From the NCBI GenBank assembly GCA_965218785.1, contig OZ244650.1, positions 960,001 to 1,024,000 of the forward strand: 64,000 nt of DNA, read 5' to 3'. A program made the position numbers and the translations under genes. Position 1 is the first letter of the stretch; every line of letters begins with the position of its first letter. The notes under the pieces were generated by a model that saw only the letters and a program-made list of their open reading frames with translations, had not been told where the DNA came from and searched no databases. This DNA comes from Nitrosopumilus sp. (GTDB taxonomy: Archaea > Thermoproteota > Nitrososphaeria > Nitrososphaerales > Nitrosopumilaceae). This document shows positions 1-64,000 of the stretch, piece by piece.

Positions 1-3000
1 GTTACAGTCAGATCTAACACGGCATCCTTTGATTCTGCCGGAACCACATCTGCTACCACAGTAGCAGTCCGCACGTCTGAAGAACTCTTTGGAGTGGCGG
101 ATTTTTTAAACTTTGAGATATCTGGCAACACGGTATCTGCTGCGATAATATCTGACCGTACCATAGCACTTACCGTGGATACGGAGATAACATCTGAGGA
201 TATGCTTACCGTATCCTATAAGGGCGACAACATACTAAACAGTCTGGATAACATCCTTGTACAATTTGAGGATAAACCCGTGACAAACAACGTGCCAGTT
301 ATTCCAGAAACCTCTTTGCCCCTTTCAGATAACTACCTAAGACACACCATGACGCATGTAGGCGGACAATATTACGTGTCAGGACATAATAGCTTGCGAT
401 ACGTTGATGACAGCCTAGAATATGATTATCATATGAATCTGTACCGCATAACTATTGATGGAATCCAACTAGAGGACACCGTCCAGCTGGAAATGGATCC
501 GATAATAGTAAACCCCCCTGAACTGTCGGATACCAACCCGCCATTTCCAGTCTCTTTTGCACCAATAGATGAAGATACGTTTGTAGCTGTGTATGGACAT
601 AATCAAGCATTAAACGTGTTGACATACGACATAATGTTGGTTACAGGCACCACTGATGATGCGGAGCTTGTTCCTTCGATTTCCAAGGTGAGCCTGGATA
701 CCGATGTGACCCCGTTTGATCCATCTCTTGTAAAATTCGATGATGACACGCTGGTACTTGCATATGCCGGCAGTGCAGGAGACGGGTATATCACGGCCAT
801 GTCTGTCTCGCAAACGGCCATAGAATTTGTAGGCTCGCCCCTGGAACATGATCCAGATCAGGGACGGTACAACTCGCTTGTAAAGCTGAATGATGATACC
901 GTGGTTCTGGCATATATGGGACAAAATGCCGACGGCCACATCAAGACATTTGATATTGGGACAGACAATACGATAATTCAGACGGATTCCCTTGAGCATA
1001 ATGAAACCGGAGACGTATCGTACAACTCGCTTGTAAAGGCAGATGATGATACCGTGGTTCTGGCATATACAGATTACAGTACTAACAGCGGACATTTAGT
1101 TGAATTTGACATAGATGACGACGGTATAATCACATCACCACGTGCCCCCCTGACGTATGTTGCCGTGGATAATACCGCACATGTCCCAGAGCGCCAGCAC
1201 TTTAACTCTCTTGTATTGGTGGATGATGGCACCCTGGCCCTGGCATACAGGGGTGCAGATGGCGACGGTTTTCTCCAGATATTTGATATGAGCAGTACTG
1301 GTCTGACTGCAAGGAATATTCTTGAGCATGACACAAGTTATGGTGCCTATAATGCCATGGTCAAAGTCAACCGTTCCACACTGGCACTTGTATACGGGGA
1401 AGCCCAGCGTGCAGTTGACGATCAGAGTCAGGTATCAAGTGCGATCAAGACACTCCAGGTTTCTGCAATTACAAATCTCCGCATCGAAATATCTGACTCT
1501 CCGACAATAACTGATGCCGCATCACTGCAACTGCACATTACCACCGCTGACACACTCACCATATCTGATGCCGTAACTGGCATGGGCAGTGTCGAAACAT
1601 CCGACTCTCCGACAATAACTGATGCCGCATCACTGCAACTGCACATTACCATCTCTGACACACCTGCCATATCCGATACCGTAACTGGCATGGGCAGCGT
1701 CGAAACATCCGACTCTCCGACAATAACTGATGCCGCATCACTGCAACTGCACATTACCATCTCTGACACACCTGCCATATCCGATACCGTAACTGGCATG
1801 GGCAGTACTGACACATCCGACTCTCCCGCAATAACTGATGCCGCATCACTGCAACTGCACATTACCATCTCTGACACACTCACCATATCTGATACCGTAA
1901 CTGGCATGGGCAGTACTGACACATCTGACTCTCCCGCAATAACTGATACCGTATCACTGCAACTGCACATTACCACCGCTGACACACTCACCATATCCGA
2001 TACCGTAACTGGCATGGGCAGTACTGACACATCTGACTCTCCCGTATTGGCCGATTCCGCATTACTGGAGATATCTGTCGCACTCTCTGACACACTCACC
2101 ATATCCGATACCGTAACTGGCATGGGCAGCGTCGAAACATCCGACTCCCCCGCAATAACTGATACCGTATCACTGCAACTGCACATTACCACCGCTGACA
2201 CACTCACCATATCCGATACCGTAACTGGCATGGGCAGTACTGACACATCTGACTCTCCCGTATTGGCCGATTCCGCATTACTGGAGATATCTGTCGCACT
2301 CTCTGACACACTCACCATATCCGATACCGTAACTGGCATGGGCAGCGTCGAAACATCCGACTCCCCCGCAATAACTGATACCGCATCACTGCAACTGCAC
2401 ATTACCACCGCTGACACACTCACCATATCCGATACCGTAACTGGCATGGGCAGTACTGACACATCTGACTCTCCCGTATTGGCCGATTCCGCATTACTGG
2501 AGATATCTGTCGCACTCTCTGACACACCTGCCATATCCGATACCGTAACTGGCATGGGCAGCGTCGAAACATCCGACTCCCCCGCAATAACTGATACCGT
2601 ATCACTGCAACTGCACATTACCACCGCTGACACACTCACCATATCCGATACCGTAACTGGCATGGGCAGTACTGACACATCTGACTCTCCCGTATTGGCC
2701 GATTCCGCATTACTGGAGATATCTGTCGCACTCTCTGACACACCTGCCATATCCGATACCGTAACTGGCATGGGCAGCGTCGAAACATCCGACTCCCCCG
2801 CAATAACTGATACCGTATCACTGCAACTGCACATTACCGCCGCTGACACACCTGCTATATCAGATGAATCAGACATGCAGACCATGGGTGCCATCAGCGG
2901 ATCTGACTCTCCGACAATAACTGATATCGTATCACTGCAACTGCACATTACCGCCGCTGACACACCTGCCATATCCGATACCGTAACTGGCATGGGCAGC

Positions 3001-4818
3001 GTCGAAACATCCGACTCTCCGACAATAACTGATACCGCATCACTGCAACTGCACATTACCGCCGCTGACACACTCGCCATATCCGATACCGTAACTGGCA
3101 TGGGCAGTACTGACACATCTGACTCTCCCGTATTGGCCGATTCCGCATTACTGGAGATATCTGTCGCACTCTCTGACACACCTGCCATATCCGATACCGT
3201 AACTGGCATGGGCAGTACTGACACATCTGACTCCCCCGCAATAACTGATACCGCATCACTGCAACTGCACATTACCGCCGCTGACACACTCACCATATCC
3301 GATACCGTAACTGGCATGGGCAGTACTGACACATCTGACTCTCCCGTATTGGCCGATTCCGCATTACTGGAGATATCTGTCGCACTCTCTGACACACCTG
3401 CCATATCTGATACCGTAACTGGCATGGGCAGCGTCGAAACATCCGACTCTCCGACAATAACTGATGCCGCATCATTGAAATTCCTCATCACATCCACTGA
3501 CACACCTGCCATCTCGGATGAATCAGACATGCAGATCATGGGTGCCATCAGTGGATCTGACTCCCCCGCAATAACTGATGCCGCATCACTGAAACTATCC
3601 GTCGCACTCTCTGATTCCCCTGTAATATCAGATGTGGTAAGCGGTATGGGAACCATTACTGAATCAGATTCCCCCGCAATAACTGATGCCGCATCACTGA
3701 AACTATCCGTCGCACTCTCTGATTCCCCTGTAATATCAGATGTGGTAAGCGGTATGGGAACCATTACTGAATCAGACTCCCCCGCAATAACGGACTCTGT
3801 ATCACTATTATCTACATCCCCCTCTCCGGATACAAATCCTCCACCTGTACCTCCGGTTACACCAACGACACCTGTTACTGTCCCATCCACTGAAACCGGT
3901 GGCGGTGACCGCGGCGGCGGTGGCGGCGGCGGTGGTGGCGGCAATGTCGGCGGCACCCGTGCCGGTATCGGCAATCCTGGAGGTCATGGAGGAGGAGGCC
4001 TGCGCTATGACGTGTCCTATAACTTTACATCCAACAACGTAAACGTACTGACTGATTTATCACAGATAAGAATAGAACCAAATACGCTCCTTACAATAAC
4101 GCCACATGTGCTGCCACTTGATGCACGTCAGAAGATCTTGCAGATGGAGGTAATCGTCACGGATAATTCAACACTGCAATATTCTGACGCCGTGATACAA
4201 TACACGTCACTTTCAAATGTTCTCACACATGACAAATGCAGTGGCAATGAACACAAGTCAAACCGTCTTTATGTCTGTGATACCTCTTCACTTGTATCTG
4301 AGACGCAGACATCGTACTCTGAATCCCGCACGCAGATCTCAAAGCAATTAAAAAGTATGATGATACACTTTGAAGAAGAATTTTCAGGCAGTCTCAGCAT
4401 ATTCCTGCATGATACCCGTGGAACGCTACTCTCTTCGCACAATAACACCACATATGATATTATTGTAGAATCGTCTGGGCCTAAACTAGAGTCTGTATCC
4501 TGGATGGATCCCGAACCGATCCCAGTTGATCCTGAACCTGTGGATGTGATTTACATGGATCCTGTTCTAGTCTCAATGGATCCTGAACCGATCCCGATGG
4601 ATCCTGAACCGATCCCGATGGATCCTGAACCGATCCCGATGGATCCTGAACCAACAGATGACCGTAACATCTTTGAAAAGTTCCTAGGATTATTACTATC
4701 GCTGTTTGGACTCTCAGATCTAGACCGAGTTTGGAATCAAATAATGATCACATCGAATTATTTGCAGATACAGTACAATTCCGGCATGACTGCGTTTGGG
4801 ATCTCCCATGTGCCCTGA
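1..4818 (+). CDS. Giant repetitive surface protein, paralogue A (5'-truncated by window): SwmB-like domain, beta-propeller of YNSLVKxDDDTVVLAY repeats, SDSP-repeat stalk, poly-Gly, shared C-terminal module
   Basis: Frame is open from base 1 (VTVRSNTASFDSAG...) into the 1574-aa ORF at 94. About six S-L-V-K-x-D-D-D-T-x-V-L-A-Y repeats. C-terminal domain clearly homologous to ORFs 19255 and 25004. Confidence 0.9.
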   Translation, partial: VTVRSNTASFDSAGTTSATTVAVRTSEELFGVADFLNFEISGNTVSAAIISDRTIALTVDTEITSEDMLTVSYKGDNILNSLDNILVQFEDKPVTNNVPVIPETSLPLSDNYLRHTMTHVGGQYYVSGHNSLRYVDDSLEYDYHMNLYRITIDGIQLEDTVQLEMDPIIVNPPELSDTNPPFPVSFAPIDEDTFVAVYGHNQALNVLTYDIMLVTGTTDDAELVPSISKVSLDTDVTPFDPSLVKFDDDTLVLAYAGSAGDGYITAMSVSQTAIEFVGSPLEHDPDQGRYNSLVKLNDDTVVLAYMGQNADGHIKTFDIGTDNTIIQTDSLEHNETGDVSYNSLVKADDDTVVLAYTDYSTNSGHLVEFDIDDDGIITSPRAPLTYVAVDNTAHVPERQHFNSLVLVDDGTLALAYRGADGDGFLQIFDMSSTGLTARNILEHDTSYGAYNAMVKVNRSTLALVYGEAQRAVDDQSQVSSAIKTLQVSAITNLRIEISDSPTITDAASLQLHITTADTLTISDAVTGMGSVETSDSPTITDAASLQLHITISDTPAISDTVTGMGSVETSDSPTITDAASLQLHITISDTPAISDTVTGMGSTDTSDSPAITDAASLQLHITISDTLTISDTVTGMGSTDTSDSPAITDTVSLQLHITTADTLTISDTVTGMGSTDTSDSPVLADSALLEISVALSDTLTISDTVTGMGSVETSDSPAITDTVSLQLHITTADTLTISDTVTGMGSTDTSDSPVLADSALLEISVALSDTLTISDTVTGMGSVETSDSPAITDTASLQLHITTADTLTISDTVTGMGSTDTSDSPVLADSALLEISVALSDTPAISDTVTGMGSVETSDSPAITDTVSLQLHITTADTLTISDTVTGMGSTDTSDSPVLADSALLEISVALSDTPAISDTVTGMGSVETSDSPAITDTVSLQLHITAADTPAISDESDMQTMGAISGSDSPTITDIVSLQLHITAADTPAISDTVTGMGSVETSDSPTITDTASLQLHITAADTLAISDTVTGMGSTDTSDSPVLADSALLEISVALSDTPAISDTVTGMGSTDTSDSPAITDTASLQLHITAADTLTISDTVTGMGSTDTSDSPVLADSALLEISVALSDTPAISDTVTGMGSVETSDSPTITDAASLKFLITSTDTPAISDESDMQIMGAISGSDSPAITDAASLKLSVALSDSPVISDVVSGMGTITESDSPAITDAASLKLSVALSDSPVISDVVSGMGTITESDSPAITDSVSLLSTSPSPDTNPPPVPPVTPTTPVTVPSTETGGGDRGGGGGGGGGGNVGGTRAGIGNPGGHGGGGLRYDVSYNFTSNNVNVLTDLSQIRIEPNTLLTITPHVLPLDARQKILQMEVIVTDNSTLQYSDAVIQYTSLSNVLTHDKCSGNEHKSNRLYVCDTSSLVSETQTSYSESRTQISKQLKSMMIHFEEEFSGSLSIFLHDTRGTLLSSHNNTTYDIIVESSGPKLESVSWMDPEPIPVDPEPVDVIYMDPVLVSMDPEPIPMDPEPIPMDPEPIPMDPEPTDDRNIFEKFLGLLLSLFGLSDLDRVWNQIMITSNYLQIQYNSGMTAFGISHVP
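1492..3810 (+). repeat. Coding tandem repeat: 54-bp (18-aa) units arranged as 108-bp dimers and 216-bp higher-order units
   Basis: GTAACTGGCATGGGCAG recurs every 108 bp (1573, 1681, 1789, 1897...). Peptide alternates SDSPxITDxxSLQLHITx and xDTxxISDTVTGMGSxxT. Confidence 0.95.
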
Positions 4819-5090
4819 AGAATGATGACATTCTGAATCTGCATGCAATCAAAAACAGGACAGATGACATCTTCTGTCATAAACGAATGTTCACACCATC
4901 TTGATCTGGAAAAAATACGCCGTATGCTCAATCAGTAGAATCTTTAGTAGATAACAGCAATTTGATAATGTAATTTTCTGTCTGTTATCTCTAAGGATTC
5001 TCCCGGATTGTGATCTATAAAGATTGTGGACGAATGGATCTTTGATGCCAGATAACGGTCATTTGTTGGGATGCATATCCTTGATTACGC

Positions 5091-6764
5091 CTAAAGATCC
5101 GGGCTGGTGACTGCGCCTTTTGCAGCAGAACCTACCAATGTGGCATACTTTGCAAGGGCCCCTGATGTGTAGTTGGGCTTGGGCCGGCTCCACTGCTCCC
5201 TTCTACCTTTCATCTCCTCTTCTGATATGTGAAGATCAATCGTGTTGGTTTCAGTATCTATTGTTATCTCGTCATCGTCTTTTACTAGTGCAATCGGACC
5301 GCCCACATATGCCTCTGGCGCGACATGACCCACCATAAATCCGCGAGTTCCGCCAGAAAATCTCCCATCTGTGACCATGGCCACTTTTTTACCAAGACCC
5401 TGTCCGACTAGTGCTGCAGTTGTGGCCAGCATCTCCCTCATTCCCGGTCCCCCCTTTGGTCCCTCATATCTGATTACCATTACGTGGCCCTCGTCAATCC
5501 CGCCTTTTGATACTGCATCAAATGCGAACTCTTCCCTGTCAAACACCTTGGCCCTTCCGGTAAACTTTGTCATTTCCATCCCTGCCGTCTTTATCACGGC
5601 CCCCTCTGGTGCCAAACTGCCCTTGAGAATCACCGCGGTTCCAACCGCATGTATGGGATTTTCAGTTGATCTTACGATGTTTTGCTCCCCTTTTGGAATG
5701 TTTATTGAAACAAGATTTTCCTTGATTGTTTTTCCAGTTACGGTAATACAGTCCCCATTTAACAGTCCCTTGTCTAATAATTTTTTTAACACGAGTGGTA
5801 TCCCGCCAATCTTGTCAAGCGAGTTCATTACATAATTTCCGCCAGGTTTCATGTCTGCCAGATGCGGCGTCTTTTTCCTTATTCTTTCAAAATCATCATA
5901 ACTCAAGCTAATGTCCACCTCGTTTGCCAGAGCAAGCAAATGCAGTATTCCGTTCGTCGAGCCTCCAACGGAGTTCAACATTATTATGGCATTCTCAAAG
6001 GCTTCAAACGATAAAATCTCCTTGGGTCTTATGTTGCTCTCCAGTAACTTTGCACATGCCACCCCCGTATCATAAACCGTTTTGTCCCTTCTGCTGTCCT
6101 CAGCAGGCGGACTGGCACTACCTGGCAGTGCCAAACCGATCGCCTCGGAGATGGATGCCATGGTGTTTGCAGTAAACATGCCCCCGCAGGATCCCGCATT
6201 CGGGCACGCCGTATCCTCTATATTTTTTAATCCCTCAAGTGATAGTTTGCCCGCATCATATGCGCCAACTGCCTCGTACACGTCCACTACTGTTAATTCC
6301 CGGCCATCAAGAATTCCCGGCATGATGGTCCCGCCATAAACGAACACAGACGGAATGTTCAGTCTTGCCATGGCCATCATCGTTCCAGGCAGACTCTTGT
6401 CACAACCTGCGATTCCCACCAAGGCATCATACTGGTGGGCTCGTACCATTAGTTCGATTGAATCGGCAATCACCTCGCGGGAAACCAGCGATGACTTCAT
6501 TCCTTCGTGACCCATTGCAATCCCGTCACTTACTGCAATCGTTGAAAATTCCCTCGGCGTTGCACCTGCATCTGAGACCCCCTCCTTAGCTTTTAGGGCC
6601 AGTCTTGGAAGATGGATGTTACATGGCGTTGCTTCATTTCCGGTATGACAGACACCTATGAACTGTTTTGATAAATCATCGTCGCCGAGTCCCATGGCCT
6701 TGTACATCGCCCTTTGTGGCGCCCTTGATGTCCCCTCTACAACGTTTCTGCTGGAAATTTCCAT
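5091..6764 (-). CDS. ilvD: Dihydroxy-acid dehydratase
   Basis: 557 aa with [42 protein letters not shown] and TDGRFSG motifs. Confidence 0.97.
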
Positions 6765-6804
6765 AATATGATTCTGCGTTTACTATGATTTAGACCTGTT
6801 GGTA

Positions 6805-7407
6805 TTACCGTTTTATCAGTATCTGGTTTTCTAGTTCCGACAAGTACGCATCTATCTCTTCGGGCGTCTCTGCACCGTATAAGATCAGGATTCTGTCGTC
6901 TTCCATAACCTCATAATCCCTGATGTCTGAAACAGGCTCCCTGTTAATGAAGAATCTCAGCACGTTCTCATCCTGCGTACAGTAGGATCTTCCATCAGTA
7001 AACACGTAACACTGATCATCAAGACCTATCTTTATCGACTCGAATAGATATCCTAACTTGACTCCCGTGGCATGTTTGTGGACTGTCGTGCCGTCTCTTC
7101 CCTCAAAATGAATCCAGGGCGTCTTTATCTGATAAGCCTCGTTTGAAAAGTCAAACTGGTCCCCAAAAATCCTTACTAGTAATGCCGCATGATCATGTGC
7201 GCTGCCACGCGGTCCTACGTTCTCTGGCCCTCCGGCTTCTGCCCCCGGTTCCATGGTTACAAACAGGTATACAGAATATCCGACAATAACTCCTATTACT
7301 GCAAAGACACCCACTGCAATCAGTGTCTGCTTTCTCTTTGCCGCTGAATGTTTTGTAGCATAATTTTCACGTTTTTCTTCACGTTCCCTTCTTTCTTTTC
7401 GTCCCAT
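6805..7407 (-). CDS. Conserved thaumarchaeal membrane-anchored protein with His-rich extracytoplasmic domain
   Basis: Basic N-terminus, one TM helix, then HDHA, IHFE..VHKHA and a Cys pair. Function not assignable. Confidence 0.75.
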   Translation of the reverse strand: MGRKERREREEKRENYATKHSAAKRKQTLIAVGVFAVIGVIVGYSVYLFVTMEPGAEAGGPENVGPRGSAHDHAALLVRIFGDQFDFSNEAYQIKTPWIHFEGRDGTTVHKHATGVKLGYLFESIKIGLDDQCYVFTDGRSYCTQDENVLRFFINREPVSDIRDYEVMEDDRILILYGAETPEEIDAYLSELENQILIKR

Positions 7408-7870
7408 GAGATGAATTGATTCTAAAATTTACCCTAATTAACCATTCGATAAATGCGGTCTTTTCAGTGTGTGTGTCTTGAGTATGTACATCTGGAACTG
7501 CTTGGGCTGTCTATTTCCGGCATATTTTGCCACCTGGAATCATCTCCTTTTTCTGAGGAATTTGAGGCATGCTGGAATGATTAATCCGGAAAACAACTGG
7601 TTTTTTATGCGCTGGATGTTTTCAGGATCGAGTTATTTGGTGCTGATTCTGGTTTGTGGATTAACTCTAGTCTTTTTTGAGGTAGATCTGCTTTACAAGT
7701 GGTGTTTTATCCATTTTATTCAAAAAATGTATGCGTGTGATACCTCATTTAGTTGAGAATTTACCAAATTACCATTTGCAAATTCACATCTAAAACTGGT
7801 TTATTATCCCGGCATTCTCCATTCGAACATGTCATTGTAATTTTGTGCCTAAAACCATGAGGTATTGCCA

Positions 7871-7920
7871 TATAACGAATTTGTTATATAACAAATTTGT
7901 TATATAACAAAAGTGTTATA
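7871..7920. promoter_or_regulatory. Triple tandem 16-bp palindromic element (TATAACAAATTTGTTA), probable operator array
   Basis: tataacgaatttgtta-tataacaaatttgtta-tataacaaaagtgtta-ta. The middle unit plus TA is a perfect 18-bp palindrome. It lies 8 bp before the ATG at 7929. Confidence 0.6.
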
Positions 7921-7928
7921 CAAATTAG

Positions 7929-8072
7929 ATGGATATGATAGTCGGAGATGTTGTAACTGGAGATAATCTTTTTGGCAGGAAGATTTCTTACGAATTTGAA
8001 GGCAGCCAACGTAAGGCCGTATTGAATATGCTGGATCTTTTTACACGTCAAAAAACCCTGCCTCTTGTATAA
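7929..8072 (+). pseudogene. Truncated N-terminus of a probable P-loop (archaeal/AAA-type) ATPase
   Basis: 47-aa ORF MDMIVGDVVTGDNLFGRK... resembles the G-x-x-V-x-G-x-x-F-x-G-R start of such ATPases. No Walker A follows. Confidence 0.45.
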
Positions 8073-8164
8073 CTTGAAAATATCTTCTTGTCTATCCATA
8101 AAGAGGGCAAAGATACGTCTCCCCACGATAAAAACAATAAATAAAATCACGAGATAGTATCCTT

Positions 8165-8572
8165 ATGGGATGTCTTTTTTGTGATATTTTGGATGGTAAC
8201 AGGGACGGACATTTCCTATACCGCGATGACGCCCACGTCGCCTTTTTAGACAAATATCCTATTGATAATGGCCACAGCCTGGTAATTCCCAGAAAACACC
8301 ATGAAAAAATAACCGATATGAGTCCTGCAGACGTCGGGGATCTTTTCACGATTATTCCAAAAATTGCAGCGGCGGTTCTAACTGCGACGGGGGCAGACGC
8401 ATTCAGTATCGGTCAGAACAACGGACGCGCCGCCAAGCAGATTATCCCACATGTTCATGTCCACATCATTCCAAGATATGCCAGCAAGGGCACGGTGTGG
8501 ACAAAACGCCGGATCCCAGATGATGCGGAACTTGCAGGGCTTGCCGCAAAAATTAGCAGTCTTCTTACCTAG
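8165..8572 (+). CDS. HIT family protein
   Basis: N-terminal CLFC, GHSLVIP and HVHVHIIPR histidine triad. Confidence 0.95.
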   Translation: MGCLFCDILDGNRDGHFLYRDDAHVAFLDKYPIDNGHSLVIPRKHHEKITDMSPADVGDLFTIIPKIAAAVLTATGADAFSIGQNNGRAAKQIIPHVHVHIIPRYASKGTVWTKRRIPDDAELAGLAAKISSLLT

Positions 8573-9851
8573 TATGATCCGGATTATATCTTAAAATCGC
8601 ACCCACCTTTCCAAGACTTGCAAGCTGCTGCCCGTGCTCTGCATTTCCTGAAACCACCTCCAGCTGCGAACCAGTCTTGGCCGCAAGTATTTCAAGATAA
8701 TCCACAATGTCCTGCTCGTTTGCCTCCATCTCCATTGCGTTGCACTCGGGGCACGGCTTTGTCGTATACTCTGTTTTTTTTGGAATTACCTGCGGTCTCT
8801 CTACAATTTCCTCCTCTGTGTGCTTGCATCTCCTGCACTTTCCCTCGACCCTGTGCAGATTCGTGTTATCTGTAATGATCAGCGTTTTAACAACATTGTT
8901 TTTTAGATACTCGATAATCTCCTGCAGTCCGTAGGCACCTTTCCCTGAATGTGTGCTTATCTCCCTGATTAAATCCTCAACAAGTTTTGTCTCCTCCACC
9001 ATTCTAAAACTTGACAGGATGTCGGCGGATTTGCGGAATGCCTCCCTGATTCCATCCCCCCCCGAGTATGATGCGTCAATCGTGTTTATTATCATGTTTT
9101 GTAACCTGTATTCCAGATAATTTCCATTTATGAAATCCTCTTTTGTAGGTCCCGGCCCCGAGATTACCAGCCCCTTTATCTGATAAATGTCTATGAAATA
9201 TTCCCTTGTTGTTTCTGCAACACGGTTGTAATAGTATGTCAGCTCCATCTCCCTGAGTTTTTGAAATCTTTTTGCAGACTGTCCGCCCTGCCTGTGCTTT
9301 CCTGCCACTCCCGAACCAGTCTGGGTTAACACCTCGATCTTGTCCCCGTGTAACAGCCCCCAACCGGCATCCTTTGCATCAATTGCCAGAAATCCAATCA
9401 GGTTGTCGTCTTTTAGCATGTCCTTTAGAATGTCGACATGAAAATGATCGTCGCATCTGTACAGGTACTGGTTCAGGTCCTTTGGAGGATCAATCTCCCA
9501 GACCCTCACCTCCTCCTTGCCTAGCGGGCCTCCCCCCTCCGGTGGCAGCGCACCGCAAAACATCACCAGTCCCTTCTCCGGGGTTTTCTTGTACAGTTTT
9601 AGCCTCTGAATCACCTTTCCCAGCGAATCAACCACGTGCGTCCTGGTAAGATCCGACTTTATGTTGTCTGCAGTCCCCTGCTCCTGCTGCAGCGAGTTGA
9701 TAATCTCGTGGAGCTGCTTGCCCTTTGGAATGTATACCGTAATCAGCTCAGTCCCCCTTCCTGATTTTTGGGCCAGCTCTTCTAGGGTTTTTCTAATCTT
9801 GTAGACCTTGACTGAATCCTGCTTTTCAACATCTAATTTCTTTTTCTTCAT
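8565..9851 (-). CDS. prf1: Peptide chain release factor aRF1
   Basis: NIKS and GGQS motifs, YxCD, C-terminal CxxC..CxxC insertion. Confidence 0.97.
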   Translation of the reverse strand: MKKKKLDVEKQDSVKVYKIRKTLEELAQKSGRGTELITVYIPKGKQLHEIINSLQQEQGTADNIKSDLTRTHVVDSLGKVIQRLKLYKKTPEKGLVMFCGALPPEGGGPLGKEEVRVWEIDPPKDLNQYLYRCDDHFHVDILKDMLKDDNLIGFLAIDAKDAGWGLLHGDKIEVLTQTGSGVAGKHRQGGQSAKRFQKLREMELTYYYNRVAETTREYFIDIYQIKGLVISGPGPTKEDFINGNYLEYRLQNMIINTIDASYSGGDGIREAFRKSADILSSFRMVEETKLVEDLIREISTHSGKGAYGLQEIIEYLKNNVVKTLIITDNTNLHRVEGKCRRCKHTEEEIVERPQVIPKKTEYTTKPCPECNAMEMEANEQDIVDYLEILAAKTGSQLEVVSGNAEHGQQLASLGKVGAILRYNPDHTR

Positions 9852-9907
9852 CTGTATCTCCTTTAATCATACGAATATTAATTTTAATTGATTTGGCTGT
9901 TTTATAA

Positions 9908-10549
9908 TCACAACTCGTCAAATGCTTTTAGAAACGCCTCCAGCGGCTGGTTTCCCCTGATTGGGATGATTTTTTGATCATTGAAGACCAAAAACGACGG
10001 GGTGGCATCTATTCCTATCTCCCGCCCGAACTCGTAGAGTGCCTCCACCCTTTCCTGATGTCTTTGCTCGTCCAGACACGCATTAAACTCCGTCAGATTC
10101 AAACCCACATCCGATGCAAACCCGTCAAGCGAGTCCCTTGTTATCCATCCAGTCCTTTCACCACCCCAGTTTCTGTAGATTTCATCGTGATACTGCCAGT
10201 ATCTTCCCTGATCATCTGCACAGTAGGAGGCCTCTGCTGCCAATCTAGAGTCCGGACCGTTTAATGGAAAATCCTTGAAGATGAGTCTTACCTTTCCCGT
10301 ACTGATATGGTCCTGATAAATTACATCCAGCGTGCTTTGATGAAATCTGTAGCAATACGTGCATTGGTAATCACCCCACTCCAAAATCGTAATCTGTGCA
10401 TCTGCATCCCCCAATATCGGGGATCCACCATCAATTAATTTGGAGACGACCAACGGATTTGAATCGTCTTCTGCAAGATAGACTGCCAAAAATATTCCTG
10501 TTATGACCCCTACTGCTACGGGTATGAAAAGCAGGTAGGATTTCATCAT
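9908..10549 (-). CDS. DsbA-family thioredoxin-fold protein, membrane anchored
   Basis: WGDYQCTYC active site, cis-Pro ATPSF, N-terminal TM. ATG at 10549 preferred over GTG at 10588. Confidence 0.9.
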   Translation of the reverse strand: MMKSYLLFIPVAVGVITGIFLAVYLAEDDSNPLVVSKLIDGGSPILGDADAQITILEWGDYQCTYCYRFHQSTLDVIYQDHISTGKVRLIFKDFPLNGPDSRLAAEASYCADDQGRYWQYHDEIYRNWGGERTGWITRDSLDGFASDVGLNLTEFNACLDEQRHQERVEALYEFGREIGIDATPSFLVFNDQKIIPIRGNQPLEAFLKAFDEL

Positions 10550-10993
10550 GGATATGCCATCTGTTACAAGTATTAAATCTAGTAACACCCGTTCAGACTT
10601 TGGTTTTTAGAAATCTCCCCTCTTGTGGTTCTCTTGCAATGCTGTCGTTAATCATGATTTCGTGGTGTTTTACCACTTGTTTGCCCCATATGGTTTTTCC
10701 ATATTTTTGAATTGAAACACGTCTGTCTGAGCACAGTTCACTGATTGCTTTGTGTTTTTTTAGATGGATCCGTTTGAATTATTACTCTGCATGATCCCAT
10801 GGATCAATTATAGATCTGCTAATCATGCGGGATCGGACATATTTCTTATCACCTGATCTCCCACAGAACCGCCCATTTTAGTAATATTTTATGAAAAAAA
10901 TATCTCAAAAAGACAGGTATGTGGATCCTGCCCCTCGATCAGGTGTTTTCCTTATAAATTCTGCACGACAACCAAGAGCTTAAATATATTCAG

Positions 10994-11224
10994 ATGGTGC
11001 TAACTTTCATGGCTGAATCAAGACAACTTTGCGTGTCTGGGAATACTGTCTCTAAAATGGCACTGTTGGCACTGGCGGCAGTCTTTGCAGTGGGACTGTT
11101 TGTTGTGGCATTTGAGCAGGGAGCCATCCTGAGCCTGGTTTATGGGGAGCAGGCATTCGTTGATCTAACCCTCCACGAGCTGACACATGATATGCGACAC
11201 GCTGCCGGATTTCCATGTCACTAG
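10994..11224 (+). CDS. cbtB: Cobalt transporter small subunit CbtB-like
   Basis: TM helix plus C-terminal HELTHDMRHAAGFPCH, directly upstream of cbtA. Confidence 0.9.
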   Translation: MVLTFMAESRQLCVSGNTVSKMALLALAAVFAVGLFVVAFEQGAILSLVYGEQAFVDLTLHELTHDMRHAAGFPCH

Positions 11225-11236
11225 GGGGTACATCCC

Positions 11237-11971
11237 ATGATTAAAACATCTTATTTTATCATAATCGTTCTTGCATCTGGCGCATCTGCCGGTCTTATTC
11301 ACGGTACAGTCAACTTTGCAATCGTAGAGCCCTACCTTGATCAAGCCATCGGAATTGAAAATCAGGGTCTTTTTGAATCCGGTCAGCAAGAAGACACCCC
11401 GGAATTCCAGGTGGAGTATGAGGGATACAGGGCATGGCAGAAGAGCGGACAGATTCTTGCCGGAGTCATACTTGGAACATCAATTGGCGCGCTGTTTGGC
11501 ATAGTCTACGCGTTATCTAGAAACTCACTGCCCGGAAACAATGATATTCAAAAAGCGGTGCTCCTGGCTGGAATCATGTGGTTTACCATATACCTGGTTC
11601 CGTTTTTAAAGTACCCTGCAAATCCCCCCGGTGTGGGTGATGCCGATACCGTTGCGCTGCGGGCAGTACTGTATCTGGCTTTTATTGCAATCTCCGGATT
11701 TGGCGCAGTGGGTTTTTACAAACTATCTACAAAACTTCAAGCTGGTAAAAGACCTGCCGCGTTAATCGGGTATGGCGTTTTTATCACTGCTGCCTTTTTT
11801 GCAATGCCTGACAACCCCGATGAAACCGGCATCCCGATGGATTTCATAAATGAATTTAGAATCATGTCTGTTCTGGGTGTCACATCCTTTTGGGTTTCAG
11901 TAGGTGTGATTCTAGGATATTTCTGGAAGCGTTTTATCTCTTATACGGAGGCCACCAGGTCTTACAACTAA
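11237..11971 (+). CDS. cbtA: Cobalt transporter CbtA
   Basis: Multi-TM protein with LVPFLKYPANPPGVG motif, paired with cbtB. Confidence 0.9.
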   Translation: MIKTSYFIIIVLASGASAGLIHGTVNFAIVEPYLDQAIGIENQGLFESGQQEDTPEFQVEYEGYRAWQKSGQILAGVILGTSIGALFGIVYALSRNSLPGNNDIQKAVLLAGIMWFTIYLVPFLKYPANPPGVGDADTVALRAVLYLAFIAISGFGAVGFYKLSTKLQAGKRPAALIGYGVFITAAFFAMPDNPDETGIPMDFINEFRIMSVLGVTSFWVSVGVILGYFWKRFISYTEATRSYN

Positions 11972-11972
11972 A

Positions 11973-12015
11973 TTCTTAGTCTCTAGAATGAGAATAAAAA
12001 CACCTCGTTTAAATA
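11973..12015 (+). promoter_or_regulatory. Imperfect 22-bp palindrome containing TCTAGAATGA, followed by a TATA box
   Basis: TTCTTAGTCTCTAGAATGAGAA (11973-11994) matches its reverse complement at 16/22 positions. TTTAAATA at 12008-12015, ATG at 12038. Confidence 0.55.
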
Positions 12016-12037
12016 TCCAAGGACATCTGATAACTAC

Positions 12038-12370
12038 ATGTCAAGACGGTTGACCCTGCCACAGCTAAAAAAGTATGATATAACTCAAAAGGTAATAGAG
12101 GCACTTGCCGATTCTGAATCGCGTGCAATCTTGTTTTCAATTATTAAAAAAGGAAATACTGCTGCAGAATTATCTGACAGGCTCAAAATCCCGCTCAGTT
12201 CAGTGTATAAAAAACTGACAGATCTTGAGGAACTTACTCTAATTGAAGTTGAAAAATGGATGCTCTCTGACAAGGGTCGAAAATTCAAGATTTATCGAAG
12301 CAGAATCAGCAAGGCAGATATCTCCATAAGAAAACCTGATCCCGTCCTTACGTTGGTTCCAATCCGGTGA
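12038..12370 (+). CDS. Winged-helix (ArsR-like) transcriptional regulator 1
   Basis: HTH TAAELSDRLKIPLSSVYKKL and wing GRKFKIYRS. Confidence 0.88.
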   Translation: MSRRLTLPQLKKYDITQKVIEALADSESRAILFSIIKKGNTAAELSDRLKIPLSSVYKKLTDLEELTLIEVEKWMLSDKGRKFKIYRSRISKADISIRKPDPVLTLVPIR

Positions 12371-12374
12371 TCTC

Positions 12375-12725
12375 ATGTCAAAACACAACATTATCCAGTT
12401 ATCGGAATTTGATATTACTCAAAAGATTATAGAATCACTAAGTAACATCTGCACGCGGACCGTGCTATTTTCTGTAAAACACGAATCAAAGGATGCCACC
12501 ATGATTGCCGACGAGCTAAAGATCTCACTATCTACTGTCTACAAGACGTTATCCACACTGGAGGATCTTGCACTAGTCGAGGTAAGCAGGTATGTCATTT
12601 CATCTGAAGGCAAGAAGATCAAGCGGTACCGAAGCAGGATTGGCAAGGTCGAGATTACCCTGGAGAATCCGGAACCCAGTCTGAATCTGTATCCAAACAC
12701 GGCAAACCCCAAATCAAGTTTGTAA
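12375..12725 (+). CDS. Winged-helix (ArsR-like) transcriptional regulator 2, paralogue of the preceding gene
   Basis: Shared DITQKxIE, HTH and GKKIKRYRS wing. Confidence 0.88.
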   Translation: MSKHNIIQLSEFDITQKIIESLSNICTRTVLFSVKHESKDATMIADELKISLSTVYKTLSTLEDLALVEVSRYVISSEGKKIKRYRSRIGKVEITLENPEPSLNLYPNTANPKSSL

Positions 12726-12966
12726 TTTTTTTTTGCATCTTTTGTGTTTGTCCCAGACAAGAATGGATGCTATCAGAACGCCGATCACAAAAGCATGAAA
12801 AAAGACCGACAGAATGCAGCAGGTTCCAGAGATTAAATCAACTAGTCACGCGCACATTTTATTTCAAATATATTTTTCAGATGGTTAATGGTACAGATAT
12901 CATATCGTGTACACCTCGTACTGTGTTGTTCATCTAACTGATCCAGATAGTTGGCGTGGATGTGCA

Positions 12967-13200
12967 TCACGCATGTTGGATGTCTGATGCGGTGGCAGCA
13001 CGCAGCCGTTTGTATTGTTTGTCAAACATGCCATGTCGAGTTATTTTCCACAATCTTTAGTTATTTTTGCACCCGTATGCAATTCTCTGATAAACTCTCC
13101 GGCGTCATTTCTTGCGTTCTTCTGGATGGGCATAGAAATATTCACTGTCTGCAATCTCTCCTCTGAGAGTGGCGGTGAGTCGTCCTGTTTTGCATGACAT
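12967..13200 (-). pseudogene. Decayed RelE-type toxin-antitoxin pair
   Basis: Frameshifted antitoxin-like pieces from the ATG at 13200 (AKQDD..., EIADSEYFYAHPEERKK, AGEFIRELH) resemble the 50616-50750 peptide. They are followed by LWKITRHGMFDKQYKRL* (13053-12967), resembling the RelE N-terminus at 50623. Confidence 0.6.
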
Positions 13201-13607
13201 GTGTTCCTATACAAACTACTTTTTTTTAAATTAATATTATAAAATCACACTTTTGATGCCAGTTTCTGCGCGTTTTATTCGGTCTTTTGTGTTGTCAGGA
13301 TCAGGAGGAGACCTCCTGGTAATTGAATCGATTTTATCAAACCACGCACGTTTCTTTACAACGAGATCCGAGAGTAGGAATAACAGTACAATTCATGCCA
13401 ACATGCAAAAAATTATCAAAAAAACCAAAATCTTTTTTCTCCTTTACCGGAGTTACGGCGTAATAATTTGATGTCATTTTACGATCTCAAAAAACAGTAT
13501 CCCCGGACTGAGAATGCAGACTGGCAAAAAAAGGCTCAGAAATACCGGTGCGGGTAGGTGGTATTATTTGTAATTACACACGAGTCTCTAATACTCATTA
13601 TACCATC

Positions 13608-13645
13608 TTGGAATGAGAGTCTAGAATGAAAACCCTGTTTAAATA
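13608..13645 (+). promoter_or_regulatory. phnD promoter: GAATGA repeats (including TCTAGAATGA) plus TATA box
   Basis: TTGGAATGAGAGTCTAGAATGAAAA, then TTTAAATA at 13638-13645, ATG at 13671. Confidence 0.55.
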
Positions 13646-13670
13646 ACTTAGCTAGTCCTAAGATACTGTA

Positions 13671-14765
13671 ATGAGATTAAAAACGACTTTTGGACTGATT
13701 GCCCTTGTTCTTGCCGTATCTGGTGTGGCAGTGGCCATACCGTTGACTCTGAATGCTCAGGCCGAAACCCTGATTCCCAAATGGATCAAGACAAACGCGG
13801 AATTGTGGGCAGACGGCACGATAAATGATGATACTTTTCTTGCCGGCATTACATACCTGATTGAGAATGACATCATCAATGTTTCATCCGAATCCCCAAG
13901 TGCTGACATACAAGATATCACGATCGGATTCATCCCAGTTGAAAAGGCAGACGAGCTGACTCCAAAAGCCAAGGCACTGGAGGAATTTCTTGAAAACGAG
14001 ATGGGCATCGATGTAAACGTGGTGGTCCCGACAAACTATGAGACGATAATCGAGGGAATGAGATTCGGCCACATCGATGCCGCATTTATGGATACCGGTC
14101 CTGCATGGATTACCCATCAGAGAACCGGTGCACAGGCAGTACTGGCCGAGCTTGTGGCAGGAAAGATCAACTACCAGGCAACAGTCTGGGCACTGGCTGA
14201 GAATGACTCGCTTCAATCAATTGAGGATACTGTAGGAAAACGGGTCGCCTTTACCAGCATTACCGGCTCGTCTGGCTTTGTTCGGCCCATGGGAACGCTG
14301 GTAACTGACGGGCACGTAGTAATTCAGGGTGATGACATAGTGGCACTGGAACATGCCCTGGCAAACAGCTTTGAGAGTTACACCTTTGCAGGCAGTTACA
14401 AGGCCGCCCTTGAACTTCTCTTAAACGGCAATGTCGATGCGGCGTTTGGTTCTGATATTGCACCGCAAAAATATCTTGAATTAGAAGACCAGGCAAAACT
14501 GCGCGCAGTTGCAACCATCGGACCGGTACCATCCCACGTATTTATGGTAAGCTCCGATATGTCCCAGTCCACCAAGGACGCACTCGTTGACTCGCTCATC
14601 AAACTAAACTATGATGATTACAACCACATCCTCACAGACCTGTACGGCGCAGAGGCGCTGGTTCCAACCACCACCACCATGCATATCGGTGAGTTTGGGG
14701 ATTTTATTGACGTGCTGACCGGCCTTGATCAGCTGATTCTTGAGAAATACGACAAGGGCAAATAA
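13671..14765 (+). CDS. phnD: Phosphate/phosphite/phosphonate ABC transporter substrate-binding protein with N-terminal thaumarchaeal IPxWIK domain
   Basis: Signal peptide, IPKWIKTNAELWADG domain, then PhnD-like fold (IGFIP, TSITGSSGFVRP). Precedes phnC and phnE. Confidence 0.88.
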   Translation: MRLKTTFGLIALVLAVSGVAVAIPLTLNAQAETLIPKWIKTNAELWADGTINDDTFLAGITYLIENDIINVSSESPSADIQDITIGFIPVEKADELTPKAKALEEFLENEMGIDVNVVVPTNYETIIEGMRFGHIDAAFMDTGPAWITHQRTGAQAVLAELVAGKINYQATVWALAENDSLQSIEDTVGKRVAFTSITGSSGFVRPMGTLVTDGHVVIQGDDIVALEHALANSFESYTFAGSYKAALELLLNGNVDAAFGSDIAPQKYLELEDQAKLRAVATIGPVPSHVFMVSSDMSQSTKDALVDSLIKLNYDDYNHILTDLYGAEALVPTTTTMHIGEFGDFIDVLTGLDQLILEKYDKGK

Positions 14766-14778
14766 AAGACTGACCTTA

Positions 14779-15594
14779 ATGACGCAGAAAACCCCCCTCC
14801 CCTTGATCTCTACAAAAAAGATCATCCAGATGAGCGATGTCTGGACGTCATACGATTCTAAAAATTTTGCATTGGAGGGAGTCAACATATCCATAGACCG
14901 TGGAACCAACTATGCGATAGTCGGGCAGTCCGGTTCTGGAAAATCCACCCTGCTCAAACTGATGAACGCAATGATGATACCCAGCAGGGGAACCATAAAA
15001 ATTGATTATGTCACCCCAAACATCCGTGATAAGCGCTTTAAAACCATGATGCACACAATCGGTTACATTCCCCAGAGCCTCGGTCTGGTAAAAAACGTCA
15101 CGGTCCTAGAAAACACGCTTCTTGGCGCGCTGCCGCGACTCGGCAGGGTGCAGTCCATGCTCAAGCGGTTTCCCGAACACGAGATTCTGGAGGCCAAAAG
15201 AATCCTGGGACTAGTCGGACTGGCAGGCAAGGAGGACAGAAAGGCCTACATGCTCAGCGGCGGTGAGAAAAGAAGGGTCGCCATTGCAAGGGCGCTGATG
15301 CAAAAGCCGACAATACTGCTAGCTGATGAAATAGTTTCCGAACTGGACCATCTCACCGCACATGAGATCATGAATCTGATTGCAGATGCACAAAAAAGAA
15401 TGAATCTTACTGCCATCATGGTTCATCACGACATGCGGCTGGCACTGGAATACGCAAACCGCGTTGCCGTCATCAAGGACGGGCAGAAAATCCTGGAGAT
15501 CGGAGTTGAGGGTGACAAGATAGTTGATTTTCAGACAGGCAAGATGAGCACGGAGGAGATCATGGAGATGTATGCTGATGAACCCAAAAAATAA
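14779..15594 (+). CDS. phnC: ABC transporter ATP-binding protein (PhnC-like)
   Basis: Walker A GQSGSGKST, LSGGE signature, Walker B ILLADE. ATG at 14779 chosen. Confidence 0.9.
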   Translation: MTQKTPLPLISTKKIIQMSDVWTSYDSKNFALEGVNISIDRGTNYAIVGQSGSGKSTLLKLMNAMMIPSRGTIKIDYVTPNIRDKRFKTMMHTIGYIPQSLGLVKNVTVLENTLLGALPRLGRVQSMLKRFPEHEILEAKRILGLVGLAGKEDRKAYMLSGGEKRRVAIARALMQKPTILLADEIVSELDHLTAHEIMNLIADAQKRMNLTAIMVHHDMRLALEYANRVAVIKDGQKILEIGVEGDKIVDFQTGKMSTEEIMEMYADEPKK

Positions 15595-16363
15595 CATCCT
15601 GGTGGGTGTCATCGTTGCTGTCGTGGTGGCGGCATCCTACAACATCGGTGCCGATCCCGTGGAATTCATCCAGGGAATACCGAATCTTACAGTTGTTGCC
15701 CAGGAGATGCTTCTAGTCGAACCCAAATACATTCCGACTGCACTCTGGGCAATGTTTGAAACGATACAGATGGCCTTTGTTGGAACCATGGTCGGCGTAG
15801 TCATTGCACTGCCACTGAGTCTTCTTGCCGCGCGAAACCTTAACAGCAAATATGTTTATGCGCCCATCCGGGCGTTGTTAGCTGCCATCCGCACATTCCC
15901 GTCTATTTTGTGGGCGATACTGTTTGTAATCATGGTCGGGCTTGGCCCCTTTGCCGGCGTACTGGCAATCATCATGTATACGATCGGGTTTGTTGCAAAG
16001 TTACAGTACGAGGCAATTGAAACAATCGATGCTGATCCCATGGATGCAGTGTGCTCCATCGGGGTCTCAAAATGGCAGCTGATTCGCTATGTTGTTATTC
16101 CGGAATCGGCCTCGCACCTGCTTGGCCAGATGCTTTACATGTTTGATTACAACATCCGCCAGACCAGCATCCTGGGACTGGTTGGTGCCGGCGGAATCGG
16201 CTTTTACATTATCAACTATATCAAGTTCTTTGAATACGGAAAGGCCGCAGTATTCATGCTGGTGGTGCTAGTTACCGTCCTGGTAATAGACTGGGCAAGC
16301 GTGAGGATCAGGGACAACTATATCATAAAATCCCAGCACGGTGTGGACGTATCTGCAAAATAG
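15572..16363 (+). CDS. phnE: ABC transporter permease (PhnE-like)
   Basis: ETIQMAFVGT, VGLGPFAGVLAI, NIRQTSILGLVGAGGIG motifs. Confidence 0.92.
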   Translation: MLMNPKNNILVGVIVAVVVAASYNIGADPVEFIQGIPNLTVVAQEMLLVEPKYIPTALWAMFETIQMAFVGTMVGVVIALPLSLLAARNLNSKYVYAPIRALLAAIRTFPSILWAILFVIMVGLGPFAGVLAIIMYTIGFVAKLQYEAIETIDADPMDAVCSIGVSKWQLIRYVVIPESASHLLGQMLYMFDYNIRQTSILGLVGAGGIGFYIINYIKFFEYGKAAVFMLVVLVTVLVIDWASVRIRDNYIIKSQHGVDVSAK

Positions 16364-17389
16364 TCACGTTGTGATCTTTTTTATCTCACCGGATTCTGCG
16401 GCAGTCTTTATCTCCCTTGCTATTCTTCTGCCCATGCTCATGGGCTCATCAAACAACAGTGAATAGTACGGCGAGCCGTCCATGTAGATGTTGGTTCCTG
16501 CGACGATTCTTGCTGAAAATTCAAATGATGTAAACTCTGCATTCTCGTCATAGACGCCCTCGATACAAAACGGCCCGTTCATGCCGGGCTTGACGAGTCT
16601 CTTTGCCGCCTCTACAAAGTCTTCTCCCATGCTGTATGCCTTGTCTAGGAGCGACTCCCTTAGGATTAGCGGACTGTTTCCAATTACGTTAAAGGATGGA
16701 ACCTTACTGCTATTGATTTGCTGCTCTGCTGGAATTCTGGCCAGCCCTTCAATGTCTGACTCGTGTCTTTGATCAGCTCCAAAGAACTCCAGCTCTTCTT
16801 TTAACGGCGAATAAAAAAACTGCAGATACGCAAGTACCCCTGCGGCATACTCTTGAATGTATAATGTTTCATCCTTTGAGATGACCCCGTCTGAAATTAA
16901 CTGGCTTCTTTTTGTGTTGTAATCATCCCGGCTTGCCGCCAAAAAATACCCCTTTCCACCTGCCGCACCCTGCCTCTTTACGATTACCAGCCTGTCTATC
17001 TCTGCGGGATCTGACACCGGTGTCGGGACGGGAAGATTCGCCTCCCTCATCAGTTTCTCCTTCATCTCCCTGTCAGACTCCCATCTTAGAATCCACTTGT
17101 TTCCAAAGACCGGTGTTTTGATTGACTCGATCTCCTCGGAGCTCATCTGTGCAATCAGCGTTCCATGCGGAATTAACACCGCGTCGCTTTGCTCTAGCGC
17201 GTTCTGACACCTTTGATCCAGGATCTCCGCGAACGAATCCACCATGATGAATTCATCGATAAAGGGAAACCTCCGATACAGCTTTTCGCGTCTTTTTTCA
17301 CAGACTAGCACCGTCTTTAGGCCCTCGTCCTTTGCGCCCTTGAGAACCTGGAGTGCGCAGTGCGAACCAAGCGTGGCAACTGCAGTCAT
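16364..17389 (-). CDS. purP: Formate--phosphoribosylaminoimidazolecarboxamide ligase family (PurP-type ATP-grasp)
   Basis: ATLGSHCALQ, IPHGT, GGKGYF, FEFSARIVAGTN. Confidence 0.9.
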   Translation of the reverse strand: MTAVATLGSHCALQVLKGAKDEGLKTVLVCEKRREKLYRRFPFIDEFIMVDSFAEILDQRCQNALEQSDAVLIPHGTLIAQMSSEEIESIKTPVFGNKWILRWESDREMKEKLMREANLPVPTPVSDPAEIDRLVIVKRQGAAGGKGYFLAASRDDYNTKRSQLISDGVISKDETLYIQEYAAGVLAYLQFFYSPLKEELEFFGADQRHESDIEGLARIPAEQQINSSKVPSFNVIGNSPLILRESLLDKAYSMGEDFVEAAKRLVKPGMNGPFCIEGVYDENAEFTSFEFSARIVAGTNIYMDGSPYYSLLFDEPMSMGRRIAREIKTAAESGEIKKITT

Positions 17390-17411
17390 GCGTCTGCTGT
17401 GATATCGTACT

Positions 17412-17627
17412 TTATGAACTATGTGAGGCAGTTACGTATTCAAATACCTCGTCAATTATCTCCGCGCTTAATTTTGGTCTTATCTTGTCGGGGACTGCCT
17501 TTAGCACGAAATCATACATCGTCGTATTTTCAGGAAGGCTGCCCCTCTCCTGCAGCATGGAAAAAACCGCAATTCCGTTTGAGATGAGTGCCACTGCCTT
17601 TTCCTTCTCCGTTAGGGTCATGCCCAC
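17412..17627 (-). CDS. Small conserved hypothetical protein
   Basis: 71-aa ORF with normal composition, co-directional with and just upstream of purP. Confidence 0.7.
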   Translation of the reverse strand: MGMTLTEKEKAVALISNGIAVFSMLQERGSLPENTTMYDFVLKAVPDKIRPKLSAEIIDEVFEYVTASHSS

Positions 17628-17700
17628 CTGGGAAACTGCAGTAATTTAATCCAAATCCCGATAATGAAAAATTAATTACACCGCCAAATACGGTAATAGC

Positions 17701-19011
17701 ATGATAGGGACGGAACTAGGAGACCTGCGCAGATCGCATTATTCTGACGGGATAGACGCCTCGATGGACGGGGCCACCGTTGTAGTCATGGGCTGGATTC
17801 TGACGGTAAGGGGGCATGGCAACATCAGTTTTGCCACGCTCCGTGACAAGAACGGCGATATCTCCATAGTGGCAAAAAAGGGGGACTGTCCGGATGAGGT
17901 GCGTGAAAAGATCTCCTCGCTAAAGGCGCACTCCTCTGTTGCCATTACCGGAACGGTGAAATCATCTGAAAAGGCGCCCGACGGATTTGAGATAATTCCA
18001 TCAGAGCTGAGGGTGTTCTCAAACGTTGAAAAAATCCCGCCTTTTGAACCGACTGCCAAAACCGTCAAAAACATCGACACAAGACTGGAGGTAAGACCCA
18101 TTGATCTTAGACGCAAACCTCTGCAGCACATCTTTAATGCACGAAGCCTGGTTTTAAAATCAATCCGGGATTATTTTCACGAAGAAAAGTTCACCGAGAT
18201 CAACACGCCGAAAATGATTGCGACTGCCACCGAGGGCGGCGCCGCGCTGTTTGCGATATTTTACTACAACAAGGAGGCGTTTTTGGCGCAGAGCCCGCAG
18301 CTGTACAAGGAACAGCTGACGATGAGTTTTGAAAAGGTCTTTGAGATAGCGCCAATCTTCAGGGCCGAGCCCTCACGAACCAACAGACACCTGGCAGAGG
18401 CGATATCCATTGATTTGGAGGAGGCCTTTGTTGATTATAATGATGTGATGGATAGAATCGAGGAGCTCATCCGGATTTCAGTTGAGACAGTCGGTAGGTA
18501 TGTTGCTGAGAACCCAGATGCAGGATTTGCAGTTCCCGCAGCTGTCAAAACAATTCCGAGGTATTCCTATGATCATCTCATTGATAAAATGCAAAAGGCC
18601 GGGGCAAAGACTGAATGGGGCGATGATCTGTATCCGTCCAATCTTAAAAAAATCGGACTGGAGGGTTTTTACTTTATCACAGACTGGCCTCTGGGTCCCA
18701 AGCCGTTTTATGTAAAGGGCGGCAGATCAAATCCGAAAATCTCAGAGTCGTTTGACCTGATGTTTGGGGATCTGGAACTCTCATCAGGCAGTACCAGAAT
18801 TGAAAAACGGGACGAACTGACTACGAGGATGAACAACAAGGGAATGAAGACAGACACGTTTGAGTACCATCTTGGGGCATTTGATTACGGCGTTCCACCG
18901 CATGCCGGATGCGGCATCGGACTTGAGAGGCTGATTATGGCGCTGACTGGCACTGAAAACATCCGCGATGTGACGTTTTATCCAAGGGATGCTGACAGGC
19001 TGACCCCGTAG
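17701..19011 (+). CDS. aspS: Aspartyl-tRNA synthetase, archaeal non-discriminating type
   Basis: OB fold, LAQSPQLYKE, FRAE motif 2, GIGLER motif 3. GatCAB lies nearby. Confidence 0.96.
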   Translation: MIGTELGDLRRSHYSDGIDASMDGATVVVMGWILTVRGHGNISFATLRDKNGDISIVAKKGDCPDEVREKISSLKAHSSVAITGTVKSSEKAPDGFEIIPSELRVFSNVEKIPPFEPTAKTVKNIDTRLEVRPIDLRRKPLQHIFNARSLVLKSIRDYFHEEKFTEINTPKMIATATEGGAALFAIFYYNKEAFLAQSPQLYKEQLTMSFEKVFEIAPIFRAEPSRTNRHLAEAISIDLEEAFVDYNDVMDRIEELIRISVETVGRYVAENPDAGFAVPAAVKTIPRYSYDHLIDKMQKAGAKTEWGDDLYPSNLKKIGLEGFYFITDWPLGPKPFYVKGGRSNPKISESFDLMFGDLELSSGSTRIEKRDELTTRMNNKGMKTDTFEYHLGAFDYGVPPHAGCGIGLERLIMALTGTENIRDVTFYPRDADRLTP

Positions 19012-19254
19012 GGGTTCTTATTTAGTGCGTGGGTGGGATCTAGTCTGAAAATATGATCAGAGCAGTCTGTTATGACATACTTGATTCCTGCAGATGTTGT
19101 CTGCTTTTTTTGCTGTTGTAAGCGTTGAATCTGCAACGTCCGGATGTGGGTGCCTCTGCCTATCCCGGATTAGAGGCCGGTTTTCAGATTATGATTACTG
19201 CCTAGGTGTATTACTATGTAATATATTCAATGTGTTAAATAAAAACATGAACTG

Positions 19255-22200
19255 ATGATCCTGACTGATAAAAAACAATTCTCAGAGATGTGCAGCGCGT
19301 ATTATGACACATCAAAGATAATAATCATTATGGGGGTTTTCTCTGCTGTACTGCTTGGGCTGGGAGGCATCGAATCGTCTTATTCTCAGACTGCGGAGGA
19401 GGATGTCACTGCGCCCGTTTTGCTGCATGTACGGACAACATCTGACACTACCATCCTGCTTACTTTTTCTCTACATCACAGTCAAATACATAATACTATG
19501 CCTGATGCGGGTTTTCAAGTCTCCGGTGTTACTGCCGGAAACACCATATCTAATGTAAGGGTGTTAGGCCCTTGGATTACTGTGACGCTTGAGAATCCGA
19601 TAATACCTGGGGATATTGTCCGCATATCTTATCTTGGCAACTCTATTGTGAATGGAAGAGATGACAAACTTGAACACTTTGAGGATGTTCTGGTTATAAA
19701 TCGCGTTCATGTCAGTTTTGGAGGTCTAAGTCATCTGGAAGGCCATTTAAATAGACCAGCCGGTATAGCAGTCACATCCACAAACATCTTTGTAGCAGAT
19801 TTTGGAAACAATCGAATACAGATATTTGATTTGGATGGCGGTTTTGTCAAAGCATTTGGTGAATCAGGTTCTGGGGACGGCAGTTTCGATTCCCCATCTG
19901 GCATAGCAGTCACCTCCACACACATCTATGTAACAGATACCGGAAATGACCGAATACAGATATTTGATTTGGATGGCGGTTTTGTCAAAGCATTTGGTGA
20001 ATCAGGTCCTGAGGACGGCAGTTTCGATTCCCCATCTGGCATAGCAGTCACCTCCACACACATCTTTGTAACAGATACCAAAAATGACAGAATACAGATA
20101 TTTGATTTGGAGGGCGGTTTTGTCAAAGCATTTGGTGAATCAGATTCCGGGGACGGCGGTTTCAGCTTTCCACAAGGCATAGCAGTCACCCCCACAAACA
20201 TCTATGTGGCAGATACCAAAAATGACAGAATACAGGTACATGATTTGAACGGCAATGTTGTTAATAAGTTTGGTCGCAGTTCTGATCTAAGTAATTTCGT
20301 TGCTCCACATGGCATAGCAGTCACCTCCACAAACATCTTTGTAACAGTTATCTCTGATTTAATATACAAATTTGATTTGGATGGTAATTTTATTAACACG
20401 TTCAGTAATTCCGGTCTCTCTGTAGGTCGCTTAATTGACCCACAAGGCATAGCAGTCACCCCCACAAACATCTATGTATCCGATACCGGAAATGACAGAA
20501 TACAGATATTTGATTTGGAAGGTAATTTTGTTAGCAAGTTCGGCGATTCCAATTTTAAGGAAGGTGCTTTCTTTGGTGCGAGAGGCATAGCAGTCACCCC
20601 CACAAACATCTATGTGGCAGATGGAGGAAATGACAGAATACAGATATTTGATTTGGAGGGCAATTTTGTCAAAGCATTTGGTGAATCAGGTTCCGAGGAC
20701 GGCAATTTCGATTCCCCACACGGCATAGCAGTCACCTCCACAAACATCTATGTAGCAGATGCCGACAATGGCAGACTGCAGATATTTGATTTGAACAATA
20801 ATTTTGTCAACAAACTCAGCGAATTTAGTTTCGATGACGAGTTTTTTCACATTATATACGACGTAGCAGTCACCTCCACAAACATCTATGTAGCAGTTGG
20901 TGTCAATGACAGAATACAGATATTTGATTTGGAGGGCAATTTAGTTAGCAAGTTCGGCAGATTTGGTTTTGATGACGGCGATTTCTTTGACCCATTCGGC
21001 GTAGCAGTCACCTCCACAAACATCTATGTGGTAGATATAGGAAATCACAGAATACAGATATTTGATTTGGACGGCAGTTTTGTCAAAGCATTTGGTGAAT
21101 CAGGTTCTGGGGACGGCAGTTTCAACTCTCCACAAGGCATAGCAGTCACCCCCACAAACATCTTTGTAATAGATACCGGAAATGACAGAATACAGATATT
21201 TGATTTGGAGGGTAATTTTGTTAGCAAATTCGGTGAATTTGTTACTCCGCCATTTCGATACCCGGTTGGAATAACTGTAAACTATGATAACGTCTTTGTT
21301 ACAGCTGGTAGGTATAATCCGATACGCATGTTTGACATGTCCGCCATACTGCCAATCCCTGTCGTGTTTTCTGTCTCTGCCCCCGACGGGGAATATGGTT
21401 GGGGGGATACCATTCCAATTACTGTCACTTTTAGCAGACCTGTTACTGTAACGGGAATGCCGGAGCTTGCATTGAATGCCGGTAATACTGCCATCTTCGA
21501 GCAAGTGTTACCTGAAGGCAAGATGGTGTTCAGATATACTCTGGCTCGTACAGATTTTGCCGAGAATCTCAACTATGTTGATGAAGGCTCGCTCACACTA
21601 AAAGGCGGCACAATACTTTCATCTTATGATGATACTCCTGCTGACACAACACTTCCTGATCTGACCGCGTTTAATTCACTAGGTCGCACCTCGTCTGTAC
21701 TAGTCGACGGCGATGCTTTGTTTCCACGTGATATTCTGGACGTGTCTGATTCTGCATCATCTGCCAGCACGTTTGGCATATCTGATGCGCCGATCATCTC
21801 TGATTCTGCATCATCTGCCAGCACGTTTGGCATATCTGATGCGCCGATCATCCCTGAAATAACAGACAGTGCAACACTGGCAGTAAGATTTGCGATATCT
21901 GACTCTGTAGATTTTACGGATACAGTAACTGGCATGGGCGCCGTCGCAGAATCCGACTCTCCTGTAATCGCAGATTCCACATCAGTTCGACTCTCCGTCG
22001 CATTATCTGACTCCCCCGTCCTATCTGATACAGTAACTGGCATGGGCGCCGTCGCAGAATCCGATTCACCGGTACTGACTGACTCTGCATCTCTGAAATT
22101 CTACATCATATCTTTTGATACACCTGCCGTATCTGATCAACACGGCATTCAAATCATGAATAAGAACACAGAAGAAGACTCTCCTGCAATCACCGACTCT

Positions 22201-24114
22201 GCATCAGTTCGACTCTCCGTCGCATTATCTGACTCCCCCGTCCTATCTGATACAGTAACTGGCATGGGCGCCGTCGCAGAATCCGACTCTCCTGTAATCG
22301 CAGATTCCACATCCGTTAAACTCTCCGTCGCATTATCTGACTCCCCCGCCCTATCTGATACAGTAACTGGCATGGGCGCCGTCGCAGAATCCGACTCTCC
22401 TGCAATCACTGACTCTGCATCCTTGAAATTCTTCATTGCATCTTTTGATACACCTGCCGTATCTGATCAACACGACATTCAAATCATGAATAACATCACA
22501 CAGGAAGACTCTCCCGTACTAGCTGACTCTTTCCTCCTTAAACGATCCCTTAACCCCACTGACTCCCCAGTCCTATCTGATGCGGTAGCTGGTATGGGTA
22601 CACTAAATGAATCCGACTCTCCCGTAATCGTCAATTCTGTATCATCTCAACTCTCCATTGCCCTCTCCGACTCACCCGTCATATCTGATACAGTAACTGG
22701 CATGGGCGCCGTCGCAGAATCCGACTCTCCCGTACTAGATGACTCTGCATCCCTGAAATTCTCAGTTGCCCTCTCCGACTCCCCTGTTCTATCGGATACC
22801 GTAACTGGCATGGGCGCCGTCGCAGAATCCGACTCTCCGACAGTCACTGACTCTGCCCTCCTTGAACTCTCCATTGCCCTCTCCGACTCTCCTGCAATGT
22901 CTGATACCGTAACTGGCATGGGCGCCGTCGCAGAATCCGACTCTCCTGCAATCACCGACTCTGCATCCGTTGAACTCTCCCTCAATCCCACAGACTCCCC
23001 CGTACTATCTGATGCTGTAACTGGCATGGGCACCCTTGCAGAATCCGACTTTCCGGTTCTATCTGATTCTGCAATAGTTCAAAAGACCCTCAATCCCACT
23101 GACTCCCCCGTCCTATCTGATACGGTAACTGGCATGGGCACCATCAGCGTATCGGACTCTCCGGTTCTATCTGATTCCGCATCATTAGTCTTGCCAGTAC
23201 CTCCAGATACCACTCCCCCAGAACCTCCATCTACACCGAGAACCACTGATCCGTCAGAGCGCAGATCCGGTGGCGGCGGTGGCGGCGGTGGCGGTGGTGG
23301 CAGCGGCAGCGGCAGCGGCAGCAGAGGAGGCGGTGGTCTAAACTATGACGTATCCTTTAACTTTACATCAAACAATGTAGACGTACTGACAGACCTCTCA
23401 CAGGTAAGAATAGAACCAGACACGCTCCTTACAATAACGCCGCATGTACTGCCAGTTAATGCACGCCAGAACATCCTAAAGATGGAGGTAATCCTCACAG
23501 ATAATGCAACACCGCAACATCAGGACGCCTTGATACAATATGAATTATTTTCAAACACTCTTACACGTGATGACTGCAGTGGCAATGAATATGAATCAGA
23601 CCGTCTTTACATCTGTAATGCATCCTCGCTCATATCTGAGAGGCAGACATCGTACTCTGAATCCCGCGTACAAATCTCAAAGCATTTTGAGAGTCTGATG
23701 ATATTCTTTGAAGAAGAGTTCTCAGGCAGCCTTAGCATATTATTACATGACACCCGTGGAACACTGCTCTCTTCACACAATTACACTTCATATGACATTA
23801 TCGTAGAACCAGTAGGCGGCAAACCAGAGCCTGCATCCGAGGTGGATCCCGAACCACAGCCCATACCCGTGGATCCCGAACCGGAACCCAAAGTCATACC
23901 AATGAATCCCGAACCAGAACCCAAAGTCATACCAATGAATCCCGAACCGGAACCAGAACCAGAAGTCATACTCATGAATCCAGAACCCAAACCCGTCCCA
24001 ACAGATCCGGAACCAGCAGATGACCGCAACATCTTTGAGATGTTTGCAGACTGGTTCCAGTCACTGTTTGGACTCTTGGAATCCCAGTACAAACTGATTC
24101 AAAACATACTGTGA
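19255..24114 (+). CDS. Giant surface protein, paralogue B: signal peptide, SwmB-like domain, 12 NHL repeats, Ig-like domain, SDSP stalk, shared C-terminal module
   Basis: 12 P-x-G-I-A-V...D-x-x-N-x-R-I-Q-I-F-D repeats counted. Stalk at about 21745-23190, poly-Gly, DDRNIFE...WFQSLFG end. Confidence 0.93.
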   Translation: MILTDKKQFSEMCSAYYDTSKIIIIMGVFSAVLLGLGGIESSYSQTAEEDVTAPVLLHVRTTSDTTILLTFSLHHSQIHNTMPDAGFQVSGVTAGNTISNVRVLGPWITVTLENPIIPGDIVRISYLGNSIVNGRDDKLEHFEDVLVINRVHVSFGGLSHLEGHLNRPAGIAVTSTNIFVADFGNNRIQIFDLDGGFVKAFGESGSGDGSFDSPSGIAVTSTHIYVTDTGNDRIQIFDLDGGFVKAFGESGPEDGSFDSPSGIAVTSTHIFVTDTKNDRIQIFDLEGGFVKAFGESDSGDGGFSFPQGIAVTPTNIYVADTKNDRIQVHDLNGNVVNKFGRSSDLSNFVAPHGIAVTSTNIFVTVISDLIYKFDLDGNFINTFSNSGLSVGRLIDPQGIAVTPTNIYVSDTGNDRIQIFDLEGNFVSKFGDSNFKEGAFFGARGIAVTPTNIYVADGGNDRIQIFDLEGNFVKAFGESGSEDGNFDSPHGIAVTSTNIYVADADNGRLQIFDLNNNFVNKLSEFSFDDEFFHIIYDVAVTSTNIYVAVGVNDRIQIFDLEGNLVSKFGRFGFDDGDFFDPFGVAVTSTNIYVVDIGNHRIQIFDLDGSFVKAFGESGSGDGSFNSPQGIAVTPTNIFVIDTGNDRIQIFDLEGNFVSKFGEFVTPPFRYPVGITVNYDNVFVTAGRYNPIRMFDMSAILPIPVVFSVSAPDGEYGWGDTIPITVTFSRPVTVTGMPELALNAGNTAIFEQVLPEGKMVFRYTLARTDFAENLNYVDEGSLTLKGGTILSSYDDTPADTTLPDLTAFNSLGRTSSVLVDGDALFPRDILDVSDSASSASTFGISDAPIISDSASSASTFGISDAPIIPEITDSATLAVRFAISDSVDFTDTVTGMGAVAESDSPVIADSTSVRLSVALSDSPVLSDTVTGMGAVAESDSPVLTDSASLKFYIISFDTPAVSDQHGIQIMNKNTEEDSPAITDSASVRLSVALSDSPVLSDTVTGMGAVAESDSPVIADSTSVKLSVALSDSPALSDTVTGMGAVAESDSPAITDSASLKFFIASFDTPAVSDQHDIQIMNNITQEDSPVLADSFLLKRSLNPTDSPVLSDAVAGMGTLNESDSPVIVNSVSSQLSIALSDSPVISDTVTGMGAVAESDSPVLDDSASLKFSVALSDSPVLSDTVTGMGAVAESDSPTVTDSALLELSIALSDSPAMSDTVTGMGAVAESDSPAITDSASVELSLNPTDSPVLSDAVTGMGTLAESDFPVLSDSAIVQKTLNPTDSPVLSDTVTGMGTISVSDSPVLSDSASLVLPVPPDTTPPEPPSTPRTTDPSERRSGGGGGGGGGGGSGSGSGSRGGGGLNYDVSFNFTSNNVDVLTDLSQVRIEPDTLLTITPHVLPVNARQNILKMEVILTDNATPQHQDALIQYELFSNTLTRDDCSGNEYESDRLYICNASSLISERQTSYSESRVQISKHFESLMIFFEEEFSGSLSILLHDTRGTLLSSHNYTSYDIIVEPVGGKPEPASEVDPEPQPIPVDPEPEPKVIPMNPEPEPKVIPMNPEPEPEPEVILMNPEPKPVPTDPEPADDRNIFEMFADWFQSLFGLLESQYKLIQNIL
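21745..23190 (+). repeat. Coding 54/108-bp SDSP stalk repeats of paralogue B
   Basis: Recurrent GTAACTGGCATGGGCGCCGTCGCAGAATCCGAC. Confidence 0.93.
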
Positions 24115-24199
24115 TCCCACGGCGAGCTGCCGCAAGCAAACCTGCATTCCCGGGCATTTTATCAGTGGGATGAGAGTTCATCACAGGAGGAAATCTTAG

Positions 24200-24860
24200 T
24201 TAAGGCACTCAAGGTCCGGATACATATTCAAAAATAGATCAAAACCCCCAAGATACGGGTGTGCAAACCAGTCATAGACGCTTTTAAAAAAACGTTGGAG
24301 GAGAAGAAAGATGACTCACCAGTCCTCATGCAGAACATGCGCATGAAAAAGATCTCTCATACAGGCATTCTGGTAACACATGGCATCACAAACCAGAACC
24401 GTGGGACATCCGGATGAACCAGACAATAAAGATCACAGAAAAGATTGGTTTGAAGATGCCAACAACGGCATCAGACGATCTCTATAACGCAGATGTCTTT
24501 ACCAGAAACGGATATGTTGTTCCTTGATGTAAGGGCAGACAAATACTGCAGTTGACTATCAATGCTGTTGCCATCAGGATCTGACTGCTCCAATCTGGGA
24601 ATACGTACAGACAACGGCGGCCAGTTGTCAGCAGAACACTCAGATCAACACATCTTTTGGTATAAACAGAGTTCATAAGATACCACACTCTGGAGCAAAC
24701 AGACATCGAATCACTCCACAAGACGCTCAAAAAAGAGTATTTGTGGACGCAGTTTGCAGGATATGGAATGCAGTCATTGCAGATGCATACAGGATACAAC
24801 CACCTAGGATTCATTTGGCACTGGAATGACTCGGGGAATTATCACATGAGGATGAGACAT
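24200..24860 (+). mobile_element. Degraded IS3/IS481-type (rve integrase-core) transposase relic; boundaries approximate
   Basis: Across frameshifts: IRTDNGGQ (24601-24624), EFIRYHTLEQTDIESLHKTLKKEYLW (24669-24746), YNH (24795) and RIHLAL (24806). These match the TDNG, IESFxxTLKxE and YNxxRxHSAL motifs. Confidence 0.8.
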
Positions 24861-25003
24861 AAGCGAGGGATCTGTAAAAACAGGCAAAAGGCGTTCATTG
24901 AGGGATTCATCCAAGAGGATGATTTTCAGACGATGGACAAACTGCCTGAGGTGTATTAGTGTATGTAATATATTCAACATATTAAATAATAAACTGAGCA
25001 AGT

Positions 25004-28000
25004 ATGATCCTGACGTATAAAAGACAATTCTCAGAGATATACAACACCAATTCTGGCACATCAAGGCTAATCATAATTATGGGGATTCTCTCTACTGTAC
25101 TGTTTGGGCTGGGAGGCATCGAATCATCCTATTCTCAGACTGTGGGGGATAACACCGCACCTGGCATACTGCATGCAGAGACAACATCTGCCAGTACCAT
25201 CCTGCTTACCTTCTCTGAAGAAATTACTGATGTATCTGATGCGGATTTTGAGGTCTCAGGTGTTACTGCCGGAAACGACATATCTGGTGTGACGCTGTCT
25301 GGTGATAGTATTCAAGTGACACTTGTGAACTCGATAGCATTGGAGGATATCATCAGCATATCCTATCTTGGCAACTCTGTTGTGGATCTTGCAGGTAACA
25401 GTCTTGGATCCTTTGAGGGGATTAGGGTTGTAAACGGCATCCACGTTGTTTTTGGAAATCCGGCTCACACTGGAAACAGTTTAAACGAACCATCCAGCAT
25501 AGCTGTCACCTCCACAAACATTATTGTAGTAGATTCTAGAAATGACAGAGTACATGTGTTTGAACTGAATCCAGATCCGAATTTGAAACCTACTTTTCGC
25601 AAAACATTCGGTGGATCCGGTTCCGGGGACGGCGCCTTCTTAGCTCCACGGGACATAGCAGCCACTGCCGCAAACATCTATGTTGCAGATACCGGAAATG
25701 ACAGAGTACAGGTATTTAATCTGGAAGGTACTCTTCTCAACAAGTTCGGTCAATCCGGTTTCGCAAACGGCAATTTCAATTCCCCATCCAGTATAGCTGT
25801 CACCTCCACAAACATCTTTGTAGTAGATTCTGGAAATGACAGAGTACAGGTATTTGATCTGCAGGGTAATTTTGCCCGCACATTCGGCGAATCAGGTATC
25901 GGGGATGGCCATTTCAATTCCCCATCCGGCATAACAATTGACTCTACACGCATACTTGTAGCAGATTCTGGAAATGACAGAGTACAGATATTTGATCTGG
26001 ACGGTACTTTTCTCAGCAAGTTCGGCGGATTTGGTTCCGGGATGGGAGTTTACTCATATCCACAAAGCATAGCTGTCACCTCCACACAGATCCTTGTAAC
26101 TGATATTGAAAATCACAGAATAAACACATTTAATCTGGATGGGAGTGATTCCAACGCATTTGGTGGATTAGGTTCTGAGGGCGGCGCCTTCTCATCTCCA
26201 CGAGACATTGTAGCCACCTCCACAAACTTCTATGTAGCAGATACCGGAAATGACAGAATACAGATATTTAATTTGTCAAGAAATTTTGTCAATGAGTTTG
26301 GTGAATCAAGTTCTGCAGACGGCACTCTCTCATTTCCATATGGCATAACAGTCAATTCTACACGCATCCTTGTAGCAGATGCCGGAAATGACAGAATACA
26401 GACATTTGATTTGAACGGTACTTTTCTCAGCAAGTTCGGTGGATCAGGTGATGAGGAGGGCACTTTCTCAGATCCACAAGGCATAACAGTCAATTCTACA
26501 AACATCATTGTAGTAGATAGCAGGAATCACAGAGTACAGATATTTGATCTAGACGGTACTTTTCTAGATGAGTTTGGTGAATTTGGTACCGGGGAAGATG
26601 ATATCGAGGAAGATGATTTATTCTTCCCACTAGGCATAGCAGTCAACTCCACAAACATCATTGTAGCCGATCTTGGAAATCGCAGAATAAAGGTACATGA
26701 TCTGGACGGTACTTTTGTCAGTGAGTTTGGTAGCAAGGGTTCTGGAAACGGTCAATTCTTATCTCCGCGAGACATAGCAGTCAACTCTACACACATCCTT
26801 GTAGCAGATTCCCGTAATAGCAGAATACAGGTATTTGATCTGGACGGTACTTTTGTCAGCACATTCTCTGGATTAAACGATGAAGGCAACTCTCTCTTAA
26901 TTCCATCCGGTATCGCAGTCACCTCCACACACATCCTTGTAGTAGATTCTGTAAATGGCAATATACAGATATTTGATTTGAATGGAAATCTTCTCAACGA
27001 GTTTGGTGAATTTATTACTCCGCCATTTGAATCCCCGGTTGGAATAACTGTAAACAGTGATAACGTCTTTGTTACAGATGGCATTGATAACACGGTGCGC
27101 ATATTTGATTTATCCACAATACTGCCAGCCCCTGCAGTGCTTTCTGTCTCTGCACCCGTCGGGGAGTATGGTTGGGGGGATACTGTTCCAATCACCATGG
27201 TCTTTAACCTGCCTGTTGTGGTAACAGGAGTGCCGGAACTCGAATTGAATAACAGTAAGGTTGCCGTCTTTGACCAGGTATTGCCTGGAGGCAAGATGAT
27301 ATTCAAATATACCGTGGCTCGTGCAGATTTTACCGAGAATCTCAACTATGTTGATAAAGACTCACTCATACTACAAGGCGGTACAATAGTTTCATCTTAT
27401 GATGAGACTCCTGCTAACAAAGCACTTCCGGCGCTTAGTACACTAGACACGGATGTACTGACCAACGGCAGTACTTTTTTTCTACGTGATATTCTGACTG
27501 TCTCTGACTCTGCATTATCTGCCAGCACATTTGACATAGCTGATGCGCCGGTTCTCTCTGATTCTGCATCATCTATCCGTATCCTTGACATATCTGATGC
27601 TCCGGTTCTCTCTGATTCTGCATCATCTGCCAATATCTTTGACATAGCTGATGCGCCGGTCCTCTCTGATTCTGCATCATCTGCCAATATCCTTGACATA
27701 TCTGATGCGCCGATCCTCTCTGATTCTGCATCATCTGCCAATATCCTTGACATATCTGATGCTCCGGTCCTCTCGGAGATGACAAAAATTGACGCGCGGC
27801 CAGAATTCGTATCTGCCATCGTTTCGGATCCTGAAACCATTAGAATTACAATATCCGAACCAGTTCGGGGGAATCCATTACCGGAAGAATTTACCGTATT
27901 TGATAATATAGTCTCTAATACAGTCATTAGTACAGTCACTAAGGTTGTTTTATCTGGGAATATCATAACACTTACGGTGGATACTCCAATTGCCTCAGGC

Positions 28001-31000
28001 GACCCCGTCACCGTCTCATATCCCGTCAATTCGATCACCGATTCGATCACCGATGTGACAGGTAACGTACTTCGGTTTACCAACGCCGTAGCAAACGACG
28101 CCGTGACAATAACGGCTGTATGGAATGATCCGGACAATGCAGATGAAGTGCTCTCCGTAGGCGATACGCTTACCATAACGGTTTCAGAAGATACGGACAG
28201 GCCCGGCGGAACAGGAATTCAGGACAAACTCCTGATTGATGCAGTCTTTACCTTTGAGAATCCGATCGGTGCAGACTATACTGGAATATGGGTTGATGTC
28301 CGGACATTTGTAATTACCATAACTAATGCCACAGATGCTACGGCTATAGTCGGCGAAGACGTCTCACCGTTTACTGGAATAAGGTTTCTTAGAGATCTAG
28401 GTACTACGGATGATGTATCGTTTCTGAGGCCGCAGGGAGTGGCTGCAAACTCTACAGGCTTTATCTATGTTGCAGATACAGGGAACGACATCGTCCGGAT
28501 ATTTGATCCTTCAGGTCAGTATGTCGGCAATCTGGCTCCAGGTCCAGATGGGTTTGATAATCCACGGGGATTGGCGACAAACTCTACTGATTTTATCTTT
28601 GTTATAGATGGCTCTCCTGGCAGTAACGTCCAGATATTTGACCCTTCAGGCCAGCATGTTGGAAACTTGGAAAACCCAAACGCTCAAGACGGCGGCAGGC
28701 CATTTAGTAATCCTGGGGATGTAGAAGTCAGTCCTGATGGTTTTATCTTTGTTACGGATTCTAGTAGTGGTTCAGTACAAAAGTTTGATCCGTCTGGCAA
28801 CTTTATTAAAGCATTGAGTCTGCCGAGTGACCCTGGTTTTAATTTTCCACGAGGCATTGCAGTCAACTCTACGGGGGCAATCTATGTCTCCGGAATTGAA
28901 ATTAATGGACCAACTCGTAATAATGTAGTTCGGATATTTGACTCTGATGGGATACATCATGGGGATCTTGTTTTTAGGGGTAGTGAACGATTTGGAGCGC
29001 TGAATGGAATAGCAGTAAACTCTACTGATTCTATTTTTGTTTCAGATAGAGAAGTCATCAGGGTATTTGGTCCAGATGGGGTATATTCCGAACTATTTAG
29101 TCCTCTGGGAGGCGTCCTGCTTCAACGTCCTGCACACCTTTCAATATTTGGCGATGATCAATTTGTAATTGCAGATACAGATGAGCACCTGGTGCAGATA
29201 TACGGACGCACCATTATACGGGATGATGAAAGAACTCGAGTACTATTTAGCGTATCCGTTAAAACCAGCGGAGACTTTGGCATAGAACCGCCAAAGTTTA
29301 ACGAAATAAACTCCCCTGAAATAACAGACAGTGCAACACTGGCAGTAAGATTTGCGGTATCTGACTCTGTAGATTTTACTGATACTGTAACTGGTATGGG
29401 CAGCGTTGCAGATTCTGATTCTCCTGTAATCGCAGATTCCGTATCCGTTCGACTCTCAGTTGCCATCTCTGACTCTCCAGTCCTAACTGATGCTGTAACT
29501 GGCATGGGCGCCGTCGCAGAATCCGACACTCTGACAATCACTGATTCCGCATCAGTTAAACTCTCAGTTGCCATCTCTGACTCTCCAGTCCTAACTGATA
29601 CCGTAACTGGCATGGGCACCGTCGCAGAATCCGACTCTCCGGTAATCACTGATTCCGCATCCCTGAAATTCTCCCTCAATCCATCTGACTCCCCCGTCCT
29701 GATTGATACCGTAACTGGCATGGGCACCGTCGCAGAATCCGACTCTCCGGCAATCGCTGATTCCGTATCCATGAAATTCTATATTACATCTTTTGATACA
29801 CCTGCCGTATCTGATCAACACGACATTCAAATCATGAATAACAACGCACAAGAAGACTCTCCGGCAATCGCAGATTCCGCATCAGTTAAACTCTCCATTG
29901 GCCTCTCTGACTCTCCCGTCCTGGCCGATACCGTAACTGGCATGGGCACCGTCGCAGAATCCGACTCTCCTGTAATGGCCGATTCCGTATCAGTTCAGAT
30001 CTCAGTTGCCATCTCTGACTCCCCCGTCCTGGCCGATACCGTAACTGGCATGGGCACCGTCGCAGAATCCGACTCTCCTGTAATCACTGATTCCGCATCC
30101 CTGAAATTCTTCCTCAATCCATCTGACTCCCCCGCCCTGGCCGATACCGTAACTGGCATGGGCACCGTCGGAGAATCCGATTCTCCAGTAATCACTGATT
30201 CCGCACTCTTTGAATTCTCACTTGTGTTATCTGACTCCCCCACCCTGGCAGATACCGTAACTGGCATGGGCACCGTCGCAGAATCCGACTCTCCAGTAAT
30301 CACTGATTCCGCATCAGTCAAACTCTCCATTGGTGTCTCTGACTCCCCCGTCCTGGCTGATACCGTAACTGGCATGGGCACCGTCGCAGAATCCGACTCT
30401 CCTGTAATCACTGATTCCGCATCCCTGAAATTCTTTATTACATCTTTTGATGCACCTGCCGTATCTGATCAACACGACATTCATATCACTAATGTCGTCA
30501 CACACGAAGACTCTCCGGCACTATCTGACTTTGTCTTCCTTAAGCGATCCCTTAATCCTACCGACTCCCCCGTCCTATCTGATGGGGTATCTGGCATGGG
30601 CACACTCAGTGAATCCGACACTCCTGCAATCACCGATTCTGTATCTGCTCAACTCTCCATTGGTGTTTCTGACTCTCCAGTCCTGACTGATACCGTAACT
30701 GGCATGGGCACCGTCGCAGAATCTGACTCTCCGGCACTATCTGACTCTGCCGTTCTTCAACACTCCATTGGTCTCTCTGACTCCCCCGTCCTATCTGATA
30801 CCGTAACTGGCATGGGCGCCGTCGGCGAATCCGACTCGCCGGCAATCACCGATTCCGCACTCTTTGAACTCTCCATTGCCTTCTCTGACTCTCCAGCATT
30901 ATCTGATACCGTATCTGGCATGGGAGTCGTCGGCGAATCCGACTCGCCGGCAATCACCGATTCTGTATCCGCTCAACTCTCCATTGCCCTCTCCGACTCC

Positions 31001-33046
31001 CCCGTCCTGACTGATACCGTATCTGGCATGGGCGCCGTCGGCGAATCCGACTCGCCGGCAATCACCGATTCTGTATCCGCTCAACTCTCCATTGGTGTTT
31101 CTGACTCCCCCGTCCTGACTGATACCGTATCTGGCATGGGCGCCGTCGGCGAATCCGACACTCTGGCAATCACCGATTCCGCACTCTTTGAACTCTCCAT
31201 TGCCCTCTCCGACTCCCCAGTCCTATCTGATACCGTATCTGGCATGGGCGCCGTCGCAGAATCCGACACTCCTGCAATCACCGATTCTGTATCCGCTCAA
31301 CTCTCCATTGCCCTCTCCGACTCTCCGGTCCTATCTGATGCGGTGTCTGGCGTGGGCACTCTAGGCGAATCTGATTCCCCAATAATCACCGATTCTGTAT
31401 CCGCTCAACTCTCCATTGCCCTCTCCGACTCCCCAGTCCTATCTGATACCGTATCTGGCATGGGCGCCGTCGCAGAATCCGACTCGCCGGCAATCACCGA
31501 TTCCGCACTCCTTGAATTCTCCCTCAACCCCACTGACTCCCCCACACTATCTGATACCGTAACTGGCATGGGCGCCGTCGCAGAATCCGACTCGCCGGCA
31601 ATCACCGATTCCGCATCCGTTCAACTCTCCCTCAACCCCACTGACTCCCCAGTCCTATCTGATTCAGTAACTGGCGTGGGCACTCTTGGCGAATCCGACA
31701 CTCCAACAATCGCCGATTCCGCATTCCTGAAATTCTCACTTACCCTCTCTGACTCCCCAGTCCTGACTGATACCGTAACTGGCATGGGCGCCGTCGCAGA
31801 ATCCGACTCTCCTGCAATCGCCGATTCCGCATCCGTTCAACTCTTCCTTGCCACATCTGACTCCCCCGTCCTGGCTGATACCGTAACTGGCATGGGCACC
31901 ATTGCAGGATCCGACACTCCTGCAATCACAGATTCCGCACTCCTTGAATTCTCCCTCGACCACACTGACTCTCCCGTCCTATCTGATACGGTAACTGGCA
32001 TGGGCGCCGTCGCAGAATCCGACTCTCCAGTAATCACTGATACTGCAATAGTTCAAAAGACCCTCAACCCCACCGACACCCTCATACTATCTGATACCGT
32101 AACTGGCATGGGCGCCATCAGCGTGTCTGACTCTCCGGTTCTATCTGATTCCGCATCGTTAGTCTTGCCAGTACCTCCAGATACAACTCCGCCAGAACCT
32201 CCATCCACACCGAGAACCACTGATCCATCAGAGCGCAGATCCGGCGGCGGTGGCGGCGGTGGTGGCAGCAGCGGCACCAGGGGAGGCGGCGGTCTAAACT
32301 ATGACGTATCCTTTAACTTTACATCAAACAATGTAGACGTACTGACAGACCTCACACAGGTAAGAATAGAACCAGACACGCTCCTTACAATAACGCCGCA
32401 TGTACTGCCAGTTAACGCACGCCAGAACATCCTAAAGATGGAGGTAATCATCACTGATAACTCGACACAGCAACATCCGGACGCCTTGATACAATATGAA
32501 TTATTTTCAAATACCATTACACGTGATGACTGCAGTGGCAACGAATACGAATCAGACCGTATTTACGTCTGTGATGCATCCTCGCTCTTATCTGAGAGAC
32601 AGACATCATACTCTGAATCCCGCGTACAAATCTCAAAGCATTTTGAGAGTCTGATGATATTCTTTGAAGAAGAGTTCTCAGGCAGCCTTAGCATATTATT
32701 ACATGACACCCGTGGAACGCTGCTCTCTTCGCACAATTACACTTCATATGAGATTATCGTAGAACCAGCTGGCGGTAAACCAGAGCCTGCATCCGAGGTG
32801 GACCCCGAACCCATACCCGTGGATCCAGAACCACAACCCATACCCGTGGACCCAGAACCACAAGCCATACCGGCAGACAATACGCCCGAACCCGCACCAA
32901 TACCGGCAGACACGGCACCACAACCAGTACCAATGGATCCAGAACCAACAGATGACCGTAACATCTTTGAGAAGGTTGTAGACTGGTTCCAGTCGCTGTT
33001 TGGGTTTCTAGTATCCCAGTACAAATCGATTCAAATTATACCGTGA
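25004..33046 (+). CDS. Giant surface protein, paralogue C: as B plus an extra SwmB/Ig-like and 6-NHL module and a longer stalk
   Basis: 2680 aa, 12+6 NHL repeats counted. N- and C-termini closely homologous to ORF 19255. Confidence 0.93.
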   Translation: MILTYKRQFSEIYNTNSGTSRLIIIMGILSTVLFGLGGIESSYSQTVGDNTAPGILHAETTSASTILLTFSEEITDVSDADFEVSGVTAGNDISGVTLSGDSIQVTLVNSIALEDIISISYLGNSVVDLAGNSLGSFEGIRVVNGIHVVFGNPAHTGNSLNEPSSIAVTSTNIIVVDSRNDRVHVFELNPDPNLKPTFRKTFGGSGSGDGAFLAPRDIAATAANIYVADTGNDRVQVFNLEGTLLNKFGQSGFANGNFNSPSSIAVTSTNIFVVDSGNDRVQVFDLQGNFARTFGESGIGDGHFNSPSGITIDSTRILVADSGNDRVQIFDLDGTFLSKFGGFGSGMGVYSYPQSIAVTSTQILVTDIENHRINTFNLDGSDSNAFGGLGSEGGAFSSPRDIVATSTNFYVADTGNDRIQIFNLSRNFVNEFGESSSADGTLSFPYGITVNSTRILVADAGNDRIQTFDLNGTFLSKFGGSGDEEGTFSDPQGITVNSTNIIVVDSRNHRVQIFDLDGTFLDEFGEFGTGEDDIEEDDLFFPLGIAVNSTNIIVADLGNRRIKVHDLDGTFVSEFGSKGSGNGQFLSPRDIAVNSTHILVADSRNSRIQVFDLDGTFVSTFSGLNDEGNSLLIPSGIAVTSTHILVVDSVNGNIQIFDLNGNLLNEFGEFITPPFESPVGITVNSDNVFVTDGIDNTVRIFDLSTILPAPAVLSVSAPVGEYGWGDTVPITMVFNLPVVVTGVPELELNNSKVAVFDQVLPGGKMIFKYTVARADFTENLNYVDKDSLILQGGTIVSSYDETPANKALPALSTLDTDVLTNGSTFFLRDILTVSDSALSASTFDIADAPVLSDSASSIRILDISDAPVLSDSASSANIFDIADAPVLSDSASSANILDISDAPILSDSASSANILDISDAPVLSEMTKIDARPEFVSAIVSDPETIRITISEPVRGNPLPEEFTVFDNIVSNTVISTVTKVVLSGNIITLTVDTPIASGDPVTVSYPVNSITDSITDVTGNVLRFTNAVANDAVTITAVWNDPDNADEVLSVGDTLTITVSEDTDRPGGTGIQDKLLIDAVFTFENPIGADYTGIWVDVRTFVITITNATDATAIVGEDVSPFTGIRFLRDLGTTDDVSFLRPQGVAANSTGFIYVADTGNDIVRIFDPSGQYVGNLAPGPDGFDNPRGLATNSTDFIFVIDGSPGSNVQIFDPSGQHVGNLENPNAQDGGRPFSNPGDVEVSPDGFIFVTDSSSGSVQKFDPSGNFIKALSLPSDPGFNFPRGIAVNSTGAIYVSGIEINGPTRNNVVRIFDSDGIHHGDLVFRGSERFGALNGIAVNSTDSIFVSDREVIRVFGPDGVYSELFSPLGGVLLQRPAHLSIFGDDQFVIADTDEHLVQIYGRTIIRDDERTRVLFSVSVKTSGDFGIEPPKFNEINSPEITDSATLAVRFAVSDSVDFTDTVTGMGSVADSDSPVIADSVSVRLSVAISDSPVLTDAVTGMGAVAESDTLTITDSASVKLSVAISDSPVLTDTVTGMGTVAESDSPVITDSASLKFSLNPSDSPVLIDTVTGMGTVAESDSPAIADSVSMKFYITSFDTPAVSDQHDIQIMNNNAQEDSPAIADSASVKLSIGLSDSPVLADTVTGMGTVAESDSPVMADSVSVQISVAISDSPVLADTVTGMGTVAESDSPVITDSASLKFFLNPSDSPALADTVTGMGTVGESDSPVITDSALFEFSLVLSDSPTLADTVTGMGTVAESDSPVITDSASVKLSIGVSDSPVLADTVTGMGTVAESDSPVITDSASLKFFITSFDAPAVSDQHDIHITNVVTHEDSPALSDFVFLKRSLNPTDSPVLSDGVSGMGTLSESDTPAITDSVSAQLSIGVSDSPVLTDTVTGMGTVAESDSPALSDSAVLQHSIGLSDSPVLSDTVTGMGAVGESDSPAITDSALFELSIAFSDSPALSDTVSGMGVVGESDSPAITDSVSAQLSIALSDSPVLTDTVSGMGAVGESDSPAITDSVSAQLSIGVSDSPVLTDTVSGMGAVGESDTLAITDSALFELSIALSDSPVLSDTVSGMGAVAESDTPAITDSVSAQLSIALSDSPVLSDAVSGVGTLGESDSPIITDSVSAQLSIALSDSPVLSDTVSGMGAVAESDSPAITDSALLEFSLNPTDSPTLSDTVTGMGAVAESDSPAITDSASVQLSLNPTDSPVLSDSVTGVGTLGESDTPTIADSAFLKFSLTLSDSPVLTDTVTGMGAVAESDSPAIADSASVQLFLATSDSPVLADTVTGMGTIAGSDTPAITDSALLEFSLDHTDSPVLSDTVTGMGAVAESDSPVITDTAIVQKTLNPTDTLILSDTVTGMGAISVSDSPVLSDSASLVLPVPPDTTPPEPPSTPRTTDPSERRSGGGGGGGGSSGTRGGGGLNYDVSFNFTSNNVDVLTDLTQVRIEPDTLLTITPHVLPVNARQNILKMEVIITDNSTQQHPDALIQYELFSNTITRDDCSGNEYESDRIYVCDASSLLSERQTSYSESRVQISKHFESLMIFFEEEFSGSLSILLHDTRGTLLSSHNYTSYEIIVEPAGGKPEPASEVDPEPIPVDPEPQPIPVDPEPQAIPADNTPEPAPIPADTAPQPVPMDPEPTDDRNIFEKVVDWFQSLFGFLVSQYKSIQIIP
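29314..32165 (+). repeat. Coding 54/108-bp SDSP stalk repeats of paralogue C (a further five 54-bp SDSASSANILDISDAPVL units lie at about 27500-27775)
   Basis: Recurrent GATACCGTAACTGGCATGGGC and GAATCCGACTC with 108-bp period. Confidence 0.93.
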
Positions 33047-33233
33047 TCAACACAGAAGAACATTTTGCATGTCTTTTGCAGTTCTCACGCATCCTTTCTT
33101 GAATGCTCCGTTGATCCGTCTAGCATCCCCACCCATCCCCCTCTGATCAAGGCAGATCAATCCGTACATCAATAGGTTAAAACATAATGCAGAAAAGCAA
33201 GGTATATGGATGGATCAACCCCAGGTGTGCTAA

Positions 33234-33500
33234 ATGGTTACAGAAGAACAGATTAAACGTGTCTCAAAATTAATGCGAATCAAAGTCGATGATCACAGGG
33301 AATACGTGGATAAGGTAAACGCAATGATTGGCTATTTTGATATTCTGGACTCTGCCGGAGTCCAAGACGAGGAGATCAACGTGCGGGAGATCCCAGTCTC
33401 GAATCTACGCAAAGACTGCCATGTCCCATTTGATGGAAAACTAATTGAAAAACTAAAGCAGTACAGGGGATCCTACATTCGAGCGCCAAAGATGTCCTGA
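33234..33500 (+). CDS. gatC: Asp-tRNA(Asn)/Glu-tRNA(Gln) amidotransferase subunit C
   Basis: 88 aa, ends YIRAPKM, overlaps the gatA start. Confidence 0.88.
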   Translation: MVTEEQIKRVSKLMRIKVDDHREYVDKVNAMIGYFDILDSAGVQDEEINVREIPVSNLRKDCHVPFDGKLIEKLKQYRGSYIRAPKMS

Positions 33501-34948
33501 TGAACCTCAAAATATCCGCGCTTGACTATGTGCAGCAAGTGCAAAATGGTGATATCTCCGCCGAGGATTTCGTATCTGCCAGTATTGAGCGAATCCGCAG
33601 TGTTGATGAAAAACTTTATGCGTTTTTATCTGTAAATGATAATGCCGTCAGCCAGGCAAGGGAGATTGACAGAAAGATACGGTCCGGCGCCCGCGTCGGC
33701 TCCTGTTATGGGATGCCAATCTCAGTCAAAGACAACATGTGCATCAAGGGCGGCAAAACAACGTGCGCATCAAAAATGCTCAAAGATTTTGTAGCACCGT
33801 ATGATGCGACTGTAATATCAAGACTAAAGGCACAGGACGCGGTTTTCATCGGCAAGGCAAACATGGACGAGTTTGCCATGGGACTGACAACGGAGTTCAG
33901 CGCGTTTGGTACCAGCAAAAATCCCTGGAACCCAGATTACGTTCCTGGCGGCTCTTCTGGCGGCAGTGCCGTCTCTGTTAGTACGTTTGAGTGTATCGCA
34001 TCGCTTGGTTCTGATACGGGGGGCTCTGTTAGAAATCCCGCAAGCTTTTGCTCCGTGGTCGGCTACAAGCCGACTTACGGATTAATCAGCAGATACGGCC
34101 TGATTTCATATGCAAACAGCATTGAACAGATAGGTCCGCTGACCCGGACTGTAAAAGACGCCGCCTTTATGCTAAATATTATTGCAGGGGAGGATCCCAA
34201 TGACAATACGACAGTACACAACGGCGGTGAGGACTATCTTGCAGGCATTGATTCTGGCATAGAGGGCAAGAAGATAGGAGTTATCAAGGAGATGGTGGCC
34301 CCCGGCACGGATCCCGAGGTGCTCTCTGCAGTCAGCGATGCCGTCTCCAAGCTGGAAGGCCTTGGCGCGACATGCGAGGAGGTCTCCCTGGATATGGTGA
34401 GGTACTCTGTGGCGGCATACTATACCATAACTGCCACCGAGGCTGGAAGCAACCTTGCCAGATACGACAACCTCAGATACGGCTATGAATTTCCAGTAGA
34501 GGGATACGAGTTTAACTCTTACATTGAACATGCAAGAAGGAACTTTGGTCCCGAGGTTATCCGCAGGATGATCATCGGTGGGTTTGTCCCGTCTGCAGGA
34601 CAGGCCGGAAAATATTTTTTAAAGGCACTCAAGGTAAAAAGCAGGCTCACAAGGCAGATCAACGAGGCGTTTGAAAAGTTTGATCTTTTGATTGGACCGA
34701 CAGTCCCGATATTACCGTTTAAGATAGGCGAAAAAATCGATGATCCAGTGTCTTTGTTCCTAGTTGATATTAACACGGTAACTGCCAATCTTACGGGAAA
34801 GCCTGCAATCTCTATTCCGTATGCCCTCTCAGAGAAACGGCTGCCGATAGGAATCCAGCTGATGGCAGGAAGCATGCAGGATAAGCTGCTGCTTCAGGCA
34901 GCATGCGCGCTAGAGGGCACCGTGAGACTGCCGGAGGTTCCGATATGA
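33500..34948 (+). CDS. gatA: Amidotransferase subunit A
   Basis: Amidase signature PGGSSGGSA and GSDTGGSVR. Confidence 0.97.
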   Translation: MNLKISALDYVQQVQNGDISAEDFVSASIERIRSVDEKLYAFLSVNDNAVSQAREIDRKIRSGARVGSCYGMPISVKDNMCIKGGKTTCASKMLKDFVAPYDATVISRLKAQDAVFIGKANMDEFAMGLTTEFSAFGTSKNPWNPDYVPGGSSGGSAVSVSTFECIASLGSDTGGSVRNPASFCSVVGYKPTYGLISRYGLISYANSIEQIGPLTRTVKDAAFMLNIIAGEDPNDNTTVHNGGEDYLAGIDSGIEGKKIGVIKEMVAPGTDPEVLSAVSDAVSKLEGLGATCEEVSLDMVRYSVAAYYTITATEAGSNLARYDNLRYGYEFPVEGYEFNSYIEHARRNFGPEVIRRMIIGGFVPSAGQAGKYFLKALKVKSRLTRQINEAFEKFDLLIGPTVPILPFKIGEKIDDPVSLFLVDINTVTANLTGKPAISIPYALSEKRLPIGIQLMAGSMQDKLLLQAACALEGTVRLPEVPI

Positions 34949-36354
34949 CCAAGATAGGACTCGAGATCCACTGCCAGCTGACCAGTCTTCAAAGCAAGCT
35001 GTTTTGTTCATGCAAGGCAGACTATCGGGGTCTTCAAATCAATGAAAACATCTGTCCCGTATGTATGGGACTGCCAGGAAGCCTGCCCCGGTTAAACCAA
35101 GAGGCCGTAAAAAAGGCAACCATGATTGCCATGGCCCTCAACTGTACCACCCCGGACAAGATTGCGTTTTTTAGAAAGAACTACTTTTATCCTGATCTTC
35201 CAAAAAACTTTCAAATCACCCAGCTTAACATCTACGGGGATACCAGTGTAGGGGGTCCTGGCTCCATACTGATTGGAGATAAAAAAATCAACATCACCCG
35301 AATCCAGCTTGAAGAGGATCCCGGACGGCTCATTTATGAGGGAACCTCCGCCAAAAACCAGATCACCCTGGTCGATTACAACCGTGCAGGCACGCCGCTA
35401 GTTGAGATTGTCACCGAACCGGATTTTGAGAATCCAAAACAGGTAAGGGAGTTTCTAAACATCCTATCTGATCTGCTTGAGAATCTTGCCGTCGCTGATC
35501 CAAGTCTGGAGGGGGCGATGAGGGCAGATGCCAACGTTTCAATCCCCGGTGGAAGCAAAGTCGAGATTAAAAACATCGGCTCGTTTCATGATCTGGAAAA
35601 GGCGGTGCACTTTGAGATTACCCGGCAGTCCAGCCTGCATTCCCGGGATATTGAAATCGCACAGGAGACGCGTCACTGGGATGATAAAAGAAAGATCACC
35701 ATTCCATCCCGCTCAAAGGAGGAGGCACCTGACTACAGGTATTTTCTAGAGGGGGACATTCCATGGGTGATAATTGATTCAGAGACGCAAAAGACGCTGA
35801 GATCAAAGATGCCTGAAAGCATCAGCTCAAAAAAGGAGAGGTATGTCTCAGAATACGGCATTCCAAACCAGGTGGCAGACGTGTTATCCTCTGACAAGTT
35901 TTATTCTGATCTGTTTGATAAATCCCGCACAGGGACAAACGCAAGGGAGATTGCAAACATCATAACAACTGACCTGATGGGGCTGGCAGACACCCGGGAA
36001 AAAAGGGAGGCATCAAAAATCACGCCGGTGCACCTGCGTGATCTGGCCGATTTCGTTGAATCCGGAAAGCTCTCTAAAAGTTCGGCTAAAAACGCATTGC
36101 ATGAGATTGTAAAGACCGGCAAGAGCCTGTCGCAGGTGGTATCTGATCTGGACCTGGGGAATGTCTCTGATGAATCAGAACTGCGCGACACGATTCTGGC
36201 AGTAATCTCAGAGGAGGCACAGGCAGTAAAACAGGCAAAATCAAATCCAAACACGATGAATTACTTGGTGGGCAAAGTCATGCAAAAAACAAAGGGGAGG
36301 GCGGATCCCGCACTGACGTTGCAACTCTTGAAAAAAGAGATGAAAGCCACATGA
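34945..36354 (+). CDS. gatB: Amidotransferase subunit B
   Basis: MTKIGLEIHCQL, RKNYFYPDLPK, DYNRAGTPLVEIVTEP. ATG at 34945 overlaps the gatA stop (ATGA). Confidence 0.97.
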   Translation: MTKIGLEIHCQLTSLQSKLFCSCKADYRGLQINENICPVCMGLPGSLPRLNQEAVKKATMIAMALNCTTPDKIAFFRKNYFYPDLPKNFQITQLNIYGDTSVGGPGSILIGDKKINITRIQLEEDPGRLIYEGTSAKNQITLVDYNRAGTPLVEIVTEPDFENPKQVREFLNILSDLLENLAVADPSLEGAMRADANVSIPGGSKVEIKNIGSFHDLEKAVHFEITRQSSLHSRDIEIAQETRHWDDKRKITIPSRSKEEAPDYRYFLEGDIPWVIIDSETQKTLRSKMPESISSKKERYVSEYGIPNQVADVLSSDKFYSDLFDKSRTGTNAREIANIITTDLMGLADTREKREASKITPVHLRDLADFVESGKLSKSSAKNALHEIVKTGKSLSQVVSDLDLGNVSDESELRDTILAVISEEAQAVKQAKSNPNTMNYLVGKVMQKTKGRADPALTLQLLKKEMKAT

Positions 36355-36614
36355 CGGGGCTCTCACCTGGGGAGATACAATCCATTAAAGCACTGGCAGC
36401 CTGTGATGCCGCATCACTTCAGACCGGGATAGACGGGACGGCAAAAAAGTTACTAGATGCGCAGATGGTGGCGATCCTGCGCGGGTACCATCGTGAGAAT
36501 ACCATGAATCTTCAGGGTGACTGGACTGCCCGGTTTGAAAAGGCGGGAATAACCCAGGATGATGGCAAGGCGGCAATTGCGTGTGCGCGGCGCCTTGGGA
36601 CTGATATCTCATAG
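36351..36614 (+). CDS. Hypothetical protein translationally coupled to gatB
   Basis: ATGA overlap with the gatB stop, 87 aa. Confidence 0.7.
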   Translation: MTGLSPGEIQSIKALAACDAASLQTGIDGTAKKLLDAQMVAILRGYHRENTMNLQGDWTARFEKAGITQDDGKAAIACARRLGTDIS

Positions 36615-36655
36615 GAAAAATCTTTTTACGTTGACTGACCTTTAGAAATCAAGTC

Positions 36656-38581
36656 TTGTCTGATTTTGAGTTTATTCCGACCAGAAAACAGATCGAGGAA
36701 TCAAACATCCGCCGGTTTATGGACCGACATGACATACCATCAATTAGGGAGTTATCCAAAAGGGCAAAAGATGATCCAGAGTGGTTCTGGGAATCAGTCC
36801 AGAGGGACGTTGGAATCCACTGGGATGCCCCGTACTCCAGAATACTTGACGTATCTGGTGGAATCGCATGGTCCAAATGGTTTGTAGGTGGAAAAACCAA
36901 CATCTACAAGTCATCAGTTGAAAAATTTGCAGTTTCCCACCCGCAAAAGACCGCATACCACTTTGTATCTGAGGACGGGGGCACATCCAAACTGTCTTAC
37001 TCCGAGCTGGATATCCGGGTATCGCGCCTTGCAAACGCCTTGAAATCCCTTGGCGTAAAAAAGGGCGATGTAGTTGCAATCTACCTGCCGATGATTCAGG
37101 AGGCGATACTGGCAATACTTGCGGCAGCGAAGATTGGCGCGATTCAAACCGTGATATTTTCCGGATACAGCTCAGAATCACTGCATATTCGACTGCAGGA
37201 CTGCAAGGCAAAGATTCTGCTTGTTACAGACGGGTACTACCGCAGGGGAAAAGAGATATCCCAGAAAACGACCGTCATGACGGCAATAAAAGGTACGGCA
37301 GTAGATAGTGTAATAGTCATTCCATACAAAAAAATCGACTGTTATGAAAAATCCGATACGATCATATTTTACGACGAGCTGGTTTTATCACAGACTAATC
37401 GATGTGATACCGAAATCATGGATTCAGAGGATCCGCTTTTTATCCTGTATACATCTGGGACTACGGGGAATCCAAAGGGCGTCATACATACCCATGGGGG
37501 GTTTTCAGTTTTTGCAGGCCATCAGGCCGCATACCTGATAGACATGCACAAAGACGACGTGTTGCTCTGGCCTGCAGATATCGGCTGGATTACGGGACTG
37601 GTCTGGAACGTCTACGGACTTTTGATCCGTGGTGCCGGTGCGGTGATTTACGACGGTGCGCTGGATTTTCCAGATGCTGACAGGCTGTGGCAGATGCTCT
37701 CTGATTATCAGGCAACGATTTTTGGAATTTCACCCACCATGGTAAGAGTCTTTAAAAAAGACAATGCAGAACCGCTGAAAAAATATTCGCTTGAGTGCAT
37801 CAAAAACATTCCAACTACAGGCGAGCCGCTTGATGAGGATTCGTGGCGGTGGCTCTTTGACAAAGTCGGCAACAGGAGGATTCCCATAATGAACCTGTCA
37901 GGTGGCACCGAGATAGGCGGCGCGATGCTCTCGGTGTTTCCCGGAATGAGATTAAAACCATCCACCGTTGGAATCCCGGTACCTGGAATGAATCTGGATG
38001 TAGTTGATGATGATGGGAATTCCATCCGAGGGGAGAACGGTTATCTGGTAATAAAGTCACCGTGGCCTGCAATGACTAGAGGCCTGTTAAATGACAGCCC
38101 CCGGTATCTTGAGACCTACTGGTCGAGATTTGATGGCGTCTGGTTTCATGGGGATTACGTGTATGTGGATGAGGATGATCTCTGGTATATGAGGGGAAGA
38201 ACAGACGATGTAATTAACGTCTCAGGCCACAGGTTGAGCACCGCCGAGATCGAACATGCCGTGATCTCACACGAGAGGATATCTGATGCGGCATCTGTTG
38301 CCATTCCGGATGATATCACCGGGGAGGCAATAGTCGTGTTTTTTGTCACGCATGACCAAAATCATGCCAGTCTGGCATCGCAGATCCCGGATTTTGTCTC
38401 CGAAAAGATTGGCAAAATCGCAAGACCAAAATTCGTCTTTCAGATATCTGATCTGCCAAAGACGAGAACAGGAAAGATCATGCGCCGGCTGTTAAAATCC
38501 CGGCTGCTCAGTCAGAGTCTCGGGGATGTCTCATCTCTGGATAATCCGCAGATTCTAGATGAAATCCCTGAATTGGGTTAA
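36656..38581 (+). CDS. AMP-forming acyl-CoA synthetase (acetyl-CoA synthetase-like)
   Basis: FILYTSGTTGNPKG, GRTDDVINVSGHR, LPKTRTGKIMRR. Substrate not determinable from sequence. Confidence 0.92.
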   Translation: MSDFEFIPTRKQIEESNIRRFMDRHDIPSIRELSKRAKDDPEWFWESVQRDVGIHWDAPYSRILDVSGGIAWSKWFVGGKTNIYKSSVEKFAVSHPQKTAYHFVSEDGGTSKLSYSELDIRVSRLANALKSLGVKKGDVVAIYLPMIQEAILAILAAAKIGAIQTVIFSGYSSESLHIRLQDCKAKILLVTDGYYRRGKEISQKTTVMTAIKGTAVDSVIVIPYKKIDCYEKSDTIIFYDELVLSQTNRCDTEIMDSEDPLFILYTSGTTGNPKGVIHTHGGFSVFAGHQAAYLIDMHKDDVLLWPADIGWITGLVWNVYGLLIRGAGAVIYDGALDFPDADRLWQMLSDYQATIFGISPTMVRVFKKDNAEPLKKYSLECIKNIPTTGEPLDEDSWRWLFDKVGNRRIPIMNLSGGTEIGGAMLSVFPGMRLKPSTVGIPVPGMNLDVVDDDGNSIRGENGYLVIKSPWPAMTRGLLNDSPRYLETYWSRFDGVWFHGDYVYVDEDDLWYMRGRTDDVINVSGHRLSTAEIEHAVISHERISDAASVAIPDDITGEAIVVFFVTHDQNHASLASQIPDFVSEKIGKIARPKFVFQISDLPKTRTGKIMRRLLKSRLLSQSLGDVSSLDNPQILDEIPELG

Positions 38582-38649
38582 GAATATCTAACTTGTTGAT
38601 GCCTACTATTTCACGCCTTGTTCTAAATTTTGTTATGCTGATAGGCATC

Positions 38650-40083
38650 ATGAGGTTTGTAGTAGACCAGCAGGTACAGGATATAGAGATGCCTGAGAAT
38701 CTGAAATTAAACACGTTCCTGCAGGAATTTCACTCAGAGTGCAGCCATCCGGCATGCGGATTTGGCTTTTACGGGTTTGCATTTGGCCAGTCGCCGTTTC
38801 CGGTACCCAAACTGGTTCAGGATGCCCTGGTTAGAAATGCAGACAAGGGCGCGTATGCCGCGGTTCCTGGAATTCCGGAACTGCGCCATGCCATCTCCGG
38901 ATATAACAGGCATTACTTTGGAATGGATGTCGCACCAGAGCGCATCTACGTCGGCCCCGGAACAAAGGAGCTGATCTTCAACCTGCTGGAGGTTTTACAC
39001 GGTACGGTAATTCTGCCCACCCCTGCGTGGCTGGGATATCTTCCACAGATAAGATTCCTAAAGAAGAACTTCCACATGCTGCCATCTGGTACGAACAAAA
39101 AGATATCCCCCGATGATTTGAGACGGCTGGCATTAAGGCTGCATGACAGGCAAAAGATTCTAATTTTAAACAATCCTAACAATCCAACCGGCCTGTTATA
39201 TGACAAATCCGAACTCGAGGCGATTGCAGACGTCTGCAGGGAGCAAAATATCACCGTAATCTCTGATGAAATTTATGCCCAGACAACATATGATTTTTCA
39301 AAATTTACCAGCATGGGGAAGATCTATCCTGAAGGAACGTTTGTTACAAACGGCCTCTCAAAGTCACATGCTGCCGGCGGCTACCGGCTGGGTTATGTGA
39401 TCTTCCCGCAGCATGCCGTGGATCTCAAGGGACAGTTTAAAAAAATACTTGCAACTGAATACACCGCCGTATCCACCCCCATTCAACACGCGGCAGTTGC
39501 GGGATTTGAAGTCAGCAGGGAGATGGACGAGTATTTTACCATAACGCGGAGTATTCATCAAATGATGGGCGAGTACACCCTTCATGCGTTATCTGCAATC
39601 GAGGGTGTAAAAACAACAAAGCCTGACGCCACATTTTACCTTCTTGCGGATTTTAACGCGTTTGCAGATGACTTGCAAAATGCCAGAATAAGCACATCCC
39701 AAAAACTATCAGAGTCGCTGATTGTTCATCCGTATCACACCGCGATTGTAGGTGGTGACAGCCTCGTATTGGAGCGGACTGATTTTAGCGCAAGGATTGC
39801 ATATGTTGATTATGACGGATCCGCAGTCTATCAAAAATACCTTGATGATAAACCCAAATCAGGTTCAGAACGGCTGGAATTTGTAAAAAACAATGCCCCC
39901 AAAGTTGTTGCAGGAATTAAAATGATTGACAGGTTCTTCAATGATCTTAGAAAAAACACACTGGATGCACAACACTCTTCCCATCCTCAAAGTCTGTCAG
40001 ATGCCTCACAGGATGCAGGCAGGCTGCTAGTCTCAAATGCCGCCCGGATTCCCCCTTTGACGCAGACAGATCACAGATATTGA
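38650..40083 (+). CDS. Class I/II PLP-dependent aminotransferase
   Basis: NNPNNPTG, SDEIY, GLSKSHAAGGYRLG. ATG at 38650 preferred. Confidence 0.92.
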   Translation: MRFVVDQQVQDIEMPENLKLNTFLQEFHSECSHPACGFGFYGFAFGQSPFPVPKLVQDALVRNADKGAYAAVPGIPELRHAISGYNRHYFGMDVAPERIYVGPGTKELIFNLLEVLHGTVILPTPAWLGYLPQIRFLKKNFHMLPSGTNKKISPDDLRRLALRLHDRQKILILNNPNNPTGLLYDKSELEAIADVCREQNITVISDEIYAQTTYDFSKFTSMGKIYPEGTFVTNGLSKSHAAGGYRLGYVIFPQHAVDLKGQFKKILATEYTAVSTPIQHAAVAGFEVSREMDEYFTITRSIHQMMGEYTLHALSAIEGVKTTKPDATFYLLADFNAFADDLQNARISTSQKLSESLIVHPYHTAIVGGDSLVLERTDFSARIAYVDYDGSAVYQKYLDDKPKSGSERLEFVKNNAPKVVAGIKMIDRFFNDLRKNTLDAQHSSHPQSLSDASQDAGRLLVSNAARIPPLTQTDHRY

Positions 40084-40268
40084 CGCCTTTTGGTTTTGTA
40101 ATTATGTCGTGCTTGGGAACATGAAACTTTTCTCTGAGATACTGCCCGATATGACGAGTCATGAATTACTAGGTGGTGGGCAGGCATCCAAACCCTGCAT
40201 TAGATGTCGATTAATTACTGTGGTGAAACAAATTCACAGACTGGTAGGTTGCTAAACATATTTCTTTT

Positions 40269-40643
40269 GTGTTGGTATGGGCGGAATCGTTTACCGCAGT
40301 TGAAAGTTTTTATACCTTTTTTTTTATGAAAGATATGAGACGTGTATCCTATCTCTTACCAATAGGAATATCCGTTTTTGGATTTATACTATTAAATTCG
40401 CATCATGGTGTCTCTAATCTGGGTTTATCTAATCCGCCAATATGGGATCTTTATCCGATCGTATATGCCAGTATGTTTGCAATAGCCGCAATGACTGCAT
40501 CATTATATTTTTATTATTCTAATAAAGACAGGAAAATCATCCTAGTTTCATTCCCATTTATTTTGGCTCCCATAATTTTAAGACTGTATTTTATGATTGT
40601 GATTTGGAGTCACTATCCTACCACCGTCTTTAAGTTTCTCTAG
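40269..40643 (+). CDS. Small AT-rich membrane protein (about 3 TM)
   Basis: Hydrophobic ORF. True start is probably one of the internal ATGs. Confidence 0.55.
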   Translation: MLVWAESFTAVESFYTFFFMKDMRRVSYLLPIGISVFGFILLNSHHGVSNLGLSNPPIWDLYPIVYASMFAIAAMTASLYFYYSNKDRKIILVSFPFILAPIILRLYFMIVIWSHYPTTVFKFL

Positions 40644-40787
40644 CGATTATCTGATATATTTAATATTGTAATAATCAATACTCACAAGCAAAAATCCTAA
40701 TTTTGTATATTTCTGGCAGAATCCAGTAGGTTGGGATGAGGACTGTTTGCCATTAATTGGAACTTTCTTCACGGTAAAATAGTAAAA

Positions 40788-41484
40788 TTACCTATGATAG
40801 TCAGCTATCTTTATTGCCTGTTCATCTGAGATAAAGCCCCGAATACTAATCTGGGTATCCTTGGTAACCATATCTAAGCTCAGATAACGATCAACGGTTT
40901 CACCAAAATATTCAACCTGACCCACTGATTAAATTGCCGCATCGTACTGTTCATTTATTTTTACAACTCTGAATCCCTGGTTTGGATTTGCAGTAAAGGC
41001 ATCAGTTGGAATTCCTTGTTCTTCTAATGAATAAAGCGAGATCCAAATTCCCTGATCCTTATACTTGAATTGATAGTGTGTAGTTTCTTTTGTAATTTCA
41101 TTTGGGGATCAGTATTACCGTTCTAGAGTTCTCATCATTTGACAGAATCTTTACATTCATTCCGGGAGCGTTAACGTCTTTTGCAATATTTTCATATTTT
41201 GCAAATACTTTGTTTGGCTGTGAATCATTACTTGTAGGTATTTCACCTGGAGGCAAATCACCTGAACTTATTTTGTTTGGAGTGCTTGCATTAATTTCCT
41301 GCAGCTGTGTAATTTCATATACAGTTGTTGGCGGTCCCAGGGAACCGGGATTTTTTTCTGCAGTATCCGTATCAGGTATAGTTAGCATTACTACTACAAT
41401 CATGATTGCAGCCAGTCCTAGCAAACTAGAACTGCTATTTTTTTCAGCATGCTGTTCTCCTGCCTCATTTATGTGATATATCAT
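40788..41484 (-). pseudogene. Frameshifted secreted/membrane-anchored protein
   Basis: After the ORF stop at 41098 a shifted frame continues NEITKETTHYQFKYKDQGIWISLY...DAAI*SVGQVEYFGE...ISIRGFISDEQAIKIADYHR* to 40788. Confidence 0.6.
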
Positions 41485-41540
41485 TTATGGCCTAACCCTA
41501 AAGAGACACTGTTTTTATAAGAAACACGTTATCGAAAAAC

Positions 41541-41888
41541 ATGCAGTATTTTCGGGCCCTGAAACTAGGGCAAAAAAGAGTCGCAGAGGCCAGGGAATAT
41601 CTCAACAAACTCACCGATGGAAAGGCAATGCCTGCACTGGCACTGACTGATAACAAGTCAGACGTATGGGAGCCTGTAGGGGAGGAGAATCTTTATGCGT
41701 TTGTCGATGAATCGGCGGGTTTTGTGCTGACTGACAATAGCGGGTACATCCTTGCACTAGTTGACAAGACTGGTTCGTCAAAAACAATAGTCCAGGGGGT
41801 GACCCAGCAGCAAAAAGAAAACCTGGAAAAGGCATTTGAGGCTGACAGCATTAAAAAATTCGTGGGCAAGGTCATACTTCCAGTCTGA
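41541..41888 (+). CDS. Conserved hypothetical protein
   Basis: 115 aa, TTTTATAA box about 25 bp upstream, host-like composition. Confidence 0.8.
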   Translation: MQYFRALKLGQKRVAEAREYLNKLTDGKAMPALALTDNKSDVWEPVGEENLYAFVDESAGFVLTDNSGYILALVDKTGSSKTIVQGVTQQQKENLEKAFEADSIKKFVGKVILPV

Positions 41889-41942
41889 CTCAGCCTTGAG
41901 AAAACGTAAAGCTTTAGTTATCATGGTGTGGAGAATAATAAA

Positions 41943-43169
41943 ATGACCAAATATTCCCAGGAGATCGAAGTCAGCGGCCACCTGATTGATTCGCTGATTC
42001 TTACCAAGATCTTTGATAAAATCATGGATCTAAAAGGCGAGTTTCACGTGCAGGAAATTGATATTGGTAAAAAAAAGAAAGACCAGTCCTATGTAAGACT
42101 GCGTGTCCAGGGAAGGAATCAGAAACACCTTGATGAAATTCTCGAGACCGTTTACCGGGAGGGCGCAGTTTCAAAGATCCAAAAGGAGATCAGACTGAAA
42201 AAATCCGTAAAAAACTTTGTAATGCCGGATAATTTTTACAGTACTACTAACAACCATACGCAGGTTTTTCACAAAGGCAGATGGATTCAGGTGGAAAACA
42301 TGATGATGGACAAATGTATTGTGGTAAGGGGGCACAAGGCATTTTGCGTACCGGTACGGGACGTGAAGAAGGGGGATCCGATAATAGTGGGGGAGCATGG
42401 AATCAAGATCACACCTCCAGAACGCCCACGTGAGGGGGTCAACGTATTTGAGTTTATGGGAAGTTCAAGCTCCAGTGAAAGACCTACTATGCACATTGCA
42501 AAAAAGGTCGCAGAAGACATTCACAATACGAAAAAGAACGGCGGGAGAATCGTCCTTGTCGGGGGCCCGGCAATAGTACACACGGGTGCAGACGATGCGG
42601 TATCTGAGTTAATCAGAGCCGGATACATTGATGCGGTGCTTGCAGGCAACGCCCTCGCAGTTCACGATATAGAATATGCCACACTTGGTACCTCGCTGGG
42701 AATGAACGTGCATGATGCGACACTGGCATATCACGGACATCGGAATCACATGGATACCATCAACGCCGTATTCAAGGCAGGATCCATTGCAGACATGGTA
42801 AAGACCAAAAAACTAACAAAGGGAATAATGTATGAATGCGTTAAAAACAGGGTTCCATTTGTCCTGGCCGGCTCAATCCGCGATGACGGGCCACTGCCTG
42901 ATGTCATTACAGATGTATCCCAAGCTCAGCGTGAGTACAAAAAGATGTTAAAGGACGCAAAAATGGTGATCATGATCTCAACTATGCTTCATTCGATTGC
43001 AACAGGAAACATGCTTCCAGCAAACGTCAAGGTGATTGTTGTGGATATCAACCCTACAACAGTTACAAAACTCATGGACCGTGGAACCTGGCAGGCGCTG
43101 GGAATCGTATCTGATGTGGGTGCGTTTTTACCAATGGTGGCACACGAGATTAAAAAAAGAAGATTGTAA
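41943..43169 (+). CDS. TIGR00300-family (LOR/SDH-type) ornithine cyclodeaminase-like protein
   Basis: GHLIDS, PDNFYSTTN, FEFMGSSSSSER, GNALAVHDIE, LAGSIRDDGPLP. Confidence 0.92.
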   Translation: MTKYSQEIEVSGHLIDSLILTKIFDKIMDLKGEFHVQEIDIGKKKKDQSYVRLRVQGRNQKHLDEILETVYREGAVSKIQKEIRLKKSVKNFVMPDNFYSTTNNHTQVFHKGRWIQVENMMMDKCIVVRGHKAFCVPVRDVKKGDPIIVGEHGIKITPPERPREGVNVFEFMGSSSSSERPTMHIAKKVAEDIHNTKKNGGRIVLVGGPAIVHTGADDAVSELIRAGYIDAVLAGNALAVHDIEYATLGTSLGMNVHDATLAYHGHRNHMDTINAVFKAGSIADMVKTKKLTKGIMYECVKNRVPFVLAGSIRDDGPLPDVITDVSQAQREYKKMLKDAKMVIMISTMLHSIATGNMLPANVKVIVVDINPTTVTKLMDRGTWQALGIVSDVGAFLPMVAHEIKKRRL

Positions 43170-43351
43170 GACGCTAGATTTGCGGTTTTCTATCATGTGC
43201 AGGTGGAAAGACAGAGTGAGAATATTACATTGTTCAGCCAATCAGTCCAAACGAATCTAATTCACACTTGGGCATCATATTACGTGTCTGCAGATTCCCT
43301 GAGAGGATCATCGGACTAAATCTTTATATAATAATATTTTATTATGATAAT

Positions 43352-43507
43352 ATGAGCGATTTTAACCGCGTTACGATAATGCTGGATAAAAATCTGGAAA
43401 GGACGCTGCGAAACCTACAGTCAAAATTGATCAAAGATACTCAAAAAAACGTTAGTTTTTCCAAAGTAATCAATGAATCACTAAAAAAACACTTTAAGAT
43501 AAAATAG
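43352..43507 (+). CDS. Small ribbon-helix-helix-like protein
   Basis: MSDFNRVTIMLDKNLERTLRNLQ...SFSKVINESL. TTTATATA at 43323 supports the ATG at 43352. Confidence 0.7.
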   Translation: MSDFNRVTIMLDKNLERTLRNLQSKLIKDTQKNVSFSKVINESLKKHFKIK

Positions 43508-43559
43508 TTTTTTCAGACATATGTTTTGCTGGGATGGTAGTTACTGTCTGCAGTTGGTT

Positions 43560-43793
43560 CTCATGGTAGACTTGAGTTCATGTATGATCTGATCCTCGTC
43601 AATTTTTTTTATGATGGTAACCTTACTTTTAGATCGATATGATCTGAAAAATTTGCCCATGTGTTAGTTACTTTGGAGTTGAGTCAATCACACATAAACT
43701 CTTTTGACTGTCTTACAATATATTGATGAATCACACACAGTATGATATGACGTCCATCCTGCTGTTGTTCAAGCATTAGAATCTGAGTGGTAA
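43560..43793 (+). pseudogene. C-terminal relic of an ATPase gene partnered with the downstream TPR gene; left boundary approximate
   Basis: 43707-43793 reads TVLQYIDESHTV*YDVHPAVVQALESEW*, an L-(E/Q)-Y...W-Y-D-V-H-P motif with TGG changed to TGA. It ends 1 bp before the next ATG. Confidence 0.6.
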
Positions 43794-43794
43794 A

Positions 43795-45051
43795 ATGTCT
43801 GTGTTTAAATTTAAAAATTTTGAAGTGAGTTCTTCAAATAAAATTGACGAATTAATATTATTATTAAAAATAGCAAAACATGGATATGCAATTTGTACAT
43901 ACAGTGATCCAAAAACTTACAATTACTGGCTTGATTATCTAAAAACACAGAGTAAAAATACCCAGATTTTCATTAAAGAAAAAAAATATCAGGGACATGA
44001 AGAGGATCTAATCCAATACCTTGAAAATGAAACATCTAGTTTTTATGAAAAGGTTAAAGACAGTCTACAAAAATTTTCTTCTGACTATGAAAATTTAGCA
44101 TTTTCAATAAGTGGACTGGAAATAAAATACGAGATTAATGATATTGGAAGATTAAACATCCTGAGGGATTTTTTTCTTACGTTCAAGCATTTTGTTGTAT
44201 TGTGGATTCCAGATAATTATTTGAAAGAGATTGCTTTGAAAACCCCTGATTTGTGGAGAATACGAACCAAAGTTTTTCAATTTGATAAATCCGACAGAAA
44301 CATTGCATTAGGAATGAAATCTTTAGAAGATGATTCTAGTCTGTCACTTGAATATTTTACAAAGGCAACTGAAAATAATATGAAAAATTCCCAATCTTGG
44401 AATAACAAGGGAATTTGCCTGATGAAATTGAATCGATTTGAAGAATCCCTTGTTTGTTTTGATCAGGCAATGAAACTTGCCCCTTATTCAGTTCAGTTTT
44501 TGAATAATTATGGAGTAAATCTGTGTTTGTTGAAACAACACAAACAATCAATTCCATATTTCAAAAAAGGAATTGAAATTGATGGAAAAGATCCACGAAT
44601 TTTAATCAATTATGGACGGGCATTAATAAAATTACATTCTTTTAGAGATGCCACATCGTGTTTCAATAGAATTTTAAAAATTGATTCTGAAAATCATATT
44701 GCCAAAATTTGTTTAAGTGATATTTATCTAAAAACGGGAAAATGGAAAAAAGCTCTTGAATGTCTTAAACCATTAATAACAACACATCCATTGGAAATCA
44801 ATACCCTGATCAATATTGGAATTGCAGAAACAAAATTGAAAAACTATGATTCGGCAATTGCCTATTTTGATAAAGTGTTATCCTTGGATCCACAAAATAT
44901 AGAAGCTGTTGTTAATCGAGGAATCTTATATTCGAAAATGAATAAACGAGATGATGCACTTGCGTGTTTCAATCGAGTTCTTGAAATGGATGAAACCCAT
45001 ATTGAGGCAAATCAAGAAAGAAAGAAAATTGTAAAAAAACATATTGTATAG
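43795..45051 (+). CDS. TPR-repeat protein with N-terminal inactive NTPase-like domain
   Basis: LNILRD...VVLWIP...PDLW N-terminal motif followed by about 6 TPRs (WNNKG..L..L.RFEE..CFD.A). Visibly AT-rich. Confidence 0.88.
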   Translation: MSVFKFKNFEVSSSNKIDELILLLKIAKHGYAICTYSDPKTYNYWLDYLKTQSKNTQIFIKEKKYQGHEEDLIQYLENETSSFYEKVKDSLQKFSSDYENLAFSISGLEIKYEINDIGRLNILRDFFLTFKHFVVLWIPDNYLKEIALKTPDLWRIRTKVFQFDKSDRNIALGMKSLEDDSSLSLEYFTKATENNMKNSQSWNNKGICLMKLNRFEESLVCFDQAMKLAPYSVQFLNNYGVNLCLLKQHKQSIPYFKKGIEIDGKDPRILINYGRALIKLHSFRDATSCFNRILKIDSENHIAKICLSDIYLKTGKWKKALECLKPLITTHPLEINTLINIGIAETKLKNYDSAIAYFDKVLSLDPQNIEAVVNRGILYSKMNKRDDALACFNRVLEMDETHIEANQERKKIVKKHIV

Positions 45052-45263
45052 AATATAATGACACGCAAAAATTTGAGATGATTTTATCAAGAACATAATC
45101 GGTCTTTCTTGGTAACGATCTTTTGAATGAAATCAGTTGCCATCTGCAGTTAAATCATCTGAATAAATGAAAAACATGCAACACACGCTGCTTTAGGATA
45201 ATCAACCAAAGTGTTTATTTTTTAATACGCAAAATTCATAAAATAATATCTCCATCCTGATTT

Positions 45264-46316
45264 ATGAACAGACCATCAAAGTTTATTGTAGTTGTTCTTA
45301 TTTTGTCCTTGATTGGAAGCGTCTTGGAGATTTGGGGCGGAAGTTGGGATATTACCAGTCATTTGCTTGGTGCGCCAGAGTCGTTTTTCACACCACCACA
45401 CGCAATACTGTATTCCGGTGTCAGTATTAGCCTGATTGCGGCAGTTTTTGCAGGTGTTCTCCTGCTTGGAAATAAAAAGTTGCACAACATATCATCATCA
45501 ATATCCTTTGGTTTGAAATTGATCCTGATTGGCAGTATAATTCAAATTTTTGCAGGACCCAGCGACTATGTATGGCACGAGGCGTTTGGAGTAGACGGAC
45601 TGCTTAGTCCCACACATCTCACCTTGATTACAGGAATACTGATACAGTCAGTCGGAATTGTGCTTGGACTGACCAGGTTAATCCGATATGACTTTAAAAT
45701 TGTAAAGCCTGCAACAGTGGTTTCATTTTCAGCATTATGGTTTGTCATTATCGCGTATATTTTTCAATTCACCCTGCCAATATCCAAAGGAGAGACGATA
45801 AACCTCAATCCCGACCCATACATTGCAGGAGTGATTCTTTTAGTCACCATGCCGTTTTTTAGTGCTTTAATTTTCTGGGGTGCTGCAAAGTCCATGAAAA
45901 CGTTTGGATGGGCAAGTGCCGTTGTGGCATTGTTGATATTTTTCAACATCACCGCAAATTTGATTCCTGCAGAGGCATTGTTTGGATATCTGCCATGGTA
46001 TGTTATTCCAATGATTGCCGCAGTGATTGCAGACGGACTCGTCACCAAAAAAATCAGGGTAAAAAAGTTTGGGGAAACAATGTCGGGAATTCTAATCGGC
46101 TCGGTATTTTTGATGTATGGTATGCCGCTAGTTGGAATGGCCTTCATACAGTTTTACGTGTTCCATGGGGTGTCAGGATACTCGTTGCTTCCAGAATTTG
46201 CCGGAACTTTGGCAGTGATTCTGGGAATCCTGAGCATTCCTGGAGGAATCATTGGAGCAGTTGCAGTAAAAGTTGCAAAAAGGAAAATTTCAATTCCAGT
46301 AGAAACTGACATTTAG
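45264..46316 (+). CDS. Polytopic membrane protein with two D-x3-H-x12-H motifs (putative metal binding)
   Basis: About 9-10 TM segments. Motifs DITSHLLGAPESFFTPPH and DYVWHEAFGVDGLLSPTH. Confidence 0.85.
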   Translation: MNRPSKFIVVVLILSLIGSVLEIWGGSWDITSHLLGAPESFFTPPHAILYSGVSISLIAAVFAGVLLLGNKKLHNISSSISFGLKLILIGSIIQIFAGPSDYVWHEAFGVDGLLSPTHLTLITGILIQSVGIVLGLTRLIRYDFKIVKPATVVSFSALWFVIIAYIFQFTLPISKGETINLNPDPYIAGVILLVTMPFFSALIFWGAAKSMKTFGWASAVVALLIFFNITANLIPAEALFGYLPWYVIPMIAAVIADGLVTKKIRVKKFGETMSGILIGSVFLMYGMPLVGMAFIQFYVFHGVSGYSLLPEFAGTLAVILGILSIPGGIIGAVAVKVAKRKISIPVETDI

Positions 46317-46545
46317 ATTCAAGAAAAACAGACGGATTCTGATTTTAAATAACAGCACATACCGGATGATAAAAAAATTCACCGGATTGGGATGAATATT
46401 ACAAAATCATTTTTTGTTGCACTAGTTTGTTATGGTAATTTTATCTGCCAAGCGTTGTTTTACTTTGTGATTTATCTCCATTATACATCCATGATTTGGC
46501 AAAAAAAGCTCGGGATTTGGATAAGCAAACGGGTCATACTGAAAA

Positions 46546-47211
46546 TTATTTTAAATTATTCAGATAATACTGCTCAACTCGTTTCATCATTGGTTCCAAA
46601 TAATCACCACACGGTTTGATAAACTCCTGTCTGGTGTTTTTTTCACTACTAACTAGAATTACCAGCTGGTTGATTTTCTGACCGGTTGCCTCTTCAAACA
46701 TATGTGCATAACAGGTAGTTTGCAGATAATACTCGTACATGTATTCATCAAATTGTGGCTTGCGCTTTGTCTTGTAATCTATGATGGATAGTTCCCCCTC
46801 ATACTCTGCAATCAAGTCGCTAGTTCCTGCAACCTGCAGATTCTCAGAATGCATTCTCTGTTCAATGCCGACGACATTTGAGATATTCTCAAGAAACGGC
46901 TTTAAATTGTTAAAATGTGCGATAGGCAGCAGGTCAAATTCCTCCAAGGACAGATTATTACACAGGTAACCCTCTATGATTTTGTGGGACTGTGTGCCGA
47001 TATCCTGGGCCTGTTTTGTAATGTATCTGTGGGCAGGTTCGTTTTCCTTCCATGACTGTAACCCATTTTTCTTCTCGTCTGATGCGGTTGCAGACAGTAT
47101 CGTACTAATTGACGGAAAAGTCCCGCCGGATTTGGTCTTATACCAGTGTTCATCGTCCCTATCCAAAAGAGCCGGTTCCCGTGCCTTGAGCATTTGTGTA
47201 AAATCCGTCAT
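46546..47211 (-). CDS. PD-(D/E)XK exonuclease (phage exonuclease/MGME1-like)
   Basis: PSISTIL, GTQSH, GTSDLI...IIDYKT, YYLQTTCYA. Confidence 0.9.
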   Translation of the reverse strand: MTDFTQMLKAREPALLDRDDEHWYKTKSGGTFPSISTILSATASDEKKNGLQSWKENEPAHRYITKQAQDIGTQSHKIIEGYLCNNLSLEEFDLLPIAHFNNLKPFLENISNVVGIEQRMHSENLQVAGTSDLIAEYEGELSIIDYKTKRKPQFDEYMYEYYLQTTCYAHMFEEATGQKINQLVILVSSEKNTRQEFIKPCGDYLEPMMKRVEQYYLNNLK

Positions 47212-47793
47212 AAGGAATTTTTAACACGGGAGTTATTGAATGATTTGGATTTCAATTTGACATTTTTTTTAAAAACCCCTCAAATCCGGATCCTGTTTTT
47301 ATAAATCGAATCATTACAATTTTTCCTTATTACAAAAGATTCCATAGAATCAGCGGTGATGTGATTGTCTCACTGAATACGGTATGACGGATTAATAATT
47401 TTTAGGCTCCTTCGTCAGGCTCGTTTGCTTTGTCTCTCACTTTTTTTACGACACAGAATCTGCTCAATGTTTTTTTCCATCCCATAACTTGTTTGTATAA
47501 AACCCGGTCTTAAGTGTATTTGAAACAGGATTACTGCCTGATTAGTCCTAGATGGGGTATTGTCTTTTGATTCTGACGTATTTTGATGATCAGATCGCCG
47601 TTTTGTAACAAACCTTGCTGTACATAAAACACGTGTGCTGACATTCCTGTCTTTATTTTTGATCTTTCTTTGCACACGATATTCCGGCAGGGTTGATCTC
47701 TTGTTTTAGGATGGAATGATATGATGATCCTTGTAGTTTTTGGTTTGTAAAATTGATCTCAAAAACACCTGGCGTGTCCCTAGTTCCCATCAT

Positions 47794-49365
47794 CTATCTG
47801 CTAATACTGCTTAACAGCCCCAGGATCTTTTGCAGCTGTGATTTTAAATCGATTATTATATTCCTCAACTCTCTGTTCTCATCCCTTAACTTTTCCATTT
47901 CCAACTCTACTCCTGTCTTTTCATAGATCGTCCTATCCTGTAGTAACTGTGATGCCCCTGGTTCGGGCTCTGGGAAATCCACATCTGGTTTCTGTGTCGT
48001 ATCCACCTCTGTCTCTACCACCGTCTCTGTCTCTACCTCGACCTCTGCCACTGCCCGCGTTTCTATTACTACATCTGGCTCACCGACTACCGCAATTCCA
48101 AACTCTGCATCCTGACCGCCATTTCTAATATTCTCAAATCTTATCAACGTGGGACCAGTCTGTTCTTCTGTAAACGTGAAATTCTCAAAACCCCCGCCAA
48201 CCTGCGTCGTACCTGATACCCTGTGGCTCTCCTCTCCGTTTTGGATAATGACAAACGCATAGTTGGAATTTTTCAACGGTTCACCTGTGACTCCATTCCT
48301 TATACTAAAGATAAAATCAGTAACAATGCCCGGCTCTATCTCGATGGGATTCCATGAAAGAACCACTTGATAATCCCCGCCTTTTGTATATGCTGTTAAC
48401 GGAAGACCCGTCTTTCCACTTGCAGATAGCGTAAACACGATATTGTCTGGTATCGGATCACCTGATCCTGTAATCTCATTTTTCAAATGTCGAAGATGAT
48501 CTTGGGACAAAATAAGGTGAATTATTCTTTTATCCTCCTCTGTGTGATCATCAACAATTATCGAAGAACCAGACAACTCGATTCCGTTTGCATGCCCGAT
48601 ATATCTAGGCGATGACGAGCCGACAAAATCCTCTGTAAGGTAAACCTCCACACGGACGGTGGGAATATGCGATAGATGTTCCTCACTCCAGTCAAAGGGC
48701 ATCTCCAATATGATTTGTCTGGTTCCAGAGTTATACACAAAACCTGATATTTTATCAAAATATGACTTTGTAATAAATTTCACGTCGTTGTTTTCTGCAT
48801 CCTTTTGGATGTGGAGACTCGTCTCTATTACGCTCAAATTAACATTATGCGTCCCGGAATTCTCTACGATGTTAGTTGGTTTGTCTATGGTTATAACCTC
48901 TATCTCAAAGGTGTACAACCCGCCCGTGGTAAGATTCTGACTGGCAATCTCAAGCGGATTTGATTCTGTTCCATACCATGCACCAAACCGTGAATCCTGT
49001 ACCCCCTTAATCATGAAATCATTTGATTTCTGGAATGGCAGTATCTGAATGGACGACACGCCGTCATCTGCAAAGAAATGATTCCTGAAAACCATCTCAC
49101 CGTTGTGGAACAGCCCGATTAGAAACGTGATATTTTTTACATTTTTCTGGGTTTCATCTTCAACTGCGGTAACTGTGATGTAGCCATGATTGTCTTCAAA
49201 ATATAACGGCATCTCAACTGAGATTGAGATGTCCTTTCCCTGGATATCGATTGCCGAGATGGTCTCTGCCTCCAACCCGTGACCATGAACAGTACCTGCC
49301 GGAAACAACAACAGCGTACCGATGACTAGTGCGGATAATACTCCGAGTTTTGTTAGTATGGACAT
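47794..49365 (-). CDS. Secreted thaumarchaeal protein with acidic linker and C-terminal coiled coil
   Basis: Signal peptide then HGL-starting beta-rich domains typical of thaumarchaeal surface proteins. Ends LEMEKLRDENRELRNIIIDLKSQLQKI. Confidence 0.85.
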   Translation of the reverse strand: MSILTKLGVLSALVIGTLLLFPAGTVHGHGLEAETISAIDIQGKDISISVEMPLYFEDNHGYITVTAVEDETQKNVKNITFLIGLFHNGEMVFRNHFFADDGVSSIQILPFQKSNDFMIKGVQDSRFGAWYGTESNPLEIASQNLTTGGLYTFEIEVITIDKPTNIVENSGTHNVNLSVIETSLHIQKDAENNDVKFITKSYFDKISGFVYNSGTRQIILEMPFDWSEEHLSHIPTVRVEVYLTEDFVGSSSPRYIGHANGIELSGSSIIVDDHTEEDKRIIHLILSQDHLRHLKNEITGSGDPIPDNIVFTLSASGKTGLPLTAYTKGGDYQVVLSWNPIEIEPGIVTDFIFSIRNGVTGEPLKNSNYAFVIIQNGEESHRVSGTTQVGGGFENFTFTEEQTGPTLIRFENIRNGGQDAEFGIAVVGEPDVVIETRAVAEVEVETETVVETEVDTTQKPDVDFPEPEPGASQLLQDRTIYEKTGVELEMEKLRDENRELRNIIIDLKSQLQKILGLLSSISR

Positions 49366-49369
49366 TTTT

Positions 49370-49678
49370 TCATCTCATCTCCTGTTGTTTTACCGTAAAT
49401 AATTTTCTAATGTTCTGAATTAAACCTTTCATCAATCCACCACTCTTGAAACCTTTTAAAAATAAACATATGTTACATCTGCCTGACAACTGGCCATGAT
49501 ATGACTCGTCTGTCATCAGACTGTCCTTTGGATACCTGTCTGTTAAATGCATCGATAAATCACTCTGTCTCATCTCTCTCTGAATCAGTACAATCCCCTT
49601 GTTTTTAAATTCAACCATCCCGTATTGGTACATATCCTCTTTAATGTTATTTACCCCCTGTTTTCTCTTTTTACTCAT
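49370..49678 (-). CDS. Hypothetical protein
   Basis: 102-aa ORF ending 4 bp before the next start. TTTAAATA box on the minus strand upstream. Confidence 0.4.
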   Translation of the reverse strand: MSKKRKQGVNNIKEDMYQYGMVEFKNKGIVLIQREMRQSDLSMHLTDRYPKDSLMTDESYHGQLSGRCNICLFLKGFKSGGLMKGLIQNIRKLFTVKQQEMR

Positions 49679-50148
49679 TTTATCTTCATCTATTGGTATG
49701 ACCTCAAATTATTTAAAATATGATACTTGTCCCGGAGATCATTGAAAACCATGCTTATTTTGCATCCGGGATATCAATGTCGGTCTAGTCAGGCAAACTG
49801 CTTGAAATCAGCATTTCCATCTTTTATTCTTTGGATGCTGAGGAGATCAGATTCATGGTTCTTCCTATGATTGAATCGGTCTAAAATCTGACGTCTTTAT
49901 CCTCCAAGATATCGGCGTATCTGGCCAGTATCTGAAATTATAATTCGAATTCTTGGCGGCACTTTTCACATTTGCCCCTCTCTTTTCCAGGTGGACCAAG
50001 AAGGAACACCTTGCCAATGGTTCTACATTCCGGACATAATCCCGTAGTCGCATTTTTCGGACCGGTTCGGATGATTTTCTGAGTTTTTCTTCGTCCCATT
50101 GCATAAACCTATCAAATCGGTCTATTAAGTTTTAATGGTGCGCAGGAG

Positions 50149-50330
50149 GTAAAGGGCCAAGTCGACCCTGTATCTCAAGCAGTTTTTCTGTCGTATTTAG
50201 CCCCCTTTTGCGCCATGTCAGAATACAACTATCAGCATCCCAAACATCTTCATTCCACCCGGCAGTCATCAGACCGTTGCGCACCTTTCTTGCAATTACC
50301 TGCCGTATAATTTAATCTCCGGTCGTTAAA
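50149..50330 (-). mobile_element. IS66-family transposase C-terminus and right end (relic)
   Basis: Minus strand reads RQVIARKVRNGLMTAG...SCILTWRKRGLNTTEKLLE, like the TnpC C-terminus. The element ends in GTAA at 50149. Confidence 0.75.
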
Positions 50331-50623
50331 CAGTTTTTTCCAAAATTATCCAGTCCTTCCCATAGACGGACTTGTGATCACATACCCGGAGAAACTCGAT
50401 CGTGTTCTCACTCCAGTTGACATTGTAAATTATCCTGTATTTCCTGCCTAATATCATATGCAAAAATTCTCTTATTCTGTTTGTATTTTCCAAGATATGC
50501 TGGATTCTTAGCGCTTCGTAATTCTTGTATCAAATGATTCACCATTTCTTGAATTTTAGGATCAATGTTTTTGTATTGTTTTTTGAACGTGGTCTTGATT
50601 TCAAATTCCCAAAGATTAGTCAT
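50326..50623 (-). pseudogene. RelE/ParE-family toxin, single frameshift
   Basis: MTNLWEFEIKTTFKKQYKNID...AYDI, then after one extra base GRKYRIIYNVNWSENTIEFLRVCDHKSVYGKD. Confidence 0.82.
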
Positions 50624-50750
50624 CTTTTAACCACTGTATGAGCTTTTCGGGGGTTTTGAAATGTAGCCTGTCCTCAGCATTTGCATAAAACTCATCAATA
50701 TCTTTGATCTCCTCGGGGGTCAGGTCGTCATTCTGTTTCGTGTTTGACAT
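50616..50750 (-). CDS. Small acidic antitoxin-like protein (44 aa, below the ORF-track cut-off)
   Basis: MSNTKQNDDLTPEEIKDIDEFYANAEDRLHFKTPEKLIQWLKDD*, overlapping the toxin start. Confidence 0.72.
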   Translation of the reverse strand: MSNTKQNDDLTPEEIKDIDEFYANAEDRLHFKTPEKLIQWLKDD

Positions 50751-50798
50751 GTTTTTGTAGGTGTACCGCTACTTAAAATATATTTTGTGCGTTATTTT

Positions 50799-51371
50799 GT
50801 AAAGGGTCAAGTCGACCCTGTATCTCAAGCAGTTTTTCTGTAGTATTTAGCCCGATGTGTGATGTCGTAATGCATTTTGGAATTGATTCAAGGTCTGTTA
50901 TCTGTTTTACATGATGGGACTTATCCTGAAGATTTGTGCCGTTACATCTGGCACATTTTTTCGGTCTGTGATATGAAGAGTACACCCTTCTGTTGTGGAA
51001 GACCCCGTCGCGTTCTGCCTTCCGTCCCGGTCTGCCTTTGTTTTGGACGGGGTACTCTGATTTGCGGTTTAACGTCTTTTTCTGTCTGGCGAGGATCGAG
51101 TTATGTGATGGGGACTGTGTTCTCATATTATTTCATACGAATCTGCATCTCCTTGTTTGCAAGATGTAATTCTGTGATTGTGAGTTTTACTCCTCAATTA
51201 TTTGCAGTAAATCTTTTTGTATGACGACATTTTTCTTGTTATCTGCGATTAGTTTGGCAATATCGTCTCGTAAAATTTTGATTTCTGGATGGGACACTTC
51301 TAGATCCGCATTAATGGCATTTAGATCGGTTTGATCACAAAATTGTCCTCATACTGAACCTAACTGCTTAC
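50799..51371 (-). mobile_element. Internally deleted mini-IS66-type element
   Basis: Both ends start GTAA reading inward (50799 and 51371). It contains a coiled coil, YEN..SPS, GRPGRK and HRPKKCARC zinc-finger region fused directly to the last 55 bp also seen at 50149-50203. No target-site duplication seen. Confidence 0.75.
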
Positions 51372-51403
51372 TTTTGTTCATTGCGTACCATGATATGGGA
51401 TCA

Positions 51404-51490
51404 TGGCGCGGGGAGGGGGATTTGAACCCCCGTGTCCTTGCGGACATAGGATTAGCAATCCTACGCCCTACCAGGCTAGGCGACCCCCGC
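51404..51490 (-). tRNA. tRNA-Ser(GCT), CCA encoded
   Basis: GCGGGGG acceptor stem, TAGGA-TTGCTAA-TCCTA anticodon arm, long variable arm, GGTTCAAATCC T arm, 3' GCCA. Confidence 0.96.
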
Positions 51491-51523
51491 ACAAAGTTGA
51501 TTAGAATTAGTCTGTAAATAAAT

Positions 51524-52273
51524 TCACTCGTCGTGAAATTGGCTGTAATTACTCACAATTTCATTTATAGGCACCCTGTCTCCGCCCACGATTTTGAGAT
51601 CAATGTGGACCTTTCTGTCTGAAATCGTCATAATATTGTAGGTATTCTCAAAAAGCCCGCGAACCCTCTCAGATGTGGCAGTACCGGCATTTACAACATT
51701 TAGTTTGCCAAAATTCCAAGACCACGGCCTGTGTTTGTGCCCGCATAAAACCACATCGACATCCGTCTCCAAAACAGTCCTCAGCACATCACCGGCATCA
51801 ACTACGGTCAGCTGGTCAGATCCGGTATCTGGAATCGCGATGAGATGATGGTGCATTGCGACAATCTTTATCCTGTCCTTGTATTTTTTCATGGTTCGCC
51901 CAAGCCAGAGATTCTGTCTGTATCCCACCTCGCCCTCGTTTCTATCCGGTCTGGCAGTTCCAACTGTGACTAGGACGACATCATCATCTAACTCGTTAAT
52001 TGTTTGAAATGGAAAATACCTCTTAAACAAAAGATATCCGGTGTTGCGGTAATCGTGATTGCCGCTAATTACGATAATTTTTTCTGTCGTAAATTCGGTC
52101 AAAAGCGTCTTACATTTTTCATACTCTCTTATCAGTCCCTCGTTGGTAAGATCTCCCGTAATTACAATGACGTCGGGATTTATCGCATTTACCTCCTTGA
52201 CTAGCACATCAAATTTTTCTTGTAAAAACTGTGATCCGACATGAAGATCAGAGATTTGAACTATCTGCAACAC
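51524..52273 (-). CDS. Calcineurin-like metallophosphoesterase
   Basis: SDLH, TGD, GNHD, HHH and CGHKH motifs. Confidence 0.93.
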   Translation of the reverse strand: MLQIVQISDLHVGSQFLQEKFDVLVKEVNAINPDVIVITGDLTNEGLIREYEKCKTLLTEFTTEKIIVISGNHDYRNTGYLLFKRYFPFQTINELDDDVVLVTVGTARPDRNEGEVGYRQNLWLGRTMKKYKDRIKIVAMHHHLIAIPDTGSDQLTVVDAGDVLRTVLETDVDVVLCGHKHRPWSWNFGKLNVVNAGTATSERVRGLFENTYNIMTISDRKVHIDLKIVGGDRVPINEIVSNYSQFHDE

Positions 52274-52380
52274 AGCAACGCTGTAAAATCCCGTATTAAA
52301 CCATCCCCCATCAAAGCATGCAAATCCGTCAAATGTCCAAAGGTAGAATTAAATAATAACTGATTCAAAAACTTGCAGTT

Positions 52381-53412
52381 TTGAGCAAAAAAGCGGCGAT
52401 AATAAAAGGAGATGGCATCGGTCCTGAAGTCGTGGATTCGATGCTAAAAGTTTTAAAAGAATGCAACATCCAATCGGAGATTATTCTTTGCGAGGCTGGT
52501 TCCGAACAATGGATCAAAAACGGCAAAAAGGACAGGTCATATATTCCAGATGATACAATCAAAGTCCTAGAGGAGGTCGACGCGTGTTTTAAGGGTCCGA
52601 CTACGACCATTCCCGTGCCAGACTCTCCAAAAAGTGTGGCAGTTACACTGCGCCAAAAATTTGAACTATACTCCAACATCCGGCCTACAAAGACATATGA
52701 TAGGCTCTCCCCTGGCATCAAACTTGACTGTGTCTGTTTCAGGGAGGCAACTGAGGGCCTTTACACGGGAATAGAAGTAAAAATTACAGACGATGCGGCA
52801 ATTGCAATCAGAAAGATTACCAGACAGGGCTGTGACAGGTTCCTAAAATCCGCAATGAACTGGGCCGATCTTTACAACATGAAGAGGATGGTGGCCATCA
52901 CAAAACGAAACATCCTCAAACAGACAGATGGAATATTCTGGAATTCGGCACAAAAAGCAGTGGATGGAACAGACGTGGAATTATCAGAGATTTACATTGA
53001 CAACATGGCACAGCAGATGGTAGTTGCACCCCAGCAATTTGATGGTGCGGTACTAGTCAGTACAAACCTGTTTATGGATATCATCTCGGAACTGGCTTCG
53101 GGGCTGGTCGGGTCTATTGGTCTTATCTATTCTGCAAATATGGGCGATGACTATGCAATGTTTGAGGCCGCGCATGGAAGTGCCCCGCAATTTGCAGGAC
53201 AAAACAAGGTAAATCCGACTGCGGCAGTACTTTCTGGCGCATGGATGGCAGAATATCTGGGTGAGAAAGGCATCCGTGATGCGGTATTTGACGCGACTGA
53301 CAGGGTAATCAACGAAGGAAAGACGGTAACCTGGGATATCGGAGGCGATGCGTCAACTACCCAGATGACTGACGCAGTAATCGCATATGCAAAAGAGAAT
53401 CTCAGAAAATAA
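52381..53412 (+). CDS. Isocitrate/isopropylmalate dehydrogenase family protein
   Basis: GDGIGPEV, NLFMDIISEL, FEAAHGSAP. Confidence 0.93.
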   Translation: MSKKAAIIKGDGIGPEVVDSMLKVLKECNIQSEIILCEAGSEQWIKNGKKDRSYIPDDTIKVLEEVDACFKGPTTTIPVPDSPKSVAVTLRQKFELYSNIRPTKTYDRLSPGIKLDCVCFREATEGLYTGIEVKITDDAAIAIRKITRQGCDRFLKSAMNWADLYNMKRMVAITKRNILKQTDGIFWNSAQKAVDGTDVELSEIYIDNMAQQMVVAPQQFDGAVLVSTNLFMDIISELASGLVGSIGLIYSANMGDDYAMFEAAHGSAPQFAGQNKVNPTAAVLSGAWMAEYLGEKGIRDAVFDATDRVINEGKTVTWDIGGDASTTQMTDAVIAYAKENLRK

Positions 53413-53946
53413 TCACTTTACGGCCTCGACTAGGATCAGCTCTTCAAAGAACAGCTTCTTTTTTGCCACAATCCTCGTCTTCATATCGTGGTTCTGTATG
53501 TAACTGATGAGTTTTTGATGGTTTGAAAGCGAGGATGTTACAAACACAAACTTGCCGTTTTTTTTGATGTTATGATGTGCCGAATCAAATATCTTTTTTG
53601 GAATTTCAAATCCTTCTGCACCGCCATCTGTTGCAGCATCCAGAATTTCATTCGTTGCAAGATATGGCAGGTTACAAACAACAAGATCAAATTTTACAGC
53701 CAGCGCATCAGAACCGTTGCAGCAGACCAGGCTGTCTGTCTTATACGTCTGATTTCTTAGGACATCAAAATTGATATCAGTTCCCACCACGTGTGAAAAA
53801 TTCCTGCAAAGCAGCCTTGTTAGATATCCCGAACCGCTTCCGATGTCCAGGGCAAGACCCCCCTTTTCATCTTCAATGTTCTCTGCCATAAAAAAAGTGT
53901 CTTCGGATGGGGGATATTCATCGTTTTTCAAGGATTTGATCTGCAA
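53413..53946 (-). CDS. HemK/PrmC-type methyltransferase
   Basis: YPPSEDT, LDIGSGSG, NLPY. Confidence 0.88.
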   Translation of the reverse strand: MQIKSLKNDEYPPSEDTFFMAENIEDEKGGLALDIGSGSGYLTRLLCRNFSHVVGTDINFDVLRNQTYKTDSLVCCNGSDALAVKFDLVVCNLPYLATNEILDAATDGGAEGFEIPKKIFDSAHHNIKKNGKFVFVTSSLSNHQKLISYIQNHDMKTRIVAKKKLFFEELILVEAVK

Positions 53947-54625
53947 GACTGATTATTTCATCTCCTGATAGTTCGTCTATCCGTCTGTCTATTACAGTTT
54001 CCCTGTCAAACTGCTTTAGAATATTCTTGATGGTTTTTCGCCTGTATGAGAAGATCCTGTTAATTAACTGAATCACCTCTTTTTTCATGATGTTTTTCTG
54101 AACTATCTTCAGAATTACAGAGTCCACCCTTGGCGGCGGGGAAAAATTGTTTCTTCCCACCTTGGAAACAATCTTGATCTCAAAGGCATGATTGGCAATG
54201 ATGCTTATGGCCTTTCTCCTTGCGGATTTTGCAAATAATTTATCTGCAAACTCTTTTTGAACCATTATTACGCCATGGGAAAAACGGGTTTGGGCAAGCC
54301 ACTCTATTGCATCCCTGCTTCTAGAATACGGCAGGTTTGATACAAAAACAGAAAAGGGCTCCCTGCTCCTAAAACCGTCCCCTGATCTTAAGACAAGATT
54401 ATCAATATCAGAAAACGCGGATTTTGCATTACTGACCAGTCTCTTGTCTGCATCCATGGAGACTACCTTCCCCGCCCTTGCACACAGCAGCGGGGTCAGG
54501 ATTCCCAATCCTGTTCCAAGCTCAAATACGGTATCTTCTTTTTTTATTCGAGCCTCTAAAACAATCGACTCTGCTATTGAATTTGAGCTAAGAAAGTGCT
54601 GTCCAAGCTGTTTTCGTTTTATCAT
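53918..54625 (-). CDS. rsmA: 16S rRNA adenine dimethyltransferase
   Basis: LGQHFL, ELGTGLG, SNLPY, FSPPPRVDS. Confidence 0.93.
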   Translation of the reverse strand: MIKRKQLGQHFLSSNSIAESIVLEARIKKEDTVFELGTGLGILTPLLCARAGKVVSMDADKRLVSNAKSAFSDIDNLVLRSGDGFRSREPFSVFVSNLPYSRSRDAIEWLAQTRFSHGVIMVQKEFADKLFAKSARRKAISIIANHAFEIKIVSKVGRNNFSPPPRVDSVILKIVQKNIMKKEVIQLINRIFSYRRKTIKNILKQFDRETVIDRRIDELSGDEIISLADQILEKR

Positions 54626-55200
54626 TTTTTTACAAAGAGATTCATTCGGCTTTCACCGGTAATTTCATCTATGATTCGTTCTGAGATGTGCATTATTGGA
54701 TCCTTGAATCCGACCCTGTCCTGCAAATCCTGATAGCTCTCAAACTTTGCCTTTTCCCGCTCATCTAACATTGTTTTCATGTATATCTTTCCAATTCCTG
54801 GAATTAATTCCAGTGCATGAATTCGCGGTGTTAATGGCTGCGCGTTATTTAGATACTCGACAAACTTTGACTCGTTGTTAGTTACAATGTCTTCTATGAC
54901 TGCAGGCAGTTCACTTTGTGCCGATGATGAGATCTGTTCATAGTCCATCTTTCCCAAAACAGACAGGATTTTGGTCCGTCCCTCCTTTCCAATATAGATT
55001 CTCTCGCCGACTTCAAATGTAGAATTGGGAACTCCTAGAACCTCTAAAAGAGTCAGACGATCTTCTCCGACGGATGTAATTATGATTCCGTCTCTTCCCT
55101 TCACCGTTGATGATTTGCCCCTGGGATTAAAATCTAGAACATATGCATATTCTTCATATTTTCTAGGGGAACTTTGTGCCCTATACAAAATAAATTCCAC
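54622..55200 (-). CDS. DUF655 family protein
   Basis: EEYAYVLDF and HALELIPGIGK HhH motif, in its canonical position between rpoF and rsmA. Confidence 0.9.
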   Translation of the reverse strand: MEFILYRAQSSPRKYEEYAYVLDFNPRGKSSTVKGRDGIIITSVGEDRLTLLEVLGVPNSTFEVGERIYIGKEGRTKILSVLGKMDYEQISSSAQSELPAVIEDIVTNNESKFVEYLNNAQPLTPRIHALELIPGIGKIYMKTMLDEREKAKFESYQDLQDRVGFKDPIMHISERIIDEITGESRMNLFVKK

Positions 55201-55206
55201 CTAAAG

Positions 55207-55533
55207 TTAGGAATGCTCCCTGATAATCATGAGCATTTTTTGCAGAGTTTCAGCAAGAATAAGTTTTTTCCAGCCAAACGTAAAAGAGCGCAGTTCTGCC
55301 AGGCTTGTGGGTTTGATGTTTACAATTTCAACTGCCTCGTCTTCGGTTAGTTCACAATCTTTCATGAGTTTCTTTTTCATTTCTTTTGCATCCTTGGACT
55401 CGTTTGTTACGAATTTTGAGACATAGTCATAGGTCCAACGTTGAATTTGATCCATCGCCTCAACATCCACCTTGCCTAAAATCTCTTTAACTTCTGAGAG
55501 TGAAATTGCTTGTTTCTTTTTTATCTCTTCCAT
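55207..55533 (-). CDS. rpoF: RNA polymerase subunit F (Rpo4)
   Basis: ISLSEVKEIL...AVEIVNIKP..ELR and synteny. Confidence 0.9.
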   Translation of the reverse strand: MEEIKKKQAISLSEVKEILGKVDVEAMDQIQRWTYDYVSKFVTNESKDAKEMKKKLMKDCELTEDEAVEIVNIKPTSLAELRSFTFGWKKLILAETLQKMLMIIREHS

Positions 55534-55535
55534 CT

Positions 55536-55835
55536 TTATACCCCGAATGGTTTTATATGATCCAGCCTAGTGATTAAGGTTTTCGATTTGTTTCCTAGTT
55601 TCACATCTAGTGTTATGGCACGTCTGCCGACATTTATGACGCGGCCCACCTTGCCGTGGTATCGCCTGTGTGGCAGTCCCTTGTGTTGTCTGGGATCAAT
55701 GATGACTAGTGCCTGCTGGCCCTCATGATATTCACGCAACAAAAACGAGACTCCCCTGGGAGCCTTTTTCTTCATGACCGATCTGGATTTGTGTCTAAAT
55801 CCGTGTGAACGGCCATGGGATTTCTTGGTTGCCAT
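55536..55835 (-). CDS. rpl21e: 50S ribosomal protein L21e
   Basis: SHGFRHKSR and KGLPHRRYHGKVG. ATG at 55835. Confidence 0.95.
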   Translation of the reverse strand: MATKKSHGRSHGFRHKSRSVMKKKAPRGVSFLLREYHEGQQALVIIDPRQHKGLPHRRYHGKVGRVINVGRRAITLDVKLGNKSKTLITRLDHIKPFGV

Positions 55836-55883
55836 GTAGAGTGAAACCTTCAAAAGCCCTATTTTAACACTTAGGAAATAATT

Positions 55884-56948
55884 TCAGGATTCACCCAACT
55901 GATCTGTTCTGAGTTGACCGCAAGCAGCTGAGATCTCTGTGCCTTTTTCCACACGGACGGTACAATTCACCCCGGCATCATGCAGGATTCGTTCAAATTC
56001 AAGAACGTGTTTTTCTGAAGGTCGCTGGAAATTGCCTGCAGTGGGGTTGATTGGAATCAGGTTTACATGGGATCCGTTTCCCTCTAAAAGTTTTGCCAGT
56101 TCGTATGCTATTTCAGGGGAATCGTTAATTCCCCTCATCAGGGCGTATTCAAACGTCACGCGGCGTCCTGTTTTTTTGTAATAACTCCTTCCAGCTTTTA
56201 TGATGTCCTCGACTGAGCTGGGTCCTGCGGTGGGAACCAGTTCCTTCCGAAGCTTGTTGTTTGGGGAATGCAGTGAAATGGCAAGACCGATCTGCAGGTT
56301 CTCATCTGCCAGTCTGTCGATTCCAGATACAATGCCAATCGTACTGATGGTAATGTGCCTCTGACCCAGTCCAAAACCCCTGTCATGTGTTAAAATTTTC
56401 ACTGCCCGAATCATCTCATCATAGTTTGCCATCGGCTCACCCATTCCCATAAAGACTATGTTTGTCACATGCTCGCCTCGTTGCTGTAAAATCTCTGCAA
56501 AATGAATTACCTGGGATACAATGTGTTCTGCTTTGAGATTTGTTTCAAATCCCATCTGGCCTGTCGCACAAAACACGCATCCCATCGCACATCCGATCTG
56601 AGTAGAAACACAGATTGTTGATCTTGGGTGACCGCCAATCTTTTTTGGATCATATTGCATCAGAACAACTTCTACTGCGGATTCGCCATCTAGCTGCAGC
56701 AGCAGTTTGGTTGTATCGCCATCATTACTTACAATCCGATGTGTCTCTTTTGCAGAACCTATGACGTATCCGGCATCGGTTAGATCCTCCCTTAGTTTTT
56801 TTGGCAGCTGGGGTATGTCTTTGATATTTTTTGGAAATTTGTAATAAAGTGGCAGCAGTATCTGGTCTGCGCGGTATCTGGGATAACCCATATCCGTTAT
56901 AACCTGTTCCATCTCTTCAGGCAGCAGGCGATAAAGATCCGTCGTCAT
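55884..56948 (-). CDS. rlmN: Radical-SAM RNA methyltransferase RlmN
   Basis: CVSTQIGCAMGCVFCATG, MGMGEP, C-terminal AACGQL. Confidence 0.92.
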   Translation of the reverse strand: MTTDLYRLLPEEMEQVITDMGYPRYRADQILLPLYYKFPKNIKDIPQLPKKLREDLTDAGYVIGSAKETHRIVSNDGDTTKLLLQLDGESAVEVVLMQYDPKKIGGHPRSTICVSTQIGCAMGCVFCATGQMGFETNLKAEHIVSQVIHFAEILQQRGEHVTNIVFMGMGEPMANYDEMIRAVKILTHDRGFGLGQRHITISTIGIVSGIDRLADENLQIGLAISLHSPNNKLRKELVPTAGPSSVEDIIKAGRSYYKKTGRRVTFEYALMRGINDSPEIAYELAKLLEGNGSHVNLIPINPTAGNFQRPSEKHVLEFERILHDAGVNCTVRVEKGTEISAACGQLRTDQLGES

Positions 56949-57008
56949 GTATTAACAGATATGAAATTATATTATAATCTACCCTAATAATAAAAATAAA
57001 AGAAGAGG

Positions 57009-58256
57009 TTAATCTTCTGTTGGTTCTATATCGTCTAATTCGACGTCGTCATCGTCATCTATCGCAGTATCTACCACCGTATCTACCACCGTATCTACCA
57101 TAGTCTTTTCAGGGGTCTCTACTTTTGGAGTTTCGATGGTTGCCTCGTCAGTCTCTGCTGGGGTCTCTACTTTTGGAGTTTCGATGGTTGCCTCGTCAGT
57201 CTTTGCAGGGGTCTCTACTGGAGTCTCCACCTTTGGCTCTTTTGCACTTTTGACACTTGCCTTTTTGGCAGTTTTTTTAGTCTTTTTCTCCATATCTTCG
57301 ATGTCTATCACACCTGCTTCTCCTAGAGCAAAGATCACTTCTTCTTCTGGGTGGTGAGGACTGTCTACCATCCTGGCAATTCGCTTCTTTCCTGACTTTT
57401 TGAAGTAGATTCTGTAGGTACTCGTATGTGCAACCACGTTTCCACCAACTGGACGTGTTGGATCACCAAAGAAGACATCAGGGGATGCCATGACTTGGTT
57501 GGTTGCAATTGCGGCACAGTTGTATGTTTCTGCAATCCTGGACAACAGATGAACAAAGTGATTTAATTTTTGCTGTCTGTTTGATAGTGTTCCACGTCCA
57601 AGATATTCAGAACGGAACAATCCAACTGCAGAGTCTACAACAATTAGCTTGATGTTGTTTTCATCAATTACCGCACCTGCTTCTTCTAGAATTAGTGTTT
57701 GATGTGCGCTGTTGTATGCACGTGCAACAATGATGTTGTCTAGAGCTTTTTCAGGATCCATTTCATTGGCTTGGGCAATGGATACAATTCTTTCAGGTCT
57801 GAAAGTATTTTCAGTATCAATATACAGAACATTGCCTTCAAGACCCCCCTCTTCTTTGCTTTTTTGTACCATTACAGACATTGTATGGGCAAATTGTGTT
57901 TTACCACAACCAAATTCACCATAAACTTCGGTTAATGCCTGAGTCTCAACACCGCCGTCAAATAGCGTATCAAGACAGTTTGTCCCCGTTGTAATCTTGC
58001 CAATATTTTGTCGGTGTTTGTAAATCTCACTTGCACTAACAAAATCTTTGGCAAGTAATCCGCCTTCAACGAGATGCTGTCTGGCTTTGTTGACAATTTT
58101 TTCAGCAGTGTCTTTTTCCATCCCGGTTATTTCTGCGATCTCAACCGGGCCTCTTACGATGAGATCCATGACGTTGTGGATACCTGCATCGGATAATTTT
58201 CTTGTAGTTACAGGACCTACGCCCTCTAAACTATCGAGTCTTAAATCTTCTACCAT
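57009..58256 (-). CDS. radA: DNA repair and recombination protein RadA with long low-complexity C-terminal tail
   Basis: HhH N-terminus, GEFGCGKTQ, YIDTENTFRPER, RIARMVDSP. Confidence 0.96.
   Translation of the reverse strand: MVEDLRLDSLEGVGPVTTRKLSDAGIHNVMDLIVRGPVEIAEITGMEKDTAEKIVNKARQHLVEGGLLAKDFVSASEIYKHRQNIGKITTGTNCLDTLFDGGVETQALTEVYGEFGCGKTQFAHTMSVMVQKSKEEGGLEGNVLYIDTENTFRPERIVSIAQANEMDPEKALDNIIVARAYNSAHQTLILEEAGAVIDENNIKLIVVDSAVGLFRSEYLGRGTLSNRQQKLNHFVHLLSRIAETYNCAAIATNQVMASPDVFFGDPTRPVGGNVVAHTSTYRIYFKKSGKKRIARMVDSPHHPEEEVIFALGEAGVIDIEDMEKKTKKTAKKASVKSAKEPKVETPVETPAKTDEATIETPKVETPAETDEATIETPKVETPEKTMVDTVVDTVVDTAIDDDDDVELDDIEPTED
57067..57216 (-). repeat. Coding repeats in the RadA tail: 48-bp unit x2 and 12-bp unit x3
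   Basis: GGGGTCTCTACTTTTGGAGTTTCGATGGTTGCCTCGTCAGTCT at 57112 and 57160. GTATCTACCA-based 12-mers from 57067. Confidence 0.85.
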
Positions 58257-58432
58257 ACCGTATAGTACGGTACGTGTACTTTATAAGAGTATCGTTTTTC
58301 GCTTGGGGCGATCTTATGTATCCTGTATGGAACAATTCGTTGATCAGCACCTACCCCAAATGCCGTCGGACATTTTGACAGACCGCTTTTAATTGTCGCC
58401 GTCTTGGTTGAATACGACAGAAAACTGCCAAG

Positions 58433-59008
58433 CTAGGGGCGGTCTAACAGAATACGTTCTGCAAGAAATTCTTCTATCTCCGAGGAACTGTATCCTTCTG
58501 ACTCTAGACCATCTTTCATATCTGCAATCGTAATCTCACCCTTGTCATATTTGTGCAGGAAAAATTCTTCAAATATTTCCAGAGGCAGTTTTGAGGGGTA
58601 TGGTGTGTCATCATATATGCACTCAGATTCAGAAGCCCTACAGCTTGCAATCGGGGACAGTACTGCAAATATCATTATTAGTATGACAACACCAAAGATT
58701 GCAGGAATTACAAAAGTACGCATGGTAATCCGCCTGTCTGAACGGATGTTTTTTAATCCACTAAACGTCAAAAACGCGCCTGCGCCTATAATACATGATA
58801 CGATTACAGAAAGTGATCCGTGATAGTAACAATACTCTTCAGTCCAATAAGATTTACCATACGAGGCTAGGAAATCTGTAGTCTTTAAGACGCATCCATA
58901 TGTGAAGGAATGGACAGTGGACTGGGGGGTATGCTCTATAAAAGAAAAGACGGCTCCCAAAACCAGCAGAAATATTCCACATCCAAGTATAAAGAATTTT
59001 GGAGACAA
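58433..59008 (-). CDS. Three-TM hypothetical protein, tandem paralogue 1
   Basis: Near-identical to 59595-60167 except in two segments. Confidence 0.85.
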   Translation of the reverse strand: MSPKFFILGCGIFLLVLGAVFSFIEHTPQSTVHSFTYGCVLKTTDFLASYGKSYWTEEYCYYHGSLSVIVSCIIGAGAFLTFSGLKNIRSDRRITMRTFVIPAIFGVVILIMIFAVLSPIASCRASESECIYDDTPYPSKLPLEIFEEFFLHKYDKGEITIADMKDGLESEGYSSSEIEEFLAERILLDRP

Positions 59009-59266
59009 TATAAAAAAAAAGAAAAGGGTGTTTATGTATGTTTCTTACTCGAAACTGTGCGGTGTAGTACCGCCACCCTTCTTTAGGATGATCAAATCTG
59101 CCGTCAAATGTTCCAATGATGTTAGTTTCAAAAATAAAATATTCCACAATTAATCATTCATTACATGTGGATGTTATTATTGATTATGTGTGGTGCATTT
59201 TACTATGATAAATTCATGGGAATTAACATCCAATGATTGTTCCTACCGTCGTAATTAATTGGGACA

Positions 59267-59572
59267 TTAAGAATTGCGTTTACTTTGATAATATCTGTTA
59301 ATAATATATGCGATTGGCATCCATTGGATCATACTTGAAATAATTACCAACAAAGGAAACATAAGCCATTGATATTGCCGTAAATCCTCTTTATACTGAA
59401 AATATGGAACCGTATTTACAAAAATTAGACTACTTGGTTGATACAAAGCTATTTGCAATATTGACTCTTTGACTTCTTTATCTAATGGTAAAAAAAGTAG
59501 CGGATTGAATAATAATAATAAAATCCCTAAAAGTACTAGTCTGCAAATAATAAAAATGAAATTTTATTCAAA
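59267..59572 (-). pseudogene. Small frameshifted membrane protein
   Basis: TTG-started MNKISFLLFA, then in a shifted frame LVLLGILLLLFNPLLFLPLDKEVKESILQIALYQP...SKRNS*. Confidence 0.45.
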
Positions 59573-59594
59573 ATAAAAAAGGGATTTAGAAATA

Positions 59595-60167
59595 CTAGGG
59601 ACGGTCTAACAGAATACGTTCTGCAAGAAATTCTTCTATTTCCAAGGAACTGTATCCTTCTCTATCTAGAATATCTTTCATATCTGCAATCGTAAACTCA
59701 CCCTTGTCATATTTGTCCATGAAAAATCTTTCAAGTATTTCCAGAGACATTTTTGAGGGGTATGGTGTGTCATCGTATATGCACTCAGATTCAGCCCTAC
59801 AGCTTGCAATCGGGGACAGTACTGCAAATATCATTATTAGTATGACAACACCAAAGATTGCAGGAATTACAAAAGTACGCATGGTAATCCGCCTGTCTGA
59901 ACGGATGTTTTTTAATCCACTAAACGTCAAAAACGCGCCTGCGCCTATAATACATGATATGATTACAGAAAGTGATCCGTAATAGTAACACGTCGCTTCA
60001 GACAAAAAACCGTTACCATGTGTGGATATGGAATCCTCAATAGTAAAGACGCAGTCATATGTGAAGGCATGGACGGTAGAGAAGAGGGCATGTTCTATAA
60101 GAGAAAAGACGGCTCCCAAAACCAGCAGAAATATCCCACATCCAAGTATAAAGAATTTTAGATACAT
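59595..60167 (-). CDS. Three-TM hypothetical protein, tandem paralogue 2
   Basis: Direct repeat of 58433-59008, including some upstream sequence. Confidence 0.85.
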   Translation of the reverse strand: MYLKFFILGCGIFLLVLGAVFSLIEHALFSTVHAFTYDCVFTIEDSISTHGNGFLSEATCYYYGSLSVIISCIIGAGAFLTFSGLKNIRSDRRITMRTFVIPAIFGVVILIMIFAVLSPIASCRAESECIYDDTPYPSKMSLEILERFFMDKYDKGEFTIADMKDILDREGYSSLEIEEFLAERILLDRP

Positions 60168-60389
60168 TATAAAAAAAGAAAAGGGTGGTTATGTATATTG
60201 CTTGCTCGAAACTGGTAAAGGGTTACCTCCTAGCCATAACATCAAATATTTTAGATCGAACTGATCTAAATATAATTGAGCACAAATTCTGACGATTACA
60301 GAAATCAAAATTTTTCAGGATGGGATTGCCCAACTAATCATCGCTGTTGATTAGTTCTTGAAAATTGAATGTTGACAAGTCAGAACAAG

Positions 60390-60665
60390 TTATACGCCTA
60401 AAAGTAAAGCTACTTTATCCACTTTTAGAAGTTTACGGGATTTACGTAGACCGCGTACGTCTTTGCGTAGTTGTTTGATTTTGGTAGGGGTTGTAACAAC
60501 AGTACCACCTACACAATATTTGGTATTTCGAATTTCGGTATTTGTGATAAAAGCCTCTGTGACTCCATCTACTTCTACCAAGGCATCTCGTAATCCTTTA
60601 CACTCATGCGGAGTACTCACACAATGAAGTAAAACTGTACCATCTACTAGTGTGTCTTTATGCAT
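60390..60665 (-). CDS. Small hypothetical protein, possibly ferredoxin-like (Lrp/AsnC ligand-binding-like) fold
   Basis: Beta-alpha-beta pattern GTVLLHC...LRDALVEVDGVTEAFIT. Possible GAGG ribosome-binding site upstream. Confidence 0.55.
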   Translation of the reverse strand: MHKDTLVDGTVLLHCVSTPHECKGLRDALVEVDGVTEAFITNTEIRNTKYCVGGTVVTTPTKIKQLRKDVRGLRKSRKLLKVDKVALLLGV

Positions 60666-60804
60666 GAAAACTACCTCGTTTGTTTATGGATCGATCAGGA
60701 TGATAAGATCTTTGATTTTTGCTTTTAAATTGAACAAATACGGTGTTGAGGCATAACATATCAAAACAACAACGGGGTATGATATAATTTTTTCATATGA
60801 TTCA

Positions 60805-60880
60805 TAGGACACTTCCAGATCCGCATTAATGGCATTTAGATCGGTTTAATCACAAAAATCGTCCTTATACTGAATCTAAT
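60805..60880 (-). mobile_element. Second copy of the IS66-type left-end region
   Basis: GGACACTTC.AGATCCGCATTAATGGCATTTAGATCGGTTT.ATCACAAAA matches 51292-51363. Confidence 0.75.
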
Positions 60881-60936
60881 CTCTTGCCAATAAGAGTACC
60901 AAATGTATAAATAAATTCAGCACTATAACTGGACAA

Positions 60937-61713
60937 ATGATATATACCAAAATAAAACATGCAGAAAAGATTCGAAAATTATGCAAATTACAAAGCATAA
61001 TGGCACATAAACAACACCCAGAAATCGGCTCTAGACTCGGCTTTCAAAAATACAGCAGATATTATTATGAATTAATAAAAAAATTACATAAAGAAAGAGT
61101 GCTAGATGAGAAAGGTGTTTTCGTTGATAATACAATTAATTTATGGTTAACAGAGTTATCTGGAATTTTATCACAAAAAGAGATAAAAGTTTTAGGCAGC
61201 AGGGTACCATTTTCAATATATCTTGATTTATTTCTAAATCCAATAAAAAAAAATCCAAGAGACATACATGACGAATTAAGATTAACACGCAGTTCAACAT
61301 ATTATGCAATTGAAAAACTTGAATCTGAAAATTTAATTGAAAGAACAGATTCCAAAGTCATTGTATCAGATAAACATGAATTTTTTAAATGGCTTACAAA
61401 GTATGTTGAATTATGTTTATCATATACGGATATTACAAAAGAAATTTTTATTTTGTTTGATCTGATGCCTGCATACATTGATGGTCCACAGGCGTTTTAC
61501 ATGGTAAATTATGAACCGGGAAGACCCATGGGAACCTCAAATATGATCATTAGAACACATAAACCATATGTAAAATTTTGGAAGTATGTCATAGATCATG
61601 TGAGCTATTTCAATAGATATCCTAAACAAATTACAGTATTGCCCATTGAAGGAAAAAATGAAATTATATGGATGGATGAAATACCATATGACAAAAATGC
61701 AAAAGAGGAATGA
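60937..61713 (+). CDS. AT-rich winged-HTH-containing protein
   Basis: PRDIHDELRLTRSSTYYAIEKLESENLIER HTH, followed by a PAYIDGPQAF domain. Confidence 0.75.
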   Translation: MIYTKIKHAEKIRKLCKLQSIMAHKQHPEIGSRLGFQKYSRYYYELIKKLHKERVLDEKGVFVDNTINLWLTELSGILSQKEIKVLGSRVPFSIYLDLFLNPIKKNPRDIHDELRLTRSSTYYAIEKLESENLIERTDSKVIVSDKHEFFKWLTKYVELCLSYTDITKEIFILFDLMPAYIDGPQAFYMVNYEPGRPMGTSNMIIRTHKPYVKFWKYVIDHVSYFNRYPKQITVLPIEGKNEIIWMDEIPYDKNAKEE

Positions 61714-62126
61714 TAATGACGATCAAAAGTTCATGAGATCAATATCTGAATTCTATTCAAATATTTTTCAACATCTAGGTAGAATTACACCTTCGTGTAT
61801 GTGGATTCAGTTTACCATACACTGGATGAACTAATCCTAGTGTTTGAGAGTATGATGAACTGATGGGAAAACATCTTTTGCTATTATATTTTGCAGTCTG
61901 CATTTTTGCCATGTCTGCCAGTTATCAGTTAACTTGCTGTAAAACAGACATTGGATTGACGTTTTAGTTGCGTGTATATGATGATGATGATAAGATGCCA
62001 TCTTACCCAGATTGATGCGCGTGCAGTTTATGAAATGACGTCTTCAGACCATACACCTGAATGTGACTGATACAACGGATCTGTTGGAAAATGATCAAAA
62101 AACTGCAAGATTTCAGCAAAAGATGC

Positions 62127-62309
62127 CTATCGTCTCTTTCTTCTTTGCCCTGGTTTGTTCTGACCTGGAAATCTTCCAAGAAGAAATCTCTTTTTAAAGT
62201 TGCCCTTGTTTCTGAGGCTGGAACTGGTGCCTACAATCTTTCTTCCTTCCACCTTTGGCGTCTGTCCCCTTACTTTTCCCGCCTTGGTAATAGAGCCGTG
62301 TGTTGCCAT
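62127..62309 (-). CDS. rps30e: 30S ribosomal protein S30e
   Basis: HGSITKAGKVRGQTPKV. Confidence 0.96.
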   Translation of the reverse strand: MATHGSITKAGKVRGQTPKVEGRKIVGTSSSLRNKGNFKKRFLLGRFPGQNKPGQRRKRR

Positions 62310-62960
62310 GATGATGAACCAAAATGAGTGAATTTATGTATTTGTATGACCTCAAGTTCCGATTGTGTGGGTTGACTGAAAGTTTTATGCAGTCGATGTC
62401 ATGCAGATCCTCGGCGTGCAGGCATGGTTTTTGATGCCTGCAGCAAAGAACTGGAATAAAAAAGGCGGTATCTGAACACTAGTGTCGGCAGTCCCGTATC
62501 CAAATATCATGAAAAACGTCGCGGGGGAAGAATTCGGATTCGAACTGATCATCGTGCCAAAAGACGGCATAAGAGAGAGGATATCACAAAAGAGGGCGAC
62601 AGGTATCCGGTGTTTGCGACAAATCACTTGTGACGGTGATGCCAATGTAATGGTGGTTCCACAGATGTACAGAGGGAATGGGGTATTGGGAACGGATACA
62701 AATGCAAAGGCAGTCCGATTCCGTACCATCAGCACAGACAGATCAGTTAGAACATTCTTGTTTTCATTTCCCTCCTTATTTACAACCTCGGGGTTTTTCT
62801 CAGGATTTACAATGGACACATTTGACTTGTAGACCTGTTGATGTTGATGAGTATTGCAGTACACCGTAGGACATGTTTCAAGACAGATCGCCGGATCCGC
62901 TGTGAGCGGGGTTGATCAAAAACACACAATCGGAACTTTTGTCCTTTCAGTGATTTTTCA

Positions 62961-63839
62961 TTAGTAACGTGTATTTTTCTTCAGATAGTTGTTGACAACC
63001 CACCTAACAAATCGATTCTCTTTTTTGTGCACCTGAGATGTTTCCAATGCTTTAAAATATGGATTGCGTTTTCCACTCTCCAAATTGATTAGCGGATATC
63101 CATGCTTCTTTAGTACAAAGTTCATCATAAGTCTGGATATTCTTCCGTTTCCATCTCTGAATGGATGTACTGTGACAAATCTCTGGTGTACAAGCGCAGC
63201 TAATAGTACGGGATGTATTTTATTTTTGTTTTCTTCATACCATCTAAAAAAACCATCAATCATTTTTCTGACAAGATATCCTGGAGGTGGACTGTATTCA
63301 CTTCCCCTTATGGCCACGTTTGTTGTACGAATTTTTCCCGCCTTTTCTGGTTCTGTGTCTTTTAGCAATTGTTTATGCCATTCTACAACCAGGTCTTCAC
63401 TAAGATCATTTTCATATTGCATCATCTCATCAAAGATTCTGTCATGAGCCTCCGTTTCTTTTATGTCGTACATTGGTTTTCCATTGGGAGAGAGTCCAGA
63501 TTCCAAAAGATCAATGGTTTCCTTGTATGTTAGTTTTGAGCCTTCAATTTTTTGTGTATCATAGTTGTATTTCATTGAAAATTGCTTGCTCTTTTTCTGC
63601 TGTTCTTCCTTAGTTAAGCTATCTTTTTCCTTTTTATAATTTTGACGTATCTGCTCCAAGGAAGACTCGTAATCTTCAAGATAGACTTCTCTTTCAAAGT
63701 CATCTTTTTGTTCATCAAGATCATCTGGGATAGTTAATCCCAAATACCTATCTCTCTGTTTTCTTCCACCTTTCCTAGAATCGTGGTATAGATAATAGTA
63801 GTACTTTTTACCTCTTTTTCTTTTTCTTACGCTTACCAT
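62961..63839 (-). CDS. Fic family protein
   Basis: Canonical HPFRDGNGRISR motif, inhibitory-type TQKIEGS motif, basic Tyr-rich N-terminal extension. Confidence 0.95.
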   Translation of the reverse strand: MVSVRKRKRGKKYYYYLYHDSRKGGRKQRDRYLGLTIPDDLDEQKDDFEREVYLEDYESSLEQIRQNYKKEKDSLTKEEQQKKSKQFSMKYNYDTQKIEGSKLTYKETIDLLESGLSPNGKPMYDIKETEAHDRIFDEMMQYENDLSEDLVVEWHKQLLKDTEPEKAGKIRTTNVAIRGSEYSPPPGYLVRKMIDGFFRWYEENKNKIHPVLLAALVHQRFVTVHPFRDGNGRISRLMMNFVLKKHGYPLINLESGKRNPYFKALETSQVHKKENRFVRWVVNNYLKKNTRY

Positions 63840-63845
63840 GTATTT

Positions 63846-63950
63846 ATTGTCCAGGATAAATTAATAAAACTTACTAATTTTTATTAAAACACCTAGGCAA
63901 GATTCATGCCTGATTGCACAGGATAAATCATAATCTGTCCAGGAATAATC
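63846..63950. promoter_or_regulatory. Three imperfect direct repeats upstream of fic
   Basis: TGTCCAGGATAAATT (63848), TGCACAGGATAAATC (63915), TGTCCAGGAATAATC (63936). Confidence 0.5.
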
Positions 63951-64000
63951 ATGGATTTTTATATATTTTTATTAAAACAAGTCCGATTGTTTGCAGTATC

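Follow-up and report, generated by a model that had tools for sequence, protein, structure and literature searches.

Three large open reading frames (ORFs) in a 64,000-nucleotide stretch of a Nitrosopumilus genome (hereafter the window) probably encode Sec-exported giant mosaic paralogues whose C-terminal cassette serves as an envelope tether for exchangeable cargo, a reading to which we assign a probability of roughly 0.55. It draws directly on the shared cassette, the fold class of its domain, its amphipathic helix, the length of its spacer, signal-like N-termini, a narrow distribution and varied cargo. What stays constant is the C-terminal cassette rather than a head-stalk-base arrangement, and the cargo combines propellers with Ig-like linkers in a mosaic.

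The three ORFs, termed A (<1-4818), B (19255-24114) and C (25004-33046), are present at these coordinates as judged from their translations and, like every window feature located below, lie on the forward strand. All of them contain the same parts in identical order, namely an SDSP stalk, a Pro-rich segment, a poly-Gly run of 13-20 residues, a domain of ~165 amino acids (the base domain), an acidic spacer and a tail. The preliminary description of one chassis common to the three ORFs is thereby borne out. The base domain motif in A, B and C reads YDVS.NFTSNN ... C.G.E ... Y.C ... HDTRGTLLSSHN, the spacer is built of (D/N)PEP repeats, and the end motif is DDRNIFE..(V)DWFQSLFG. Over 171-172 amino acids, the base domain of B matches that of C at 93% identity (E 1.7e-109) and that of A at 74% (E 4.5e-82). 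Thus, the similarity among the three far exceeds chance.

ORF B (1619 aa) opens with a signal-like N-terminal segment, followed by NHL repeats amounting to about 12 blades (19750-21468) and an SDSP stalk of 11.4 units of 108 nt as counted by TRF (21919-23162). Its base domain (23335-23829), the sequence of which was used for the structure model, leads into the acidic (D/N)PEP spacer (23830-24006) and the tail unit ...DDRNIFEMFADWFQSLFG (24007-24072), after which 13 extra residues remain. ORF C (2680 aa) is a tandem paralogue of B. It carries a first NHL region of about 12 blades (25427-27133), a second of about 6 blades (28418-29233), a stalk of 24.5 such units by TRF (29379-32041), a base domain (32291-32785) and the tail unit ...DDRNIFEKVVDWFQSLFG (32939-33004), again with 13 extra residues. 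The Pfam model PF01436 (NHL) identifies both proteins as NHL propellers, with 155.6 bits for B (E 7e-47) and 241.7 bits for C (E 4e-74) against a cut-off of 20. The matched regions span residues 166-738 of B and residues 142-710 and 1139-1410 of C, in stop-to-stop numbering that runs 4 (B) and 2 (C) amino acids above the ATG-based count. These regions agree with the differing heads proposed earlier, with 12 NHL repeats in B and 18 in C. The same stretches yield 335.8 bits (B) and 349.4 bits (C) against a cut-off of 350 for the ScyF-type NHL PEP-CTERM model NF035926, and neither protein has a PEP-CTERM end. Matches to the T9SS model TIGR04183 at residues 315-343 of B (25 bits, cut-off 23) and 1185-1221 of C (20.9 bits) also fall within the NHL regions and not at the C-terminus.

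The window portion of ORF A (1-4818) represents the last 1605 codons of an ORF that extends upstream and measures 4927 codons from stop to stop, starting at window position -9965 and with a TTG at -9923 as its earliest start codon. Four NHL regions lie in the upstream part, and full-length A scores 346 bits with PF01436, a family for which Pfam reports no match in the window part. Positions 286-1527 (residues 3418-3831 of full A) hold the second copy of a repeat domain of ~430 amino acids, comprising about seven units resembling YNSLVK.DDDT.VLAY, which is probably a 7-bladed propeller. This domain has no family match in Pfam and no significant sequence match in the PDB, where the best hit, the Photorhabdus lectin PLL2, has an E-value of 0.023 and serves as a lead only. 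In the ESM Atlas it falls into unnamed clusters with low recognition. The SDSP stalk of A (1483-3791) is made of 108-nt (36-aa) units in 18.4 + 2.2 copies by TRF. A Pro-rich segment and the poly-Gly run stand immediately upstream of the base domain (3997-4491), predicted to be an Ig-like β-sandwich with a Cys pair, and the tail unit PEPTDDRNIFEKFLGLLLSLFG (4645-4710) is followed by 35 extra residues.

TRF places the true period of the SDSP repeat at 108 nt in A, B and C, corresponding to 36 amino acids in two 18-aa halves. Models for the MSCRAMM SD-repeat adhesins (ClfA, SdrC/D) give 15.7-81.4 bits against cut-offs of 999-2500, and the likeness is confined to the composition of a Ser/Asp-rich stalk. 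The family extends well past the three members originally proposed. Eight proteins encoded in the genome carry the complete cassette (E 1.8e-117 to 2.3e-136 against a joint profile), a ninth has the spacer and tail only, and two cassette fragments are also present. Open frames range from 1619 to 13079 codons, or 1.6 to 13 kaa, and the family occupies 7% of the 1.99 Mb genome. Seven of the nine N-termini feature a hydrophobic stretch whose last residues are ..AHAQ, ..ANAQ or ..SYSQ.

A modular plan had also been proposed, and its central part stands, in that a conserved C-terminal chassis underlies differing N-terminal cargo; the stalk, which is undetected in two of the nine members, falls outside the invariant chassis. 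Similarly, a head-stalk-base layout suits the smallest members only. The giants string propellers and linkers together, the ~430-aa propeller in up to six copies along with multiple NHL propellers and numerous Ig-like linkers of ~105 amino acids. Five of the nine members have a further domain of ~126 amino acids between the stalk, if present, and the poly-Gly run. Pfam assigns NHL, Big_12 and SWM_repeat domains to the cargo in this genome. Around ten tail-bearing genes, a scan of the flanking 4 kb reveals no recurrent partner gene, and Pfam searches of the neighbors of the giants in the window likewise recover nothing beyond housekeeping genes and further giants.

Of 401 sampled Nitrosopumilaceae genomes, three contain the full cassette: the one studied here, a congeneric MAG with 9 copies, and Cenarchaeum symbiosum, where 31 ORFs carry it. 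Summed open frames of the giants take up about 8% and 14% of the latter two genomes. A related-locus search with an 8-sequence alignment retrieved the congeneric MAG only, and among 7997 candidates a word-indexed protein search for the B cassette in longer proteins detected none at E ≤ 0.001, which is weak evidence. On a tree, the copies of this genome and the congeneric MAG interleave as expected of orthologues, and those of C. symbiosum stand on their own side (100/100). The homologues in C. symbiosum A include ABK77277, ABK78418, CENSYa_0582, _0654, _0816, _0842, _0846, _0848, _0917, _1361 and _0566, as well as AAC62699. These are true cassette homologues, with poly-Gly, a base domain bearing the Cys pair, an acidic Pro-rich spacer and ...WF(R/A)SLFG at the extreme C-terminus. 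However, the base domains are only about 28-36% identical, and the cargo differs, including a subtilase and SGL/WD40-type propellers (Peptidase_S8, SGL/Lactonase/WD40-type and Big_5 matches in Pfam). The subtilase, carried by one of the 31 ORFs, agrees with the proposal that heads are exchangeable on one base. Existing annotations read hypothetical, “RTX family exoprotein” or “subtilisin-like serine protease”, and none names the cassette domain. The RTX label of ABK78418 is the depositor's name, as Pfam finds only Big_5 in that protein.

Single proteins with the tail alone occur in a few relatives. Together with the presence of the full cassette in three genomes, their occurrence suggests that the tail came first and that certain lineages later elaborated it and expanded it massively. 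We found no description of the cassette in the literature searched, including the passages considered from PMC7848895, PMC6697440, PMC3387779 and PMC4158269. A passage in the last of these lists arCOG08821 as “membrane protein, expanded in Thaumarchaeota” (PMC4158269), a group that might or might not overlap with the cassette family.

Neither the base domain nor the spacer nor the tail is matched by any model in Pfam or NCBIfam, in keeping with the preliminary description, in which the base domain and stalk were not recognized as named families. None of the 32 base domain sequences matches Pfam at E < 0.01 (best 0.029), and a profile of the domain has no match at E ≤ 1 among PDB sequences. Thus, no known family in Pfam-A, NCBIfam or the PDB accounts for the domain. 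The ESM Atlas places it in unnamed clusters with low recognition. An AF2 model of the B base domain, computed from the 32-sequence alignment, has a pLDDT of 89 and a pTM of 0.85 and is all-β with 12 strands. This confident model suggests a generic Ig-like β-sandwich with an invariant Cys pair. The two residues, C81 and C94, are present in 32/32 sequences, consistent with an extracytoplasmic disulfide. Fold searches with the model return only sandwiches of the Ig V-set, ZP-C, p53 and cohesin-like types. The best VIA match has a Z of 8.9 (113 aligned residues, rmsd 2.9) and ten rows reach a Z of at least 8, for a method whose typical best without a true match is 7-8, and Foldseek gives TM ≤ 0.49. 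These values are at background level and therefore provide neither a specific functional hint nor evidence of homology, although the fold class fits. An AF2 model of the whole cassette from 8 sequences is poor (pLDDT 47.5) and is usable only for a C-terminal helix at 233-258.

In those modules from the three genomes that allow measurement, 27 out of 32, the acidic spacer is 65-87 amino acids long (median 74). Its length is kept while its sequence drifts through repeat types including DPEP, PETPPTK, PEIPV and others, and its composition is 28% Pro, 26% D+E and 5% K+R. An extended chain covers ~0.3-0.35 nm per residue, which would make the spacer about 22-26 nm long if extended. Passages of PMC11153153 and PMC11082331 provide no envelope width to compare with this length. 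Negative charge is described as lining the pores of the Nitrosopumilus S-layer, whose own anchoring is given as unresolved in the passages concerned (PMC11153153). The Pro-rich spacer of TonB, a stiff, charged X-Pro repeat that spans an envelope compartment, is similar to the arrangement proposed here. An NCBIfam TonB model matches residues 1494-1587 of B weakly (E 0.0015, 18.4 bits, cut-off 315). However, this likeness is compositional only, and the B cassette has neither the TonB C-terminal domain nor an ExbBD context.

The tail is an amphipathic helix of 15-17 amino acids with a mean hydrophobicity of 0.40 and a mean helical moment of 0.50, a moment reached by a median of 0.6% of shuffled sequences. 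Within the last 45 amino acids, stretches devoid of charged, polar (N/Q/H/S/T) and Pro residues reach 3-6 amino acids at most, and thus the tail is not a transmembrane segment. Tails end in ...SLFG(L), without Arg or Lys. In 21 of 29 modules, no more than three residues separate this end from the C-terminus, and the other eight have more; in A, B and C, 35, 13 and 13 residues follow. Such extensions indicate that a free C-terminus is not required, and the tail might act otherwise. Some copies in the congeneric MAG have tandem spacer-helix units, 2 to 3 by motif scan and up to four by eye, which look like a multivalent binder and not like a cleaved signal.

Under the favored tether model, the cassette would comprise, in order, the Pro-rich segment, a poly-Gly hinge, a disulfide-bonded Ig-like sandwich of ~160 amino acids, an acidic spacer of ~74 amino acids and the amphipathic helix of 15-17 amino acids. 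The helix may grip the membrane surface or an envelope protein, and the stiff acidic spacer would reach through pseudoperiplasm and S-layer over a constant distance to place the Ig-like base at its outer end. From there, the poly-Gly hinge would let the variable cargo of propellers, Ig-like linkers and SDSP stalk swing outside the cell and bind ligands. We infer from the sequences and models the surface location, the target of the helix, the threading of the S-layer, display beyond it, adhesion and the binding of ligands or hosts by the cargo. More tentatively, these proteins might constitute a new archaeal display system, in which a sortase-free, non-covalent C-terminal tether combines a membrane helix with a spacer running through a negatively lined S-layer pore to present dozens of ligand-binding or enzymatic giants in certain Nitrosopumilaceae, the sponge symbiont C. 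symbiosum included, where they make up 7-14% of genomes.

Giant surface adhesins of bacteria, such as the RTX adhesins LapA, MpIBP and SiiE, possess a dedicated anchor module. Giant1-5 of Apilactobacillus kunkeei (PMC12863079) are further proteins of this kind. The cassette proteins resemble such adhesins in their thousands of residues, beads-on-a-string layout, putative surface-retention module, set apart from the rest, and putative distal ligand-binding parts, and in taking up several per cent of the small genome of a symbiont. In contrast, the organism here is an archaeon, which has an S-layer but lacks an outer membrane, and the putative anchor is C-terminal and has a different fold. Pfam detects no HemolysinCabind or related family in any member, and neither RTX nor T1SS features are found.

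A short C-terminal motif that is conserved in many paralogues per genome also resembles a processed sorting signal, which counts against the tether. The tail or whole cassette could be such a signal, removed after export, with the protein then joined covalently to lipid, glycan or the S-layer. Its reader would be an as yet unidentified processing enzyme or transporter, by analogy with PGF-CTERM/ArtA, PEP-CTERM/exosortase or the T9SS C-terminal domain. As with archaeosortase and exosortase substrates, one short signature recurs on many secreted paralogues with unrelated cargo, an enzyme included (8-9 here, 9 in the congeneric MAG and 31 ORFs in C. symbiosum), and it sits close to the end in the 21 modules noted above. 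The β-sandwich near the C-terminus of diverse secreted cargo also recalls the T9SS C-terminal domain in shape, although T9SS is a bacterial outer-membrane system. Nevertheless, the cassette lacks the tripartite signal of motif, transmembrane helix and basic cluster, its helix being amphipathic and at times internal or repeated, as in the internal and tandem units of the congeneric MAG. The C-termini match no NCBIfam sorting-signal model, and A, B and C run 13-35 residues beyond the motif. The enzyme family PF09721 (exosortase/archaeosortase) is found in 0/3 cassette genomes by a search for this one family, which detects it in M. jannaschii, and no candidate enzyme recurs beside tail-bearing genes. 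We therefore regard a removable sorting signal as rather unlikely.

It is also conceivable that the proteins are released and that the cassette self-assembles, through helix-helix or helix-base contacts, into an extracellular matrix or fibers around the cells. Amphipathic helices frequently oligomerize, the tandem helix units of the congeneric MAG would suit such assembly, and a genomic investment of 7-14% befits structural material. The cohesin-like Foldseek rows, weak at TM values of only 0.27-0.33, could point to a sandwich that binds peptides. However, the contacts are putative, and a conserved spacer length fits a fixed gap better than a matrix, which leaves this alternative improbable. 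Far less credible still is the reading of A, B and C as chimeric assembly products or as pseudogenes in decay, without present function. In its favor, repeats abound in the genes, several frameshifts interrupt one family member (C1 839.5-841.4 kb), the two fragments exist, and public short-read contigs, in all four sequencing runs found to contain the gene and none of them an RNA run, end in repeats inside gene B with none across it. Against it, the open frames are far beyond chance length, the part order is repeated in two other assemblies, the copies interleave on the tree like orthologues, invariant residues persist in 32/32 base domains, and runs belonging to three studies yield contigs that agree with gene B at 95-100%, the majority at ≥99%.

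A cassette present on 8-31 giants per genome offers a searchable handle on how ammonia-oxidizing archaea hold secreted proteins at their surface. A family model of the cassette would re-annotate many giants now called hypothetical, and the cassette marks the part suited to localization, pull-down and peptide-binding tests. With 7% of the genome given to the giants here and about 8% and 14% elsewhere, they represent a major cost, and comparisons based on fragmented MAGs will have missed them. One of the cassette genomes is that of the classic sponge symbiont C. symbiosum, and expansion of the tail would be a testable route to host association.

An ORF listing places all three frames named in the preliminary description on the plus strand of the window: ORF A (<1-4818), ORF B (19255-24114; 1619 aa) and ORF C (25004-33046; 2680 aa). 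Their translations bear out the proposed common C-terminal chassis, with an identical order in which Ser/Asp/Pro-rich repeats (the stalk) are followed by a Pro-rich segment, a Gly run, a domain of ~165 aa, (D/N)PEP repeats and a tail. This base domain starts with (G)L.YDVS.NFTSNN and contains C.G.E...(R).Y.C and HDTRGTLLSSHN, and the end motif after the (D/N)PEP spacer is DDRNIFE..(V)DWFQSLFG. The stalk had been described as an 18-aa SDSP repeat; 18-aa halves are indeed present, but the unit found by TRF is 108 nt, or 36 aa, repeated 18.4 + 2.2 times in A, 11.4 times in B and 24.5 times in C. A shorter 54-nt (18-aa) repeat, SDSASSA..F.ISDAP.L, precedes the main stalk in B (window 21745-21857; 2.1 copies) and C (27501-27774; 5.1 copies). 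Antisense open frames within the repeat arrays of A (1428-3974, minus strand; 848 aa) and C (26752-28176 and 29158-29772, minus strand) are most likely a product of the repeats' composition rather than genes.

The frame of A stays open upstream to window position -9965, for a total of 4927 codons, and its earliest start codon, a TTG at -9923, precedes a hydrophobic segment ending in ..AHAQ. By Pfam, B (E 7e-47) and C (E 4e-74) contain NHL repeats, and the part of A inside the window has no match; the full-length A protein carries four NHL regions, all upstream of the window. No Pfam or NCBIfam model covers the stalk, base, spacer or tail of A, B and C. NCBIfam matches to MSCRAMM and TonB models scored far under their cut-offs and are compositional.

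The family proves larger than the three members first proposed. The host genome comprises 1.99 Mb in two contigs, with the window at C1:960001-1024000 and a very small second contig (3706 nt, G+C 43.9%). A tblastn search of it with the base domain of B recovers two partial matches and eight full copies, the latter 51-100% identical across 171-175 aa (E 5e-54 to 4e-117). The full copies end open frames of 1623, 2682, 3579, 4301, 4927, 5374, 6504 and 13079 codons. A ninth giant of 4313 codons (C1:642624-655565) resembles the others in its N-terminus, spacer and tail and lacks the base domain. A 1606-codon ORF (C1:267365-272185) terminates in a variant of the tail, with small Cys loops ahead of it. 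Together the nine giants occupy 139,155 nt, or 7.0% of the genome, at a G+C content of 46-51% compared with 40.6% genome-wide. Within the window, G+C is 44-55% across positions 1-40000, which hold the giants and their neighbors, and 33-43% across 40001-64000.

Seven of the nine giants have Sec-signal-like N-termini, the exceptions being a frameshifted gene and the 13,079-codon frame (C1:1227890-1267129, minus strand), whose start is unclear. Frames of this length, and of the 18,713 codons found around C1:1066673 in a congeneric MAG (G373), are exceptionally long for prokaryotes. The member at C1:835520-852154 combines a good signal-like N-terminus with several frameshifts at 839.5-841.4 kb, across which homologous NHL and Ig segments run on in all three frames; it represents either a pseudogene or assembly errors. 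Two orphan cassette fragments suggest recombination or decay among paralogues: an inverted base-domain piece between two giant genes ~12 kb upstream of the window (C1:947712-948119, minus strand) and a free-standing end of base, spacer and tail (C1:707909-708298, plus strand).

Local profile searches across the nine giants reveal varied cargo N-terminal to the cassette, the block running from Pro-rich segment to tail. The ‘propeller’ previously recognized by its YNSLVK motif is a repeat domain of ~430 aa, with about seven repeats by eye and no family match found, that occurs in one to six copies in six giants. NHL regions are present in eight, and Ig-like linkers of ~105 aa, some matching Big_12 or SWM_repeat in Pfam, recur many times in all nine. 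A domain of ~126 aa (...GECFIN...L.IWT.HFT.FG) lies directly N-terminal to the Pro-rich and poly-Gly segments in five giants. A, B and C lack it and are thus the members in which the stalk abuts the cassette. The idea of a modular chassis holds for the C-terminal cassette but not for the stalk, which profiles detect in only seven of the nine giants. The cassette is the sole invariant block of the family.

Among 32 aligned base domains from three genomes, nine positions are invariant (P36, M50, E51, Y69, C81, C94, G131, D139 and G142). AlphaFold2 confidently models the domain from this alignment as an all-beta structure of 12 strands (pLDDT 89, pTM 0.85); a whole-cassette model from eight sequences was poor (pLDDT 47.5). 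Foldseek matches in the PDB are confined to sandwiches, namely p53/p63/p73 DNA-binding domains, nectin IgV and cohesins, with TM of at most 0.49 and a best E of 7e-4. A search independent of Foldseek returned Ig V-set and ZP-C folds with Z up to 8.9, which is about background for models lacking a true match. The preliminary description did not recognize the base domain as a named family, and the searches give no Pfam, NCBIfam or PDB sequence match: no PDB sequence is found at E <= 1, and none of the 32 copies matches Pfam at E < 0.01 (best 0.029). Given these weak fold matches and the lack of PDB or Pfam sequence matches, we regard the modeled domain as an Ig-like sandwich of generic type, probably disulfide-bonded, that cannot be assigned to a family. 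The poly-Gly run preceding it comprises 13-29 Gly in the eight full-cassette members, and a run of four occurs in the member with spacer and tail only.

The spacer is conserved in length and not in sequence. In the 27 of 32 modules captured by our anchor patterns it measures 65-87 aa (median 74), with 28% Pro, 26% Asp+Glu and 5% Lys+Arg, and its repeat unit varies among copies. For the 15-residue core of the tail, Eisenberg hydrophobicity averages 0.40 and the helical moment 0.50; the moment observed is reached by a median of 0.6% of shuffles. The longest stretch near the end without charged, polar (N/Q/H/S/T) or Pro residues is 3-6 residues. On these values the tail is an amphipathic helix and not a membrane-spanning one.

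A profile of the eight cassettes, searched against 1.84 billion representative proteins, yields 79 matches at E <= 0.001. Seventeen start within the first 24 profile positions and extend past the base domain (position 201 or beyond); where the protein is full-length, the match ends at or near the C-terminus, and a few are fragment-like. A further four are fragments or partial matches, and the remainder cover the Pro-rich spacer only. Twelve of these 17 belong to Cenarchaeum symbiosum and are mostly annotated as ‘hypothetical’, and five are metagenome or assembly proteins. Three metagenome proteins of about 490-713 aa (P0010, P0011 and P0018) are small versions of the architecture, with a signal-like start, a Ser/Thr-rich region, a ...GEC.ID...L.VWT.HFT.FF domain, poly-Gly, base, spacer and tail, plus a Cys loop in P0011, and may approach the system's minimal form.

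Among 401 sampled Nitrosopumilaceae genomes, the full cassette is found in three, the host genome, G373 (OZ244579.1) of the same genus and the Cenarchaeum-like G068 of another genus, in agreement with a search of 41 relatives. Many one-contig genomes of the same genus, about 99% complete, have no cassette; absence from fragmented MAGs may reflect failed assembly of such genes. With every candidate scored, G373 has nine full cassettes in frames of 2674-18713 codons (about 64,500 codons summed, roughly 8% of 2.36 Mb). For G068 the 32 matches fall in 31 frames of 623-12016 codons (about 97,800 codons summed, roughly 14% of 2.0 Mb). The C-terminus of G068 locus L045 is identical to that of C. symbiosum ABK77277.1, and one 725-codon frame of G068 (C1:406699-407874) matches the base-domain profile twice in tandem. 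SDSP-type stalks occur in 26 of the 401 genomes, always in large frames, and lie immediately upstream of cassettes in G068; stalk matches at 16-19% identity are probably compositional.

The tail profile matches 12 of the 401 genomes at E <= 0.01, with many copies in the three cassette carriers and single copies in a few others. In G018, G320, G394 and G002, the single tail ends a protein of 1400-1650 codons. Its ending ...DIFGMIKGWFESLFGVF(V/F) comes after an EPEP-type spacer and, in three of these proteins, also after a small Cys loop. From these single-copy proteins, spacer and tail look older than the base domain. In a tree of 32 base domains, whose root position is undefined, the 15 sampled G068 copies fall on one side (100/100), copies from the two Nitrosopumilus genomes interleave, and A, B and C form a subclade with two G373 copies (98/95). 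On this topology, the family arose before the two Nitrosopumilus genomes diverged, and its expansion was separate from that of the Cenarchaeum set.

The window neighbors of the giants are housekeeping genes by Pfam (IlvD, aRF1, a DsbA-like thioredoxin, CbtA, a phosphonate ABC transporter, PurP-like, AspRS, GatA/GatB, acyl-CoA synthetase and an aminotransferase). The DsbA-like thioredoxin, encoded between giant genes (window 9908-10588, minus strand), could act on the two conserved cysteines of the base domain. The low-G+C half encodes Fic/DOC-domain (62961-63839, minus), TPR-repeat (43795-45051, plus) and PD-(D/E)XK nuclease (46546-47211, minus) proteins, and several ORFs without a family. Within 4 kb of ten tail-bearing genes, no gene family recurs except other giants.

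The cassette is most likely a tether. This reading draws on the signal-like N-termini, the disulfide-type Ig-like domain, the acidic Pro-rich spacer of conserved length, the terminal amphipathic helix, the lack of a sortase-type signal or enzyme, and diverse cargo that includes a protease. The helix would grip the membrane surface or an envelope protein, and the spacer would bridge a constant distance, about 22-26 nm when extended by the usual length per residue. The base domain would sit at the outer end of the tether, with poly-Gly serving as a hinge for the cargo. In the N. maritimus S-layer, pores are lined by negative charge, and the S-layer protein is strongly negative at its membrane-proximal end, its anchoring being left open (PMC11153153). 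Conceivably, an acidic spacer might pass through such pores or alongside them.

The leading alternative is a sorting signal that a hypothetical enzyme would process. The many-paralogue pattern fits it, as does a motif at the extreme C-terminus, where no more than three residues come after the final Gly in 21 of the 29 modules matched by our pattern (of 32). However, the tripartite signal is absent, and A, B and C extend 35, 13 and 13 residues beyond the tail. Several G373 copies also carry tandem spacer-helix units (two to three by motif scan, up to four by eye), which makes some helices internal. PF09721 (exosortase/archaeosortase) was found in none of the three carrier genomes, with a positive control in M. 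jannaschii. Self-assembly of the cassette into a released matrix is less likely. So is an artefact of chimeric assembly: G373 and G068 repeat the succession of parts, and on the tree the copies interleave in the manner of orthologues. The sequence of gene B exists in other data sets: it occurs in four public runs of three studies (shares 0.47-0.73), in short contigs that match at 95-100%, most at >=99%, and break in NHL, stalk and poly-Gly repeats, none spanning the gene.

The closest relatives, the C. symbiosum proteins, have been public for years, with no domain annotation of the cassette region. Nearest in function are the C-terminal sorting or anchoring modules PGF-CTERM, PEP-CTERM and T9SS CTD, and the anchor modules of giant bacterial adhesins; where checked, the cassette belongs to none of them. 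In comparative work on sponge Thaumarchaeota, NHL repeats and further eukaryote-like ones are mentioned, and the literature passages searched contain no description of the cassette. We regard it as an undescribed anchor cassette, of predicted function and location, on modular giant surface proteins. With C. symbiosum among the three carriers, a link between the cassette and sponge symbiosis is suggestive.
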